Shown here piece after piece: positions 1 through 51,931 of a stretch of DNA of 51,931 nucleotides. The stretch is from the NCBI GenBank assembly GCA_011390645.1, contig JAABRY010000010.1, positions 1 through 51,931 on the forward strand, read 5' to 3'. The position numbers and the translations under genes were made by a program. Position 1 is the first letter of the stretch. Each line of letters starts with the position of its first letter. The notes under the pieces are model-generated. The model was not told the origin of the DNA and did no database searches. It worked only from the letters and a program-made list of their open reading frames with translations. The DNA comes from Gemmatimonadota bacterium (GTDB taxonomy: Bacteria > Gemmatimonadota > Gemmatimonadetes > Gemmatimonadales > GWC2-71-9).

Positions 1-339
1 GATGGCGGCACCGACAATTGCGCCGAGTGCAGTGCCGAGCGCGATAGGGATCTCTATACCGGAGTAATTGCTCGACTCCGTGGACTGGATGTACAACACA
101 CTGAAGAGCGCCGTGGCGCCAAGCCCGATGCCGCCACCAATCAGCATCCCCTTGGTGATCGGTGACATCCCCTCATTGCGCCATGGAGACTCGGTCACGT
201 TCGAACGCACAACGCCGGAACGTGCGATCTCGCTCTCAAACATCTCGGGCGTGGGCCGGAGCCGCGGCGCGTGGACCGCCTGCCCCTCGACAACGCTCGG
301 CAACACGCTCGACAAGAAAAGCGCCAGCAAGACAGGCAT
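1..339 (-). CDS. Partial (runs off window) secreted/membrane protein with glycine-zipper-like helices
   Basis: Manual translation from ATG 339: MPVLLALFLSSVLP...GMLIGGGIGLGATALF...ALGTALGAIVGAAI. Absent from the ORF track because the stop lies outside the window. Confidence 0.6.
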   Translation of the reverse strand, partial: MPVLLALFLSSVLPSVVEGQAVHAPRLRPTPEMFESEIARSGVVRSNVTESPWRNEGMSPITKGMLIGGGIGLGATALFSVLYIQSTESSNYSGIEIPIALGTALGAIVGAAI

Positions 340-410
340 CAACGCGAACCGGCGGCTGACCCTTCGACGGTGCTCAGGGCTGGCACCGCCGGCTGGGATG
401 GGTGTAACGC

Positions 411-983
411 TCAGGGCTTCTCCAGGTGCGCCTTCAATCGCTCCAGCCTGCCTTGCTCGGCGAGGCGCATCGCGGCGGTCATGATCTTGCCCGTGGTCTC
501 GAGCATGCGACCCGCACCGGCACCCGCCGAATCGGGCAGCTCCTTGGCGAGGTCCGGGACAATGATGCGCGACGTGATCGCGATCGAATCGGCCGGCCCG
601 GGAATGATGGCGTCTTCACGACGCAGGATCGGGATCGTGCTGTCGCCCGGCGTCATGTAGGAGATCCGACGGGGTGCGTCCACCACCTCGACGATCCATG
701 ACGTCTCCTGCGTGCTGCCAGGCGTTGCACCCGTGGTGCGCACGCGGAGCGTATCGCCCACCACCAGTGGACCCTTGCCACGCGGCGAGATTGTGGCGGT
801 GGTCTCGTACCAGACGGCCATCGAATCAGGATCGGAGATGTACGCCCAGCCCCGCTCCGCTGACACGGCGACATGCACCGACGCGGTGTCGCCACCACCG
901 GTGAGCGTGCGGTAACCGTACCAGCAGGTGCCGATGACGAGCAACGTCAGCACCAGCGCAATCCCACCGATCCACTTGAGCAT
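411..983 (-). CDS. SRPBCC (START-like) family protein with N-terminal TM helix
   Basis: VHVAVSAERGWAYISDPDSMAVW is a typical SRPBCC N-terminal motif. TGATG overlap with the ferritin stop. Confidence 0.7.
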   Translation of the reverse strand: MLKWIGGIALVLTLLVIGTCWYGYRTLTGGGDTASVHVAVSAERGWAYISDPDSMAVWYETTATISPRGKGPLVVGDTLRVRTTGATPGSTQETSWIVEVVDAPRRISYMTPGDSTIPILRREDAIIPGPADSIAITSRIIVPDLAKELPDSAGAGAGRMLETTGKIMTAAMRLAEQGRLERLKAHLEKP

Positions 984-1495
984 CAATCAGCTCCCCCGGC
1001 CGGCTCGGCCGTACGATTGCCATACATCTGGTCGAGCATCAGCAACGCCGAGGGATTGCCGCCCGCCATCTTGAGCTGGTCAATCGCGGTCATCGCGTTC
1101 TTCTCCTCCTCGACCTGCTCGTTGATGAACCACTGCAGCATCACCTGACTCGGGTAGTCCGACTCCGCCTGCGCCAGCGCGTAGAGGTTGTTGATCGCTT
1201 TGGTGACTGTCTGCTCGTGGTGCAACGCCGACTCGAACACTGACAGCGGTGTGTCGAAGTCGTGCGTCGGTTGCGGGATCGGCTGCAACACCACCTTGCC
1301 GCCACGGTCGTTCATGTGATCGAAGAGCTTCATCGCGTGCGTCCGCTCCTCCTCCGACTGGATGCGCATCCAGTTGGCCATACCCGGAAGGGCGTTCGAC
1401 TCGAAGTGCGACGCCATCGCCAGATAGGCGTACGAGGAAGAAAGCTCAAGGTTGATCTGTGCGTTGAGGGCGTCTTGCAACTTGGAGCTGAGCAT
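983..1495 (-). CDS. ftnA: Non-heme ferritin
   Basis: LNAQINLELSSSYAYLAM, QSEEERTHAMK and QWFINEQVEEE ferroxidase motifs; ATG at 1495. Confidence 0.95.
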   Translation of the reverse strand: MLSSKLQDALNAQINLELSSSYAYLAMASHFESNALPGMANWMRIQSEEERTHAMKLFDHMNDRGGKVVLQPIPQPTHDFDTPLSVFESALHHEQTVTKAINNLYALAQAESDYPSQVMLQWFINEQVEEEKNAMTAIDQLKMAGGNPSALLMLDQMYGNRTAEPAGGAD

Positions 1496-1533
1496 GTCGT
1501 AAATATCCGAAGAAAGGGTTGGTTCAATTCTAA

Positions 1534-1656
1534 TGGTGAATGGTGAACGGGGGACTAGGTGAAACGTGAAAGGTGAAACGGGGACTCCGCAGTGGTCCAA
1601 GCCCAGCGCGAAGGACTGACCACCAGTTCTCCCTTTCACGTTTCACGTTTCACCCT
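1534..1656. repeat. Inverted heptamer-array element, copy A
   Basis: GGTGAAACGTGAAAGGTGAAACGGGG ... ~45 nt unique ... CCCTTTCACGTTTCACGTTTCACC, preceded by TGGTGAATGGTGAAC. Confidence 0.9.
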
Positions 1657-1730
1657 GGCCTGGGACCGATCTAGCCCTCACAACGTCCACCCCCTGCGAC
1701 CATCCCGGCACCCGCAGCATCTTTATCGGC

Positions 1731-2288
1731 ATGACAACGAAAGTGCTCACCATGGACGCCATGACCCTCCCGGACGCGGATGCGGTGATCGCCCGCGCCA
1801 AGCGGGGCGACCCGGTGGCGCTTGAGCAGGTCTACCGCGCCTACAGCACCCCGGCCTACAACCTGGCCCGGCGGATCTGCCGGACCACGGAAGACGCCGA
1901 GGACGTGCTGCAAGAGACCTTCTTCGAGGTGTGTCGTAGTATTCGCAACTACCGTGGCGATGGCTCGCTGTGGGGCTGGATCCGCACCATCACCTCGTCC
2001 AAGGCGCTGATGCGTCTGCGCCGGAACAAGTACCGCGACACCGATGAGCTGGTGGACGACATTGCCCCCGCGCGGTCGTCCTCGCCGGCGCTGAAGATGG
2101 ACCTGGAGAATGCCCTCGACCGCCTGACCGACACCGCCCGGGCGGTGGTCTGGCTCCACGATGTGGAGGGCTTTACCCACGAGGAGATCGCCACCCAGAT
2201 GGGCAAGACGACCTCCTTCAGCAAATCACAGCTCGCCCGCGCCCACGCCCGTTTGCGGGTCTGGCTAGGTGAGGAGTCCCGCTCATGA
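1731..2288 (+). CDS. ECF RNA polymerase sigma-70 factor
   Basis: Region 2 DAEDVLQETF; region 4 RAVVWLHDVEGFTHEEIATQMG...SKSQLARA. Confidence 0.95.
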   Translation: MTTKVLTMDAMTLPDADAVIARAKRGDPVALEQVYRAYSTPAYNLARRICRTTEDAEDVLQETFFEVCRSIRNYRGDGSLWGWIRTITSSKALMRLRRNKYRDTDELVDDIAPARSSSPALKMDLENALDRLTDTARAVVWLHDVEGFTHEEIATQMGKTTSFSKSQLARAHARLRVWLGEESRS

Positions 2289-2896
2289 CCACGCCTGTGC
2301 ACCTGACGATGGACCAGCTGCTTGCCCTTCGCGATGGCGACCGCAGCGAACCGGCCTTCGCGACCGCTGCCCGTCACCTGGACAGCTGCGCAACATGCCG
2401 CGCCGAACTCGAGGCACTGCATCAGCGCACGGCGCGACTGCGAGCCCTCGCGACGATGGCGCCCGCGGCGGATCAGTTCCCGGCGATCCGCACCCGGTTG
2501 CACTGGGAGCAGTCGCGTCGCCGTCGCATCATCTCCTTCACGGGGATGGCGGCGGCGGCCGCGCTGGTGATCGGCTTCGTCGGCAGCGACCTCGTCGCAC
2601 CGCCGACACTCGACGCTGAAGACCAGATCGCCGCCTCCATCTCCCGTTCGCAGGCCCTCGAGCAGACGCTGCACACCTGGGGCCCCGATGACCGGGTGAT
2701 GGACGGCCGGATGGCAATGGTCGTCATCGAACTCGAGGATCGAATTGCCGATGTGGATGCTCGACTGCAGGACGTCGCTCGGCTTCAACGCAAGGAACGG
2801 ATGCCGCACGAGGCGTCCCTCTGGCAGGAGCGGGTCGGCTTGATGAATGCCTTGGTGGATGTCCACCTCACCAAGGCCAACAACGTGGACCTCTGA
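2285..2896 (+). CDS. Membrane anti-sigma factor, zinc-binding (zf-HC2/ZAS-like)
   Basis: HLDSCATC (HxxxCxxC), one TM helix, ATGA overlap with the sigma gene. Confidence 0.8.
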   Translation: MTTPVHLTMDQLLALRDGDRSEPAFATAARHLDSCATCRAELEALHQRTARLRALATMAPAADQFPAIRTRLHWEQSRRRRIISFTGMAAAAALVIGFVGSDLVAPPTLDAEDQIAASISRSQALEQTLHTWGPDDRVMDGRMAMVVIELEDRIADVDARLQDVARLQRKERMPHEASLWQERVGLMNALVDVHLTKANNVDL

Positions 2897-2929
2897 GGTC
2901 CAGCGCACCAACACGAAGGAGTGGGACCG

Positions 2930-4039
2930 ATGGGACGCAACACGCTGATGATCATGATGGGCCTGACCATGGCAACGACCGCCCCACTTGCCGCACAGCG
3001 GGTGGAGGCTGACACCTCGATTTCGGTCTCGCGGAACAACGGGGTCACCGAGTGCAGGGTGCGGGTTGATGGGCGCACGCTCTCCGACGCGGACGCCAGG
3101 AAGCTTTGCGCCCGCGTGGAAGAAGGAACCGCGGCGATCCGCTTGAGCACCCAGATGTTGACTGACGAGATCAGACGCTTGAACACCGATTCGCTGGCGA
3201 TGCGTTTTCGAGGTCAGGCCGAGATGCTCGCCGACCAGCTCCGCGAAGTCGAAGGTCAGCGCAACTTCTTCGGCAACCTGATCCCGTCCATGGCAGCACG
3301 GCCGGTCATCGGTGTCACCGTCGACTTCACCCCGCGTGACACCGATCGCTACGGCGCCTACATCCAGGCCGTGACACCCGGTGGTCCTGCCGACAAGGCG
3401 GGGCTGCGCAGCGGCGACATCATCACCAAGGTCGGTGGCAAGGAGATCGGCACCTCCGAACGTCAGCGCGACGGGGTGAGTCAGTCCCTGGTCTCGCTCA
3501 AGCTGATCGAGGCGGTCGGTGCACTCGAAGCCGGCAAGGCGGTGCGATTCGACTACCGCCGCGACAATAACACCCGCAACGTGATGATCACGCCGATGGA
3601 GGATCGGACCATGATGGTGGCGCGGCGAATGGACGGGGTCCCCGTCGATCGCTTCTCGACCATCGTCGAACGGATGGCGGACGGCGTCCCGGTCGCACCG
3701 AACGCGCCGCGGCCGGGGGGTCGGATGACGATGACGACCCCTGGCCTCCAGTCCTTCACCTTCACGACCGGTGCACTCGCCCGCATCGAGATGGCGCCGA
3801 TGAACGAGAAGCTCGGCGCGTACTTCGGGGTGACCAACGGCGTCCTCGTGGTGAATGTCCCGGCCGAAGGCAACATGAACCTGCAGCCGGGTGATGTGAT
3901 CACCGCGGTGGACGGCCGGCGCATCGAGACGCCGAATGAATTTCTGCGGGTGCTGCGCACCTACGACGCAGATCGGAGCTTCACGCTGCAGGTCACGCGT
4001 CAGAAGCGTCAGGAAGTGATCACGACCAAGCTGCCCTGA
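2930..4039 (+). CDS. Secreted protein with two PDZ domains
   Basis: Signal peptide; GGPADKAGLRSGDIITKVGG and LQPGDVITAVDG PDZ motifs; AAGGAG RBS. Confidence 0.85.
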   Translation: MGRNTLMIMMGLTMATTAPLAAQRVEADTSISVSRNNGVTECRVRVDGRTLSDADARKLCARVEEGTAAIRLSTQMLTDEIRRLNTDSLAMRFRGQAEMLADQLREVEGQRNFFGNLIPSMAARPVIGVTVDFTPRDTDRYGAYIQAVTPGGPADKAGLRSGDIITKVGGKEIGTSERQRDGVSQSLVSLKLIEAVGALEAGKAVRFDYRRDNNTRNVMITPMEDRTMMVARRMDGVPVDRFSTIVERMADGVPVAPNAPRPGGRMTMTTPGLQSFTFTTGALARIEMAPMNEKLGAYFGVTNGVLVVNVPAEGNMNLQPGDVITAVDGRRIETPNEFLRVLRTYDADRSFTLQVTRQKRQEVITTKLP

Positions 4040-4061
4040 CCCCCCGCAGGGTGGTGCGGAG

Positions 4062-4096
4062 AGGCCCCCGACCCGGATAGGGCTGGGGGCCTTTTC
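4062..4096 (+). terminator. Intrinsic terminator
   Basis: AGGCCCCC...GGGGGCCT stem followed by TTTT, after the PDZ gene. Confidence 0.7.
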
Positions 4097-4145
4097 GTTA
4101 CAGGCCCGGGGTTACGCCAGAATAAGTGAGCAGTAGTTTCTTTTG

Positions 4146-4895
4146 ATGACCAAGTTCGAACGACGCCCCGAGGAACGGCCTGAGGAGCTCCTCGACGCAG
4201 CAGAGGCACGCTTTCTTCAGGAAGGCTACACAGCGGCAAGGGTGGAGCAGATCGCCCACGACGCAGGCGTGACGGTGGGCACCGTGTACCGGTACTTCCC
4301 CTCGAAGGACGCGCTCTTCCGCGAAGTGGTACTCCGGCACGCCGACGCGCAGTGGAGTCGCGGCCGCGAGATTGCCGACGCCTACGGTTCGCGTACCGCG
4401 CGCGAGATTGTCGAACTGCTGCTGCGACGCTGGGCCGATCGACTGCGCACTGGCGGAGAGGGTCGCGCATTGCTCCTGGTGGTGCGCGAAGCGGCAACTT
4501 TCCCCGAGGTCGTGCGCTCGTGGGTGGACGCGACGATCCAGAAGGGGTGCCTCGCGGTCGAGCGGGCGCTGCGCCACGGTATCGATCGTGGGGAGTTCCC
4601 GTTGCTCGATGTCGAGGCAACGGCGCGCGCGCTGGTCTCCACCGTTGTCAACCGCCACGTCTGGGACCACACCTTCCGACCTGAATTGCCTCCGCTCGCC
4701 GAGCGGGTGGACCCGACACAAGTCGCGATCGACCTGGTCGTCCGCGGGATCCCCCGGACGGAGCGCCGAACGGTCGTGGCGGCTCCCCCGCCCCCGATGC
4801 GCGAGCCGCATCAGATCGCCACCGAACGGGAAACCGCGGAGGATGCCAGCGGAGGGAAGTTGCGAATCGTCACGTTGAAGCCGCGACCCCGCTAG
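4146..4895 (+). CDS. TetR/AcrR family transcriptional regulator
   Basis: IAHDAGVTVGTVYRYFPSKDALF helix-turn-helix. Confidence 0.95.
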   Translation: MTKFERRPEERPEELLDAAEARFLQEGYTAARVEQIAHDAGVTVGTVYRYFPSKDALFREVVLRHADAQWSRGREIADAYGSRTAREIVELLLRRWADRLRTGGEGRALLLVVREAATFPEVVRSWVDATIQKGCLAVERALRHGIDRGEFPLLDVEATARALVSTVVNRHVWDHTFRPELPPLAERVDPTQVAIDLVVRGIPRTERRTVVAAPPPPMREPHQIATERETAEDASGGKLRIVTLKPRPR

Positions 4896-4904
4896 CTTCG
4901 CACG

Positions 4905-5300
4905 ATGGATCGTCGCCTGACCCTCATCACCCGCGCGCTGCGCCTCCACTGCCCGAATTGCGGCAACGGCGGGATCTTCAGGCGCTGGTTCGAAATGGCA
5001 CAGGACTGCCCCCGCTGCGGCTTCGCGCTCGCCTCGGGGAATCGGGTCGGGGCCAACCTCCTCAATCTGGTCGCAGCCGAGCTCTTGTTGATGGTCGCGC
5101 TCGCCACGATCATCATCCGTAGCTGGCCGAATCCGCCGTGGAAGTTCCTGGAATACGGCGCACCGCTGCTCATGCTCGTCGCCCCGCTCGTGCTCTTCCC
5201 TTTCTCGAAGTCGCTGTTCATCGCCTTCGATCTGGCGATGCACCCCGAGGGCCGCGCCGACCCGCGCGCCCACGGCACACCCGATCACCCGACCACCTAG
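4905..5300 (+). CDS. DUF983-like membrane protein (two CPxCG motifs)
   Basis: CPNCG...CPRCG followed by two TM helices. Confidence 0.75.
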   Translation: MDRRLTLITRALRLHCPNCGNGGIFRRWFEMAQDCPRCGFALASGNRVGANLLNLVAAELLLMVALATIIIRSWPNPPWKFLEYGAPLLMLVAPLVLFPFSKSLFIAFDLAMHPEGRADPRAHGTPDHPTT

Positions 5301-5303
5301 CCA

Positions 5304-6149
5304 GTGGCGCGATGGCCCACTGCCCCGTCGCGCCGGCGGCCGGGGTGGCGACGCTGGCTCGCGGGTGCAGCCTTCATCGTCGTGGTCGCAGTGCTTGCTT
5401 ATTGGTACCAACCACAACTACTACAAACACCCACCCCGGACATCGAAGAAAGCCAGACGACACCGCTCGCGCCGTCGCTGTATGGCTCGCCCGAGCGCGA
5501 GCTTGCGATACCAGGTGTCGGGATTGGCGTGCTGGTGGAGAATGAGGGCCCCTCGCCGCTGGCGGTCATCGTGGCAAGCTCGGCCGAATTGGTGGCCGAC
5601 CACGCCGGCGTTCAGGCGCTGCTCGAGCGGGAGGGGGTGGCCTCGCTTGCGCTGGTCGTCCCAACAGATTCTGCCGGAGCAGAGGCGCTGACCCGGTGGA
5701 TGGCACAGGCGGTAGCGGTGCGCCGCCTCCCCGTGCGGCTGGTCGTCCCGGGGAGCCTGCTCGATCATTGGCTTTCCCTCAGCCCCGACATCTCCATCCC
5801 GCTCCTGGTGCTCGGACCGGCGCCGGCCCGCCGCACGCTGCGCGAGACCTGGTTCCCCCGTCTGCGGTTCGCCTCCGACACTGTCGATGATCGACTGGCG
5901 GGCTGGGGGGGTGACGTGGCCGCGGTGGTCGCCCCGGACGACACCCTCGCCGCCAGACGGCTGGTCCGCGCTGCCGTGCGCGGGCGCGTCGTGATGCTTT
6001 CCGGAGAATCCGTCGACCCGCCCTCCCCTCACCCCGACCCCGGCGCCTGGCGTGAAGCGATCGCGATCCTGAGGGGGTATTGGGAGGGGCAGGTGGAGGT
6101 GCAGGTGGATGTGGGGGTGGGGGAGGAAGGGAACGAGGGTGAAAGGTGA
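5304..6149 (+). CDS. Hypothetical membrane-anchored protein
   Basis: N-terminal TM helix, operon-like spacing; the stop TGA lies inside a heptamer repeat. Confidence 0.6.
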   Translation: MARWPTAPSRRRPGWRRWLAGAAFIVVVAVLAYWYQPQLLQTPTPDIEESQTTPLAPSLYGSPERELAIPGVGIGVLVENEGPSPLAVIVASSAELVADHAGVQALLEREGVASLALVVPTDSAGAEALTRWMAQAVAVRRLPVRLVVPGSLLDHWLSLSPDISIPLLVLGPAPARRTLRETWFPRLRFASDTVDDRLAGWGGDVAAVVAPDDTLAARRLVRAAVRGRVVMLSGESVDPPSPHPDPGAWREAIAILRGYWEGQVEVQVDVGVGEEGNEGER

Positions 6150-6253
6150 AACGTGAAACGGGGTGCGATTTCGTCACCGCCTTGCAGGGCACACATCGCT
6201 CCGCGGCGGGCCTCCCTTTCACCATTCACGTTTCACCTTTCACGTTTCACCTT
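6137..6253. repeat. Inverted heptamer-array element, copy B
   Basis: GGGTGAAAGGTGAAACGTGAAACGGGG ... CCCTTTCACCATTCACGTTTCACCTTTCACGTTTCACC, between convergent genes. Confidence 0.9.
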
Positions 6254-6824
6254 CTGGCCCTTTCCGCCCCCACTTCTGCCAGCTCAACATCGCCACCGCA
6301 AACCCCGCCACGGCGGCGACCGTCACATCACTCAGGAAGTGCGCCTCGGCCTGGACGCGTGTGACCGCGTTGCCAGTCGCGAGCAGGAGCCAGATCGGCC
6401 AGGCGCGCGGAAAGAGGCGGCAGAGAACGAATGCCCCGGTGAATGCGACCAGCGCGTGGCTGCTCGGCAGGCCGAGTCCCTTGGTGGACCAGGGCTGGTC
6501 GGTGAAGGCGCGGAAGACGTATTCGCCATCGTTCGGGCCCGGGCGCTCGCGACGGAACAGCAACTTGAGCACTTCTGCCGCCAACCCGCCGAGTCCGGGG
6601 ACGAACCCGAGCACGAGGGCGTGTCGACGATCGCGCGTGTGCAGCCAGTAGGCGATCGCCATCGCGATCCACGTCGGGTAGTAGCCGACGATGCGGAAGA
6701 GGCGATCACGATCGTTGTCGTACACGCCCTCGCGGGCGAGCTCGGCAAACGCCCACGGATCGAGGAGGTGCGCGACGCCGATGGCGACCGCGCAGACGAT
6801 GGTGATGCGGAGGGTGGGGTGCAT
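6240..6824 (-). CDS. PAP2 family phosphatase
   Basis: KLLFRRERP, PSSH and TRVQAEAHFLSDV match the PAP2 C1-C3 motifs. Start is 6824 or further upstream. Confidence 0.9.
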   Translation of the reverse strand: MHPTLRITIVCAVAIGVAHLLDPWAFAELAREGVYDNDRDRLFRIVGYYPTWIAMAIAYWLHTRDRRHALVLGFVPGLGGLAAEVLKLLFRRERPGPNDGEYVFRAFTDQPWSTKGLGLPSSHALVAFTGAFVLCRLFPRAWPIWLLLATGNAVTRVQAEAHFLSDVTVAAVAGFAVAMLSWQKWGRKGPEGET

Positions 6825-6855
6825 CCCGGAAAAGGTAGCGGGGTATCCTTCTGCC

Positions 6856-7803
6856 ATGCGATCCCTTCTTCCTGTCATCCTCCTCCTCGCGCCGGCCCAC
6901 CTCAGCGCGCAGGACCTGCCCCCGTATGTCCCGGTCAACCCGGTGCTTGCCGCGCGGAGCCCACTCTACGCGCAACCGATCATCCCTCGGGGGGGGGGAT
7001 GGCAGGTGCGCACCGTGCTCGACTACACCAACGCAATCGAGAGCGAGCGGAGTCGAGATCGACGCGATTATCTGCTCGATGCCGAATTGCTGCAGGTGGA
7101 CCTCTGGGTCACGCGCAACCTTTCGTCCAACGCCTTCGTGCTCGCCAATGCGTCGCTGCGCGGCGGCTACGATGGCGCGTTCGACGGTTTCCTCAATTGG
7201 TATCACGACCTCATCGGCCTCCCGGTGCCGGCACGCAATCGCCGCCCCGAAGACACCTTTGCGTGGGAGATTCCGCTGCCGGATGGGACCACCACGCGCG
7301 AGCGTCCCGGCACCTTCATCGGCGACGTGCGCCTGGGGGGGGGATACCGTGCGGGCCCCGTCCAGTTGCTCGGCACCGTCACCCTCCCCACCACCAGCGC
7401 GGGCGAGGGATGGGGGCGCGATCGCGTGGGCGGCTCACTCCACGCCACCGCCAACCTGCTCCGCACCGATCGTGTGCTGCTTGAGGCCGGGCTCGCCGCA
7501 GGGTATACCCCGGCGAGCGGCGCCCTCGCAGCCTACCAGAAGGAAGTCTTCCTCGGTGGCATGGGCGCACTGCGTTGGCGTTTCTGGGGACAGCAGGCGC
7601 TCTTCGCGACGATCTGGACGCAGTCACCGAACTGGCAGGGCACCGGCTTCGACGCGATGGACGGCGCGGAGGTGACGATCGACTTCGGTGGCTTGGTGAA
7701 GCTCGGCAAGAACTGGCCCGAGCTGCAACTCGGCGTCACCGAAGATCTCTACCCGCGCGGGCCGGGGGTGGATGTGGGGGCAAAGATCGGGGTGAGGTGG
7801 TGA
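6856..7803 (+). CDS. DUF3187-like outer-membrane beta-barrel protein
   Basis: Signal peptide; GAFDGFLNWYHDLIGLP motif; amphipathic strands; C-terminal W. Confidence 0.7.
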   Translation: MRSLLPVILLLAPAHLSAQDLPPYVPVNPVLAARSPLYAQPIIPRGGGWQVRTVLDYTNAIESERSRDRRDYLLDAELLQVDLWVTRNLSSNAFVLANASLRGGYDGAFDGFLNWYHDLIGLPVPARNRRPEDTFAWEIPLPDGTTTRERPGTFIGDVRLGGGYRAGPVQLLGTVTLPTTSAGEGWGRDRVGGSLHATANLLRTDRVLLEAGLAAGYTPASGALAAYQKEVFLGGMGALRWRFWGQQALFATIWTQSPNWQGTGFDAMDGAEVTIDFGGLVKLGKNWPELQLGVTEDLYPRGPGVDVGAKIGVRW

Positions 7804-7946
7804 CGGCGAACGGCGAACGGCGAACGGTGAACGGTGAACGGTGAACAGACGACAGTGGTGAAAGGTGAAAGGTGAAAGGGGTACCATAGCGACCCGTTTC
7901 ACCTTTCACGTTTTACCGGTTGCTGTTCACCGTTCACCGTTCCCCG
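7803..7946. repeat. Nested inverted heptamer-array element, copy C
   Basis: (CGGYGAA)6 outer arm, (GGTGAAA)3 inner arm, spacer, TTTCACC/TTTCACG/TTTTACC, then (GTTCACC)2. Confidence 0.9.
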
Positions 7947-7947
7947 C

Positions 7948-8475
7948 CTACCGCTCTCCCATCTCCGGTGCTCCCAGCGGCGTGCGACCGAAGGCGCGCT
8001 GCAGACGCGGATGATTGCGCCAGATCCACGCCCCCATCACGAGAGCGGCGAGGGTGTTGGCCGCGAGGACGCTCCCCAGCGGGAAGAGCCCGCGCGTGGT
8101 CTCGGAGGCGATCGCGAGGAGACCGAAGAAGAAGAGCTCGAAGACGATGAACAGTTGCAGCACGGCATACCGTGCCACGCTGCTCGTCTCGGCTCGGGTC
8201 ACCAGCGCAGTGAGCAGCAGCCCGAAGGCCACGAACGACAGCAGGTGGACGCCCGAATACACCAGGACGGCGGTGGTGTCGACCGCGTCCATGCTTGGGG
8301 CGGCGCGACGCATGACGAGCACTTCACCGAGGACGCTCGGAGTCTGCAGCGCCAACCCTCTGGTCAGATCCACGCCGAGATAGAAGAGGGCGACGACTGC
8401 GGCCCCGAGTACGCCAGCGATCAGACCTTCTCGGGTGGAAGGCGTCGAAGAGGTGTGCAGGCTCTGGACGTTCAT
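7948..8475 (-). CDS. Hypothetical 4-TM membrane protein
   Basis: Four hydrophobic helices; ATG 8475 with GGAGG RBS. Confidence 0.75.
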   Translation of the reverse strand: MNVQSLHTSSTPSTREGLIAGVLGAAVVALFYLGVDLTRGLALQTPSVLGEVLVMRRAAPSMDAVDTTAVLVYSGVHLLSFVAFGLLLTALVTRAETSSVARYAVLQLFIVFELFFFGLLAIASETTRGLFPLGSVLAANTLAALVMGAWIWRNHPRLQRAFGRTPLGAPEMGER

Positions 8476-8544
8476 GGGGCGCCTCCGTCGTGTGCGGGTG
8501 ATCCGTTTCGATCGGTGCGGCGGCCAGGGACGCAAGCCGGAATC

Positions 8545-8796
8545 TCAGGGGATCCGGTCGGGAGCTCCCTCGCCAAAGCAGAACTGCTCGAGATTTTTCA
8601 GCAGGAAGGCCCTCGCCTGGGGTTGGTGCGGGACGAGGGCGTAGTGATTGATGAGCTGCTGCTGGGTCTGGAGCCAGTCCGCCCAGCAGGTCTTGCAGAT
8701 CGAATCGTAGATGCGCTGACCGAGCTCGGTCGGAAACGGCTTGAAGGCCTGACGATCTCCGGTCTGGCCACAGCGAGTGCAGGTGATGGTGTTCAT
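8545..8796 (-). CDS. yggX: YggX-like Fe(II)-trafficking / oxidative damage protection protein
   Basis: PFPTELGQRIYDSICKTCWADW...LINHY...ARAFL...EQFCFG resembles YggX. Confidence 0.85.
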   Translation of the reverse strand: MNTITCTRCGQTGDRQAFKPFPTELGQRIYDSICKTCWADWLQTQQQLINHYALVPHQPQARAFLLKNLEQFCFGEGAPDRIP

Positions 8797-8817
8797 TCCG
8801 ACCAATTTAATCGGCGA

Positions 8818-9087
8818 TCAGTCCCCCCGCTTGAGTGCCTTCACTCCACTGGCCGTGCCGAGACCGGCGGCGGCCCCCGCCACCAAGGCCGTTGTGGTCG
8901 TGATCAGCGGCAAGAGCCAGGCGATCGGCGACGCAATCATCAGAACCCCGAGCCCGGCGATCCATGGCGCCAACGGATGGCGGACGGCATCCACGAACCG
9001 CAGGCGCTGGCGGACGAATTCGCGGGCAATTCCGAAGGCGAAGATGCCTGCCGCGGCGGTCACCACGAAATAGAGCAAGTCAAACAC
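8818..9087 (-). CDS. Small hypothetical membrane protein
   Basis: Three hydrophobic segments; AGGAGG RBS before GTG. Confidence 0.75.
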   Translation of the reverse strand: MFDLLYFVVTAAAGIFAFGIAREFVRQRLRFVDAVRHPLAPWIAGLGVLMIASPIAWLLPLITTTTALVAGAAAGLGTASGVKALKRGD

Positions 9088-9236
9088 GGCGTCCTCCTGG
9101 ACGGGGTACGTGTTTCAGTACGAAACTCCAGAACGAAAGATTCACCCGAAGGGCGAGGGAGGGCAGCATCCTCGCCCACACCCCTCCGGGCAGCTAGAAT
9201 CCGAGTCGTTGGCCTTCCCCCCACTCAGGAGACCTC

Positions 9237-9629
9237 GTGGCTGTTGTGATCACATGGGACGATCCCCACTCTCTTCGGCTGAAGGCAACTGGAGTGCTGA
9301 CGGGGGAAGAGCTGGTCACAGCCAATCGGGAATTTTTTGCCACAGCGCTGGATCGGTTTGCCGAGGCGAAAACGTGGCTCTCCGACTATACCGAGTGCAC
9401 CGTGGGCGATTTTCCCTCGGAGCTGGTACGGGACCTGGTCGAGATCAGCGTGCGCGTCTCACGGGTCAATCCACGCCTCCGGGTGGCGCTCGCCGTGCCC
9501 CCTGATCTGCTGTTCGGAATCGGTCGGATGTGGGACTCACTCGCGGCCCAGACCGGATGGGAGTCGAGGCTGTTCCGGAGTCTCGGCGAGGCAGAGTCGT
9601 GGCTCGGGCGGGGAGCCGCCGATGCGTAA
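9237..9629 (+). CDS. Hypothetical protein (STAS/SpoIIAA-like fold possible)
   Basis: RVALAVP...FGIGRMW...FRSLGEAESWL pattern; AGGAG RBS. Confidence 0.65.
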   Translation: MAVVITWDDPHSLRLKATGVLTGEELVTANREFFATALDRFAEAKTWLSDYTECTVGDFPSELVRDLVEISVRVSRVNPRLRVALAVPPDLLFGIGRMWDSLAAQTGWESRLFRSLGEAESWLGRGAADA

Positions 9630-11340
9630 GGCCTCTCGGATGTTCGTCCAGGCGGGACTATTGGGGCTCGTCGCCTGCACTGCGTCCCCCCCCCACGCCG
9701 ACCTGATCCTGCATGGTGCCCGCGCCTACACGCTTGCGTGGCCCGACCCGGACATCGAGGGGCGTCCGGCCCCGGCGGCGCCGTGGAACTCCGCCAGCGG
9801 GTGGCAACACGATGCGTCGGCCGTTGCCATCCGGGATGGTCGCATCGTCTACGTGGGCAGCGACTCAGGCGCACTCGCCTTGCGGGGCGACGCCACCGAG
9901 GTGGTCGACCTCGCCGGTGCCACGCTCCTGCCGGGGATGGTGGACGCGCACACCCACGTGGCAGAGCTTGGTGCGTCACTTGATCGGGTGGACCTCACGG
10001 GGATCGCCACGGTCTCGGAGGCGATTGCGTTGGTGGTCGAACGCGCGGCGCGCACTCCGACCGGCGAATGGATCCTTGGCTTCGGGTGGGACGAGGGGGC
10101 CTGGGCCAACGACTATCCCGACAAGGTGCAACTGAGCGCGGCGGTGCCCGATCACCCGGTGATGCTGCGCGGCCTCCATGGGTTCGCGGCATGGCTCAAT
10201 GCACCGGCACTCCGGGCGATCGGCATCACCGCGGCAACGCCGATACCGGCCGGTGGTGAGATGCGTCGCGATGCCGCGGGGGACCCGAGCGGGCTGTTCC
10301 TGAATCGCGCGGTGGCGCTCATCGACAGCGCCGTCCCCCTGCCAACTGCGGTACAGCGCGATTCGCAGCTCGTCCGCGCGCTGCGCGTGATGGCCGCCGA
10401 GGGCTACACGAGCATCCATGAGGCCGGCACACCGCGGGACGTGCTGGAGGCGCTGCAGCGACTCGACGCGGCCGACGCGCTGCCGATCCGGGTGTACGCC
10501 ATGCTCGATGGGCGCGACCCCGCTCTGGTGCGCGAGTGGATCGCGCGCGGGCCGGATGTGGACGGTCCCCTCGTGGTGCGCAGCGTGAAGGCGTACTACG
10601 ATGGCGCCCTCGGCTCGCGCGGGGCGCGCTTGCTCGAGGACTACACCGATCGCCCGGGCCATCGCGGCGTGAGCGGAGCCGGGTATGGCTTTGACCACGA
10701 GGTGATTGCCGATGCGATGGCGGCGGGATTTCAGGTGGCCGTGCACGCCATCGGCGACGCCGGCAATCGCGAAGTGCTCGCCTTTCTCGACTCCGTGGTG
10801 ACCGCCGTGCCGGCTGCGCGCGAGCAGCGCCACCGGATCGAGCACGCCCAGGTGGTGCATCCCGATGACTTCACCCGATTCGCGACCCTCGACGTGATTG
10901 CCTCGGTGCAGCCGCCCCACGCGGTGGAGGACATGCCGTGGGCGGCGGAGCGGATCGGGCCGGATCGCGTGCGCGGTGCCTACGCATGGCGCACCTTCCG
11001 GCGCGCGGGGGTGCCAATGGTGTTCAGCAGTGATCTCCCCGGCTCTCGCTGGTCCCTCTTCTACGGGCTCCACTCGGCGATGGCGCGCGAAGACATGGCA
11101 GGGCAGCCAGCTGGTGGATGGTTCCCCGACCAACGGATGACGCCGGAGGAGGCGGTGCGCGGCTACACGAGTTGGGCGGCCTGGGCGGCGTTCGAGGAGG
11201 GGGATGCGGGGGTGATTGCGCCAGGCATGCGAGCCGACCTCACGGCACTCAGCGTTGATCCGCTGCGGCTCGGCTCGCCGGCCGAGTTGCTGACAGGTAC
11301 GGTGCGACTGACGGTTGTTGGTGGGCGGGTGGTGCGATGA
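9622..11340 (+). CDS. Amidohydrolase 3 (YtcJ-like) lipoprotein
   Basis: PGMVDAHTH, DGALGSRGA, VHAIGDAGN, HRIEHAQ and FSSD motifs; lipobox LVAC. Confidence 0.92.
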   Translation: MRKASRMFVQAGLLGLVACTASPPHADLILHGARAYTLAWPDPDIEGRPAPAAPWNSASGWQHDASAVAIRDGRIVYVGSDSGALALRGDATEVVDLAGATLLPGMVDAHTHVAELGASLDRVDLTGIATVSEAIALVVERAARTPTGEWILGFGWDEGAWANDYPDKVQLSAAVPDHPVMLRGLHGFAAWLNAPALRAIGITAATPIPAGGEMRRDAAGDPSGLFLNRAVALIDSAVPLPTAVQRDSQLVRALRVMAAEGYTSIHEAGTPRDVLEALQRLDAADALPIRVYAMLDGRDPALVREWIARGPDVDGPLVVRSVKAYYDGALGSRGARLLEDYTDRPGHRGVSGAGYGFDHEVIADAMAAGFQVAVHAIGDAGNREVLAFLDSVVTAVPAAREQRHRIEHAQVVHPDDFTRFATLDVIASVQPPHAVEDMPWAAERIGPDRVRGAYAWRTFRRAGVPMVFSSDLPGSRWSLFYGLHSAMAREDMAGQPAGGWFPDQRMTPEEAVRGYTSWAAWAAFEEGDAGVIAPGMRADLTALSVDPLRLGSPAELLTGTVRLTVVGGRVVR

Positions 11341-11348
11341 GGGGGGCG

Positions 11349-11462
11349 GGGTGAGAGGGAAAAGGGGACGCGGCCTGCGGCCGCGCTTGGTGAAAGGTGA
11401 AAGGGGGTAAGCCGAGGGCTCCGTTTCACCTTTCACGTTTCACTGCTGTTCCCCCTCACCCC
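11349..11462. repeat. Inverted heptamer-array element, copy D
   Basis: GGTGAAAGGTGAAAGGGGG-spacer-CCGTTTCACCTTTCACGTTTCAC (11389-11443) with degenerate outer arms. Confidence 0.85.
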
Positions 11463-11495
11463 GGCGACTGACGTCGCCGGCTGGGATTCCGCTTC

Positions 11496-12491
11496 CTACC
11501 ACCGGATAATCGCGCTCCCCCACAGGAACCCGCTCCCGAAGGCGGTGATGGCCAACAGGTCGCCGCGCTTGAGGCGGCCGGCCCGCACACACTCGTCGAG
11601 GGCGATCGGGATCGTGCCGGCGGTGGTGTTGCCGTAGCGATCGATGTTGTTGTACACCTGGTCATCGCGCAGCCCGAGCTGCTTCTGCACCATCTCGGAG
11701 ATGCGAAGGTTTGCCTGGTGTGGAATGAGCAGGGTGAGCTGTTCGGCTGTCACTCCGGCTTGGGCCATCGCGGCGCGCACCGATTCAGGCATTCGCGTGG
11801 TGGCGTGACGGAAGACTTCCTTCCCATCCATCTCGAGGAAGCTCTTGTTGTCGAAGTGCTCGGCCTGATTGCGCGGATGGTAGATGCTCCCCGGTGCATC
11901 AACCCAGAGCTTCTCCGCGAAGGCGCCGTCGCCATGCAGGTCCCACCCAAGGATCGCGGAGCCGCTCGGGTCGTCGTGGGCGCGCACGACTGCTGCCCCG
12001 GCACCATCAGCGAAGATCACCGCGGTGTTGCGGCCGCGGTCACTCACATCCATCCCGGTGCTTTGTACCTCCGCGCCCACCACGAGCAGCGTCCGGTAGA
12101 TCCCGGCCCGGATGTAGGCATCGGCGATGCTCAGCCCGTAGACGAAGCCGGAGCACTGCGTGCGGATATCGATGGCCGGGATATGTCCGAGGCCCATCTC
12201 GCGTTGCAGGAACACGCCATTGCCGGGGGCGAAGTGATCGGGCGAGGAGGTGGCGTAGATGATCGCCTCGATCTCGTCGGGGGCGATGCCAGCCGCCGCG
12301 ATCGCGCGTTCCGACGCGATCTTGGAGAGTCCGGTGCCGGATTCTCCCTCAACGACCCAATGGCGCTGGCGGATCCCGGTGCGCTGGGTGATCCATTCGT
12401 CGGAGGTGTCGATGAGTTTCGCGAGGTCGTCGTTGGTGACGATGCGATCGGGCACGGCGAGTCCGGTACCGAGGATCTGAGTTGTGGGCAT
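11496..12491 (-). CDS. fabH: 3-oxoacyl-ACP synthase III
   Basis: TSDEWITQRTGIRQR, QCSGF, HQANLRI and YGNT give the Cys-His-Asn triad. Confidence 0.95.
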   Translation of the reverse strand: MPTTQILGTGLAVPDRIVTNDDLAKLIDTSDEWITQRTGIRQRHWVVEGESGTGLSKIASERAIAAAGIAPDEIEAIIYATSSPDHFAPGNGVFLQREMGLGHIPAIDIRTQCSGFVYGLSIADAYIRAGIYRTLLVVGAEVQSTGMDVSDRGRNTAVIFADGAGAAVVRAHDDPSGSAILGWDLHGDGAFAEKLWVDAPGSIYHPRNQAEHFDNKSFLEMDGKEVFRHATTRMPESVRAAMAQAGVTAEQLTLLIPHQANLRISEMVQKQLGLRDDQVYNNIDRYGNTTAGTIPIALDECVRAGRLKRGDLLAITAFGSGFLWGSAIIRW

Positions 12492-12498
12492 GCAGGAA

Positions 12499-12550
12499 GG
12501 GTAAAGGGGTGAGGGGGCAATGGGGAACTGGGGTGAAAGGTGAAAGGGGG
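12499..12550. repeat. Half heptamer element, copy E (left arm only)
   Basis: GGGTGAAAGGTGAAAGGGGG plus degenerate G-rich units; no TTTCAC arm nearby. Confidence 0.65.
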
Positions 12551-12628
12551 CGCAGGCCGCCGGCCCTCCCGCAACAACGCTTCTGGTCGTATTCTCACCC
12601 AACCCATCCCTCATGCCACGAGTGTCCT

Positions 12629-13090
12629 GTGCCGTCACGCCAAGCGTTCATCCTGCTGTTCATGCTCGCCATTGCCTGCGCGGAATCGGCGGACAACCCG
12701 GTGGCAGAGCCTGCCACACGCAGCCACGTCCGCCCGCGCACTGCCGACAGTGCCGGCGCGCCGTTCAGCGGAGGCGTGCTCGCAGGCAACACCTTTTACC
12801 TCTCCGGCGTGCTCGGGCTCGACTCCGCTGGTGCGATTCCTTCTGACGTCGCGACGGAAGCGCGCTATGCGCTCGAGCGGGTCCAGGGCGTCCTGGCTGA
12901 CGCTGGGCTCACGATGGACGACCTCGTGAGTGTGCAGGTCTTCTCACCGGACCTCACCACGTACGACGCGTTCAACGCGGTGTATCGGGAGTTCTTCACC
13001 GGTGCGTACCCTGCTCGGGCATTCATCGGCTCGGGGCCGCTGCTGCTCGGCGCGCGATTCGAGGTGCAGGGCGTGGCGGTCACGCGGTGA
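12629..13090 (+). CDS. RidA/YjgF family protein with possible lipoprotein signal
   Basis: PFSGGVLAGNTFYLSG, FNAVYREFF, PARAFIG, FEVQGVA; N-terminal ILLFMLAIAC. Start uncertain. Confidence 0.88.
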   Translation: MPSRQAFILLFMLAIACAESADNPVAEPATRSHVRPRTADSAGAPFSGGVLAGNTFYLSGVLGLDSAGAIPSDVATEARYALERVQGVLADAGLTMDDLVSVQVFSPDLTTYDAFNAVYREFFTGAYPARAFIGSGPLLLGARFEVQGVAVTR

Positions 13091-13842
13091 CGGGCGTCCG
13101 GACGACGTCGCGTTCACGCTACTTCGTCCGTGCTCACCTCTTCATGCTCGCCGTGGTGGTGCTCGGTTTCGCGCCGACGTCCATCTTGCGCGGCGTGGTC
13201 CCGCAGCCTCCGGTGCTCGACATCGCACGCCTGCCGACGCTCTTCCTGGTGCACGGCGTGCTGCTCCTGGCCTGGTACCTGTTGATGGTGGTGCAGGCAC
13301 GCTGGATCCAGCAGCGCTCCGTCGCACGGCACCGCACGTTCGGGTGGGTCGGTGCGGGGCTCGCCGTCGCGGTACTTGGCTCCACGGTCGCCATCGTCCG
13401 CAATTTCCCCGGCCGCATGGCGGCGCTTGCCGCGGAGCGCACCACGACGGTCGAGGCACTCGAGCCCGGCCTCGCAGGAATCCTCTGGCTCGACATCGTG
13501 ATGTGCTTCCTCTTCGTCGCCTTCGTGTCCGGTGGTATCCTGGCGCGCCGACGCGCGCACGTCCACAAGCGCTTGATGTTCTTCGCTGGAGTGACGTTCC
13601 TCTTTGCCGCCACGGCGCGGCTGGGGTCCATCGTCGCCATCGCGACAACTCCCGTGATGCAGCCGGTCGTGCATTTCGGGATTCTCCTCGGCCTCACGCT
13701 CTCCCTCCCCGTGCATGATCGCCGCGCGCTTGGTCGCGTCCATCCGGCGACGTGGGGCTGCCTCGCGGCGTACTGGGGCGGCAGCGTCATGAGCGTGCTG
13801 CTCGCTGGCAGCCCGATGGGCAACTGGGTGCTGACGTGGTGA
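13087..13842 (+). CDS. Multi-pass membrane protein with conserved-looking His residues
   Basis: About 7 TM helices; VHG...W, RHRTFG, HKRLM. Confidence 0.75.
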   Translation: MTGVRTTSRSRYFVRAHLFMLAVVVLGFAPTSILRGVVPQPPVLDIARLPTLFLVHGVLLLAWYLLMVVQARWIQQRSVARHRTFGWVGAGLAVAVLGSTVAIVRNFPGRMAALAAERTTTVEALEPGLAGILWLDIVMCFLFVAFVSGGILARRRAHVHKRLMFFAGVTFLFAATARLGSIVAIATTPVMQPVVHFGILLGLTLSLPVHDRRALGRVHPATWGCLAAYWGGSVMSVLLAGSPMGNWVLTW

Positions 13843-13987
13843 ACGACGCGTGCCTGTCTGCACTCCTGCATGAGCGGCGGACCTGATGGCATGCGCGAGG
13901 CCGCGGCGATGACGGGATCCCGCGGCGATTGACGCAACGTGTGGTATGCGGGACTTCCCCGCATCCCACCCGAACCCGGAGGTTCTC

Positions 13988-14476
13988 ATGCGCAGAGCGA
14001 TGCGGCGCACGATGTTCACCTTCGTCCTGCTCGCGCTCGCGTGTGGTGGCGACAGCAATGGCACCGGCCCAGGACCCACCCCACCCCCGCCCCCGCCTCC
14101 TCCCCCGCCTCCGACTGACAGCCCGATGACAGCCAAGCTCAACGGCCAGCCATTCGTGGCGGAGTTCGCCACGCTCGGTCGGTCCGCAGGATGGGTATAC
14201 ATCAATGGAGCGGGTCTGCCCAGCAACGCGATCGGTTTCGCCTTCGCCGACCAGGGCACCGGCACCTACACGATCGCCCCCGGCAACCTTGTTTCCTCGG
14301 GGGTCACGGTTGGCTCCACGGCCTGGGTGGCTGGGCAGGCGCAAGGCAGCGGCACCATCGTGGTGACGACCTTCACCGCCACCCGCATCGCCGGGACGTT
14401 CACCATCAATCTGGTGCCCTCCCTTGGCGGACCGTCGATGGCGGTGACGGAAGGAGTGTTCGACTTCACGTTCTGA
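13988..14476 (+). CDS. Lipoprotein with poly-Pro linker and beta-rich domain
   Basis: LALAC lipobox, 11-Pro tract, GTIVVTTF...IAGTF...VTEGVF. Confidence 0.75.
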   Translation: MRRAMRRTMFTFVLLALACGGDSNGTGPGPTPPPPPPPPPPPTDSPMTAKLNGQPFVAEFATLGRSAGWVYINGAGLPSNAIGFAFADQGTGTYTIAPGNLVSSGVTVGSTAWVAGQAQGSGTIVVTTFTATRIAGTFTINLVPSLGGPSMAVTEGVFDFTF

Positions 14477-14563
14477 CGGTGAGGCCGCGGCCCCCACATG
14501 GCAACGATCGGCACCTGTGCGGAGCAGCGGGGTACATCCTCGCACACCCGTTCAGGACGACCG

Positions 14564-15196
14564 ATGATCGATCACGACAGCAAGCCCCTCTGCGCGTCAT
14601 CCTGGCGAAGGCCTCGCGCGCGCCTGCTGCTCCTGCCGTCCCTGATCCTCGTGATGGGTCTCGACGGGCGATCCGATGCCATGCACCCGGAGACACCGAT
14701 GCCGAGAACGCTCTTCGCCTTCGACGACACCGACGAAGCGACGTGGGACGTGGTCAATGACGGCGTGATGGGTGGCCGTTCCGCCGGCTTCGTGACGGTG
14801 GCCGACGGCGCCCTTCGATTCACGGGAACCCTCGTGACCCAGGGCGGCGGCTTCACATCCGTGCGGGCAGCACGAGCCGTGGACCTGACGGGCCAGGTGG
14901 GGCTCGAACTCCGGGTCATCGGCAATGGGCGCCAGTTCGAGGTGGAAGTGAACGACGGCCTGGGCAACTTCGGCCGCGCCGTCTCGCGCCGGGCACCGTT
15001 CCCCACCTCGGAGGAGTGGACCGTCGTGCGCGTACCGTTCAGCGCCCTCCGGAGCAGCATCTTCGGACAGGCAGTGAACGCTCCGCCGATCAATCTGGCG
15101 CGAATCCGTGGCGTGGGGCTCTACATCCTGGATGGGCAGGACGGGCCGTTTCACCTGGAAGTGGACTACATCCGGGCCTACGGTCCCGAGGAGTGA
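14564..15196 (+). CDS. CIA30 family protein
   Basis: WDVVNDGVMGGRS, GGFTSVR, GPFHLEVDYI. Start may be 14699. Confidence 0.88.
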   Translation: MIDHDSKPLCASSWRRPRARLLLLPSLILVMGLDGRSDAMHPETPMPRTLFAFDDTDEATWDVVNDGVMGGRSAGFVTVADGALRFTGTLVTQGGGFTSVRAARAVDLTGQVGLELRVIGNGRQFEVEVNDGLGNFGRAVSRRAPFPTSEEWTVVRVPFSALRSSIFGQAVNAPPINLARIRGVGLYILDGQDGPFHLEVDYIRAYGPEE

Positions 15197-15274
15197 GTCA
15201 GCGGCAGCGACACCATTCCGCGGCATGCATCACCAGAACTCCCCGCACCGCCCTCTCCTGAACGGTGGCATGCC

Positions 15275-17692
15275 CTACGGTTGGAGCTCCACCGTGGTGC
15301 TCGTGCGACCGGGTCGCACATGGAGGATCACGGTGACCACCCCGGTGCCGGGGTCGCGGTACCAGCGGTCGCCGTTGGCCGCCTCGGCCTCCGCGAGCGA
15401 GGCCGCAGCAGGGAGTGGACTGTTGTTCTGATAGTCGCGCAGCACCTTGCCCGGCATGCCGTCATACGGGAAGTCCACCCGCACGCGGTCACCCTCCGTC
15501 ACGCGCGACAGCAGCAGGCGAGGCCGCTTCGGCGCGGCACCGTGCCAGTTGACCAGATAACGGCTGCCGGGCAACACCGACATGAACGCCCGCGTCGGGG
15601 CGTTCGGGACTCCAACGAGCGTGACGGCTGCCTCGCCATCGCGCGCGAGACCGAAGGGAGCGATCACCTCGTTGGCATCGCTGCGGACCTGAAGTTGCAC
15701 GTAGCGGTGCGGACAGCTCCAACTGTTCCACGCGGCGCGCCAGGTGCAGGAGGGAGTCACCAGCAGTGGTGAGTTGGCCACCACCGTGTGGCCGGGCACG
15801 CCGGTCACGCCGCCGTCCACGTCGCGGAAGAGGGCCGCCTTGTCACCGTCCTTGTCGGCCTTCGGATTCTCAAGCCACACCGCGTTGGCGTTCACCAGCG
15901 TGAGCGACGAGCCGAAGTTGTCGGTGCTGATGGCAAAACCATTGTTCCGGTTGTACCCAAGGGCCGATGCCGCACGCTGCCCGTTGGGGACGAAGTTCGC
16001 GAACGTCACCCGCGTGGCGCCGACAGTGCCGTCATAGAATTCGTAACCGCGGATCGGAAACGAGGCGTTGGGAACCGCCGTGATATTCGCGGTCTCGCCA
16101 ACGATCAGTGCGTCCTCGACGATCGTCTCGTTGGAGGCGAAGGTCGCGCCGATCATGTTGTCGGCGAGCACCGCGCGACGCAACCGATGCCCGGTGCCGC
16201 GCAACCAGACGGCGCGGCCCCGGTGCTTCCACCCCACGAAGTCCTCGAAGACCGCCGGCACCATCGCCCCACCGCTCACCGCGCCCACACGCGGATTGTA
16301 GCTCGTGGTCTCCGTGGTGCCATCAGGGCGTGGCCCTCCATCAACCTCCAGCCCGTTGCGGACATTGGAGTGCGCGACGTTGCCGCGAAAACTGCCGAGC
16401 GGGGTCAGACGGGGAGCGTCCGGCTCCCCGGTGGAGAGTCCGGTGGGTGCGGCAGGGAGCGCATACCAGAAGCCGAAGCCGGAAGACCCCGCGGCGTGAT
16501 TGTGATGCACCGCGTTGTCGGGGTTGGTGATCCAGAAGGTGGCCGGGGTGACATCACTGGGCAGCACCCGCACGGCCACTGCGGGAACGCGTGACACCAG
16601 CCCCAGGTTACCGGCCAGCGTGTTGCCCGATTCCGCGCCATCCTCCAGGAAGTAGCCATGCCCGGAGTGGTCGTAGCAGACGTTGTCTTCAGCGACGGCG
16701 TTGTCGGTCCCGTGGATGGTGATGCATCGGAGGTTCGTACGCCAGATCGCGTTCTGTCGCACGTATTGCCCCGTTACCGACCCTGCCATGTGCCAATGCA
16801 GCGGGTACCGCCCCACGTTGCCGGCCTGCCCCATCCGGTACAACTCCACGCCCTCGACGCGCATCGTGGCACCCGCCAGTGAGATCACGTGGCCACCAAA
16901 GCCACCGACACTCGCGTCATCGCCGCGGATCACGACGTTGCGGGTGAGCAGGCCCACTTCCGCGCGCTCGTCCACCGATTTCCCGGCCACCTGCTGGGTG
17001 ACGCCCCAGTGCCGGTACACGAGCGGGGCATCAAGCAGCAATTGGGTCCCGCTGCCTCCCGTGACCACGCGCTCCTCGGCGTGGTTCGGATCGAAGTCGG
17101 TGGACGCGATCACGATGCGATCACCGACGCGCCAGTCGTGCGCGCGCTCGAGTTGCAGCGACGTCGCGCCGGCCTCCGCCGTGTTCGTCAACCGGGTCCA
17201 TGCGAGTCGTCGCGCACCATGGACGTCGAGCGTACCGCCGGGGAGGACGGCAAGCACCTTCGTTCCGACGATCGGGGCGCCACGTCCACTGCTGAGGGTG
17301 ATGGTGAAGTGCCGCTGGTGCAGCGCTGACTCTGTCCCGACGCCGAAGTGTCCGGATACCAGAATCTCCTGCGCGTGCAACTCCACGTCCGCCGTGTCGC
17401 TCACCAGCAAGGTGCCCTCGACGCGCAGTTGGGCCAGCGCGGGGGGTGAAACATTCAGCACAACGGTGTCACCGGCGGGGATCACGACATCCTGACCGGC
17501 GACCGGGATCGGAGCGGGAGCCCAGGTGGTGGCATCCGACCACAGGGGGAGTTCCTGAACCGGCGGGGTCGGCGGGGCCGGTGGGGGCGCCTCGGGCAAC
17601 ACCGGCTCGACATGGTCGTCGGGAGCGCAGGCCATGACCAGCAGGCCACCGGCGAGGCAGAGCGGGAGGAGCGCACGCATGGGTGACCTCAT
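15275..17692 (-). CDS. G8-domain, beta-helix (TMEM2/CEMIP/fibrocystin-like) lipoprotein
   Basis: Lipobox LVMAC; WSDATTW...PVAGQDVVI G8 start; AEVGLLTRNV, GRYPLHWH, RCITIHGT, GHGYFLEDG, FWITNPDN. Confidence 0.85.
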   Translation of the reverse strand: MRSPMRALLPLCLAGGLLVMACAPDDHVEPVLPEAPPPAPPTPPVQELPLWSDATTWAPAPIPVAGQDVVIPAGDTVVLNVSPPALAQLRVEGTLLVSDTADVELHAQEILVSGHFGVGTESALHQRHFTITLSSGRGAPIVGTKVLAVLPGGTLDVHGARRLAWTRLTNTAEAGATSLQLERAHDWRVGDRIVIASTDFDPNHAEERVVTGGSGTQLLLDAPLVYRHWGVTQQVAGKSVDERAEVGLLTRNVVIRGDDASVGGFGGHVISLAGATMRVEGVELYRMGQAGNVGRYPLHWHMAGSVTGQYVRQNAIWRTNLRCITIHGTDNAVAEDNVCYDHSGHGYFLEDGAESGNTLAGNLGLVSRVPAVAVRVLPSDVTPATFWITNPDNAVHHNHAAGSSGFGFWYALPAAPTGLSTGEPDAPRLTPLGSFRGNVAHSNVRNGLEVDGGPRPDGTTETTSYNPRVGAVSGGAMVPAVFEDFVGWKHRGRAVWLRGTGHRLRRAVLADNMIGATFASNETIVEDALIVGETANITAVPNASFPIRGYEFYDGTVGATRVTFANFVPNGQRAASALGYNRNNGFAISTDNFGSSLTLVNANAVWLENPKADKDGDKAALFRDVDGGVTGVPGHTVVANSPLLVTPSCTWRAAWNSWSCPHRYVQLQVRSDANEVIAPFGLARDGEAAVTLVGVPNAPTRAFMSVLPGSRYLVNWHGAAPKRPRLLLSRVTEGDRVRVDFPYDGMPGKVLRDYQNNSPLPAAASLAEAEAANGDRWYRDPGTGVVTVILHVRPGRTSTTVELQP

Positions 17693-17733
17693 GGAGGGGG
17701 GCAAAGCACCAAGTATCGGAGACGGTGGTGGGG

Positions 17734-17800
17734 AGGTGAAAGGTGAAAGGTGAAACGGGGGTCGGTCGTGCGACCCCTTTCACCTTTTACGTTTTACCTT
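17734..17800. repeat. Inverted heptamer-array element, copy F
   Basis: (GGTGAAA)3 CGGGGGTCG-GTCGTG-CGACCCC TTTCACC TTTTACG TTTTACC. Confidence 0.9.
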
Positions 17801-17860
17801 CCTACCATCACCCTCGGCCGACCCCGTCCTGCTTTCCCCCTCGTCGCTGCCGGAGACTCG

Positions 17861-18736
17861 ATGCTTGATTCCCTGCCCTGGCTCACTCGCGAGGAAGCCC
17901 TCTCGCTCGCAGCGGCGGTGCTGCCAAAATTGGCCGCGGCGATCCTCGTCTTTCTCGCCTTTCTCATCCTGCTTCGCGTGGTGCAACCGGCACTGCGTGC
18001 CGTGCTGCGTCGCGCCAACTTCGCGCCCGCGCTGATCCACCTCCTGGTGGATGGTGTGGTGCGTGGGGCTGTCCTGATCATTGGTCTCGTCATGGCGGCG
18101 AGCCAACTGGGGATCAACATCGCCGCCGCACTCGCGGGTCTCGGCGTGCTGGGCATCGCGGTCGGCTTCGCCGCGCAGGAGACGATCGCCAACATGATCG
18201 CCGGTTTCCTGATCTTCTGGGATCGGCCCTTCAAGGTGGGCGACTGGATCACTGCGCAAGATCGCTACGGGGAAGTCCGGGACATCACCCTCCGCACGAC
18301 GCGCATTCGCACACCCGACAACACGTACGTCGTGATCCCGAACAAGCAGGTCATCGGGGAGATGCTGGTCAATCACTCGATGTACGGCGAGACCCGCGTC
18401 AACGTACCCGTCGGCATCGCCTACAAGGAATCGATCGCCGAGGCGCGACGGGTGATCCTCGAGGCGGTCGACGCCCTTGACGGCGTGCTGTCCGACCCAC
18501 CACCGACTGTCGTGGCCGACAAGCTGGGCGATTCCAGCGTTGACCTGCTCGTGCGGGTCTGGGTAGCCGATGGATCGAATCTCAAGCCGGTGCACTTCCG
18601 CGTGGTCGAGGCGTGCAAGGTCGCGCTCGACAAGGCCGGCATCGAGATCCCCTTCCCGCATCTGCAGCTGTTCGTCGACGACGTGAAGGACCGCGTGTGG
18701 GACGGCCTGCGGGGCAGCAGCTCAGGGAGTACCTGA
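17861..18736 (+). CDS. mscS: Small-conductance mechanosensitive channel
   Basis: GIAVGFAAQETIANMIAG, RPFKVGDWI, IEIPFP. Confidence 0.92.
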   Translation: MLDSLPWLTREEALSLAAAVLPKLAAAILVFLAFLILLRVVQPALRAVLRRANFAPALIHLLVDGVVRGAVLIIGLVMAASQLGINIAAALAGLGVLGIAVGFAAQETIANMIAGFLIFWDRPFKVGDWITAQDRYGEVRDITLRTTRIRTPDNTYVVIPNKQVIGEMLVNHSMYGETRVNVPVGIAYKESIAEARRVILEAVDALDGVLSDPPPTVVADKLGDSSVDLLVRVWVADGSNLKPVHFRVVEACKVALDKAGIEIPFPHLQLFVDDVKDRVWDGLRGSSSGST

Positions 18737-20101
18737 CGCACCACGCGGCGCCTTGGAGGGCGATGGTTGCGCGGTGTCGAGCAGGTCCTCCTCATCGCTC
18801 ACCACGCGATCCACCTCGATTTGTGCGTCAAGCGAGCGATCGACGGCCACGTCGCTCGCGCGCGGCTCGGGGGTGGGCGCCGGTGCGGACGGGGTGGCTT
18901 CCTCCATCCGGAGGAGGTATTCCGGCGAGGGGAGGGTGAGGCCGGCATCCTCGATCGCGGTCTTGACGAGGCGGATCGCCTCGCCTCGGGCACGCATCCA
19001 GTCCACCTGGCTCTGGTCGATCCAGCCTGACACCTCGATCGTCACCGTGGACGCACCCAACTCCATGACGATGGCCTGCGGGGCCGGATCATCGAGGATG
19101 CCCTCCATCGCCACCATCGCCTGCACGGCGACGCGGCGGGCCTGCACGAGATCGTCCGTGGCCCCGAGCCCCAGGGTGAAGGCCAGGCGCCGGAGCGGGT
19201 TCCGGGTGAAGTTCACCATCGGGCTGCGGAAGATCAGCGCGTTGGGCAGCCGGACGTGATTGCCATCGACGCTCATGAGGATCGTCTCACGGGGCGTCAG
19301 GCGCACGACCTTCCCTTCGAACTGGTCCACGCGAATGAAATCATTCTTCGCGAATGGCTGCCGAATGGCGAGGATGGTGCCGGCGAGATAATTCTCGACG
19401 ATGTCCTTGAAGGCAAAGCCGATGGCGAGGCCCGCGAGGCCCGCCGTGCCGACGAGCGCACCCACAAGCGCCGTGGCATCCAGCAGGTCAAGCGCGAGGA
19501 TGATCCCGATGATCACGACCCCAGACTGCACGAACCGCCGGATGAGTGCCTGCAGGAACGGATTCCGGGTGGTCAGAAATGCCGGCCCGCCCCAGCGAGC
19601 CATCATGGCACCGAGCCACAAGGCCAGGACCACGATGAGCAGCGCCACGGCGAGCAGGGGCAGCTTGGCGACGACGCCATACCCGGCCTCTCGCAAGCGG
19701 GTCCAGGTGGGCTGCAGTTGCTCCTCGAGCGACGTCGACTCGGTGATGCGGTTGTCGACGAAGACCACGCCCTCCATCTCGGAGGCGAGCTGCACGGCGC
19801 GTTCACGCGTGTCACCGGTGAGCACGGTGCCAATCAGACGCACGACGCCGGCATCCACCGTCACATCGACGCGGTTCAATCCAGGGACGCGATCGAAGAT
19901 TGCCTGCAGCGCGTTCCGGATCGCTTCATCCTGCGCGGCCCGTTGATCAGTGACCGGCTCGGGTGGCAGGGTGTCGGACGTGAGCGATTCGGTCACCACT
20001 GCGCTGGTGGCGGTACTCTCCACCTGTGCGCGCGCGGGTGCCGCGACCACACACAGGGCGAGGACGACCACCGCGAAGCGCCATTGCTGGAGTGGCATCA
20101 T
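18722..20101 (-). CDS. MscS-family channel with N-terminal BON domain
   Basis: Signal peptide; VDVTVDAGVVRLIG...GVVFVDNRI (BON); GLAIGFAFKDIVENYLAG. Confidence 0.88.
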   Translation of the reverse strand: MMPLQQWRFAVVVLALCVVAAPARAQVESTATSAVVTESLTSDTLPPEPVTDQRAAQDEAIRNALQAIFDRVPGLNRVDVTVDAGVVRLIGTVLTGDTRERAVQLASEMEGVVFVDNRITESTSLEEQLQPTWTRLREAGYGVVAKLPLLAVALLIVVLALWLGAMMARWGGPAFLTTRNPFLQALIRRFVQSGVVIIGIILALDLLDATALVGALVGTAGLAGLAIGFAFKDIVENYLAGTILAIRQPFAKNDFIRVDQFEGKVVRLTPRETILMSVDGNHVRLPNALIFRSPMVNFTRNPLRRLAFTLGLGATDDLVQARRVAVQAMVAMEGILDDPAPQAIVMELGASTVTIEVSGWIDQSQVDWMRARGEAIRLVKTAIEDAGLTLPSPEYLLRMEEATPSAPAPTPEPRASDVAVDRSLDAQIEVDRVVSDEEDLLDTAQPSPSKAPRGASGTP

Positions 20102-20115
20102 GACGAATGGTACCA

Positions 20116-20189
20116 AGGTGAAAGGTGAAAGGTGAAAGGGAACCGCGTGGTATGGCCCCCTTTCACGTTTCACGTTTTACCTTTCATCC
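20116..20189. repeat. Inverted heptamer-array element, copy G
   Basis: (GGTGAAA)3 GGG-spacer-CCCCC TTTCACG TTTCACG TTTTACC TTTCATC. Confidence 0.9.
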
Positions 20190-20232
20190 TTTCCCCCCAC
20201 CGCCGCCAGCCCCTTTCCCGGAGACTTGCCCC

Positions 20233-21009
20233 ATGCACCTCCATCCGTCCCGACCGGCCGCCTGTCTCTTGATCGCCCTGGCAGCCGCCTGTGCGGAGGA
20301 GGCGCCGCCGCCCCAGGAGGCGCGCACCGTCGAGGGCGAGTGCGCCGAGGTCTATGGCGGCCAGGTCTGCACCTGGGCCACGATCGACGGGAGCGACAAG
20401 GTGACGGAGTTCGGGGCGATCATCCCGCTGGCCACCATCGAGGGAGCCCCCGCGGAGATGGAGATGGCGTGGCCGCCCGCCGCCCAGGCGAGTCTCGCCC
20501 TCCCGGAGGCCGCCCGTACCGCCACGGGGATGCAGCACTTCACCGTCAACTGGGAAGCTGGGGGTCACCCCCCCGGGCCGTACCTGACGCCCCACTTCGA
20601 CTTCCACTTCTACTCGATCCCGGCGACCGAGCGGATGGCGATCGATTGCAGCGACACCACCAAGCCGACCATGCTGCCTGTCGGATACGCCATGGAGGAC
20701 CCGGAGGTGCCGGGACTCGGCGTACTGGTGGGAACCTGCGTGCCGCAAATGGGGATGCACTCGCTTCCGGCCGGCGAGATGGGAAGCACCGATATCTTCA
20801 GTGCCACGATGGTGATGGGGTACTATCGGGGCAAGCCGATCTTCGTCGAACCGATGATCGCGCGCGCCAAGCTGCTGGAACGAGCCTCGTTCGAGTTGCC
20901 GATGCCAGTGGTCGAGGGGGCCCCGGCTGATGCGCCCCGTCCGCGCGGCGTGGTCGCGACGTACGACCCCGAGGCGAATGCGTACCGGCTCGCCTTCGCG
21001 GTGCCGTGA
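20233..21009 (+). CDS. DUF5602/TTHB210-like lipoprotein
   Basis: Lipobox AAAC; NWEAGGHPP, PHFDFHFY, QMGMH, FVEPMI. Confidence 0.75.
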   Translation: MHLHPSRPAACLLIALAAACAEEAPPPQEARTVEGECAEVYGGQVCTWATIDGSDKVTEFGAIIPLATIEGAPAEMEMAWPPAAQASLALPEAARTATGMQHFTVNWEAGGHPPGPYLTPHFDFHFYSIPATERMAIDCSDTTKPTMLPVGYAMEDPEVPGLGVLVGTCVPQMGMHSLPAGEMGSTDIFSATMVMGYYRGKPIFVEPMIARAKLLERASFELPMPVVEGAPADAPRPRGVVATYDPEANAYRLAFAVP

Positions 21010-21048
21010 CCGGAGGGTGTCGAGGGTCCGCGTCCTGACAACTCGGCA

Positions 21049-21109
21049 GTGAAAGGTGAAAGGGCGTTCCCTCTCGAGGCCCCCTTTCACCTTTCACCTT
21101 TTACCTTTC
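21049..21109. repeat. Inverted heptamer-array element, copy H
   Basis: GTGAAAGGTGAAAGGG-spacer-CCCCC TTTCACC TTTCACC TTTTACC. Confidence 0.9.
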
Positions 21110-21160
21110 CCGACCATCGTCGCACCGCCCCACTGCCCCGCTGCTCCTCCGGAGGCCCCG

Positions 21161-23518
21161 ATGCTCCCTCGTACGCCCCTCGTCCTGCTCGCGACCTGCC
21201 TGCTCGCGGCCCCTGCACTCACCGCCCAGGAACCGAATTTCGGTCGTGCCGTGGTGGTCGCCGGCAACGAACTCCATGTTGGTCAACCGGTGAACTGGTA
21301 CGGGCCGGGGACCGTCTATTCGTATCGTGCGGACGCGAGCGGGCAGTGGCGCGAGGTGTCGCGCATCACCGCCTCTGACACGGCGCGCATGGATGACTTC
21401 GGCCGCGCGATCGCGGCCGACGGAAACACGATGGTGGTCGGCGCACCGCGCAAGCGCGATGGGGCGGGCGTTGCGTATCTGTTCACCCGGGCCAATGCGA
21501 CCGCACGCTGGCAACAGCAGGCGATCCTCGAAGCGCCGTCGGGTGGCCAGTTCGGCACGGCGATCGTGCTGCACGGTGACGACCTGATGATCGGTGCGCC
21601 AGCCGCCGATTCCACTGGCGTGGTGCATCACTATCGTCGCGGTCCATCGGGCTGGGCTCTGCGCGAGACGCTGCGCCCAGCGAACGTGACGGGTCGTGCT
21701 GGCTTTGGCGCGGCCATGAGCCAGTCCGGCGACTGGGTGTTGATCGGTGCCCCGACCCATGGAGGCGGCGTCGGCGGCGCCTTTGTCGCGTCTCGACGCA
21801 CCGACGGTTCGTGGGGCGAGCTTCAGGAAGTCGCGCTGCCTCGCAATGCGGCCGCCGCCTCGCGTCGCGGCGCCGCCGTCCTCCTCACGGGATCGCGCGG
21901 CTTCCTCGGCGCTCCTGGCGCCGGCGTGGTGATCGCGATCACCCGCGAGGGCGAGAACTGGGTGGGGAGCGGCGAGCTGCACGCCTTCGACGCCACGCGT
22001 GGCAGCCAGTTCGGGCACGCGGTGGCGCTGGTGGGCGAGGAACTGTGGGTCGGTGCACCCGGCCTCAATCGTGGCAACGGACGTGTCTACCGCTTTCTCC
22101 CCGATGACGCTGAGGGGTGGCGTGGGGCGATGCGTTTCGATGCCGATTCTGCCACCGGCACCTCATGGGCCTTCGGCTTCGGCTATGCGATCGCGGCCAC
22201 GGGGAACGGGGCGGTGGTGGCGATGCCGTCGCGCGACTTCGGTGAAGGACGCGTGATGGTGGCAGCCGCGCAGGACGGCATCTGGCGCGAGCGGCAGCAG
22301 CTCACTGGCGAGATCAAGCTGATCGGCGGTGGCGCGACTGACGCGGCTCGATGCGCTGAGGGACAGATCGGGCCCTTCACGTGCAACAGCATGGAGTTGG
22401 TCTCGCATCTTCCGATCACCACACTCGGCGGTGACCGAGGCGCCTGGGTGAACGATGTCTGGGGCTGGACCGATCCCGCCACCAACCGGGACTACGCCCT
22501 TGTGGCGCGCCGCGACGGTGCCTCGTTCGTGGATGTGACCAACGCGTCGGCACCGCGCCTCGTCGGCACCCTGCCCCGCACCGTCGGTTCACCGCCGTCC
22601 GTGTGGCGCGACATCAAGGTGATCGACAATCACGCCTATGTGGTGGCAGACGGCTCGGGCGCCCACGGCATGCAGGTGTTCGACCTCACTCGACTGCGCG
22701 GCGTCAGCGGGGCGCCGGTCACCTTCGCGCCGGACACCACCTATCGCGAGATCTTCAGCGCGCACAATGTCGCCGCCGACACCGCGGCGAAGTTTCTCTA
22801 TATCGCGTCCGCCAACAGCGGCGGCACGACCTGCGGCGGTGGGTTGCACATCGTGGATGCGCGCGATCAAGGCAAGCCGGTGTTTGCCGGATGCTACCAC
22901 AGCCCGTCGGCGACTGCGCGTGGGTCCACGCACGACGCACAATGTGTGATCTACCGTGGGCCGGACGCGCGTTATCGCGGCCGCGAGCTCTGCATTGGCT
23001 CGAACGAGAGCGAGATCAACATCGCGGACGTCACCGACAAGGCGAACCCGAAGCTGATCGGCCGGAACTCCTATCCGAACGTCGCCTACGCGCACCAGGG
23101 CTGGTTCGACGATGAGCAGCGCTACTTCTACATGAATGACGAGATCGACGAGTTGCAGGGGACGGTCGAGGGGACCCGGACGATCGTGTGGGATCTCTCC
23201 CAGTTGGATGATCCGGTCGTGGCGCACATGTACTACGGCCCGGTGAAGTCGTCCGACCACAACTTGTTCATCGTCGGCGACCGGATGTATCAGGCCAACT
23301 ATGGCAGCGGCCTCCGGGTGATCGACATCAGCGAGCGGACTGCACCGCGCGAGATCGCGCACTTCGACAGTGCGCCCTTCAACAACGACGAGCCGGGCCA
23401 CAGCGCCACGGCCAGCGGTGCGTGGAGCGTCTATCCGTTCTTCAAGAGCGGGGTGATCGTCTTCACGTCGGTGCGTGAAGGGCTCTTCGTCGTGAAGGTG
23501 TCGGACCTGGTGCCGTAA
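21161..23518 (+). CDS. Choice-of-anchor B family protein with N-terminal FG-GAP repeats
   Basis: Repeated FG...VGAP units; NDVWGWTDP, WRDIKV, HDAQC, YAHQGW, GAWSVYPFF. Confidence 0.85.
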   Translation: MLPRTPLVLLATCLLAAPALTAQEPNFGRAVVVAGNELHVGQPVNWYGPGTVYSYRADASGQWREVSRITASDTARMDDFGRAIAADGNTMVVGAPRKRDGAGVAYLFTRANATARWQQQAILEAPSGGQFGTAIVLHGDDLMIGAPAADSTGVVHHYRRGPSGWALRETLRPANVTGRAGFGAAMSQSGDWVLIGAPTHGGGVGGAFVASRRTDGSWGELQEVALPRNAAAASRRGAAVLLTGSRGFLGAPGAGVVIAITREGENWVGSGELHAFDATRGSQFGHAVALVGEELWVGAPGLNRGNGRVYRFLPDDAEGWRGAMRFDADSATGTSWAFGFGYAIAATGNGAVVAMPSRDFGEGRVMVAAAQDGIWRERQQLTGEIKLIGGGATDAARCAEGQIGPFTCNSMELVSHLPITTLGGDRGAWVNDVWGWTDPATNRDYALVARRDGASFVDVTNASAPRLVGTLPRTVGSPPSVWRDIKVIDNHAYVVADGSGAHGMQVFDLTRLRGVSGAPVTFAPDTTYREIFSAHNVAADTAAKFLYIASANSGGTTCGGGLHIVDARDQGKPVFAGCYHSPSATARGSTHDAQCVIYRGPDARYRGRELCIGSNESEINIADVTDKANPKLIGRNSYPNVAYAHQGWFDDEQRYFYMNDEIDELQGTVEGTRTIVWDLSQLDDPVVAHMYYGPVKSSDHNLFIVGDRMYQANYGSGLRVIDISERTAPREIAHFDSAPFNNDEPGHSATASGAWSVYPFFKSGVIVFTSVREGLFVVKVSDLVP

Positions 23519-23546
23519 CGTCCGCCACCACGACATGGCCCCATGC

Positions 23547-23580
23547 ACAACGAGCCCCCCAGCGATGGGGGGCTCGTTGT
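23547..23580. terminator. Hairpin between convergent genes (likely bidirectional terminator)
   Basis: ACAACGAGCCCCCCA-GCGA-TGGGGGGCTCGTTGT, perfect 15-bp stem. Confidence 0.75.
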
Positions 23581-23596
23581 ATCCCGGCCCGTGCAC

Positions 23597-24451
23597 TCAC
23601 TCGACGGTGAAGTCGAGCAGCATCCCGTGCGCGGCGTTGGGGCGGCCATCCACCGGATTCGGCATGAAGTCCACCAGTGCGTAATTGCCGGGGGTGAGGT
23701 CGGCGTGCACCATGTTCCATGCCCCTTGCTCGAGCGCCACCGTGCCGCCGCGCCCCGAGCCGGGCGGCGGGCCTTGCATTCCCTCCACGAGCCAGGAGAG
23801 GAGACTGGCAGCCGTCGCACCATCCGCCAGCTTGATGATGATCACCTCGTGTGGCATGGCGGCCGTGTTCTCGACCCGGATCATTCGCATCCCGGCGGCC
23901 ACCGGACCGCTGAAGGCGAAGCCGCTGTCCGACATGGTCAGGGTGACATCCGGCGTCGGGACCACCGCGCCGGTTGCCGTGCCCGTCACGGTGAGCGGGC
24001 GCATCATCCCCTTCATGAAGTGAGGCATCCCATCCTCGCTCGGGATCGAGCAGATGAGGGCGTAGTTGCCGGGCTCGAGCATGAGGGAGGTCTCGACCGC
24101 GGCACCGGGATCCGCGCCATTGGCCCCACCAAGCGCTCGCGCCCATGTGGGGGGGGGACCCTCGCCCTTGGCGAGCTCGGCCGCCAGGTCGTCGAAGGTG
24201 TGCCCCTCGTCGAGGCGCACCACCTGGACATGGTGGAATTCACCGGTGCCGGCGGTCATGCGGAGGGTGACCCATCCCGCCCCGATGCTGTCGGGGGCCG
24301 TGAACGCAAAGTCCGAGGTGGCGATCTCGACCACTTGCGGCGCGGCGACGGCAGGAACCGGCTCCTGGGCGGGGGTGTCGCTCTCTCCTGCACACGCTGT
24401 GAGCGTGCTGATCACGACCGCACTCGCGGCCGCGCGTGCCCATGACTTCAT
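23597..24451 (-). CDS. Lipoprotein with two cupredoxin-like repeats
   Basis: Lipobox LTAC; repeats H...PGNYALIC...PHFMKGM and H...PGNYALVD...NAAHGM; AGGAGG RBS. Confidence 0.7.
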   Translation of the reverse strand: MKSWARAAASAVVISTLTACAGESDTPAQEPVPAVAAPQVVEIATSDFAFTAPDSIGAGWVTLRMTAGTGEFHHVQVVRLDEGHTFDDLAAELAKGEGPPPTWARALGGANGADPGAAVETSLMLEPGNYALICSIPSEDGMPHFMKGMMRPLTVTGTATGAVVPTPDVTLTMSDSGFAFSGPVAAGMRMIRVENTAAMPHEVIIIKLADGATAASLLSWLVEGMQGPPPGSGRGGTVALEQGAWNMVHADLTPGNYALVDFMPNPVDGRPNAAHGMLLDFTVE

Positions 24452-24574
24452 GGTGGTGTCCTCCTGAGATGTGACGGATGGAGGCCAGATTCTAGCGGGC
24501 GGTACGCATCCCTTCAAGGTTCGGCGCCGTCGTATCTTTCGAGGAATCTCATCCACGCACGATCAGGGGAGTTC

Positions 24575-26347
24575 GTGACCGCCACACCAAGCCCATCCCG
24601 AGAGGCGCCATGGTCCACCGCGTGGACCATTGGTCGGGGTGTGGCCATCTGGGTCGTGCCGGTGCTCCTCGCTGGCCTGGTGGTGGCCCCGGAGCACGCG
24701 TTGCGCGTGCTCTGGTTTGTCGTGGTGCCACTCCTGCCCGCCACCTTCTTCCTGAACACCACCGTGTGGCGGAGCATCTGTCCGCTGGCGACGCTCAACG
24801 CCTGGGGGAATCGACTCGGCGAGCCTCGTGCGATCACGCCCCGTGCCACGGCGGTACTGAGCGTGGGGGGCCTGTTCCTCTTTCATCTCCTCGTGCCGGC
24901 GCGCCGATTCGTCTTCAACACGGATGGACTGGCGCTGGCGATCACGATCCTGCTCGTGGGCGGCATGGCGATCGCGTTGGGCAGCCGCTTCGCGGTCCGC
25001 TCCGGCTTCTGCAACGCGCTCTGTCCCATCCTGCCGGTCGAACAACTCTATGGCCAGGCACCACTGTTGCCGATGGTCCGGGGCCGCTGCGCGACCTGTG
25101 TCGTGTGTACCTCGCGTGGATGCCTCGACCTCGCCGGCGGGCGCGCGCTGGTCCAGGTGATCGGCCGCCGTCGCCGCAGTGCCGCCTGGCTCTGGACACC
25201 AAGCGGTCTCTTCATCGCGGGGTTGCCAGGCTTCGTCATCGGCTTCAGCGTGCTGTCGGACGGCCCGCTCACCAGCGCGCCCGTCGCGTATGCCACCACC
25301 CTGGGATGGTCCCTGGCGAGCCTGATCGTGGTGGCCGCGCTCGCCGTCGGTGCCCACCTCGACACGGCGCGATGCTTTCCGCTGCTCGCGGGCACATCGG
25401 GACTGCTCTACTACTGGTTCGCCGGACCGGCCATCGCGGAGGCGTTCGCGGCCGGCCCCGCGCTCGCCACCGTCGTCCGTGTGGCCGGGATGGGATTGGC
25501 GAGCCTCTGGCTCTGGCGCGCCTGGCCGACCTCCCCCCCCCGCAGCCTGGCCCATGCCGCACTTGTCGTCGCGCTCCTGACTGGTGCAAGCCCCCTCGCA
25601 GGCCAGATGGTCATCGATCTCCCACACCGCGCACCCGATGCCCCAGGTGGCGATGCGCTGGCAATGCAGGTGCAGGAGCTGTCGCGCGCCGCGCGCGAGG
25701 GGCGGATCGTCGCGGAGGTGCTTGCGGGAAACGTCCCGACCTGGTGGCGACACCTCGTACCGGTCACGATGGTGCGTCGGGTGGGGACGCGCGACATCAC
25801 GGTGCAGTTCGAGGCGACGCCGGATTATCTCGCGGTCGGCAGTGACGATGACTGGTTCCTGATGCCGCTCGCCCCGGAAGCGGCGAGAGGCCTTGGTGCG
25901 TTGACCGACACGCGGCTCCCCACCCCCCCGATGGTTGATGCCATCTGGCAGGCCGCGGCCGTGCGACTCGGCCCTGATTCCATCGCGCCATCGGCCGCGA
26001 TGGTGACGGTCCCCGTCTTTGTGGACCACATGCGGATGATTCGCGCCCGCCGGGGGGCCGTCGGGGCGGTGCCTGGGGACCTGGTGGCAGGACACAAGAA
26101 GGACGTCGTGCAGACGCCCCACCTCGATTTGCTCCCGGGTCGGGTCGCGATCTACGGTTGGCACCGGCCCGATGGTCGCCCGATCCAGCCACTCTACACC
26201 GGGCACGCGAGCAGTCACGTCGATTACAGCCACGGCATCCGACTGGTGTCACGTCGTGTCCTGATCGATGGCATCCCGCACGATCTCGACGAGCTGGTGC
26301 GCGACCCCGTGCTGGCCGGGGCCGTGCACGATCCGATCGCGAAGTGA
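24575..26347 (+). CDS. Fusion: Cys-rich 4Fe-4S-binding-like membrane domain plus uncharacterised soluble domain
   Basis: ICP, FCNALCP and CATCVVC...C in a multi-TM N-terminal half; C-terminal half has DYLAVG, GHKKDVV, AIYGWH, HVDYSHG. Confidence 0.7.
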   Translation: MTATPSPSREAPWSTAWTIGRGVAIWVVPVLLAGLVVAPEHALRVLWFVVVPLLPATFFLNTTVWRSICPLATLNAWGNRLGEPRAITPRATAVLSVGGLFLFHLLVPARRFVFNTDGLALAITILLVGGMAIALGSRFAVRSGFCNALCPILPVEQLYGQAPLLPMVRGRCATCVVCTSRGCLDLAGGRALVQVIGRRRRSAAWLWTPSGLFIAGLPGFVIGFSVLSDGPLTSAPVAYATTLGWSLASLIVVAALAVGAHLDTARCFPLLAGTSGLLYYWFAGPAIAEAFAAGPALATVVRVAGMGLASLWLWRAWPTSPPRSLAHAALVVALLTGASPLAGQMVIDLPHRAPDAPGGDALAMQVQELSRAAREGRIVAEVLAGNVPTWWRHLVPVTMVRRVGTRDITVQFEATPDYLAVGSDDDWFLMPLAPEAARGLGALTDTRLPTPPMVDAIWQAAAVRLGPDSIAPSAAMVTVPVFVDHMRMIRARRGAVGAVPGDLVAGHKKDVVQTPHLDLLPGRVAIYGWHRPDGRPIQPLYTGHASSHVDYSHGIRLVSRRVLIDGIPHDLDELVRDPVLAGAVHDPIAK

Positions 26348-26354
26348 CGCTCAC

Positions 26355-26972
26355 GTGCATACCCTGCTCGTGCACGGCCTCGGTCGGACCCCGCTCTCGA
26401 TGGCCTATCTCGGGTGGCGATTGCGCACGGCCGGTCACGACACCGACTCGTTCGGCTATCTGCCCTGGGCCAGTTCGTATGACACGATCCGTCAACGACT
26501 CATCGCGCGCATTGCAGACGCCGACGCGGCGGGAGCGGCGTGGGTAGCGGTGGGCCACTCGCTGGGGGGTCTGCTGCTGCGCGACGCGATCGCCGCCGCC
26601 GCACCCTCACGTCTGGCACACTTGATCATGCTGGCGACGCCCAATCAGCTTCCGCGACTGGCCACCCGGGCGGTCAAGGTGCCTCCGTTCCGATGGGTCG
26701 CGGGCGAATGTGGCCTGCGACTCGCTTCGCCGGAATACTTCCGCACCCTCCCCACCCCGACCGTCCCGCATACGGTCAGCGCTGGAACACGGGGGATCAC
26801 GGGGCGCTGGAGTCCATTCGGAGAAGAGCCCAATGACGGCATCGTCGCGCTGCGCGAGACCGTCCTCGACACCAGCCCACCCCCAGAGACCTTCCCCGTG
26901 GCACACACCTTCATCATGAACAACGCCGCCGTCCAGCGGACCATCCTCGAGATCCTCGAGCGGGCTTCCTAG
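26355..26972 (+). CDS. Alpha/beta hydrolase (lipase/esterase-like)
   Basis: VHGLG, GHSLGG, NDGIV and HTF triad motifs. Confidence 0.85.
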   Translation: MHTLLVHGLGRTPLSMAYLGWRLRTAGHDTDSFGYLPWASSYDTIRQRLIARIADADAAGAAWVAVGHSLGGLLLRDAIAAAAPSRLAHLIMLATPNQLPRLATRAVKVPPFRWVAGECGLRLASPEYFRTLPTPTVPHTVSAGTRGITGRWSPFGEEPNDGIVALRETVLDTSPPPETFPVAHTFIMNNAAVQRTILEILERAS

Positions 26973-28147
26973 CGCATCAGCTCCGCACGGCCCCGAATGT
27001 CCGCGGATCCCGGGAAGACGCGATCCGCCTGTTGGGCGGTGAGGTCGAAGGTGCCCTGCAATACCCCCTTGAGGACCGCTCGAACATCCAGGGTGGGAGC
27101 GAGATCGCGCCCTTCGAAGAGTTGTCGCTCGCCAAGCCCTGGCCAGTCGGTCACCACACGGCGGCCCGCGAGACCGCTTCCGAGCACGAACCCCGCCCCC
27201 CCGGTCCCGTGATCGGTCCCACCAGTGCCATTCGGCCGTGCGGTGCGACCGAACTCGGTCGCCACCACTACCGTGGTCCCTGCCCACGACTCGCCCATCG
27301 CCTCGCGGAACGCGGTGAGTCCGTCGGCCAGGCGTGCGAGTTGTCGGTCGAGCGATCCACCGATGAGGCCCTGATTGGCATGGGTGTCCCAACCGCTGAA
27401 CTCCATTGCCGCCACGTTGGGGCCACCATCTGCCGTGAGCAGGCGTGCGGCTGCACGAAAGAGGGCCGTGCTATTCCCCCCCCCAGCACGCCCACCACCC
27501 ATTCCCATCGCCTCGACCTCCTCGCCGACGTCCTGCATGGCGAGCGCCGATTCGAAGCGTCCCTGCAACTCGCGATCGCTGCGATACAGGAGGTGCAACC
27601 GCTCGAGGTAGGCATCGCCGGTCACACCGAGTGAGGTAGGTGACCAGGTCGATACCGGGGCGGGGCCGACCAGGGAACGCGGCATTCCTGCGGCGATCGC
27701 CAGACCGCTGTGGCGTCCTCCCATGACGGCGAGCAACCGGTTCAGCCAGCCGTCAGCGCTCCCTTCCGGCCGATCGAGTCCGGTCTCGAGGATCGCCTGT
27801 CCGTCGAAATGGCTTCGCGTGCGATAGGGAATCGCCATCGCGTGCAGCACGAGCAATTCGTCGCGCTCCCAGAACGCGTGGAGCGGCGCGAGACCCGGGG
27901 TGAGGGCGAAGCCGTCGGCCAGGGCGACCAGATCGTCCGGAGGGACGGCGAGTGAGCGACGAACAGCTTCGTACCCGGGATCGAAGCTCGGCACCACGGC
28001 GGCAAGTCCGTCAAAGCCGCCGCGCAACAGGACGAACACCAGACGCCCATCACCCGCTACCGACGCAAAGCGCACCTGCGGGCGACCAGAGGTGGCGATG
28101 CCACCGAGGCACATGCCCGACAGATGCAGGAAATCACGGCGATCCAT
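26969..28147 (-). CDS. DUF1501 family protein (Tat-like N-terminus)
   Basis: RRDFL; LRGGFDGL, RSHFDGQ, GWDTH, TEFGRT...GTDHG. Confidence 0.9.
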   Translation of the reverse strand: MDRRDFLHLSGMCLGGIATSGRPQVRFASVAGDGRLVFVLLRGGFDGLAAVVPSFDPGYEAVRRSLAVPPDDLVALADGFALTPGLAPLHAFWERDELLVLHAMAIPYRTRSHFDGQAILETGLDRPEGSADGWLNRLLAVMGGRHSGLAIAAGMPRSLVGPAPVSTWSPTSLGVTGDAYLERLHLLYRSDRELQGRFESALAMQDVGEEVEAMGMGGGRAGGGNSTALFRAAARLLTADGGPNVAAMEFSGWDTHANQGLIGGSLDRQLARLADGLTAFREAMGESWAGTTVVVATEFGRTARPNGTGGTDHGTGGAGFVLGSGLAGRRVVTDWPGLGERQLFEGRDLAPTLDVRAVLKGVLQGTFDLTAQQADRVFPGSADIRGRAELMR

Positions 28148-28149
28148 GC

Positions 28150-29520
28150 TCAGCCCCTCCACTGGAAAGCGGGACCCGCGACCGCCAAGGCGACGCGTTC
28201 GGCGGGGGGAATCGTTCCATCGGTCAACAGCCCGGGGAGCGGGTCGTCCGATCGCAACGACACCGTGCTGGCCAGCCCTGCCAGATCCATGGCGCGGGCC
28301 CGTCCATCGCGCATCACACGATCCGCCAGCGACCGGGCAAGCTCTGCGCGGTTCATCAGGGCATCCGGGTCGGCCCACTCGCGTGTCAGGTCGCCGTACC
28401 CCTTCGGTGCACTGGGGGCCCAGGGCTGGTGCCCCAGTTGACGAAGCAGCAACCCGAACGCCGGGTTGAGTTCACGAACCCCCGTCGCGCGAAGCACCGC
28501 AACCAGCCAGTCCTGTGGCGTCCGGAACTTGCGGTGTCCTGCATCCCACGCATCCGCATGCGCCACCAGCGTGGTCGCGACCGCACGCAGGTCGCCCTCC
28601 GTCGCGCGCCAGGTGGTGACGAGCGCATCCACGACCGAGGGAGCGGGATCGTCCGCGACAAAATGTCGTGCGATTTTGGTGGCAAGAAACCGCGCGGTGG
28701 AGGGATGCCGAGCCAGATCGCGGAGCACGCGGACCCCTTCCTCTTCACCTCGCTCGGCATACCGGACGCCAAGCACTTCCTTGCTGCCTGGCTCGTGCAT
28801 TGACGGCAGGAACCGGAAACCGATCGATCCGGTGCCACGATCCAGCCTGCCCCCAAGCCCCTGCACCGTCCATCCGGTCAGGATCCGCGCGAGCTGTTCC
28901 ACATCACGCTGCGTGTAGCCGCCGTCCACACCCACCGTATGCAATTCCAGCAGTTCGCGGGCATAGTTCTCATTGAGGCCCACCGGGGCATTGCCACGAC
29001 GCCCGCGCCGACCAACCAGCGATCCGGGGCCGACCGACTGGGCGTTGTCCAGATAGGCGAGCATCGCCGGATGCTTCGCTGACGCCAGCAACAAGCCCTC
29101 AAAGGACCCAAAGACATTCGGGCGGATCGCCTCGCGTTCGTAGTGGCCAGCCAGCGCCGCCACACGGATGCTTGCAGCGCTTGAGACACAGAGGTGATTG
29201 GACCAGAACGCCACCCACCGTTCGGCAAAGGGCCGCTCCGAGGCCACGCGCGTGGTGAGCAGCGTGTTCACCTCGGCCGCGCTCAACGCCACAATTTGCC
29301 GTGCGGCCTGCTGGCGACGCGTCTGATCCTGTGATTGAATGGCGGCCACCTGGGCACGATAGGCTGCGGTGATTGCCTCAATGCTCGGGGGAGTCCCGAC
29401 GAGGCTGGGCGGCTTCCCCATCAGCTGAGCGCGTACCCAGCCCTGTGGGTCGGCGAGGGTGGCCTCCGATGGGCGTGCCCCCAAGCCGAAGCGGTTCAGT
29501 GCGACGTGACGAGCGGACAT
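28150..29520 (-). CDS. DUF1800 family protein
   Basis: FWSNH, HPAMLAYLDN, NENYARELLELHTVG; adjacent to DUF1501. Confidence 0.9.
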   Translation of the reverse strand: MSARHVALNRFGLGARPSEATLADPQGWVRAQLMGKPPSLVGTPPSIEAITAAYRAQVAAIQSQDQTRRQQAARQIVALSAAEVNTLLTTRVASERPFAERWVAFWSNHLCVSSAASIRVAALAGHYEREAIRPNVFGSFEGLLLASAKHPAMLAYLDNAQSVGPGSLVGRRGRRGNAPVGLNENYARELLELHTVGVDGGYTQRDVEQLARILTGWTVQGLGGRLDRGTGSIGFRFLPSMHEPGSKEVLGVRYAERGEEEGVRVLRDLARHPSTARFLATKIARHFVADDPAPSVVDALVTTWRATEGDLRAVATTLVAHADAWDAGHRKFRTPQDWLVAVLRATGVRELNPAFGLLLRQLGHQPWAPSAPKGYGDLTREWADPDALMNRAELARSLADRVMRDGRARAMDLAGLASTVSLRSDDPLPGLLTDGTIPPAERVALAVAGPAFQWRG

Positions 29521-29628
29521 CGAGCCATCCTTGAGAGGTGGTCGGGCAGCAGTGTTGGAGTGACGCAGTCCGGTGTCGCGACGTTAAGATGCAGTGTACC
29601 CTGTGCTTGACCCTCCGGAGGAACCCCC

Positions 29629-30909
29629 GTGCTCTCCCAACTTCGCTGGATCCTGCGTCGGACGCTGCGCCAAGCGTGGGTGCGGGTGGTCGGCTTTGCG
29701 ATTCTCGCGATCGTGGCGGTCATCGCCACGCGGTTGCTTGGCCCGTACATTCCCGAGGAGTGGGTCGATCGGATCGGGGCCGACGCGGTGGATCAACTCC
29801 TCAGCATCCTCGCCTCATCGATGCTGGCGGTGACCACCTTCTCGCTGTCCGTCGCCGTGTCGGCGTTCGCGGCCGCGTCCAGCAACGCCACGCCTCGCGC
29901 AACGCGGCTGTTGCAGGAGGATCACACCACCCAGAACGTACTGGCCACCTTTCTCGGTGCGTTCATCTTCGGTCTGGTCGGCATCATCCTGCTCAAGGCC
30001 GGCTATTTCGGCGGCGGTGGTCGCTTGGTTCTCTTCGCGGTCACCGTCGTGGTCATCGCGCTCGTCGTTGCCGCGCTGCTGCGATGGATTTCCCACCTGA
30101 TGACGTTCGGTCGCATGGGCGACACCCTCGATCGAGTCGAACGCGCCACCACGGCAGCCTTGAAGACCCGCTTGTCGTCACCGTATCTCGGCGGTCGCCC
30201 ATGGATGGGGCCACTCCCGGAGGATGTCCAGCCACTGATGCCGCTCGAGGTGGGATACGTACAGCACGTGGACATGTCGGCCTTGGACGATGTTTCCACC
30301 CGCCTGGCACTGCCGTTCCATATCCAGGCCATGCCGGGGGAGTTCGTGCACCGCGCAACGCCACTCCTGTACACGCGGCTGCAGGGCCTGCCCGAGGAGG
30401 ACGTGAAGGCGATGCGGGCAGCGTTCACCTGCGCTCACGAACGGACCTTCGATCAGGACCCACGCTTCGGCGTGAGCGTTCTTGCGGAGATCGCGTCGCG
30501 TGCCCTGTCACCTGCGGTCAACGATCCTGGGACGGCGATCAGCGTCCTGGGCCGCCTGATCAGAGTGCTCTCGCAGTGGGACACCCCGACGACCCCGGAC
30601 GTGACCTATGCCCAGCTTTTCGTGCAGCCCCTCGCCGCAGCCGACGTGATCGCTGACGGCTTCCGCCCGATCGCCCGGGACGGTGCGGGGATGGTCGAGG
30701 TGCAGTGCCGGCTGCAGGAGGCATTGACGGGACTCGCCACCAGAGCACCTGACGTGTACGGCGATGCTGCTCGGGCAATGTCGGTTGAGGCCGTCGCACG
30801 AGCCGAGCATGCGGGTATTCAATCGGAAGATCTGGAGTGCATCCGTGCGGCCGCGGATCGCCTCCCGCTCCGGGGTGTGGGCACCGTTCGCACAGGACCA
30901 GTGACATGA
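29629..30909 (+). CDS. DUF2254 family membrane protein
   Basis: SMLAVTTFSLS, TPRA, QDPRFG...EIASRALSPAVNDPGTA. Confidence 0.88.
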   Translation: MLSQLRWILRRTLRQAWVRVVGFAILAIVAVIATRLLGPYIPEEWVDRIGADAVDQLLSILASSMLAVTTFSLSVAVSAFAAASSNATPRATRLLQEDHTTQNVLATFLGAFIFGLVGIILLKAGYFGGGGRLVLFAVTVVVIALVVAALLRWISHLMTFGRMGDTLDRVERATTAALKTRLSSPYLGGRPWMGPLPEDVQPLMPLEVGYVQHVDMSALDDVSTRLALPFHIQAMPGEFVHRATPLLYTRLQGLPEEDVKAMRAAFTCAHERTFDQDPRFGVSVLAEIASRALSPAVNDPGTAISVLGRLIRVLSQWDTPTTPDVTYAQLFVQPLAAADVIADGFRPIARDGAGMVEVQCRLQEALTGLATRAPDVYGDAARAMSVEAVARAEHAGIQSEDLECIRAAADRLPLRGVGTVRTGPVT

Positions 30910-32366
30910 TGCGTTGGCCGATCGGGCTTCTGGGTGTCACCAGCCTCGCACTCCTTGCCATGCCGACGCGCGATCCTGCGATCGCGCCAGCACCGGAGGG
31001 AGGTGCCCCCTTCGCCTGGAACCGTGACACAGTGTGGCAGGCGCACGAGGCTGCCTTCGTGGCCGCCAGAGCGGCAGGCTGTGCCGATTCGGTACGGATC
31101 AGACATGACGTCACCGCGCTGCGCACGGTGGTCGACGCATTGCACGACGTGCCGGTATTCGCGTCTGCCCGCGTGCTCGACAGCGTGGAGACGCGGCTCT
31201 TCGCCGTGACGGCGGAAGTGGCGGCCTGTCCTGCCCCGCTCGCCGAGTATCTCGCGCTGCAGTTGTCGCACGCACAGATGATCAAGTGGCAGTCGCGGCG
31301 ATGGGATGTGACCGACCGCGCTGTCCGCAACCGCATCTATCGTGGCCTCGCCGGTACCCGTGCCGCGGCCGAGGAAGTGATGCTGCAGCACCCCGATCAT
31401 GTCCCGGCGCTCCAACGCATGGCCGACGAGCCCTCCGCCACGCCGAGCGCGGTGGTCCACGGGGTCAGGCTGCACTCGGGTGACATCCTCGTCTCGCGCG
31501 GGGGGTACCCCACCTCGGCCTTGATCGCGCGCGGGAATGACTACCCCGGCACCTTCTCGCATATCGGCTTGGTGCACATTGATGACACCACGGGCGCGGT
31601 GTCCGTCATCGAGGCGCACATCGAGCGCGGTGTCGCGATCACCACGGCGGAGGGATACCTCGCCGACAAGAAGCTGCGCCTGATGGTGATGCGTCCGCGC
31701 ACGGACCTGCCGCAACTGCGGGAAGATCCGATGCTACCCCATCGCGCCGCGACCGTCATTCGTGATCGCGCCCTGCGCGAGCACATCCCGTACGACTTCA
31801 CGATGGACTATCAGGATCCCTCGCGGCTCTTCTGTTCCGAGGTTGCCTCGTCAGCGTATCGCGAACACGGCCTCGAACTCTGGATGGGGATCTCGACGAT
31901 CACGCGAGACGGCCTGCGTCGCTGGCTCGGGGCGTTCGGCGTGGAGCACTTCGCCACGCAGGAGCCCTCGGATCTCGAGTATGACCCGCAGCTGGTGGTC
32001 GTGGCCGAGTGGCGCGACCCGGCCACCCTCTTCGACGATCATGTTGCCAATGCGGTGACCGATGTGATGCTCGAGGGGGCCGATCGCGGCGACGCGCTTG
32101 ACTACGCGTGGCATCACCTGCCGCTCGCCCGTGTGGCGAAGGGGGCGAGTTGGCTGGTGCAACGTGTGGGTGGCGCGGGCATGATCCCGGAGGGGATGTC
32201 CGCCCCGGCCGCACTCCGCAATCGCAGCTACCAGGATCGGCACCAGGCGTTGGCGGCTCAGGTGCGCGCATCCGCGGGCGCCTGGACCGCGGAACGCGGC
32301 TACCCACCGGCGATCTGGACCCTGGTCGCGATGGCGCGGGAGGCGGTGGCCGCCGAGACGCGGTAA
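30906..32366 (+). CDS. YiiX/YebB-like permuted NlpC/P60 cysteine hydrolase
   Basis: GDIL, SHIGLV, VIEA and PYDF...LFCSEV (His before Cys). Confidence 0.8.
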   Translation: MMRWPIGLLGVTSLALLAMPTRDPAIAPAPEGGAPFAWNRDTVWQAHEAAFVAARAAGCADSVRIRHDVTALRTVVDALHDVPVFASARVLDSVETRLFAVTAEVAACPAPLAEYLALQLSHAQMIKWQSRRWDVTDRAVRNRIYRGLAGTRAAAEEVMLQHPDHVPALQRMADEPSATPSAVVHGVRLHSGDILVSRGGYPTSALIARGNDYPGTFSHIGLVHIDDTTGAVSVIEAHIERGVAITTAEGYLADKKLRLMVMRPRTDLPQLREDPMLPHRAATVIRDRALREHIPYDFTMDYQDPSRLFCSEVASSAYREHGLELWMGISTITRDGLRRWLGAFGVEHFATQEPSDLEYDPQLVVVAEWRDPATLFDDHVANAVTDVMLEGADRGDALDYAWHHLPLARVAKGASWLVQRVGGAGMIPEGMSAPAALRNRSYQDRHQALAAQVRASAGAWTAERGYPPAIWTLVAMAREAVAAETR

Positions 32367-32395
32367 CGACTGGTGCTGCCCCAGTCGTTACCGCG
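32359..32395. terminator. Hairpin between convergent genes
   Basis: CGCGGTAACGACTGG-7 nt-CCAGTCGTTACCGCG, perfect 15-bp stem. Confidence 0.7.
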
Positions 32396-32440
32396 CAGGT
32401 CCGTGTCAGGACCACCTGTCGCGGACCGACGGCGGCAGCC

Positions 32441-34816
32441 TCAGAGCGTCGCCGTGATCCGAGCGAACACGATGCGCCCCGGCTCGGGAATCCTCCCCCC
32501 CCCAAAGGCATTGCGCGCCGTCAAGTGCATGACATAGGCCGCGTCAAGGACGTTGCGCACACCGCCCTGCAAGAGTACGGACCGGGCGCTACCGCTCCAC
32601 AACCGGTATCCCCCGACCAGATCCACGGTCGTCCACCCCGGAGTGGCCAACTCGCCGCGGGTCGTGGCCACGCGCTCCTGACGCGCGGCCACATGCAACG
32701 CCGGTTCGAGGAACCAATCTGTACCAACCGGTGCGATCCGCAGGCGGAGATCGGCCCGCACCGGGGTGACACCCAGCGCCGGTTCGTCGAGCGTGCGATC
32801 CTGCCCGTAGAGGTAGGACACCGAGCCCGACGCGGTGATGGCCTCACTCACCGGCGACGCGAGGGTGAGATCCCCCCCATGGTAGACCGCTTCGCCGTTG
32901 ATGAACCGGAAGACGGGCGGCGGACTGCCCGGCATCGCGCGCGGCAGGTCGGTGGCTGCAAGGGTGATGTAGTCATCCATCCGGCGAACAAATGCGCTCG
33001 CCCGCACCTGGAGTCGCGGGTACCGTGCCTCGACCCAAAGATCGGCCTGCGTACTCCGCTCAGGCCGAAGCGCGGGATCGCCGAGGAATTCCGCGTTGGT
33101 CTGCGCGCGCTTGGCGGCAGCCCGATCGCTGAAGCGCTCGTTCGCCTCCGCCGTCCGCACCACGGAACCGAGGCCGCCCGTGACGGTCCACCGCGGGGCC
33201 ACCGGCACGCGCAGGGTGACAGCACCGCTCCAATTGGTCTCGCTGGACGTGAAGTCGTTGCCATGTTGCGCGATGAAGAAGGGGGACGCGGTGTCGGCGT
33301 CCGCCCGCACGACATCCATGCGTGCCGCCATCGCCAACTCGGCGCGCCCCACGGCACGCGTGGCGCGTACGAAGACACCGGCATCACGGATCCAGGCCCC
33401 GCCCCAGATCAGGTCACGCCGCACCGGTGCTCCCGTGTCGCGGCGATCCACTTCACGCGACGCGTCGTGATCGGCGTGGTAGATGTCGCCACCCACCTCG
33501 ACCTCCCAGTTGGCTGGGCCAGCCATGCGTGCTGCAAAGCGGCCGCCCAAGACCTGCACCCCAGCACCCGTGCGCACATCGGTCGCGAATGGCGGCATCC
33601 GGCCAGGATCGGGCAATGCCGTGGGCTTCTCGTCGTTGTCCATCAGGTGATCCACGTCGTAGACGTAGGCCATGATATCCAGGTCGCGGAGCCGGGAGCT
33701 GCCCAACCCTGCCGGGCGGCGCAGCGACCACTCTGCCTGGAGGTGATAGGTGTTGAAGAAATCGGCGTCGAGTGGACGCCCGGGGTAGTCAATGTCCCGC
33801 TGCGCCTGATACGAGCCGAGGAAGCCCAGGGTGCCATGGTCACCGGTGCGAATCCCGACGCGACCGCGCCCTTCTGCACTGGTGAAGTCACCGGGGACAA
33901 TCGTGCCATCACCGGCGGTGTAGTCACTTCCTTGCCGATAGGCGCCGCCCAGAGCGTAGCGCACAGCACCGGTGGTCCCTACCGCACCGTCGAGGCCAAG
34001 CGCGGCCTCATAGGCCCCGATGTTGTCGTCATACCCGGTGGTGAGGCGACCACGAAGGGGAGCACTTCCGCTGGAGGGGAGTGGGAGCGTCGTCATCCGG
34101 ATCGCGCTGAGATTGCCAGCGCCCCACGTGAGGGCGTACGGCCCTGCGAGCACCTGAATCTCTTGTACGTGGGCCGGGTCCACATGGGACATCGGCGTGT
34201 CCATCCCTGCCGGACCACCGGGGAAGGTGCGCGCAGCATCCACGTAGACACCGATCTGGGTGTCGCGGAGGCCGCGCACCACCGGATCTGCGGCGGTCCC
34301 GCCACGACGCATCACGTCGGTGCCCGGCAACTCGCGCAAGATGTCGGCAGGATCATGCGGAGTGCGCGAGGCGATCTGCTCGCGATCCACGCGCAACTCG
34401 CGCACGTCATCACGGCGCGCCACGACACTGATCGTTCCGAGATCTTGCACCGAGGGGACGAGGATGACGGACACCTCGGTCGTATCGCCTGCGACGACGG
34501 TGGCCGACACCATGCCAGCGTGATAGCCGGTCGCCACGACTTCCAGCGTCACGCTCCCGGCCGGCAGCGGGCCGAGCAGGGCACGACCGGTCGCCCTGGT
34601 GAACACGACCGACCCGACGGCAACCCCGCTGACCAGCCGGGCGCGGACGCGCGCCCCGATGACCGGTGCGAGCGCGGGCTCGGAGACTGTCACCGCGAGA
34701 TGGCCGGTCGGCTGCGCCGACTGGCCTGCCAGGGGAAACGCAAACAACAACAGCAGGGCAATGCCGCGGAGCACCCGCAATGGTGCTCGGCGACTGCCGG
34801 TGATGCGATGAGTCAT
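32441..34816 (-). CDS. TonB-dependent receptor, OprC-like (putative copper/metal)
   Basis: Signal peptide, N-terminal carboxypeptidase-regulatory-like domain, plug VVRGL...IQVLAGPY, GGPAGMDTPMSH, DHLMDN, C-terminal PGR. Confidence 0.85.
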   Translation of the reverse strand: MTHRITGSRRAPLRVLRGIALLLLFAFPLAGQSAQPTGHLAVTVSEPALAPVIGARVRARLVSGVAVGSVVFTRATGRALLGPLPAGSVTLEVVATGYHAGMVSATVVAGDTTEVSVILVPSVQDLGTISVVARRDDVRELRVDREQIASRTPHDPADILRELPGTDVMRRGGTAADPVVRGLRDTQIGVYVDAARTFPGGPAGMDTPMSHVDPAHVQEIQVLAGPYALTWGAGNLSAIRMTTLPLPSSGSAPLRGRLTTGYDDNIGAYEAALGLDGAVGTTGAVRYALGGAYRQGSDYTAGDGTIVPGDFTSAEGRGRVGIRTGDHGTLGFLGSYQAQRDIDYPGRPLDADFFNTYHLQAEWSLRRPAGLGSSRLRDLDIMAYVYDVDHLMDNDEKPTALPDPGRMPPFATDVRTGAGVQVLGGRFAARMAGPANWEVEVGGDIYHADHDASREVDRRDTGAPVRRDLIWGGAWIRDAGVFVRATRAVGRAELAMAARMDVVRADADTASPFFIAQHGNDFTSSETNWSGAVTLRVPVAPRWTVTGGLGSVVRTAEANERFSDRAAAKRAQTNAEFLGDPALRPERSTQADLWVEARYPRLQVRASAFVRRMDDYITLAATDLPRAMPGSPPPVFRFINGEAVYHGGDLTLASPVSEAITASGSVSYLYGQDRTLDEPALGVTPVRADLRLRIAPVGTDWFLEPALHVAARQERVATTRGELATPGWTTVDLVGGYRLWSGSARSVLLQGGVRNVLDAAYVMHLTARNAFGGGRIPEPGRIVFARITATL

Positions 34817-34850
34817 GCCACACTCCAGACCAACGTGATCAGTCAATGAA

Positions 34851-34895
34851 CTGCCCATTCGAGCGGCATCGGTGATGCGCGGCAGAATGGGGCAG
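34851..34895 (-). promoter_or_regulatory. Stem-loop between the leader ORF and the receptor (possible attenuator)
   Basis: CTGCCCATTC/GAATGGGGCAG outer stem and GCATC/GATGC inner stem. Confidence 0.45.
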
Positions 34896-34903
34896 CAGGG
34901 GCG

Positions 34904-35299
34904 CTAGAGGAGAGCGCCTGCCGGCGGACCGATCGCGAAGGGGAGGAGGTGGGCGGTGCGGGCGAGGACCGTGTCCGACGTCGCAAGGAAGCGGGCCGGC
35001 TCACTCGCCGCGATGGTAGCGGTGATGGACGCGCAATCGCACCCTGTCCACGGCATGACGGCGACACAGCAGGCGCTGTCGAGGCAATTGCACGGTGGGG
35101 GGGTGGAGTGATCCGATTCGGGGAGCTCGCCGCCGGTGTGCCCCCGGTGTCCAGCGTGGGGGTCAGGCGCCTCACTGGACGATGCGATCTCGGGCATGGC
35201 GGTGGTGCAGCCATGGGAGACCATCGGCAGGATACCGGCCACGGCCAGCAGACACGCGAGGCTCGCAGCGCGGAGGCGACGTGACAGGTCGAACCGCAT
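34904..35299 (-). CDS. DUF2946-like Cys/His-rich leader protein (CruR/CutF-like)
   Basis: Signal-like N-terminus, HAGHRGH, CNCLDSACC, C-terminal PFAIGPP; directly upstream of the TBDR. Confidence 0.65.
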   Translation of the reverse strand: MRFDLSRRLRAASLACLLAVAGILPMVSHGCTTAMPEIASSSEAPDPHAGHRGHTGGELPESDHSTPPPCNCLDSACCVAVMPWTGCDCASITATIAASEPARFLATSDTVLARTAHLLPFAIGPPAGALL

Positions 35300-35348
35300 C
35301 AGCCAATGATAAGCGGATACCGATAGATCGACGAGGAGGCCCCTTCCG

Positions 35349-36116
35349 TCACCCTTCGTACTGGAGCACCGAGAACATCACCCCCTGCGGCGAGACAATA
35401 CCGGCCATCCGCCCGGTGCCGGGGACATCCATCGCGGGGTAGGTGACGCTGCCGCCGTGAATCGTTGCCTCGTGCACCGCGACATCCACGTCCGCCACCG
35501 TGATGTAGGTCCCCCAGTGGGGCGGGACACCAGCCATTTCGGGGGGCAGCGCCATCATCCCGGCGACCATCGCCTCACCGTTCGAGAAGACGGTGTATTC
35601 CATCTCGGGCATCGGCATCGTCTGCACGCTCCAGCCGAAGAGGTCTCGGTAGAAGGCGGCGGCGGGCGCAACGTCGGTGGTCATGCATTCGATCCAGCTC
35701 GGAACACCATGGGCCATCGGGTCGGCAACCGCACCGGTGGACGTCCCGGATTCCCAGACATCCATCTGCGCACCGGTCGGGTCCCAGACCTCGGCCATCG
35801 TCCCACTCGGGCCGATCGGTCGCGCCGGGGTGCTTCGGCCGCCGAGGGCGATGGCCTGCTCGGCGATCGCGGACGCGCTCTCCACGCGCACCATCGTCCC
35901 GATACCCGGTGGTAGGCCCGGTGGCGAGTTCGGGTGCGCGGTGTCCCAGAAGCCGCCGATGTCGTGACCGCCGACCTTGGCGATATGCCCCATCCCCGGC
36001 AGCTCCATGAACTCCCAGCTGAAAACCGTGGTGAAGAACTGCCGGGCGGCATCCGATTCAGGGGTGAGGACGTTGATCCAGCAGAAGGAGCCGATGGGAC
36101 GGGGACCGGGAGCCAT
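35349..36116 (-). CDS. VOC/glyoxalase family protein (two domains)
   Basis: FCWINVLT...FFTTVFSW and WIECMTTD...FYRDLFGW repeats. Confidence 0.9.
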   Translation of the reverse strand: MAPGPRPIGSFCWINVLTPESDAARQFFTTVFSWEFMELPGMGHIAKVGGHDIGGFWDTAHPNSPPGLPPGIGTMVRVESASAIAEQAIALGGRSTPARPIGPSGTMAEVWDPTGAQMDVWESGTSTGAVADPMAHGVPSWIECMTTDVAPAAAFYRDLFGWSVQTMPMPEMEYTVFSNGEAMVAGMMALPPEMAGVPPHWGTYITVADVDVAVHEATIHGGSVTYPAMDVPGTGRMAGIVSPQGVMFSVLQYEG

Positions 36117-36127
36117 GAACACCTCAG

Positions 36128-36156
36128 CGGTGAACGGTGAACGGTGAACGGTGAAC
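36128..36156. repeat. (CGGTGAA)4 heptamer array, single arm
   Basis: Same unit as the outer arm of copy C; lies just upstream of the VOC gene RBS. Confidence 0.85.
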
Positions 36157-36257
36157 ACACCCCACCCCAGGCGACTCTTGCAACCCTGAGGTGCCAGAAC
36201 ACCGTCTGATCTCGTAATCTTGTCAGAGAGTGAATCTACGGAAGGACTGTCACGTTC

Positions 36258-37190
36258 GTGAGGCCACCACTCCGTCCCTGCCGCCATCCGATCTGGTCCA
36301 GCATCGCTGCTGGCCTTGGGGCCGTGGTGCTGCTCGGATGCGAGGCCTCGCCGGTGATGACGACCTACGAGGGTGATGACCGCGTCGAGTCGTTCATGCA
36401 GGAGGATTTCACGCGATACTACCGCGTGGTCGTCCCGCGGCGCACGACGCTCGGCCCTGCCGCTCCGGTGGTGCTCGCCTTCCACGGCTCGAGTCAGACT
36501 GGCGATCTCCTCCGCGAGATCACCGGGCTGGACCAGGCCGCAGCGGAAGGTGGCTTCATCGTCGTCTACCTCGAGGCGGCGATGGGGGCGTGGGACATCT
36601 TCGAGGCCAACAAGTTTCTCGGCCTCGACGAGCTGGCCTACGTGCGCGAAGTGATCGATCGGGTCCATCGCGCCTACGTCACGGACACGCGCCGGGTCAT
36701 TGCGGTCGGACTTTCGAACGGTGGCGTGATGGCGCAGCAGGTGGGCTGCCGCCTCTCCGATCGCGTCGCTGGTGTGGTGTCAGTGGCGGCGTCGATGCCG
36801 CGGCTCATGAGTGAGACGTGCTTCCCCGACTTGCCGATGAGCGCCCTCTACCTGCTGGGCACAGCGGACAGCTTCTTCCCCGTCGCCGGGGGCGGCGCGC
36901 TCTTGTCGGTTGACCAGACGATGCGCATCTGGGCGCAGGCCGCGGACTGCTCCGGCCAGCGCAACCGCAGTGCACCCCAGGACAACGAGGATGACGGCAC
37001 GGTCGTCTATCGGAGTGCATGGCGGCCGTGCCGTGGCGGCACACGCGTGGAACTCGACAGCATCGTGGGGGGGGGACACGCCTGGCCAGGGGGCACGCAG
37101 CCCGCGCCACCGTGGTTCGGGCCGACCAGTCGGGAGATCTCGGTGAACGACGAGATCATCCGGTTCCTCGCGACGATCCCGCGCCGGTGA
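36258..37190 (+). CDS. PHB-depolymerase/LpqC-like esterase, probable lipoprotein
   Basis: LAFHG, GLSNGG, GTAD, GGGHAWPG; LLGC lipobox. Confidence 0.85.
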   Translation: MRPPLRPCRHPIWSSIAAGLGAVVLLGCEASPVMTTYEGDDRVESFMQEDFTRYYRVVVPRRTTLGPAAPVVLAFHGSSQTGDLLREITGLDQAAAEGGFIVVYLEAAMGAWDIFEANKFLGLDELAYVREVIDRVHRAYVTDTRRVIAVGLSNGGVMAQQVGCRLSDRVAGVVSVAASMPRLMSETCFPDLPMSALYLLGTADSFFPVAGGGALLSVDQTMRIWAQAADCSGQRNRSAPQDNEDDGTVVYRSAWRPCRGGTRVELDSIVGGGHAWPGGTQPAPPWFGPTSREISVNDEIIRFLATIPRR

Positions 37191-37212
37191 GCGTTCGCGC
37201 GAGCGACATACC

Positions 37213-37689
37213 ATGCGCACTTCCCATCGGAGGACGACGATGCCCAGGCCCCGAGGTCGCGTCACCGTATTGATCGGGGTGATCCTCGCGGCATGTGCCG
37301 GTGAGGCACCACCGCCTGCGACCACCTCGACCACGCGCACGGAGTCGTTCTGGGCCGTGGACCTCGTCCGGACGCTTCCGGGCGCACAGGACGACTACCT
37401 CGCCTCGATCAGAGCGAACTGGTCCAACGCCCGACGCATCGCCAAGGCACGCGGGACGGTGATCTCCTATCGGGCCCTCGCCACGCAGCCGGATTCTGTC
37501 AGGGGGTGGGACGTGCTCCTGATGACCGAGTACGCCGACTCGGCGTCATGGCAGGATCGTGAGGAGATCTTCCGCGCCATCTTCGAGTCACCGGAGTTCG
37601 TGGCCGTGGCCCCCGCTCGACCCTCCGATGCGATGCGCACATTCGAGGCAGGTGACGTGATGCTGCGTGAGGTGATCTCCGATCGGTAG
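37213..37689 (+). CDS. Hypothetical lipoprotein
   Basis: ILAAC lipobox; WDVLLMTEY. Start may be 37240. Confidence 0.65.
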   Translation: MRTSHRRTTMPRPRGRVTVLIGVILAACAGEAPPPATTSTTRTESFWAVDLVRTLPGAQDDYLASIRANWSNARRIAKARGTVISYRALATQPDSVRGWDVLLMTEYADSASWQDREEIFRAIFESPEFVAVAPARPSDAMRTFEAGDVMLREVISDR

Positions 37690-37703
37690 TCACCGGCGCG
37701 GGA

Positions 37704-38153
37704 TCATCCCAGCCGCTTGACCTCCTGGCCGCCCCCCAGCACCTCCTGCTGTTCACCACCTCTCGCCAATGCGAGTGTGCCCGCCGCCGATCCCGCCGCC
37801 AGCACGCCAGTGAAGATCAGAGTGCCCACAGGGAAGCCACCCGAGACGGCAACCGCACCGAGCAGGAGTCCGCCGACCGCCCCCAACGCCGTGAACCATG
37901 GCAGCGAGAGCTGATCGAATCGGCGGCGGCGTCCGGCAATGCCAAGGACCACCGAGAAGATCGCCCCACTGATGAATCCGGGAATCGCCAACGCCGGGAG
38001 CGGGGCGTCGAACACCCTGAAGAACGCATCCCACGGCAGGAAGGTGAGAATGTTGCTGGCGATACCCATCGCGACGCCGGCAATCGCCCAGGCGATCGCC
38101 CACGTCACGCCCATGCCGATGGCACCGCGCAGGCGTCGGACCCAGGGTCTCAC
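37704..38153 (-). CDS. Hypothetical 4-TM membrane protein
   Basis: Hydrophobic helices; GGAGG RBS. Confidence 0.7.
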   Translation of the reverse strand: MRPWVRRLRGAIGMGVTWAIAWAIAGVAMGIASNILTFLPWDAFFRVFDAPLPALAIPGFISGAIFSVVLGIAGRRRRFDQLSLPWFTALGAVGGLLLGAVAVSGGFPVGTLIFTGVLAAGSAAGTLALARGGEQQEVLGGGQEVKRLG

Positions 38154-38257
38154 GATGTGCTTCCTCCGCGGCTGGGTCGCGTTGACTTGCCGCAGGGTGC
38201 GGCATCACCTTCATGATCTGCCATGCCGTGCCACCCCCGCCCGCAAGGAATGTCCCG

Positions 38258-38524
38258 ATGGAATTGGCCCCTGAAGACATCGACGCCCTGAAGTCCCTTG
38301 GACGGTATCGACTCAACCGCGGCACCGCCGAATTCTTTGCCCTGAAGCGTGAGGGCACCTACGACTTCAGCAGTGCACGAGTTCCTGGCCTCTCCCCGGT
38401 GACGCTCGGGCGACTGATCGCGGCCGGCCTCATTCAGGTGCAGGTGCAAGGCGATGGCGGCGACCTGGTCACGCTGACCACAACCGGGGAAGCGATGGTC
38501 GACGAGTTCCTCGCCGACGAGTGA
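38258..38524 (+). CDS. Small hypothetical protein (winged-helix-like C-terminus possible)
   Basis: LGRLIAAGLI...VTLTTTG; AAGGA RBS. Confidence 0.5.
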   Translation: MELAPEDIDALKSLGRYRLNRGTAEFFALKREGTYDFSSARVPGLSPVTLGRLIAAGLIQVQVQGDGGDLVTLTTTGEAMVDEFLADE

Positions 38525-38586
38525 CGTGGATTCGGACCTGAGGAGGTCACGCGCAGGTCCTGCCGTTGCGATGCCACTCCCCTGCT

Positions 38587-39603
38587 TCAGCGTGCCGATC
38601 GCATGACCTCGACCGCGACATCAGGGTGATCCGCAAAGATACCATCCACGCCGAGCGCGAGCAGGGCTCGCAACTCCTCGCGCACGTTGCCGCTGAAACG
38701 TGCCGGCACGAATCGCGGTTCTGCGCGCAGCGTCCAGACGTGCACGTGCAGCCCCACCGCCTGCGCATCCTGTACCAGTTGTGTCCCCCCCCCATCTGCC
38801 CCGAACACCATTCCCTTGTCGGGACCGATCCCGTACGCATACTCGGCGATGCCTCGCAACCCTGCGGGTGTGACCATCGTTGGCGCGCCGCCGGTGAGGA
38901 GCTGAATCAGCCTCACCGTGGTCATCCCGGCGAGACGTCGCAGGTTGCCGACCTCGAATGATTGGATCAGGACCGGCGCGTCCGCACGATCGAGATTGGC
39001 CGCACGCAGCTCTGCCAGCAGGGGCTCCTCGAGCGGGAGTCCGATCTCCCGGAAGTAGCTCGGATGCTTGGTCTCCGGGTACAGCCCCACCACCCGACCG
39101 CGCGCGCGCCCCAGGGAGTCAGCCAGTGCGACCACCTCTGCGAGCGTGGGTACCTGGTATTGGCCGTTGTAGTCCTGCGACCGAAACGAGAGCCGCTCCC
39201 GGGCGCGTAACGTGCGCAACTCGGCGAGGGTGAAATCCTCGACGAACCAGCCGGTCACCTCGGCGCCGTCGATCACCTTGGTGGTCCGACGCGCCGGAAA
39301 GCGATCGGCCACGTCTGTCGTGGCACCAATCTCGTTCTCGTGCCGCGCCACGAGCACGCCGTCACGTGTGATCACCAGATCCGGTTCGATGTAGTCGGCC
39401 CCCATCTCGATGGCCAGGGTGTACGCTGCCAGGGTGTGCTCGGGTCGATGCCCGGACGCACCCCGATGGGCAATGATCAGCGGATGAGGTTCAGTCATGG
39501 GGATGGCGGCCGGGGCGCGTGAGTAGGCAGGAGCGCACGCCAGCGCGGCGAGCGTGACCATCGCAAGCGTCTGTCGCCGGGGGTGCACAAGGGCTTCGGG
39601 CAT
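38587..39603 (-). CDS. glpQ: Glycerophosphodiester phosphodiesterase
   Basis: IAHRGASG.RPEHT, IEPDLV, RHENEI, ETKHP, IQSFE. Start uncertain. Confidence 0.92.
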   Translation of the reverse strand: MPEALVHPRRQTLAMVTLAALACAPAYSRAPAAIPMTEPHPLIIAHRGASGHRPEHTLAAYTLAIEMGADYIEPDLVITRDGVLVARHENEIGATTDVADRFPARRTTKVIDGAEVTGWFVEDFTLAELRTLRARERLSFRSQDYNGQYQVPTLAEVVALADSLGRARGRVVGLYPETKHPSYFREIGLPLEEPLLAELRAANLDRADAPVLIQSFEVGNLRRLAGMTTVRLIQLLTGGAPTMVTPAGLRGIAEYAYGIGPDKGMVFGADGGGTQLVQDAQAVGLHVHVWTLRAEPRFVPARFSGNVREELRALLALGVDGIFADHPDVAVEVMRSAR

Positions 39604-39809
39604 GTCGAACGCGACTCCAGATAGAGGCGATCGCAAGGTGGAGGTCGATGGGGGCGAACGTCAACGGACCACATGTCACGATCGTGTTGTCGGGGCGCAT
39701 TGGGATGCGGCCTTTCCATCGCTGAATCAGGGGTTAGAATCACCATGTCCTCGGCAGTCCTGATTGCGATCGCATTCAGGGGAACACGCCCCGCCACGGG
39801 AGATTCGGC

Positions 39810-40241
39810 ATGACACCTCCTTCCCTACTCGCCCGTCGCGATGTGCTCCATCTGTTGGCATTGGGCGCACTGGGTGGCCTGGTTCCGATGGCGCTGCCAG
39901 CCACGGCCCATCCTGAGCGGCGTCGCGGACCACACCCAACGCCGCGACGTGACTACACCGCTGACAAGGTGCTCCCTGCCGACCAACTCGGCGGCGACAA
40001 GGAGCTGATCACCTTGTTCGATGGCATCCGCAAGATCCCGCAGGTGGTTGATGGCGTACGCTGCAGTTGCGGGTGTGCCGAGCTGCCGGGATTCTATTCG
40101 TTGCTCAGTTGCTTCGAGGGGAAGGACGCCATGGCGAAATGGTGTGCGATTTGCGCAGGCACTGGGGCTTTGGTGATCCGGCTGCACGGTCGGGGTCGCA
40201 CCCTTGAACAGATTCGGGAGGCTGTCGATGCGCGCTATTGA
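39810..40241 (+). CDS. PCYCGC-like Cys-rich protein with Tat-like signal
   Basis: RRDVL; CSCGC...SLLSCF...CAIC. Confidence 0.7.
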   Translation: MTPPSLLARRDVLHLLALGALGGLVPMALPATAHPERRRGPHPTPRRDYTADKVLPADQLGGDKELITLFDGIRKIPQVVDGVRCSCGCAELPGFYSLLSCFEGKDAMAKWCAICAGTGALVIRLHGRGRTLEQIREAVDARY

Positions 40242-41133
40242 ATGGAGTCGTGCGGCACTGTGTGTCGGTCTGGTGATGAGCGCCGACGTGGGCACCGCCA
40301 CCGCGCAGCTGCGGCCGAGCGAAAAGTTCGCGCTGATCCAGATTGTTGATGGGGACACGATCATGATCACGGGCTCCCGGCCCAACCAGCGGGGGCGAGA
40401 TATCTACGGCTCTCCCAACGTGCCGTGGGGCAAGTCCTGGACACCGGGCGCCGACAATGCGACCGTACTGCGCGTGGATCGCGACTTCAGCATCAGCGGT
40501 ACGGCGGTCGCCAAGGGGGCGTACTCGATCTGGATGACCCCCCGGGAGGATGACCACTGGACGCTCTTCCTGGACGAGGCCAACCTCTTCCACACCGCGC
40601 ACCCCGACACCGTCGGCAAGCAGTACGTGATTCCGCTGGTGGCGCGCTCGGTCGCGCCGGTGGAGACCCTCACCTGGTCGATCAACGACATCAAGGGATG
40701 GCGTTCGCGCGTGGAGTTGACCTGGGCCGGCAAGGCCGTGGACTTCGACTTGCGGCTCTCCGCCGGCGATCTCAAGCTGGCCGCGGACGCCGAACAGGGG
40801 AAGCGCATCGCGGGCACGTACGAGATCACCCCCGACAATCGCCAGGAGCCGTTCATGGTGGATCGCCTGGTGGCACGCTACGAGGATGGCTACCTGAAGT
40901 GGCGCTTCGAGGGCGGCAACGCCCCGGACTGGGTGGACGGCACCGATTGGGTGATGGCGTCGCGTGGTAGCGAGACCTTCGGCTGGTACATGATGCACGA
41001 CGGCGAGGTCGTGGGCCAGATGGGATGGGCGGTCCTCGAGATCCCCGAGGACGGCGAGCGCGCCGAGGTCATCGAGATCCGCGTGGTCCCGGAAGACAAG
41101 ATGTTCGTGCGAGCCGTGCGGGTGCCCGAATGA
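40228..41133 (+). CDS. DUF2911 domain protein with C-terminal extension
   Basis: SRPNQRGRDIYG...VPWGKSWTPGADNAT...GAYSIW. Confidence 0.8.
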   Translation: MRAIEWSRAALCVGLVMSADVGTATAQLRPSEKFALIQIVDGDTIMITGSRPNQRGRDIYGSPNVPWGKSWTPGADNATVLRVDRDFSISGTAVAKGAYSIWMTPREDDHWTLFLDEANLFHTAHPDTVGKQYVIPLVARSVAPVETLTWSINDIKGWRSRVELTWAGKAVDFDLRLSAGDLKLAADAEQGKRIAGTYEITPDNRQEPFMVDRLVARYEDGYLKWRFEGGNAPDWVDGTDWVMASRGSETFGWYMMHDGEVVGQMGWAVLEIPEDGERAEVIEIRVVPEDKMFVRAVRVPE

Positions 41134-41378
41134 TGCGTGACGACGACGACATCTTCGATGAGGAGGGTCCGGACGACCTCGACGGGCATGCCGCCGACAC
41201 CGCTGCGTTGATCCGCTGCCCATACTGCGGCGAGGAAGTCGAGATCACGCTGGATACGGGGGGCGGCACCGAGCAGGAGTATGTCGAGGATTGCGAGGTG
41301 TGTTGCCGGCCCTGGCAAGTCCACGTCACGTTCGACCTCGACGGTGCGGCCGACGTTCATGTCGAGGCGGCGAGCTGA
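41130..41378 (+). CDS. CPXCG-motif cysteine-rich protein
   Basis: CPYCGE...QEYVEDCEVCCRP. Confidence 0.85.
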   Translation: MMRDDDDIFDEEGPDDLDGHAADTAALIRCPYCGEEVEITLDTGGGTEQEYVEDCEVCCRPWQVHVTFDLDGAADVHVEAAS

Positions 41379-41391
41379 TCGCTCGCCCGCG

Positions 41392-41979
41392 CTAGAGGAG
41401 TACGCGGCCGATCAGCACCAGCGTCCCGACGCTCACGATGGCGCCGATGAGGGCCATCAGACCATCGCTGGCAATCAAGGCAAGCCCGAAGACCACCAGG
41501 ACCAGACCGGCAGCGTTGGCACTGAAGGGCACCACCTCCATCAAGGGCATCACCGCCGCAACACCAAGACAGATCCCCGCCACCACCCGGGAGGCCATGC
41601 CCCCGACCAGGGCCTGCAAGCGCGGGCGCGTCAAGCCATCAATCCATCGCGCGGGTTTGCGAAGCCAACTAATGGGCTTGGCAAGCCTGGAGCTCTGGAC
41701 CGACCGTTGCAACATCCATTGGGGCAGCCAGACGTGGTCGCGTCCCAGGACGATCTGCACAGCAACCATGGCGACGAAGACTCCCATGATGGTCGACATG
41801 CCGGGAATGTCACCGATCACGGGCGCCAACACGATCAAACCCGCCACGACAAGCAACGGACCGAACGACCGACGACCCACCGCATCGAGAATCTGATCGA
41901 GACTGACGGAGGCCTCACCGTCACGAGCTTCGTCGATCTGGTCGAGCAATTCCTCGAGACTGGTGGCAGCCTGTGCCAT
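41392..41979 (-). CDS. exoD: ExoD exopolysaccharide synthesis family protein
   Basis: GRRSFGPLL, IPG, WLP, RPRL, PF.N, DG motifs. Confidence 0.85.
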   Translation of the reverse strand: MAQAATSLEELLDQIDEARDGEASVSLDQILDAVGRRSFGPLLVVAGLIVLAPVIGDIPGMSTIMGVFVAMVAVQIVLGRDHVWLPQWMLQRSVQSSRLAKPISWLRKPARWIDGLTRPRLQALVGGMASRVVAGICLGVAAVMPLMEVVPFSANAAGLVLVVFGLALIASDGLMALIGAIVSVGTLVLIGRVLL

Positions 41980-42136
41980 GTCGGACTCCAACGCGAACGA
42001 GAGCAGCACGGTGCGAGGAAGAGCGGACCCATTCGCTCTGGAGACGCCCCGGGGAAGGCGACGCCACACCACGTAACGTACACGGGACGCCTCGCTCCTC
42101 AGCGAGACGCCCCGTCAATTGTCCCACCCGAAAACA

Positions 42137-44897
<2,761 letters not shown>

Positions 44898-44991
44898 CGG
44901 GCATGCCCTCCCGGTCTCGACACGCGCCACATCGCAAGTAGATTGCACGACCGAGTGTGTCCCCTCCCTCCCCCCACCCCACGGAGTTGCG

Positions 44992-45351
44992 ATGAGCAAG
45001 CATGTCGCGTGGATGCTGAACATGCAGGTGCAGTCCGGTCGCCTCGAGGACCTGAAGGCGTTGATGACCGAGATGGCAACTGCGACGGAGACCAATGAAC
45101 CGGGCACCCTCGATTACGAGTGGAGCCTCAGCGAAGACGGCACCACATGCGACCTGTTTGAGCGATACGAGGATTCCGCTGCAGCCCTGACGCACATGGA
45201 AACGTTCAGCGCACAATACGCGGAGCGATTCTTCGCGGTGCTCGCGCCGCAGCGATTCACCTTGTACGGCGCTCCGAACGAGGCCGTGCGGGAGGGACTC
45301 GCGCCCATGGGAGCCGTGTTCATGGCACCAGCGGCCGGCTTCAGCCGCTAG
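44992..45351 (+). CDS. ABM / putative quinol monooxygenase family protein
   Basis: EPGTLDYEW...ERYEDSAAALTH. Confidence 0.85.
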   Translation: MSKHVAWMLNMQVQSGRLEDLKALMTEMATATETNEPGTLDYEWSLSEDGTTCDLFERYEDSAAALTHMETFSAQYAERFFAVLAPQRFTLYGAPNEAVREGLAPMGAVFMAPAAGFSR

Positions 45352-45381
45352 CCGCTCCCCACAGTCCCCCCCCCCGGAGGC

Positions 45382-46830
45382 ATGATGGCGGTGGTATCAC
45401 GCGCGCAGGTCGGCCTCGCGGTCGGCCCGCTGTTGGCGGTCGTGATGCTCCTCACTCCTCCACCCGAAGGGATGGCCGTCGCGGCATGGCGCACGGCGGC
45501 TGTCGGTGTGCTGATGGCGACGTGGTGGATCACCGAGGCGATCCCGATTCCGGCGACAGCGCTCTTGCCCCTGGTGCTCTTTCCGGCGCTCGGCGTCGCC
45601 TCGCCGACCGACGCGGCTGCGCCGTTTGCGAACCCCGTCATCTACCTCTTCCTCGGCGGCTTCCTCATCGCACTCGCGCTGGAGCAGTGCGGGCTGCACC
45701 GACGCCTTGCCGTCGGTATCCTCCGCGTGGCAGGCACCCGCCCGGCCCCGTTGATCCTCGGTTTCATGCTCGCCACGGCCTTCCTGAGCATGTGGGTGAG
45801 CAACACGGCCACCGTGGTGATGATGCTGCCAATGGCCACCGCCGTGATCGCGTTTGCCGGTGGACCGGAGGATGCGGCTTCCACCACGCACTCCCATGCC
45901 TTCCCCATCGCCCTGCTGCTCGGCATTGCCTACGCCGCGAACATCGGTGGCCTTGGCACGCTGATCGGCACACCACCAAACGCCCTGCTTGCCGGCTTCC
46001 TCGATGCATCCTACGGGATCACGATCGGCTTTGCGGAGTGGATGCTCCTCGGGGTGCCGATCGTCGTGTTGACCTTGCCGATCACCTGGTGGCTGCTCAC
46101 CCGACACCTGCACCCGGTCGGCACCACACCAATAGCAGGGGGGGGGACGATTCTCGACGAGTTGCGCGATCGGTCAGGGCGCATGTCGCGCGCAGAGTGG
46201 GTCGTCGGGACGATCACGGCCATGACGGCGCTGGCCTGGGTGGGCCGACCCGTCCTCGAACGCTGGGTGCCCGGGCTGTCGGATACCGGGATCGCGATCA
46301 CCGGTGCGCTGCTCCTCTTTCTGGTCCCCGTCGCGTGGCGACCCTTCGAGGTGGCGCTGCGCTGGGAACACGCCGAGCGGCTGCCGTGGGGGGTGCTGGT
46401 GCTGTTTGGGGGAGGGCTCTCCCTTGCGGCGAGTGTACAGGAGACGGGCCTCGCAGCGTGGATCGGCGGAGCGTTGGGCGGCATCGGTACGTTCCCGCTG
46501 GTGGTGGTGATGGTGCTGGTCACGGCCGTGGTGATCTTCCTCACCGAGCTGACCAGCAACACGGCGACCGCGGCGGCGTTCCTGCCGGTGGTCGCTTCGC
46601 TCGCGCTCGGGATCGGGGCCGATCCGCTCGAGTTGGCGATCCCGACCGCCCTCGCCGCCAGTTGTGCGTTCATGATGCCGGTGGCGACCCCGCCAAATGC
46701 CATCGTGTACGGCACCGGTCGGATCACGCTCCCGCAGATGGCGCATGCAGGGATCTGGCTCAACCTCCTCTTCATTGCCGTGTTGCCGTTGATGGTGATC
46801 CTGCTGGGAGCCCGGCTCTTCGGCCGGTGA
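45382..46830 (+). CDS. DASS/SLC13 sodium:anion symporter
   Basis: SMWVSNTAT, GTPPN, TSNTAT, PVATPPNA. Confidence 0.93.
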   Translation: MMAVVSRAQVGLAVGPLLAVVMLLTPPPEGMAVAAWRTAAVGVLMATWWITEAIPIPATALLPLVLFPALGVASPTDAAAPFANPVIYLFLGGFLIALALEQCGLHRRLAVGILRVAGTRPAPLILGFMLATAFLSMWVSNTATVVMMLPMATAVIAFAGGPEDAASTTHSHAFPIALLLGIAYAANIGGLGTLIGTPPNALLAGFLDASYGITIGFAEWMLLGVPIVVLTLPITWWLLTRHLHPVGTTPIAGGGTILDELRDRSGRMSRAEWVVGTITAMTALAWVGRPVLERWVPGLSDTGIAITGALLLFLVPVAWRPFEVALRWEHAERLPWGVLVLFGGGLSLAASVQETGLAAWIGGALGGIGTFPLVVVMVLVTAVVIFLTELTSNTATAAAFLPVVASLALGIGADPLELAIPTALAASCAFMMPVATPPNAIVYGTGRITLPQMAHAGIWLNLLFIAVLPLMVILLGARLFGR

Positions 46831-46913
46831 CCGCGGGTGTCAGGGAGGCGAAACCCGGCGCCATCGCCTCCCGTACAAGCTCCCTCCACCTCGGAGCCGA
46901 AGGAAGAATCCTG

Positions 46914-47291
46914 ATGTCATATCGTCACCTTGCCCTTGCAATCCTCACCCTGACCTGCACCTCCACCGCCACGGCACAGTCCGCGCGGGTCACTGGGCCC
47001 ACCGCGACTGCGATCGCCACGGCGCCCACGCACGCACCTGCTCCCGGCGTCGCCCACACGGCACGCGGGTACGATGCGATGCATCGTCTCGCGCGCACAC
47101 CCAACGTCACGGGGGGGATCATCGGCTTCGTGGTCGGCGCGGCCGCAGGGGCGACGGTGGGGTGCCTCGCCAACAAGGATGACTACGGCGTCTTCTGCGC
47201 CGGCCAGAACGACACCAAGGTGGTGGTCGGGGCATTGGTCGGCGGGGCAGCCGGTGCGGCAATCGGGGGGCTACTCTTCAAGCGAAAGTGA
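46914..47291 (+). CDS. Small secreted glycine-zipper protein
   Basis: Signal peptide; GGIIGFVVGAAAGATVG and GALVGGAAGAAIGG. Confidence 0.65.
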   Translation: MSYRHLALAILTLTCTSTATAQSARVTGPTATAIATAPTHAPAPGVAHTARGYDAMHRLARTPNVTGGIIGFVVGAAAGATVGCLANKDDYGVFCAGQNDTKVVVGALVGGAAGAAIGGLLFKRK

Positions 47292-47299
47292 GGTGAGCC

Positions 47300-47851
47300 G
47301 TGACGCTCTTGCCGGACAACCCCGCCTGGACTCGCGCCCTCGCCGAGCACGCCACCGCACTCGATGAGTTCGTGATGCGGATCGAGTCCGTGCCCGACGA
47401 TGCGTGGCACCGCGAGCGCGCCCCGGGCAAATGGAGCCCGGCCGCCCTCGCCCTGCACGTGATTGACTCCTATGCGTTGTGTCATGCCACCCTCCGGACT
47501 GGTGGGGGGGGGATGCGCCTGCGCGTCGCGCCCTGGAAGGCCTGGGTTGGCCGCACCATCTACTTCCCCATCATGCTGGCGCTCGGCCGCTTCCCGCAGG
47601 GTGCCCCGGCACCTTCGGAGGTACGCCCCGACCTGGAGGCCGCCACGCGCCTCGACCGTGCCACCGCCATCACCACCGTGCGACAGGTGGCTGACAACGC
47701 CGTGGCCGCGTTGCTGGCCACACCACGCTCCACCCGCTTCGTGCACGCGTACTTTGGCGGGCTGTCACCACGCATGACGTTGCGGCTCCTCGGCGCGCAC
47801 ACGCGACACCACGCTGGAGGCATGACCGTCACGGCAAGGAGCGCATCGTGA
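47300..47851 (+). CDS. DinB family protein
   Basis: PGKWS...LHV, HAYFG, HTRHH. Confidence 0.8.
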   Translation: MTLLPDNPAWTRALAEHATALDEFVMRIESVPDDAWHRERAPGKWSPAALALHVIDSYALCHATLRTGGGGMRLRVAPWKAWVGRTIYFPIMLALGRFPQGAPAPSEVRPDLEAATRLDRATAITTVRQVADNAVAALLATPRSTRFVHAYFGGLSPRMTLRLLGAHTRHHAGGMTVTARSAS

Positions 47852-48714
47852 TGATCATGCTGCCACGCATCCTTCTCTTCCTCGGCGGCCTCGTGCTGGT
47901 CGGCGCGCTCGCGATTGCATGGGGTGCCCGTCGTTGGCGGACTGAATCGGAGGCACTCTTCGGCCGGCTGGCGGCCACACAGACCGCTGCCCCGCCGGGT
48001 CGAGTGGATTTCACCGCGCTGATCGACCTTCCCGCGCCCGTGCAGCGGTACCTGCGCCAGGTGCTCGAGGATGGTGCCCCCCTGATCACGTCGGTGCAGC
48101 TCAGCCATGTGGGCACCTTCAATGCGAAGGAAGACGGCGAGGCCTGGAAGCCGTTCACCTCGACCCAACGTGTCGTGCTCCGCCCGCGGGGATTTGTCTG
48201 GAATGCCAGGATCCGGATGGCACCGGGGGTCAGCGCACGCGTCCATGATGCCTATGTGGAGGGCGAGGGAATCCTTCGCGCCTCCATGGCCGGCTTGGCG
48301 GACGTGATGCACCTTCGCGACCGTGCGGAGTTGGCGCGTGGCGAACTGATGCGCTTCATCGCGGAGTCGCCGTGGTACCCCACCGCGCTCCTGCCCGGTC
48401 AGGGGATGGCGTGGGAGGCCGTGGACGACCGCACCGCGCGTGGCACCGTCACCGATGGCGCCCAATCGGTCACGCTCACGTTCGGCTTTGGCGACGACGG
48501 TCTTCTTGCCACCGTCACAGCGACCGATCGTGGCCGGATGATCGGCGAGCGCACCGTGCCGATGGCGTGGGGGGGGAAGTTCAGCAACTACCAGCGCCGC
48601 GCGGGCGTCTTGATCCCGATGGACGGCGAAGTCGCCTGGTATCCCCCGGAGGGGGGTTCGCTCCCCTACTGGCGCGCCCGGCTGACCGAGGTGTCGTACA
48701 CGTTCGGGCCGTGA
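47848..48714 (+). CDS. DUF6544/DUF6920-like membrane-anchored protein
   Basis: LPAPVQRYL, FVWNARI, ELMRFIAESPWYPTALLP. Confidence 0.7.
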   Translation: MMIMLPRILLFLGGLVLVGALAIAWGARRWRTESEALFGRLAATQTAAPPGRVDFTALIDLPAPVQRYLRQVLEDGAPLITSVQLSHVGTFNAKEDGEAWKPFTSTQRVVLRPRGFVWNARIRMAPGVSARVHDAYVEGEGILRASMAGLADVMHLRDRAELARGELMRFIAESPWYPTALLPGQGMAWEAVDDRTARGTVTDGAQSVTLTFGFGDDGLLATVTATDRGRMIGERTVPMAWGGKFSNYQRRAGVLIPMDGEVAWYPPEGGSLPYWRARLTEVSYTFGP

Positions 48715-48824
48715 CGGCTCGCCCTGACGATGGCGCACGTGCCCCACACCCTGGCATTGCATCCACCATCGCGGCGACTAGGATCAGGGAGACCCCGTTG
48801 CCTCACCCCTGCCGCAGAGTCGCC

Positions 48825-49391
48825 ATGCTCCGTCTCGTGATGGTTGCCACGCTCCTGATCTTCCCATGGACCGCTGGTGCGGCCCAATCCCCGACTGACA
48901 GTTTCCTCGGAGCACTCCGGGCACACTGCGGCAACGCATACGCGGGACAGATCATCAATCCCCAGCCGAGCGACACCATGTTCAGCAACAACGCGTTGGT
49001 GATGCACGTGCGTGAATGCGGGGACACCGTGCGGATTCCGTTCCACGTCGGGACCAATCGGTCACGCACTTGGGTACTGACCAAAGCCGGTGATGGGGTG
49101 CGGCTGAAGCATGACCATCGACACGAGGATGGCAGTGAGGATCGCGTGACCCAGTACGGTGGTGACTCGGGCCCGGGCGGCACGGCCATGACGATGTCGT
49201 TCCCGGCCGACAGCTTCACCATTGCGATGCTGCCCTATGCCCGGACCAACGTGTGGACGGTCGAGATCACCCCCACGCGATTCGTCTACCAGTTGCAGCG
49301 CGTCGGCAGTGATCGGCGCGTGCGGGTGGAATTCGATGTCACCCGACCGATCGCGGTGCCACCGGCGCCGTGGGGGTTTGCGGATAGGTAG
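48825..49391 (+). CDS. Conserved-looking hypothetical secreted protein
   Basis: Signal peptide; MHVREC, SRTW, LKHDHRHEDG...TQYGG, PAPWG. Confidence 0.75.
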   Translation: MLRLVMVATLLIFPWTAGAAQSPTDSFLGALRAHCGNAYAGQIINPQPSDTMFSNNALVMHVRECGDTVRIPFHVGTNRSRTWVLTKAGDGVRLKHDHRHEDGSEDRVTQYGGDSGPGGTAMTMSFPADSFTIAMLPYARTNVWTVEITPTRFVYQLQRVGSDRRVRVEFDVTRPIAVPPAPWGFADR

Positions 49392-49393
49392 GG

Positions 49394-49463
49394 GTGGATA
49401 TTGGAGGTTGGATGTTGGATGTTGGATGTTGGATGTTGGATGTTGGATGTTGGATGTTGGATG
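49394..49463. repeat. (TTGGATG)8 tandem heptamer plus two degenerate units
   Basis: Eight perfect copies at 49408-49463, preceded by GTGGATA and TTGGAGG. Confidence 0.95.
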
Positions 49464-49507
49464 CGCAGGGCACGATCCCATTGTTTCTCATGGAAGGACG
49501 CCGTTCG

Positions 49508-49951
49508 ATGACGCCGAATGCCGCAGTTGTTCAATCGCTCTCCACGCTGCTCGCCAGCAGCTATTCCCTCTACCTCAAGACCCACAACTTCCATTGGAAC
49601 GTGACGGGTCCGATGTTCACGACCCTGCACACGATGTTCGAGGGGCAGTACACCGAACTCGCGCTGGCGATTGATGAAATCGCCGAGCGGATCCGCTCGC
49701 TCGGCGCGTTCGCCCCCGGCAGCTTCACCGCCTTTGCGGAGCTCACGAAGGTGCAGGAAGAGACCGGGCGGCCCGAGGCGAAGGAGATGATCCGAATCCT
49801 CGTTGCGGACCAGGCGGCGCTGGCCGACGCGGCGCGTGCCGTGATCGAGGCGGCCGAGGCGGTGCGTGATCAGGCGACGACGGATCTTGCCACTCGGCGA
49901 CTCGACGTCCACGAGAAGAACGCCTGGATGTTGCGCAGCCATCTGGAGTGA
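49508..49951 (+). CDS. dps: Dps DNA-protection protein
   Basis: KTHNFHWNVTGPMFTTLH..FE, DEIAERIR, HEKNAWMLRS. Confidence 0.95.
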   Translation: MTPNAAVVQSLSTLLASSYSLYLKTHNFHWNVTGPMFTTLHTMFEGQYTELALAIDEIAERIRSLGAFAPGSFTAFAELTKVQEETGRPEAKEMIRILVADQAALADAARAVIEAAEAVRDQATTDLATRRLDVHEKNAWMLRSHLE

Positions 49952-49969
49952 GCGCGAGGTGTCGCGCCA

Positions 49970-49999
49970 CGCGCGCGCCGTGGGTCCACGGCGCGCGCG
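49970..49999. terminator. GC-rich hairpin between convergent genes
   Basis: CGCGCGCGCCGTGG-GT-CCACGGCGCGCGCG; no U tract. Confidence 0.5.
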
Positions 50000-50013
50000 A
50001 GCGCTCGACACGC

Positions 50014-50667
50014 CTACTTGCTGTCTCGCCTGGCCTGATTGCGACGGCCGCGCGAGCCGACATGACCCTGGTGCGCCTCGGCGCTCTGATGGTTGAGCTT
50101 CTGCGCCTTGCGCGTGCCGCGCGACTCCTCACTCTGCGCCTGCTTGGCTGTCGCGTTCGCGAGCGCCTCGGGTCCCCAGATATGCGCACCTGAGGCAGCG
50201 GGTGGCGACGACGCGGCAGCGTTCCGTCGGGGCTTGGCCACGGCCTTCTTGGTGGCAGCCTTCTTGGTGGACGCCTTCTTCGTGGCCACGGCCTGCGTCT
50301 TGGCACTGGCCTTCGCTTTGGGCTTCGGCTTCGTCGTGGCCTTGGTCGTGGTCTTGGTCTTGGTCGTCACCTTGGCAAGCTGCTCCTCGAAGCGCTCGAG
50401 CGCCTCGTCAAACATCTGCTGCTTCACGACGGTGTTGTCGTTCCCTTGGGCTGCGCGCGTGCTCTTGGCGTTCCGCTTGCCGCGTGCCTCGCCACGCTGT
50501 TGCTTGGCGAGGTCGCGGTATTTGTCGCGGAGCTTGCGCGTGCGCGCAATCTTCTGGGTGAGTCGCGCAGGCGTCAGCGCCGTGATCTCCTTGGCACGAC
50601 TGGCCTGCAGCAAGGTCCACTCGGCCTCGGTCGCGAGCTTGCGGGCGGTGGCGTGATGTACGCTCAT
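50014..50667 (-). CDS. Basic Lys/Ala/Thr-rich (histone H1-like tail) protein
   Basis: [17 protein letters not shown] and KPKPKAKA; helical N-terminal domain; GGAG RBS. Confidence 0.7.
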
Positions 50668-50766
50668 CTGGATCTCCGTGATGGGGGCGATGCGTTGCTT
50701 CGGGTGCGAACGTGGCGAACCAGCACTTTCAACCTACACCTACCTGCGCGGCGTGGAGGCCGGTAC

Positions 50767-51192
50767 ATGACTGACAGTGTGAAACCCCCGCGTGATGCCG
50801 TTCCCCGTGTTGGCGTCGGCGTTCTGGTGGTGCGTGATGGTCGCATCCTCCTCGGCGAACGGCGTGGCGCCCACGGCGCGGGACACTGGGCATTGCCGGG
50901 TGGCCACCTTGAGCATGGCGAAACAGTCGAGGACTGCGCTCGTCGTGAACTCGCGGAAGAGACCGGACTCGTTGGCGGTGTGCTCACCCGTGGTCCATGG
51001 GTGAGTGACGTCTTCGAGGCCGAGGGATTGCACTACGTGACCGTGTTCATGGTGGTGCGCAATCCGGTTGGCGAGGTGGTCCTACGCGAGCCAGCGAAGT
51101 GCACTCGTTGGGAGTGGTTCTCGTGGAAGGCACTTCCCACACCACTCTTTGCCCCGCTTGCCTCGCTACGCGACAGTGGGTTCATGCCCTGA
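50767..51192 (+). CDS. Nudix hydrolase (NUDT15/MutT-like)
   Basis: PRVGVGV; Nudix box [33 protein letters not shown]. Confidence 0.92.
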
Positions 51193-51300
51193 CCCCTTCG
51201 GGTCAGACCATGTGCGCACACCCCAGGGCGGAGCGTCTCCAAGGAAGCGCGCCAACTGCTGCTGCCGTGATCTTCCGGCGCGCCTCTCTCAGGAGTTTCC

Positions 51301-51660
51301 ATGTCACGCATGCACACGATCTTCGCTGCCTGTGGCCTTGCGGCCACCTTCCTCAGTCCGCTCGCTGCGCAGTCTGCCGTCTCGATCGCCACTCCATCGG
51401 AGGGACGAGTCCCGACGATCGAGGCGACGATGGCGGCAATGCCGGCCCCCGTTGGTTTGCAGAGCCAGTCGACCCTGGCCACGTCGCTGGATGATGCCAC
51501 CGGAATCAGCTCCCTCGCCGCTCGTCGCCGAGGCGAGGGTGAAGTGCTCATGATCGTCGGAGCGGCAGGAATCGTGACTGGCATCCTCATTGAGGAGGGA
51601 TTGATCTCGCTCCTGGGTGCTGGCGTTGGCCTCTACGGGCTCTATCTGCACTTGCGCTGA
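51301..51660 (+). CDS. Small secreted/membrane hypothetical protein
   Basis: Signal peptide, two Gly-rich C-terminal helices; AGGAG RBS. Confidence 0.65.
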   Translation: MSRMHTIFAACGLAATFLSPLAAQSAVSIATPSEGRVPTIEATMAAMPAPVGLQSQSTLATSLDDATGISSLAARRRGEGEVLMIVGAAGIVTGILIEEGLISLLGAGVGLYGLYLHLR

Positions 51661-51747
51661 CGAGATGGGTCTGGTGCCTTGACGTGATTCGCGATACCCT
51701 TGATCGCATCGCATTGAGGCACCTTTCCCGCACCCAAGGTCGTGCAG

Positions 51748-51931
51748 GTGAACACTCTCCATTCCACTCGCTGGCTTCCACTCGCGCTCGCTGCCCTGGG
51801 TGCCGTCCTCCTCATCATGGCAGGCCTGGGCACCCGCATCGGGCTCTGGTCATTCGGCACCGGCTTCTCCGTCATGCGCTGGGCCGCGTACATCGGCGTC
51901 GCCACGATGCTGGTCGCGTTGCTCTTCCTCG
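51748..51931 (+). CDS. Partial membrane protein, DUF1499-like N-terminus
   Basis: Manual translation: ...LLIMAGLGTRIGLWSFGTGFSVMRWAAYIG..., open at the window end. Start uncertain. Confidence 0.55.
   Translation, partial: MNTLHSTRWLPLALAALGAVLLIMAGLGTRIGLWSFGTGFSVMRWAAYIGVATMLVALLFL

What the first reader, a model, noticed from the sequence alone, without database searches (positions are those of the whole stretch)
1534..21109. Dispersed family of inverted heptamer-array elements with unique spacers
Seen: seven intergenic elements (1534-1656, 6137-6253, 7803-7946, 11349-11462, 17734-17800, 20116-20189, 21049-21109) share the layout (SGTGAAA)2-3 + G-run + unique 10-50 nt core + C-run + (TTTYACS)3-5. 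There is also a half copy at 12499-12550. They sit between convergent, divergent and tandem genes. Arm unit number varies between copies and the cores are unrelated. Known: REP/REPIN elements and cyanobacterial STRR heptamer repeats exist, but I do not recognise this combination. Inference: a REP-like or non-autonomous mobile family, or binding sites for a trans-acting factor encoded elsewhere.
Basis: partly seen in the sequence, partly recalled or inferred. Interest (0 to 1): 0.8.

Follow-up and report, generated by a model that had tools for sequence, protein, structure and literature searches.

The report
Gene-less copies of heptamer-armed gene cassette
These mirror-image runs of a 7-base repeat between genes are real, come and go between related bacteria, and carry the same arms as a small uncharacterised 'four-helix-bundle' gene in this genome, so they are likely gene-less mobile copies of that cassette, which offers a testable cause for a long-unexplained class of bacterial repeats.

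Summary
Confirmed. The seven elements and the half copy are real; the genome holds 101 (SGTRAAA)n-core-(TTTYACS)n pairs and none in the reverse order. Cores are not all unique: they fall into about 21- and 57-nt classes, and one window core has a 90% identical copy on another contig. Orthologous sites in congeners are empty or hold other heptamer families, and these elements nest inside other families. The same arms bracket one of the genome's two four-helix-bundle genes (PF05635, Avd-like). In relatives 57 of 68 such genes have matched inverted arms (control 2 of 366). Ten related genomes without the gene showed 0 arrays in 680 kb; ten gene-rich ones showed 62 in 672 kb. Best reading: REPIN-like, non-autonomous copies of this cassette, with the protein as likely trans factor. 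No catalytic activity or binding is shown, and protein-to-unit matching failed outside this order (1 of 10 genomes). It is not a REP/REPIN member: the genome's RAYT has other repeats. The repeat kind is published (Xanthomonas GGGAATC pairs); I found no paper linking it to this gene. This scan has noted the gene-plus-arms link before on other DNA.

The parts
1535..1548 (.). Element 1: outer remnant arm (GGTGAAT/GGTGAAC units)
1558..1654 (.). Element 1: left arm 1558-1578, 55-nt core 1579-1633, right arm 1634-1654; between divergent ferritin-like and ECF sigma genes. The same site holds a GGTGAAA element with another core in G013 and other units in G010 and G018
6138..6251 (.). Element 2: left arm 6138-6158, 58-nt core 6159-6216 (member of a 17-copy core family; 90% identical copy on contig C200), right arm 6217-6251. 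The PAP2 ORF on the minus strand ends at a TGA inside the right arm
7803..7946 (.). Element 3, nested: outer GGCGAAC/GGTGAAC arms (7803-7846, 7925-7946) around an inner GGTGAAA element 7857-7917 with a 19-nt core; fills the gap stop-to-stop between convergent genes. Empty in G013 (15 nt) and G012 (27 nt); AGTCGTT-armed element in G018
11349..11462 (.). Element 4: inner GGTGAAA element 11389-11444 with a 21-nt core inside degenerate outer arms, 3' of the ketoacyl-ACP synthase III gene. The matching spacer is empty in G010 and G012 and holds other elements in G013, G014 and G018
12499..12550 (.). Half copy: left arm only (12532-12545) with degenerate outer units; no right arm within 200 nt; not seen at this site in five congeners
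17735..17798 (.). Element 5: 3+3 units, 22-nt core, between divergent G8-domain and MscS genes
20117..20189 (.). Element 6: 3+3 units plus one degenerate unit, 23-nt core, divergent context
21048..21109 (.). Element 7: 2+3 units, 23-nt core, between co-oriented genes
36128..36156 (+). Lone left arm of the GGTGAAC family (4 units)
49395..49463 (+). Lone left arm of the GGATGTT family (about 10 units), the unit that brackets the genome's second four-helix-bundle gene

Best explanation
The elements are inverted heptamer-array units that are gained and lost at intergenic sites, and they are likely gene-less, non-autonomous copies of a small cassette in which the same arms enclose a four-helix-bundle gene (PF05635), whose protein is the likely trans-acting factor for their spread or upkeep. 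Shown: arm-core-arm occurs as one copied unit at unrelated sites, more often near its sister copies; it favours gaps after stop codons; it sits inside other heptamer families and never the reverse; the gene-bearing form lies in either orientation at one locus. Inferred: the inner family is the younger one, and re-insertion into old arms explains why both arms change unit together and why the cassette flips. Inferred and untested: the Avd-like pentamer binds the repeat arms (DNA or RNA hairpin), and host repair or recombination enzymes, or an unfound partner, do the cutting and joining.
For: Same arms and same G-run/C-run boundary around the PF05635 gene on contig C221; GGATGTT arms around the second gene on C202. 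57 of 68 homologous genes have matched inverted 7-8-nt arms, against 2 of 366 control intervals. 0 period-7/8 arrays in 680 kb from 10 family genomes lacking the gene; 62 arrays in 672 kb from 10 gene-rich genomes, all 10 positive, with no such gene inside the sampled stretches. The three congeners with most GGTGAAA elements (G000, G013, G015) are the three whose tRNA-Ala cassette has these arms. Gene-less GGTGAAT elements occur in 3 of 52 genomes, exactly the three with GGTGAAT-armed cassettes. Empty and filled sites: of 57 collinear gaps against G013, 10 hold this family only there, 3 only here, 1 in both with unrelated cores; window sites. Nested inside other families 7 times, reverse 0 of 101. 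Nearby cores are more alike (p=5e-4 short, 0.035 long). The cassette lies in both orientations between the same two neighbours. The protein's fold matches Xcc0516 (TM 0.90) and, weakly, Avd (TM 0.76, E 0.14).
Against: No catalytic activity is known for this family and no transposase, RT or nuclease partner was found: PF00078, PF13366 and PF04480 are absent from an 86% complete assembly. No target duplication was seen. Unit matching is not general: of 10 genomes from other phyla with a GGTGAAA element, only 1 has a four-helix-bundle gene with these arms, and the TGTGACC prediction failed (0 of 52). Cores hold no coding remnant of the gene and match the cassette leader profile only weakly (z about 2). 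A GxxExxY gene also sits in 9-nt inverted arms in G013, so small genes may be passengers. The genomes compared are kin, were chosen as extremes, and only about 2% of each was sampled.
Confidence: 0.55

Rival explanations
1. The arms are the mobile or recombinogenic part, moved by a host enzyme or another small gene (for example a GxxExxY nuclease), and the four-helix-bundle gene is only a frequent passenger.
For: A GxxExxY gene in 9-nt inverted arms occupies, in G013, the site that holds a gene-less element here. Arms also enclose CGTC-type palindromes, a tRNA gene and a terminator-like hairpin. Unit matching fails in 9 of 10 distant genomes.
Against: Arrays were absent from all 10 sampled genomes lacking the four-helix-bundle gene. 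No GxxExxY or DUF559 gene was found in this genome, which has 366 array clusters.
Confidence: 0.22
2. The elements act mainly as RNA: long hairpins at transcript 3' ends, or RNase III-type sites like the rRNA intervening sequences, kept by host selection, possibly bound by the four-helix-bundle protein.
For: All seven fold into long stems on both strands (-25 to -54 kcal/mol). Convergent gaps are enriched: 35 of 88 against 188 of 1150. Between co-oriented genes the GTAAAA/TTTTAC variant lies where it gives a G-U pair in the sense RNA in 12 of 16 cases; sense-strand C-to-T mutation would give the same pattern.
Against: Left and right arm variants agree no better than shuffled pairs (0.533 against 0.534). 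10 of 88 copies, and 3 of 7 in the window, lie between divergent genes. Orthologous sites are often empty. A hairpin alone does not explain the one-way polarity. No terminator-like site or Rfam family at the elements.
Confidence: 0.15
3. They are ordinary REPINs moved by the genome's RAYT-type tyrosine transposase.
For: Same logic as REPINs: inverted ends, variable spacer of preferred length, extragenic (PMC3116915, passages). One Y1_Tnp gene is present.
Against: That gene is flanked by its own palindromes (11 and 15 copies) and by no heptamer arm. The arms are tandem arrays, not REP hairpins, and lack GTAG/CGTC tags.
Confidence: 0.04
4. They are simple-sequence repeats made by slippage, paired by chance.
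For: Unit number varies between arms and copies, as slippage would give; lone arms are common.
Against: 0 of 366 clusters in reverse order. Exact tandem arrays number 260 at period 7 against at most 15 at periods 5, 6 and 8-11. Cores are shared between unrelated sites.
Confidence: 0.04

Closest known systems
GGGAATC heptamer repeats of Xanthomonas (Rehm et al. 2015, PMC4692102; section 10, passages and supplement rows read)
   Same: Intergenic heptamer arrays, often as convergent inverted pairs (70 cases in Xcc), closer to the upstream gene, at different genes in different species. Supplement file 2, row 15 places one such array between bccP and XCC0516, the four-helix-bundle protein of PDB 2GSC.
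   Different: Different unit, with no G-quadruplex-type G tract in GGTGAAA. The paper's main text does not mention XCC0516 and says the repeats are generally not associated with mobile elements.
REPINs and their RAYT transposases (Bertels and Rainey 2011, PMC3116915; passages read)
   Same: Non-autonomous inverted doublet with a variable spacer of preferred length, extragenic, tied to a low-copy gene that carries the same ends.
   Different: Arms are tandem heptamers rather than REP palindromes; the linked gene is a four-helix bundle with no HUH motif; excision intermediates are not shown here.
ORF-bearing 23S rRNA intervening sequence (Coxiella S23p IVS, PMC4990558; passages read)
   Same: Same protein family; terminal inverted repeats; tandem heptamers of variable number upstream of the ORF; cut out by RNase III.
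   Different: Here the cassette lies outside rRNA genes, and most copies have no gene. RNase III cleavage was not tested.
TAACTGA repeats of Beggiatoaceae (MacGregor 2015, PMC4679880; abstract and passages read) and cyanobacterial STRR repeats (recalled)
   Same: Dispersed intergenic heptamer arrays of unknown origin and patchy distribution; stop codons in all three frames.
   Different: Described almost wholly as direct repeats upstream of start codons; no four-helix-bundle link in the text searched.
Avd of diversity-generating retroelements (PDB 4DWL; PMC10053308 passages read)
   Same: Related fold.
   Different: No reverse transcriptase found in this assembly. One weak PF05635 match beside a DGR-like repeat pair had no heptamer arms by eye (L273).

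Membership tests
REP/REPIN | Two inverted ends with a variable spacer of preferred length, extragenic | tested here: met
   39 of 101 cores are 19-23 nt and 28 of 101 are 53-61 nt; 1 of 101 lies inside a called gene
REP/REPIN | Each end is a short palindrome with a GTAG or CGTC tag | tested here: not met
   Ends are tandem SGTRAAA arrays; separate CGTC-type repeats occur and insert into some cores
REP/REPIN | Same repeats flank a RAYT gene | tested here: not met
   The single Y1_Tnp gene is flanked by other palindromes
REP/REPIN | Excision seen in population reads | tested here: inconclusive
   Only short contigs were available; they break at the repeats
Xanthomonas-type inverted heptamer repeats | Dispersed intergenic heptamer arrays in convergent inverted pairs | tested here: met
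Xanthomonas-type inverted heptamer repeats | GGGAATC-type unit able to form a G-quadruplex | tested here: not met
   Unit is SGTRAAA, without a G3 tract
MITE | Terminal inverted repeats and presence/absence at orthologous sites | tested here: met
MITE | Target-site duplication and a cognate IS transposase sharing the ends | tested here: inconclusive
   No duplication visible, but relatives are about 75% identical; the gene sharing the ends is not a transposase; IS families were not surveyed
ORF-bearing rRNA intervening sequence | PF05635 gene between inverted repeats | tested here: met
   Cassettes on C221 and C202; the window elements themselves carry no gene
ORF-bearing rRNA intervening sequence | Located inside an rRNA gene | tested here: not met
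   Both cassettes and all window elements lie between protein or tRNA genes
ORF-bearing rRNA intervening sequence | Excised from RNA by RNase III | not testable with these tools
   No RNA holder listed
Intrinsic terminator | Short GC stem, small loop, U tract | tested here: not met
   No terminator-like site at any element in 1400-21300

The most novel reading that the evidence does not exclude
PF05635 four-helix-bundle proteins are the drivers of a transposase-free mobile system: the pentamer recognises inverted heptamer arms and makes arm-core-arm units copy into gaps after stop codons and into older arms. They would play for heptamer repeats the part RAYTs play for REPINs, and would explain the Xanthomonas GGGAATC arrays, the heptamers of rRNA intervening sequences and probably the cyanobacterial STRR repeats.
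Probability: 0.3. Interest if true: 0.87.

Novelty: new variant of a known kind. Interest (0 to 1): 0.66.

Why it matters
Intergenic heptamer arrays are common in many bacterial phyla and have no accepted origin; PF05635 is a widespread family with solved structures and no function. Here about a quarter of intergenic gaps of 40 nt or more carry an array (296 of 1150), and the arrays were missing where the gene was missing. That turns two open questions into one direct experiment: does the protein bind and move its arms? If it does, this is a kind of mobile DNA that needs no recognisable transposase and reshapes gene ends.

Tried and rejected
Rfam: no family in the window. Promoter and terminator scans: nothing at the elements. 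RAYT as mover: rejected. RT, GxxExxY and DUF559 genes in the own assembly: not found (86% complete). Strain-level gain or loss from public runs: contigs break at the repeats; apparent indels in the element-3 core fit other copies laid on it, so nothing was concluded. No RNA holder listed. Concerted evolution of the two arms within an element: not found. Cores as remnants of the coding region: none. Cores as remnants of the cassette leader: TGCG near an end in 14 of 35 long cores and 1 of 46 cores of 19-30 nt, but the leader profile scored only z about 2, so this is left open. A universal length ruler: rejected, since cores outside Gemmatimonadota spread over 7-34 nt. Arms as three-frame stop signals: fits GGTGAAA but not GGATGTT or GCGAGAA units, rejected as general. 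Cores as CRISPR-like spacers: too short to test; only one window core has a long match elsewhere, in another element. Viral contigs: 0 matches to the arm pattern. TGTGACC prediction: failed. The tree is the quick tree; kin share labels, so it does not show co-evolution. A paired comparison of congeners with and without the gene was not completed.
Full report
OBSERVATION. The seven elements and the half copy are present as described. In the whole assembly (G000, 2.93 Mb, 67% GC, 86% complete) a strict pattern finds 101 elements of the form (SGTRAAA)n-core-(TTTYACS)n, none in the reversed sequence and none in right-then-left order. At least six further heptamer families have the same layout; of 366 array clusters none is in reverse order. 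Exact tandem arrays of three or more copies number 260 at period 7 and at most 15 at periods 5, 6 and 8-11. The host is a Gemmatimonadales bacterium by similarity: 38 of 70 flanks from Gemmatimonadota-labelled records match the assembly at about 77%, against 4 of 90 flanks from other taxa.

ANATOMY. Arms have three units in 62 of 101 left and 61 of 101 right arms. Cores fall into two classes: 39 of 101 are 19-23 nt and 28 of 101 are 53-61 nt. Unit variants in the two arms of one element agree no better than shuffled pairs (145 of 272 = 0.533, against 0.534 +/- 0.025), so arms are not copied from each other and perfect pairing is not selected. Of 35 long cores, 17 form one diverged family; the window's element 2 has a sister on contig C200 with 46 of 51 identical core bases and unrelated flanks. 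With a simple codon-based gene caller, 35 of 88 elements lie between convergent genes (background 188 of 1150) and 10 of 88 between divergent genes (223 of 1150).

GAIN, LOSS AND NESTING. The window's first 12.5 kb is syntenic in five congeners. The element-3 gap is 15 nt in G013, 27 nt in G012 and holds an AGTCGTT-armed element in G018. The spacer 3' of the ketoacyl synthase gene (element 4) is empty in G010 and G012 and holds other elements in G013, G014 and G018. The element-1 site holds the same arms with another core in G013 and other units in G010 and G018. The element-2 site could be placed only in G010. Against 783 kb of G013 (about a quarter of it; 75% identity), 57 collinear gaps gave 43 with neither, 10 with this family only in G013, 3 only in G000 and 1 in both; several of the ten hold another heptamer family in G000. 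GGTGAAA elements lie inside other families 7 times and the reverse was seen in 0 of 101; I infer that the inner one is younger. Elements are clumped among the 60 contigs of 15 kb or more (p about 1e-5). Cores within 6 kb of each other are more alike than cores on different contigs (13 against 1863 pairs, p=5e-4; 8 against 581, p=0.035); two identical pairs weigh on the first figure, and one of them follows paralogous genes. No target duplication was visible.

THE LINKED GENE. The only GGTGAAA pair with a 200-1200-nt interior encloses a 118-aa four-helix-bundle gene (PF05635, TIGR02436) on contig C221. The genome's other member, on C202, lies in GGATGTT arms. The family was found in 101 of 121 genomes of the same family. 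Of 68 distinct loci fetched (the best-scoring ones; four duplicates dropped), 57 have matched inverted 7- or 8-nt arms, against 2 of 366 control intervals from the same loci. The distance from arm to start codon peaks near 70-74 nt, with a TGCG/GCGT word at about -69 and -49. Twelve orthologues of the C221 gene mostly carry GTGA-type units; 11 sit beside tRNA-Ala, 5 in one orientation and 6 in the other, and with the same second neighbour G015 and G010 are opposite to G013, G014, G094 and G177. The model (pLDDT 96.9) matches Xcc0516 (TM 0.90) and weakly Avd (TM 0.76, E 0.14). Eight positions are invariant in 49 sequences, five of them polar (Q39, R42, E53, S73, E76).

TESTS OF DEPENDENCE. GGTGAAA elements occur in 8 of 52 congeners, and the three with most matches are the three whose cassette has these arms. 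Predicted and found: gene-less GGTGAAT elements only in G014, G094 and G177 (3 of 52), which are one clade. Predicted and not found: TGTGACC elements in G010 (0 of 52). In the first four contig starts of 10 family genomes without the gene (of 20 such, chosen for completeness; 8 genera) there were 0 period-7/8 arrays in 680 kb; in 10 genomes with five or more copies there were 62 in 672 kb, in all 10 genomes, with no such gene in the stretches. At a looser threshold the period-7 counts were 3 and 40; period-10 controls were 2 and 5. These are extremes, kin and small samples. Against strict specificity: the same arms occur in other phyla (at least 92 stretches, scan truncated; 45 of 80 loci outside Gemmatimonadota), yet of 10 such genomes only 1 has a four-helix-bundle gene with these arms, although most of their genes carry inverted arms of other units by eye. 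A GxxExxY gene in 9-nt arms fills, in G013, a site that holds a gene-less element here, so passengers exist.

MECHANISM. I commit to: gene-less, non-autonomous copies of the four-helix-bundle cassette, spreading as arm-core-arm units into gaps after stop codons and into older arms, with the protein as the needed trans factor (0.55). Shown: polarity, whole-unit copies, presence and absence, nesting, both orientations, co-occurrence with the gene. Inferred: order of nesting, re-insertion as the cause of flips and unit changes. Untested: binding, chemistry, any RNA role. Rivals: gene as passenger (0.22), RNA hairpins under host selection (0.15), RAYT-driven REPIN (0.04), slippage alone (0.04).

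KNOWN SYSTEMS. It works like a REPIN (PMC3116915, passages) but fails membership: no REP palindrome, and the RAYT has other repeats. The repeat kind matches the Xanthomonas GGGAATC inverted pairs (PMC4692102: section 10, passages, supplement rows); that supplement lists an array directly before XCC0516, which the main text does not mention. The Coxiella rRNA intervening sequence has the same gene family with heptamers (PMC4990558, passages). Passages of PMC3733652, PMC6006769, PMC5581495, PMC4679880 and PMC10053308 did not describe the link. Nine full-text searches showed no paper that ties PF05635 to dispersed heptamer elements; subscription journals and bioRxiv supplements were not searchable. 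Earlier notes of this scan report the gene-plus-arms design in at least 64 genomes and read this genome's copies as 3'-end hairpins; they are unchecked and not used as support.

VERDICT. Real, mobile on an evolutionary scale, a new variant of a known but unexplained kind; interest 0.66.

Noticed in passing
G000:C221:1089-1570 (L001) and L056-L067: The four-helix-bundle cassette beside tRNA-Ala lies in opposite orientations in congeners, between the same neighbours; it could be invertible between its arms.
   Followed up: partly
L014-L085, upstream of PF05635 genes: Leader of nearly fixed length (about 70-74 nt) with a TGCG/GCGT word at about -69 and -49 and an A..TT box at about -11 to -6; suggests a leaderless transcript with a tandem binding site 20 bp apart.
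   Followed up: partly
G000:C202:5210-5723, L020, L028, L039, L043-L047: The gap between the V-type pyrophosphatase-like gene and the ychF-like GTPase gene (names recalled from the sequences) repeatedly holds a four-helix-bundle cassette with different arm units.
   Followed up: partly
L119:10598-11242 (G013): GxxExxY gene (TIGR04256) enclosed by inverted 9-nt repeat arms at a site that holds a gene-less heptamer element in G000.
   Followed up: partly
G000 contigs C80, C219, C222, C254, C273: A GGCCGG..CCGGCC terminator-like hairpin occurs as the core of CGTAGGT-armed elements; all five strict matches lie inside such arms.
   Followed up: partly
G000:C135:569-788, C280:4030-4226 and others: CGTC-type palindromic repeats (89 motif hits) insert into the cores of heptamer elements.
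   Followed up: no
G000:C30:15309-15653: Single Y1_Tnp (RAYT-like) gene flanked by its own palindromes, with 11 and 15 copies genome-wide.
   Followed up: partly
window:6240-6242 and genome-wide: 29 of 123 called gene ends facing an element stop at a TGA inside the arm (crude gene calls), so insertion may rewrite C-termini.
   Followed up: no
G000:C260:1199-1865; C271 about 5700-6070; C198 element at 34665: Heptamer arms also stand on both sides of a toxin-antitoxin-like gene pair, a tmRNA-like gene and a tRNA gene (identified by eye).
   Followed up: no
L253, L255, L268, L272: In other phyla the four-helix-bundle gene is flanked on one or both sides by complete gene-less elements, as RAYT genes are by REPINs.
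   Followed up: no
window:21110-51931: No paired GGTGAAA element in the last 30 kb against seven in the first 21 kb; clumping is significant genome-wide.
   Followed up: partly
window:983-1495 and 49394-49951: Two ferritin-like (Dps-type) genes in one window.
   Followed up: no

Follow-up and report, generated by a model that had tools for sequence, protein, structure and literature searches.

A conserved leader family with an arginine-free di-proline tail, candidate for metal-responsive ribosome pausing, upstream of TonB-dependent receptor genes in Gemmatimonadota

The leader and the receptor at the locus

The DNA analyzed here (the window) is a stretch of 51,931 nucleotides from a Gemmatimonadota bacterium (contig JAABRY010000010.1). 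On its minus strand, a small open reading frame (ORF), here called the leader, precedes the gene for a TonB-dependent receptor. The two are separated by 87 nt (34903-34817), and the receptor begins with an ATG at 34816. The following features were located:

35306..35311 (-): -10-like hexamer TATCAT, 6 nt upstream of the leader ATG, from a box count across the family
34904..35299 (-): leader ORF, 131 aa, CutF/CruR-like, from ORF, family profile and synteny
35216..35272 (-): hydrophobic N-terminal helix, residues about 10-28, a putative signal peptide or anchor
35207..35209 (-): Cys31, invariant in the alignment; C-P-x-H in the family consensus
35138..35158 (-): His-rich HAGHRGH (residues 48-54) within a linker of variable length
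35066..35092 (-): Cys cluster C70-x-C72-x4-C77-C78, putative metal site; family form CxC-x3/4-C(C)
34922..34951 (-): conserved tail H117-P126 (HLLPFAIGPP), putative arrest motif; C70 to P125 is 55 residues
34855..35010 (-): C>G bubble, with C up to 0.53 and G 0.21 in 78 nt; possible Rho-loading site
34945..34952 (-): His-Leu-Leu codons with an anti-Shine-Dalgarno stretch; predicted pairing partner 34826-34818
34927..34934 (-): Ala-Ile-Gly-Pro codons, predicted helix with intergenic 34844-34837
34851..34895 (-): intergenic hairpin, -20.5 kcal/mol by folding, then TTCATTG; does not include the ribosome-binding site
34823..34826 (-): receptor Shine-Dalgarno site GGAG
32441..34816 (-): TonB-dependent receptor, 791 aa, OprC-like, with Gly in the place of OprC Cys143 (GxxxM + HxM)

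The sequence confirms what the preliminary description had listed for the leader, namely a frame of 131 aa with an export-like N-terminus, HAGHRGH, CNC-x4-CC and its terminal tail, 87 nt from the receptor. The N-terminus consists of a basic stretch followed by a hydrophobic one (best 11-residue hydropathy 2.85, predicted helix 5-28), and 146 of 150 family representatives have a hydrophobic N-terminal part. The Cys cluster reads C70-N-C72-x4-C77-C78, and the C-terminal tail is HLLPFAIGPPAGALL, with the PP five residues from the C-terminus. A second CxC (87-89) and Cys16 are not conserved among relatives. Cys31 is not favored as a lipoprotein Cys: it lies in S-H-G-C, which we take not to be a lipobox, and the family has C-P-x-H at this place. 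The AlphaFold model of the leader is mostly coil (pTM 0.31), with disorder predicted outside one N-terminal helix. A tail motif of this kind ends only 2 of the 27,712 stop-to-stop frames of at least 60 aa in the genome, indicating that the leader ORF is more than chance; the other such frame has no downstream gene of note. The leader is a real gene and a member of a conserved family.

No Shine-Dalgarno site precedes the leader ATG. Across the family, a TAnnnT box was found 5-8 nt before the N-terminal start in 51 of 108 members, compared with 44 of 6,545 ATG/GTG codons in gene bodies (0.7%, a control of GC-rich coding sequence with a correspondingly low baseline) and with none of 89 downstream-gene starts. 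The promoter scan did not call TATCAT, which has a weak -35. It is likely that the transcript is leaderless and starts at the leader ATG, with the leader first, and it would hold the leader and the receptor only. A conserved third gene after the receptor was not found among the loci, and in the window the receptor is followed by a convergent gene.

The best family match of the receptor was TIGR01778 (193.8 bits, below the cut-off of 472.45), and its best relative of solved structure was OprC (E about 1e-32). Equivalents of OprC Met147, His323 and Met325 are present, and Gly replaces Cys143 in all 12 receptors of the subfamily whose motif was read. As far as the accessible text of the OprC study goes, the C143A variant lost Cu(II) binding and still bound Ag(I), a Cu(I) mimic (PMC8610252). 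Uptake of Cu(I) by the window receptor is therefore plausible, and the subfamily may import Cu(I) only or another metal; the lack of the Cys that OprC requires for Cu(II) counts against copper as the established metal. This cysteine-less subfamily is patchy, occurring in 12 of 401 genomes of the phylum and in 2 of 52 in the genus. In a metagenome scan for receptor relatives, none of 66 candidates was confirmed; among plasmids, the search with DNA yielded no match and the one with protein yielded distant receptors only.

Two other genes of the window were noted. At 39810-40241 (+), 4.5 kb from the leader, lies a gene for a small exported protein of the PCYCGC/CYCXC family (PF13798; NF041379 under its cut-off), possibly another metal-binding protein. 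At 24575-26347 (+), a 590-aa ORF has an N-terminal membrane part with CPL, CNALCP and CxxCxxCxxxxC and a different C-terminal domain, and gave no Pfam match at E<=1.

The leader family and its downstream genes

Receptor homologues were gathered without using the leader, from four loci of a genome collection and from 11 of 400 other genomes of the phylum. A small ORF of the same layout and on the same strand was found upstream in 12 of 13 other Gemmatimonadota receptor loci; this count leaves out L003, which has no upstream DNA, and L004, which is from Balneolaceae and has a different leader. The exception, L015, has an insertion-sequence-like stretch upstream and no leader within 1.5 kb; we presume this character from the integrase frame at L015:1-1400 (+). 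The same genome carries a family leader elsewhere (G221:C11). In L004, the related receptor lies behind a different Cys/His leader that ends in LLIPPRV (1820-2185, +). The closest named receptor relatives are from Gemmatimonadales and Gemmatimonas, and one leader relative is from Gemmatimonadaceae.

An alignment of 14 leader proteins has six invariant columns (C31, H48, C77, P120, P125 and P126); mean column identity among leaders is 24%. A profile of the leader matched 138 of 401 genomes of the phylum, 11 of which had supplied seeds, and 2,019 clusters at 50% identity. When the leader was used in a single-protein search, only its own cluster and one relative at 77% were found, and a word-indexed profile search gave seven; the family surfaces only under exhaustive profile searching. 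In an atlas search, one look-alike cluster was commonest in Pseudomonadota and another had 12% DUF2946. The family was absent from 301 genomes of the phylum of the Balneolaceae receptor homologue, a search that had no positive control inside that phylum. No account of the family was found in the literature covered, outside of which lay subscription journals and some supplements. Three supplement files of the CutF-like survey contain no Gemmatimonadota term (PMC9973294); the published CutF-like list and the bioRxiv supplements may include members from this phylum.

The profile search listed 150 matches, with 23 more beyond these, and 80 further regions were fetched. In the loci examined, 114 distinct ORFs matched; two had no motif, were seemingly off-target and were dropped, leaving 112 members. 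Their consensus tail is [HYFR]-x-L-P-[FY]-[APS]-[NTIQHV]-[GA]-P-P, and 148 of the 150 family representatives bear the motif (IGPP in 10, Arg in one). The preliminary description had put forward IGPP as the motif. This is rejected, as IGPP ends 14 of the 112 tails, compared with 27 for NGPP, 22 for TAPP and one with Arg; the position ahead of GPP or APP varies, and the residues that do not vary are P-x4-PP. It had also proposed collecting ORFs upstream of receptor homologues and checking xGPP and its spacing. Here the spacing proved to be conserved, but xGPP is not fixed, GPP and APP being about equally frequent. All four Pro codons are used at the invariant prolines, indicating that the constraint acts on the peptide, and all Gly and Ala codons occur at the -2 position.

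A cluster of the form CxC-x2-6-C is present in 107 of the 112 members, and in 105 of these the distance from the first Cys to the first Pro of PP is 52-58 residues. Since profile searches favor the spacing of their seeds, the 13 seeds found by synteny are the fairer test, and the distance was 52-55 in 12 of them. The His-rich linker upstream of the cluster ranges from 14 to 103 residues. About 50 residues between a sensor and a pause would place the cysteines just outside the exit tunnel. The same argument has been made for CruR (PMC9426467).

A loss of RAPP throughout this host was considered and rejected. In the same genome, a leader on the minus strand of another contig (C155, with its stop some 31,251 bases short of the contig end) has HHHH and one Cys, ends in ...GPRAPPARA and is followed by a TonB-like gene; Arg and Arg-free leader types thus coexist. 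We conjecture that the fixed L-P-[FY] may stand in for the role that Arg has elsewhere.

To assign the downstream genes, their proteins were clustered and representatives of each cluster were scanned, which left a few uncalled. TonB-receptor clusters account for 77 of the 112 (13 of the 77 being seeds), an MbnP cluster for seven, PCuAC for three, and CopC, AhpC/TSA, a porin and a hydroxylase for one each. MbnP-like, PCuAC, CopC and AhpC/TSA genes are reported to follow cruR homologues as well (PMC9426467). Another 13 leaders precede an outer-membrane-type, His/Met-rich protein without a Pfam match. This exported protein of about 350 aa (L048:1631-2710, -, with 12 relatives in L037, L039, L051, L053, L054, L057, L061, L062, L073, L104, L121 and L125) has P-x-G-H-x-P-I-G-V-M-G near its start and is possibly an unannotated outer-membrane metal transporter. 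In L067 and in L100, two family leaders lie close together; the pair in L100 consists of one ahead of CopC and another ahead of a TonB receptor.

RNA structure at the leader-receptor junction

The preliminary description had placed a stem-loop followed by TTCATTG between the two genes, and folding reproduces it at 34851-34895. As an intrinsic terminator the hairpin was rejected, with no consensus call and only four T in its 7-base tail, and it is the tail codons instead that are predicted to mask the receptor ribosome-binding site. Both predicted helices of the tail codons enclose the hairpin, and the 161-nt junction folds better than 200 of 200 shuffles (z = -3.12). When the hairpin was forced open in the model, the receptor Shine-Dalgarno site stayed paired with leader codons.

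The predicted cost of opening the receptor ribosome-binding site on the free mRNA of the window was 19.3 kcal/mol. The genome median was 11.0 (80 of 134 comparable genes), and 2 of the 80 were as high as the window. A ribosome modeled at P125 cut the cost to 11.2-14.2, depending on the footprint, while a ribosome at the stop codon (about 17.5) or a forced-open hairpin (about 17) hardly altered it. With a narrow footprint (-12 to -15 nt), the anti-Shine-Dalgarno stretch still paired in the model (p 0.93-0.99). The site is thus predicted to be masked on the free mRNA and to be partly opened by a ribosome at P125.

Family-wide, the tail has a codon bias that creates an anti-Shine-Dalgarno sequence. 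Of 112 members, 52 use CCT for the first Pro of PP, whereas in the leader bodies this codon accounts for 106 of 1,355 Pro codons (8%). The sequence CCTCC is present in 73 of 112 tails; 200 synonymous recodings gave it in 33.6 tails on average and in no more than 47. Pairing was assessed in the 60 of 112 members that have a confident downstream start. There, leader codons were paired with the Shine-Dalgarno site at p>0.5 in 43 of 60 native and in 23 of 60 recoded sequences; masking is not universal, 17 of the 60 lying below 0.5. The mean opening cost in 58 members was 13.1 with the native tail, 10.9 when recoded, 11.4 with the tail of another member and 9.1 when stalled, and the native tail masked its own site more than a swapped tail in 41 of the 58. 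As the downstream starts were picked by heuristics that favor good Shine-Dalgarno sites and related genomes are not independent, the p-values for masking are overstated. In two of the closest loci, L001 and L008, modeled stalling did not open the site.

Covariation was observed in a single related contig. Close to the base of the hairpin, a U-A pair is replaced there by C-G, and in the Ala-Ile-Gly-Pro helix a G.U pair by G-C. The tail also carries two synonymous changes, and one of these disrupts a pair predicted for a small stem over the stop codon.

Proposed control and comparison with known systems

Sequence and comparison provide the ORF, its family, the Cys-to-PP spacing, the position before probable metal-uptake genes and the anti-Shine-Dalgarno codon bias. 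Our preferred reading, to which we give somewhat better than even chances, is that of a CutF/CruR-type cis-acting leader that pauses the ribosome and unmasks the receptor start, most likely under metal (probably copper) scarcity. By analogy with CruR and CutF, the ribosome would pause at the arginine-free P-F-A-I-G-P-P tail. The paused ribosome would disrupt the pairing of the tail codons with the receptor ribosome-binding site, and the receptor would be made. Metal bound by the nascent Cys/His site, about 50 residues upstream, would release the pause through folding or pulling, so that the importer would be "off" when metal is plentiful and made when it is short.

Several points count against an Arg-free arrest. 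The sequence x-G-P-P is of the type on which EF-P acts, and two genes of this genome score above the TIGR00038 cut-off as efp-like (G000:C219:10855-11406 and G000:C17:18225-18773). According to the accessible text of the arrest study, Arg is irreplaceable in ApcA, ApdA and ApdP, and arrest is lost in CruR R139A (PMC12992588). The CutF tail alone was no strong staller (PMC9973294), and CutF stalling was copper-induced and EF-P-sensitive (bioRxiv 10.1101/2025.02.05.636593). We advance as possible, with the balance tilting against it, a bolder claim: that L-P-[FY]-[AP]-x-[GA]-P-P forms a distinct, Arg-independent arrest class found phylum-wide beside RAPP leaders, whose codons both stall the ribosome and hide the next start, on a leaderless transcript and ahead of a cysteine-less OprC-type receptor for Cu(I) or a soft metal.

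With the same leader and the same pausing, the main output could be transcriptional: the paused ribosome would cover a C-rich Rho site in the tail, release by metal would lead to Rho termination ahead of the receptor, and the hairpin would serve as a polymerase pause site. The C>G bubble at about 35010-34855, the long intergenic gaps (median 107 nt, 88 members) and the third positions of the motif codons, which are G-poor (0.21 versus 0.37 when recoded) and T-rich, are consistent with this, and C/U-rich, G-poor tail codons suit a Rho site equally well. The genome contains a rho-like gene (E 5e-130, slightly under the family cut-off), and the 3' end of cruR is described as carrying the same signature, a C>G bubble along with rare CCT codons (PMC9426467). 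However, composition alone leaves unexplained why native tails mask their own site more than swapped ones, and Rho sites are unstructured, whereas the C-rich stretch of the window is predicted to be paired. We think it rather unlikely that transcription is the main output; given the bubble and the rho-like gene, Rho termination is a live rival or partner of translational unmasking, and both outputs can coexist.

A modest chance, too, goes to a leader that senses something other than copper, be it another soft metal or the thiol redox state of the periplasm; in mechanism, this overlaps with the preferred reading. The replacement of Cys143 by Gly in 12 of 12 receptors and the score under the copper-receptor cut-off point in this direction. 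The CutF-like survey reports that copper specificity does not hold for all of these proteins (PMC9973294), and disulfides have been proposed for the CutF cysteines (bioRxiv 10.1101/2025.02.05.636593). On the other side stand the retained equivalents of Met147, His323 and Met325, the Ag(I) binding of OprC C143A (PMC8610252), and the MbnP, PCuAC and CopC genes that follow other family members.

The polarity could also be that of CutF, with metal binding in the periplasm inducing a pause that EF-P otherwise relieves, and metal thus switching the downstream gene on. The tail is nearer to the Arg-less EGPPP of CutF, whose stalling is the copper-induced and EF-P-sensitive one, than to RAPP; nearly all family members have a putative export signal, and CopC, PCuAC and the His/Met-rich outer-membrane protein could bind metal instead of importing it. 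We consider this polarity improbable, as copper represses OprC and BfrG/CrtA (PMC9426467, PMC12914433). Moreover, the downstream genes are mostly those of TonB importers, including the relative of OprC. Least probable, and very unlikely in our view, is an ordinary exported metal-binding protein or receptor chaperone whose tail is kept for binding or degradation and whose RNA pairing is incidental: Cys/His-rich exported proteins often accompany metal transporters, and the pausing of this leader is putative, but the predicted disorder (pTM 0.31), the mean column identity of 24% with a fixed Cys-to-PP distance, the same leader ahead of many unrelated proteins and a synonymous codon bias concentrated on the tail all speak against it.

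The concept of a metal-sensing leader peptide is itself already known. Two examples, CruR and CutF, have been studied and follow opposite logic, and arrest chemistry is structurally explained for Arg-containing motifs only. The present family offers thousands of natural Arg-free motif variants with a fixed distance between sensor and pause. It therefore allows one to ask whether stalling at a di-proline tail can be both regulated and resistant to EF-P, and what takes the place of Arg. In roughly one third of the sampled Gemmatimonadota genomes, the family gives a label to unannotated genes and marks the genes behind them as probable metal-uptake genes.

We regard the family as a lineage-specific variant of the CutF/CruR-like leaders. 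The preliminary description had suggested a divergent version without Arg, with its own Cys pattern and in another lineage, and the family, its spacing and weak DUF2946 matches bear this out: with the DUF2946 model PF11162 (cut-off 23.7 bits), the window protein gave no match, 16 of 30 relatives matched weakly and one reached 24.0 bits. The CopL family model matched 2 of 14 leader members. The comparisons that follow rest on the accessible parts of the cited papers.

CruR (Bp2923, DUF2946/PF11162) of Bordetella pertussis is the leader of cruR-bfrG(crtA)-bp2921 (PMC9426467), and its arrest has been demonstrated (PMC12992588). Both CruR and the present leader are small and poorly structured, with an export signal (a putative one here), and are located before a TonB receptor as first gene (probably so here), with a long intergenic gap and a C>G bubble at the 3' end. 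CruR requires a fixed spacing between Cys and RAPP (PMC9426467), and its last Cys lies 48 residues before the first Pro, compared with 47-48 in the leader. Where CruR has CxxC, the present family has CxC-x3/4-C(C) along with C-P-x-H upstream and a His-rich linker, and the place of RAPP is taken by P-[FY]-[AP]-x-[GA]-PP. No PepSY gene follows here, and the accessible text on cruR describes no masking of the next ribosome-binding site through tail codons.

CutF of Rhodobacter capsulatus and the "CutF-like" class (PMC9973294; bioRxiv 10.1101/2025.02.05.636593) share with the leader an export-type N-terminus, a Cys/His motif and an Arg-less x-G-P-P tail, and in both cases control is proposed to act via structure over the next ribosome-binding site. 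The leader falls within the CutF-like limits on length (150 aa), on the distance of PP from the C-terminus (15 residues) and on the distance to a same-strand neighbor (1,000 nt). CutF comes from a different phylum, carries CxxxC and PPP, and lies ahead of the gene for a copper-detoxifying oxidase, which copper induces. For CutF it is the intergenic stem-loop that covers the ribosome-binding site; in the present case this part is predicted for leader codons and not for the hairpin. The published set demanded only PP near the C-terminus (PMC9973294), and CutF itself ends in PEPEGPPPRL, with no Arg before the prolines (bioRxiv 10.1101/2025.02.05.636593). The preliminary description had characterized the known leaders as RAPP/RGPP-like, which fits CruR but not CutF, so that they are not uniform. 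HAPP, QAPP, HGPP and TGPP are among the RAPP-like search motifs already described (PMC10987492). Together with the EGPPP of CutF, these mean that an Arg-free tail is not unprecedented.

Like the leader, the RAPP-like peptides ApdA, ApdP, SecM and the RQH family (PMC10951233, PMC10987492, PMC12992588) have a C-terminal x-[AG]-P-P after an export signal (putative in the leader) and a small residue (Gly, Ala or Pro) before the prolines, and HAPP, QAPP, HGPP and TGPP occur in the leader family as well. A parallel to the masking predicted here is secM-secA, in which the next Shine-Dalgarno site lies under a structure that stalling opens. ApcA, ApdA and ApdP have an essential Arg three residues before the A-site Pro (PMC12992588), which the leader lacks; unlike the RAPP-like peptides, the leader family has a fixed upstream L-P-[FY] and mostly Asn, Thr or Ile before [GA]PP. 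RAPP-like peptides monitor secretion, whereas the proposed input of the leader is metal.

Finally, the receptor retains the equivalents of Met147, His323 and Met325 of OprC from Pseudomonas aeruginosa (TIGR01778; PMC8610252), and differs from it by Gly for Cys143, an extra N-terminal carboxypeptidase-regulatory-like domain and a score far below the equivalog cut-off. As in the window, oprC has a leader gene upstream, in its case a cruR homologue (PMC9426467).
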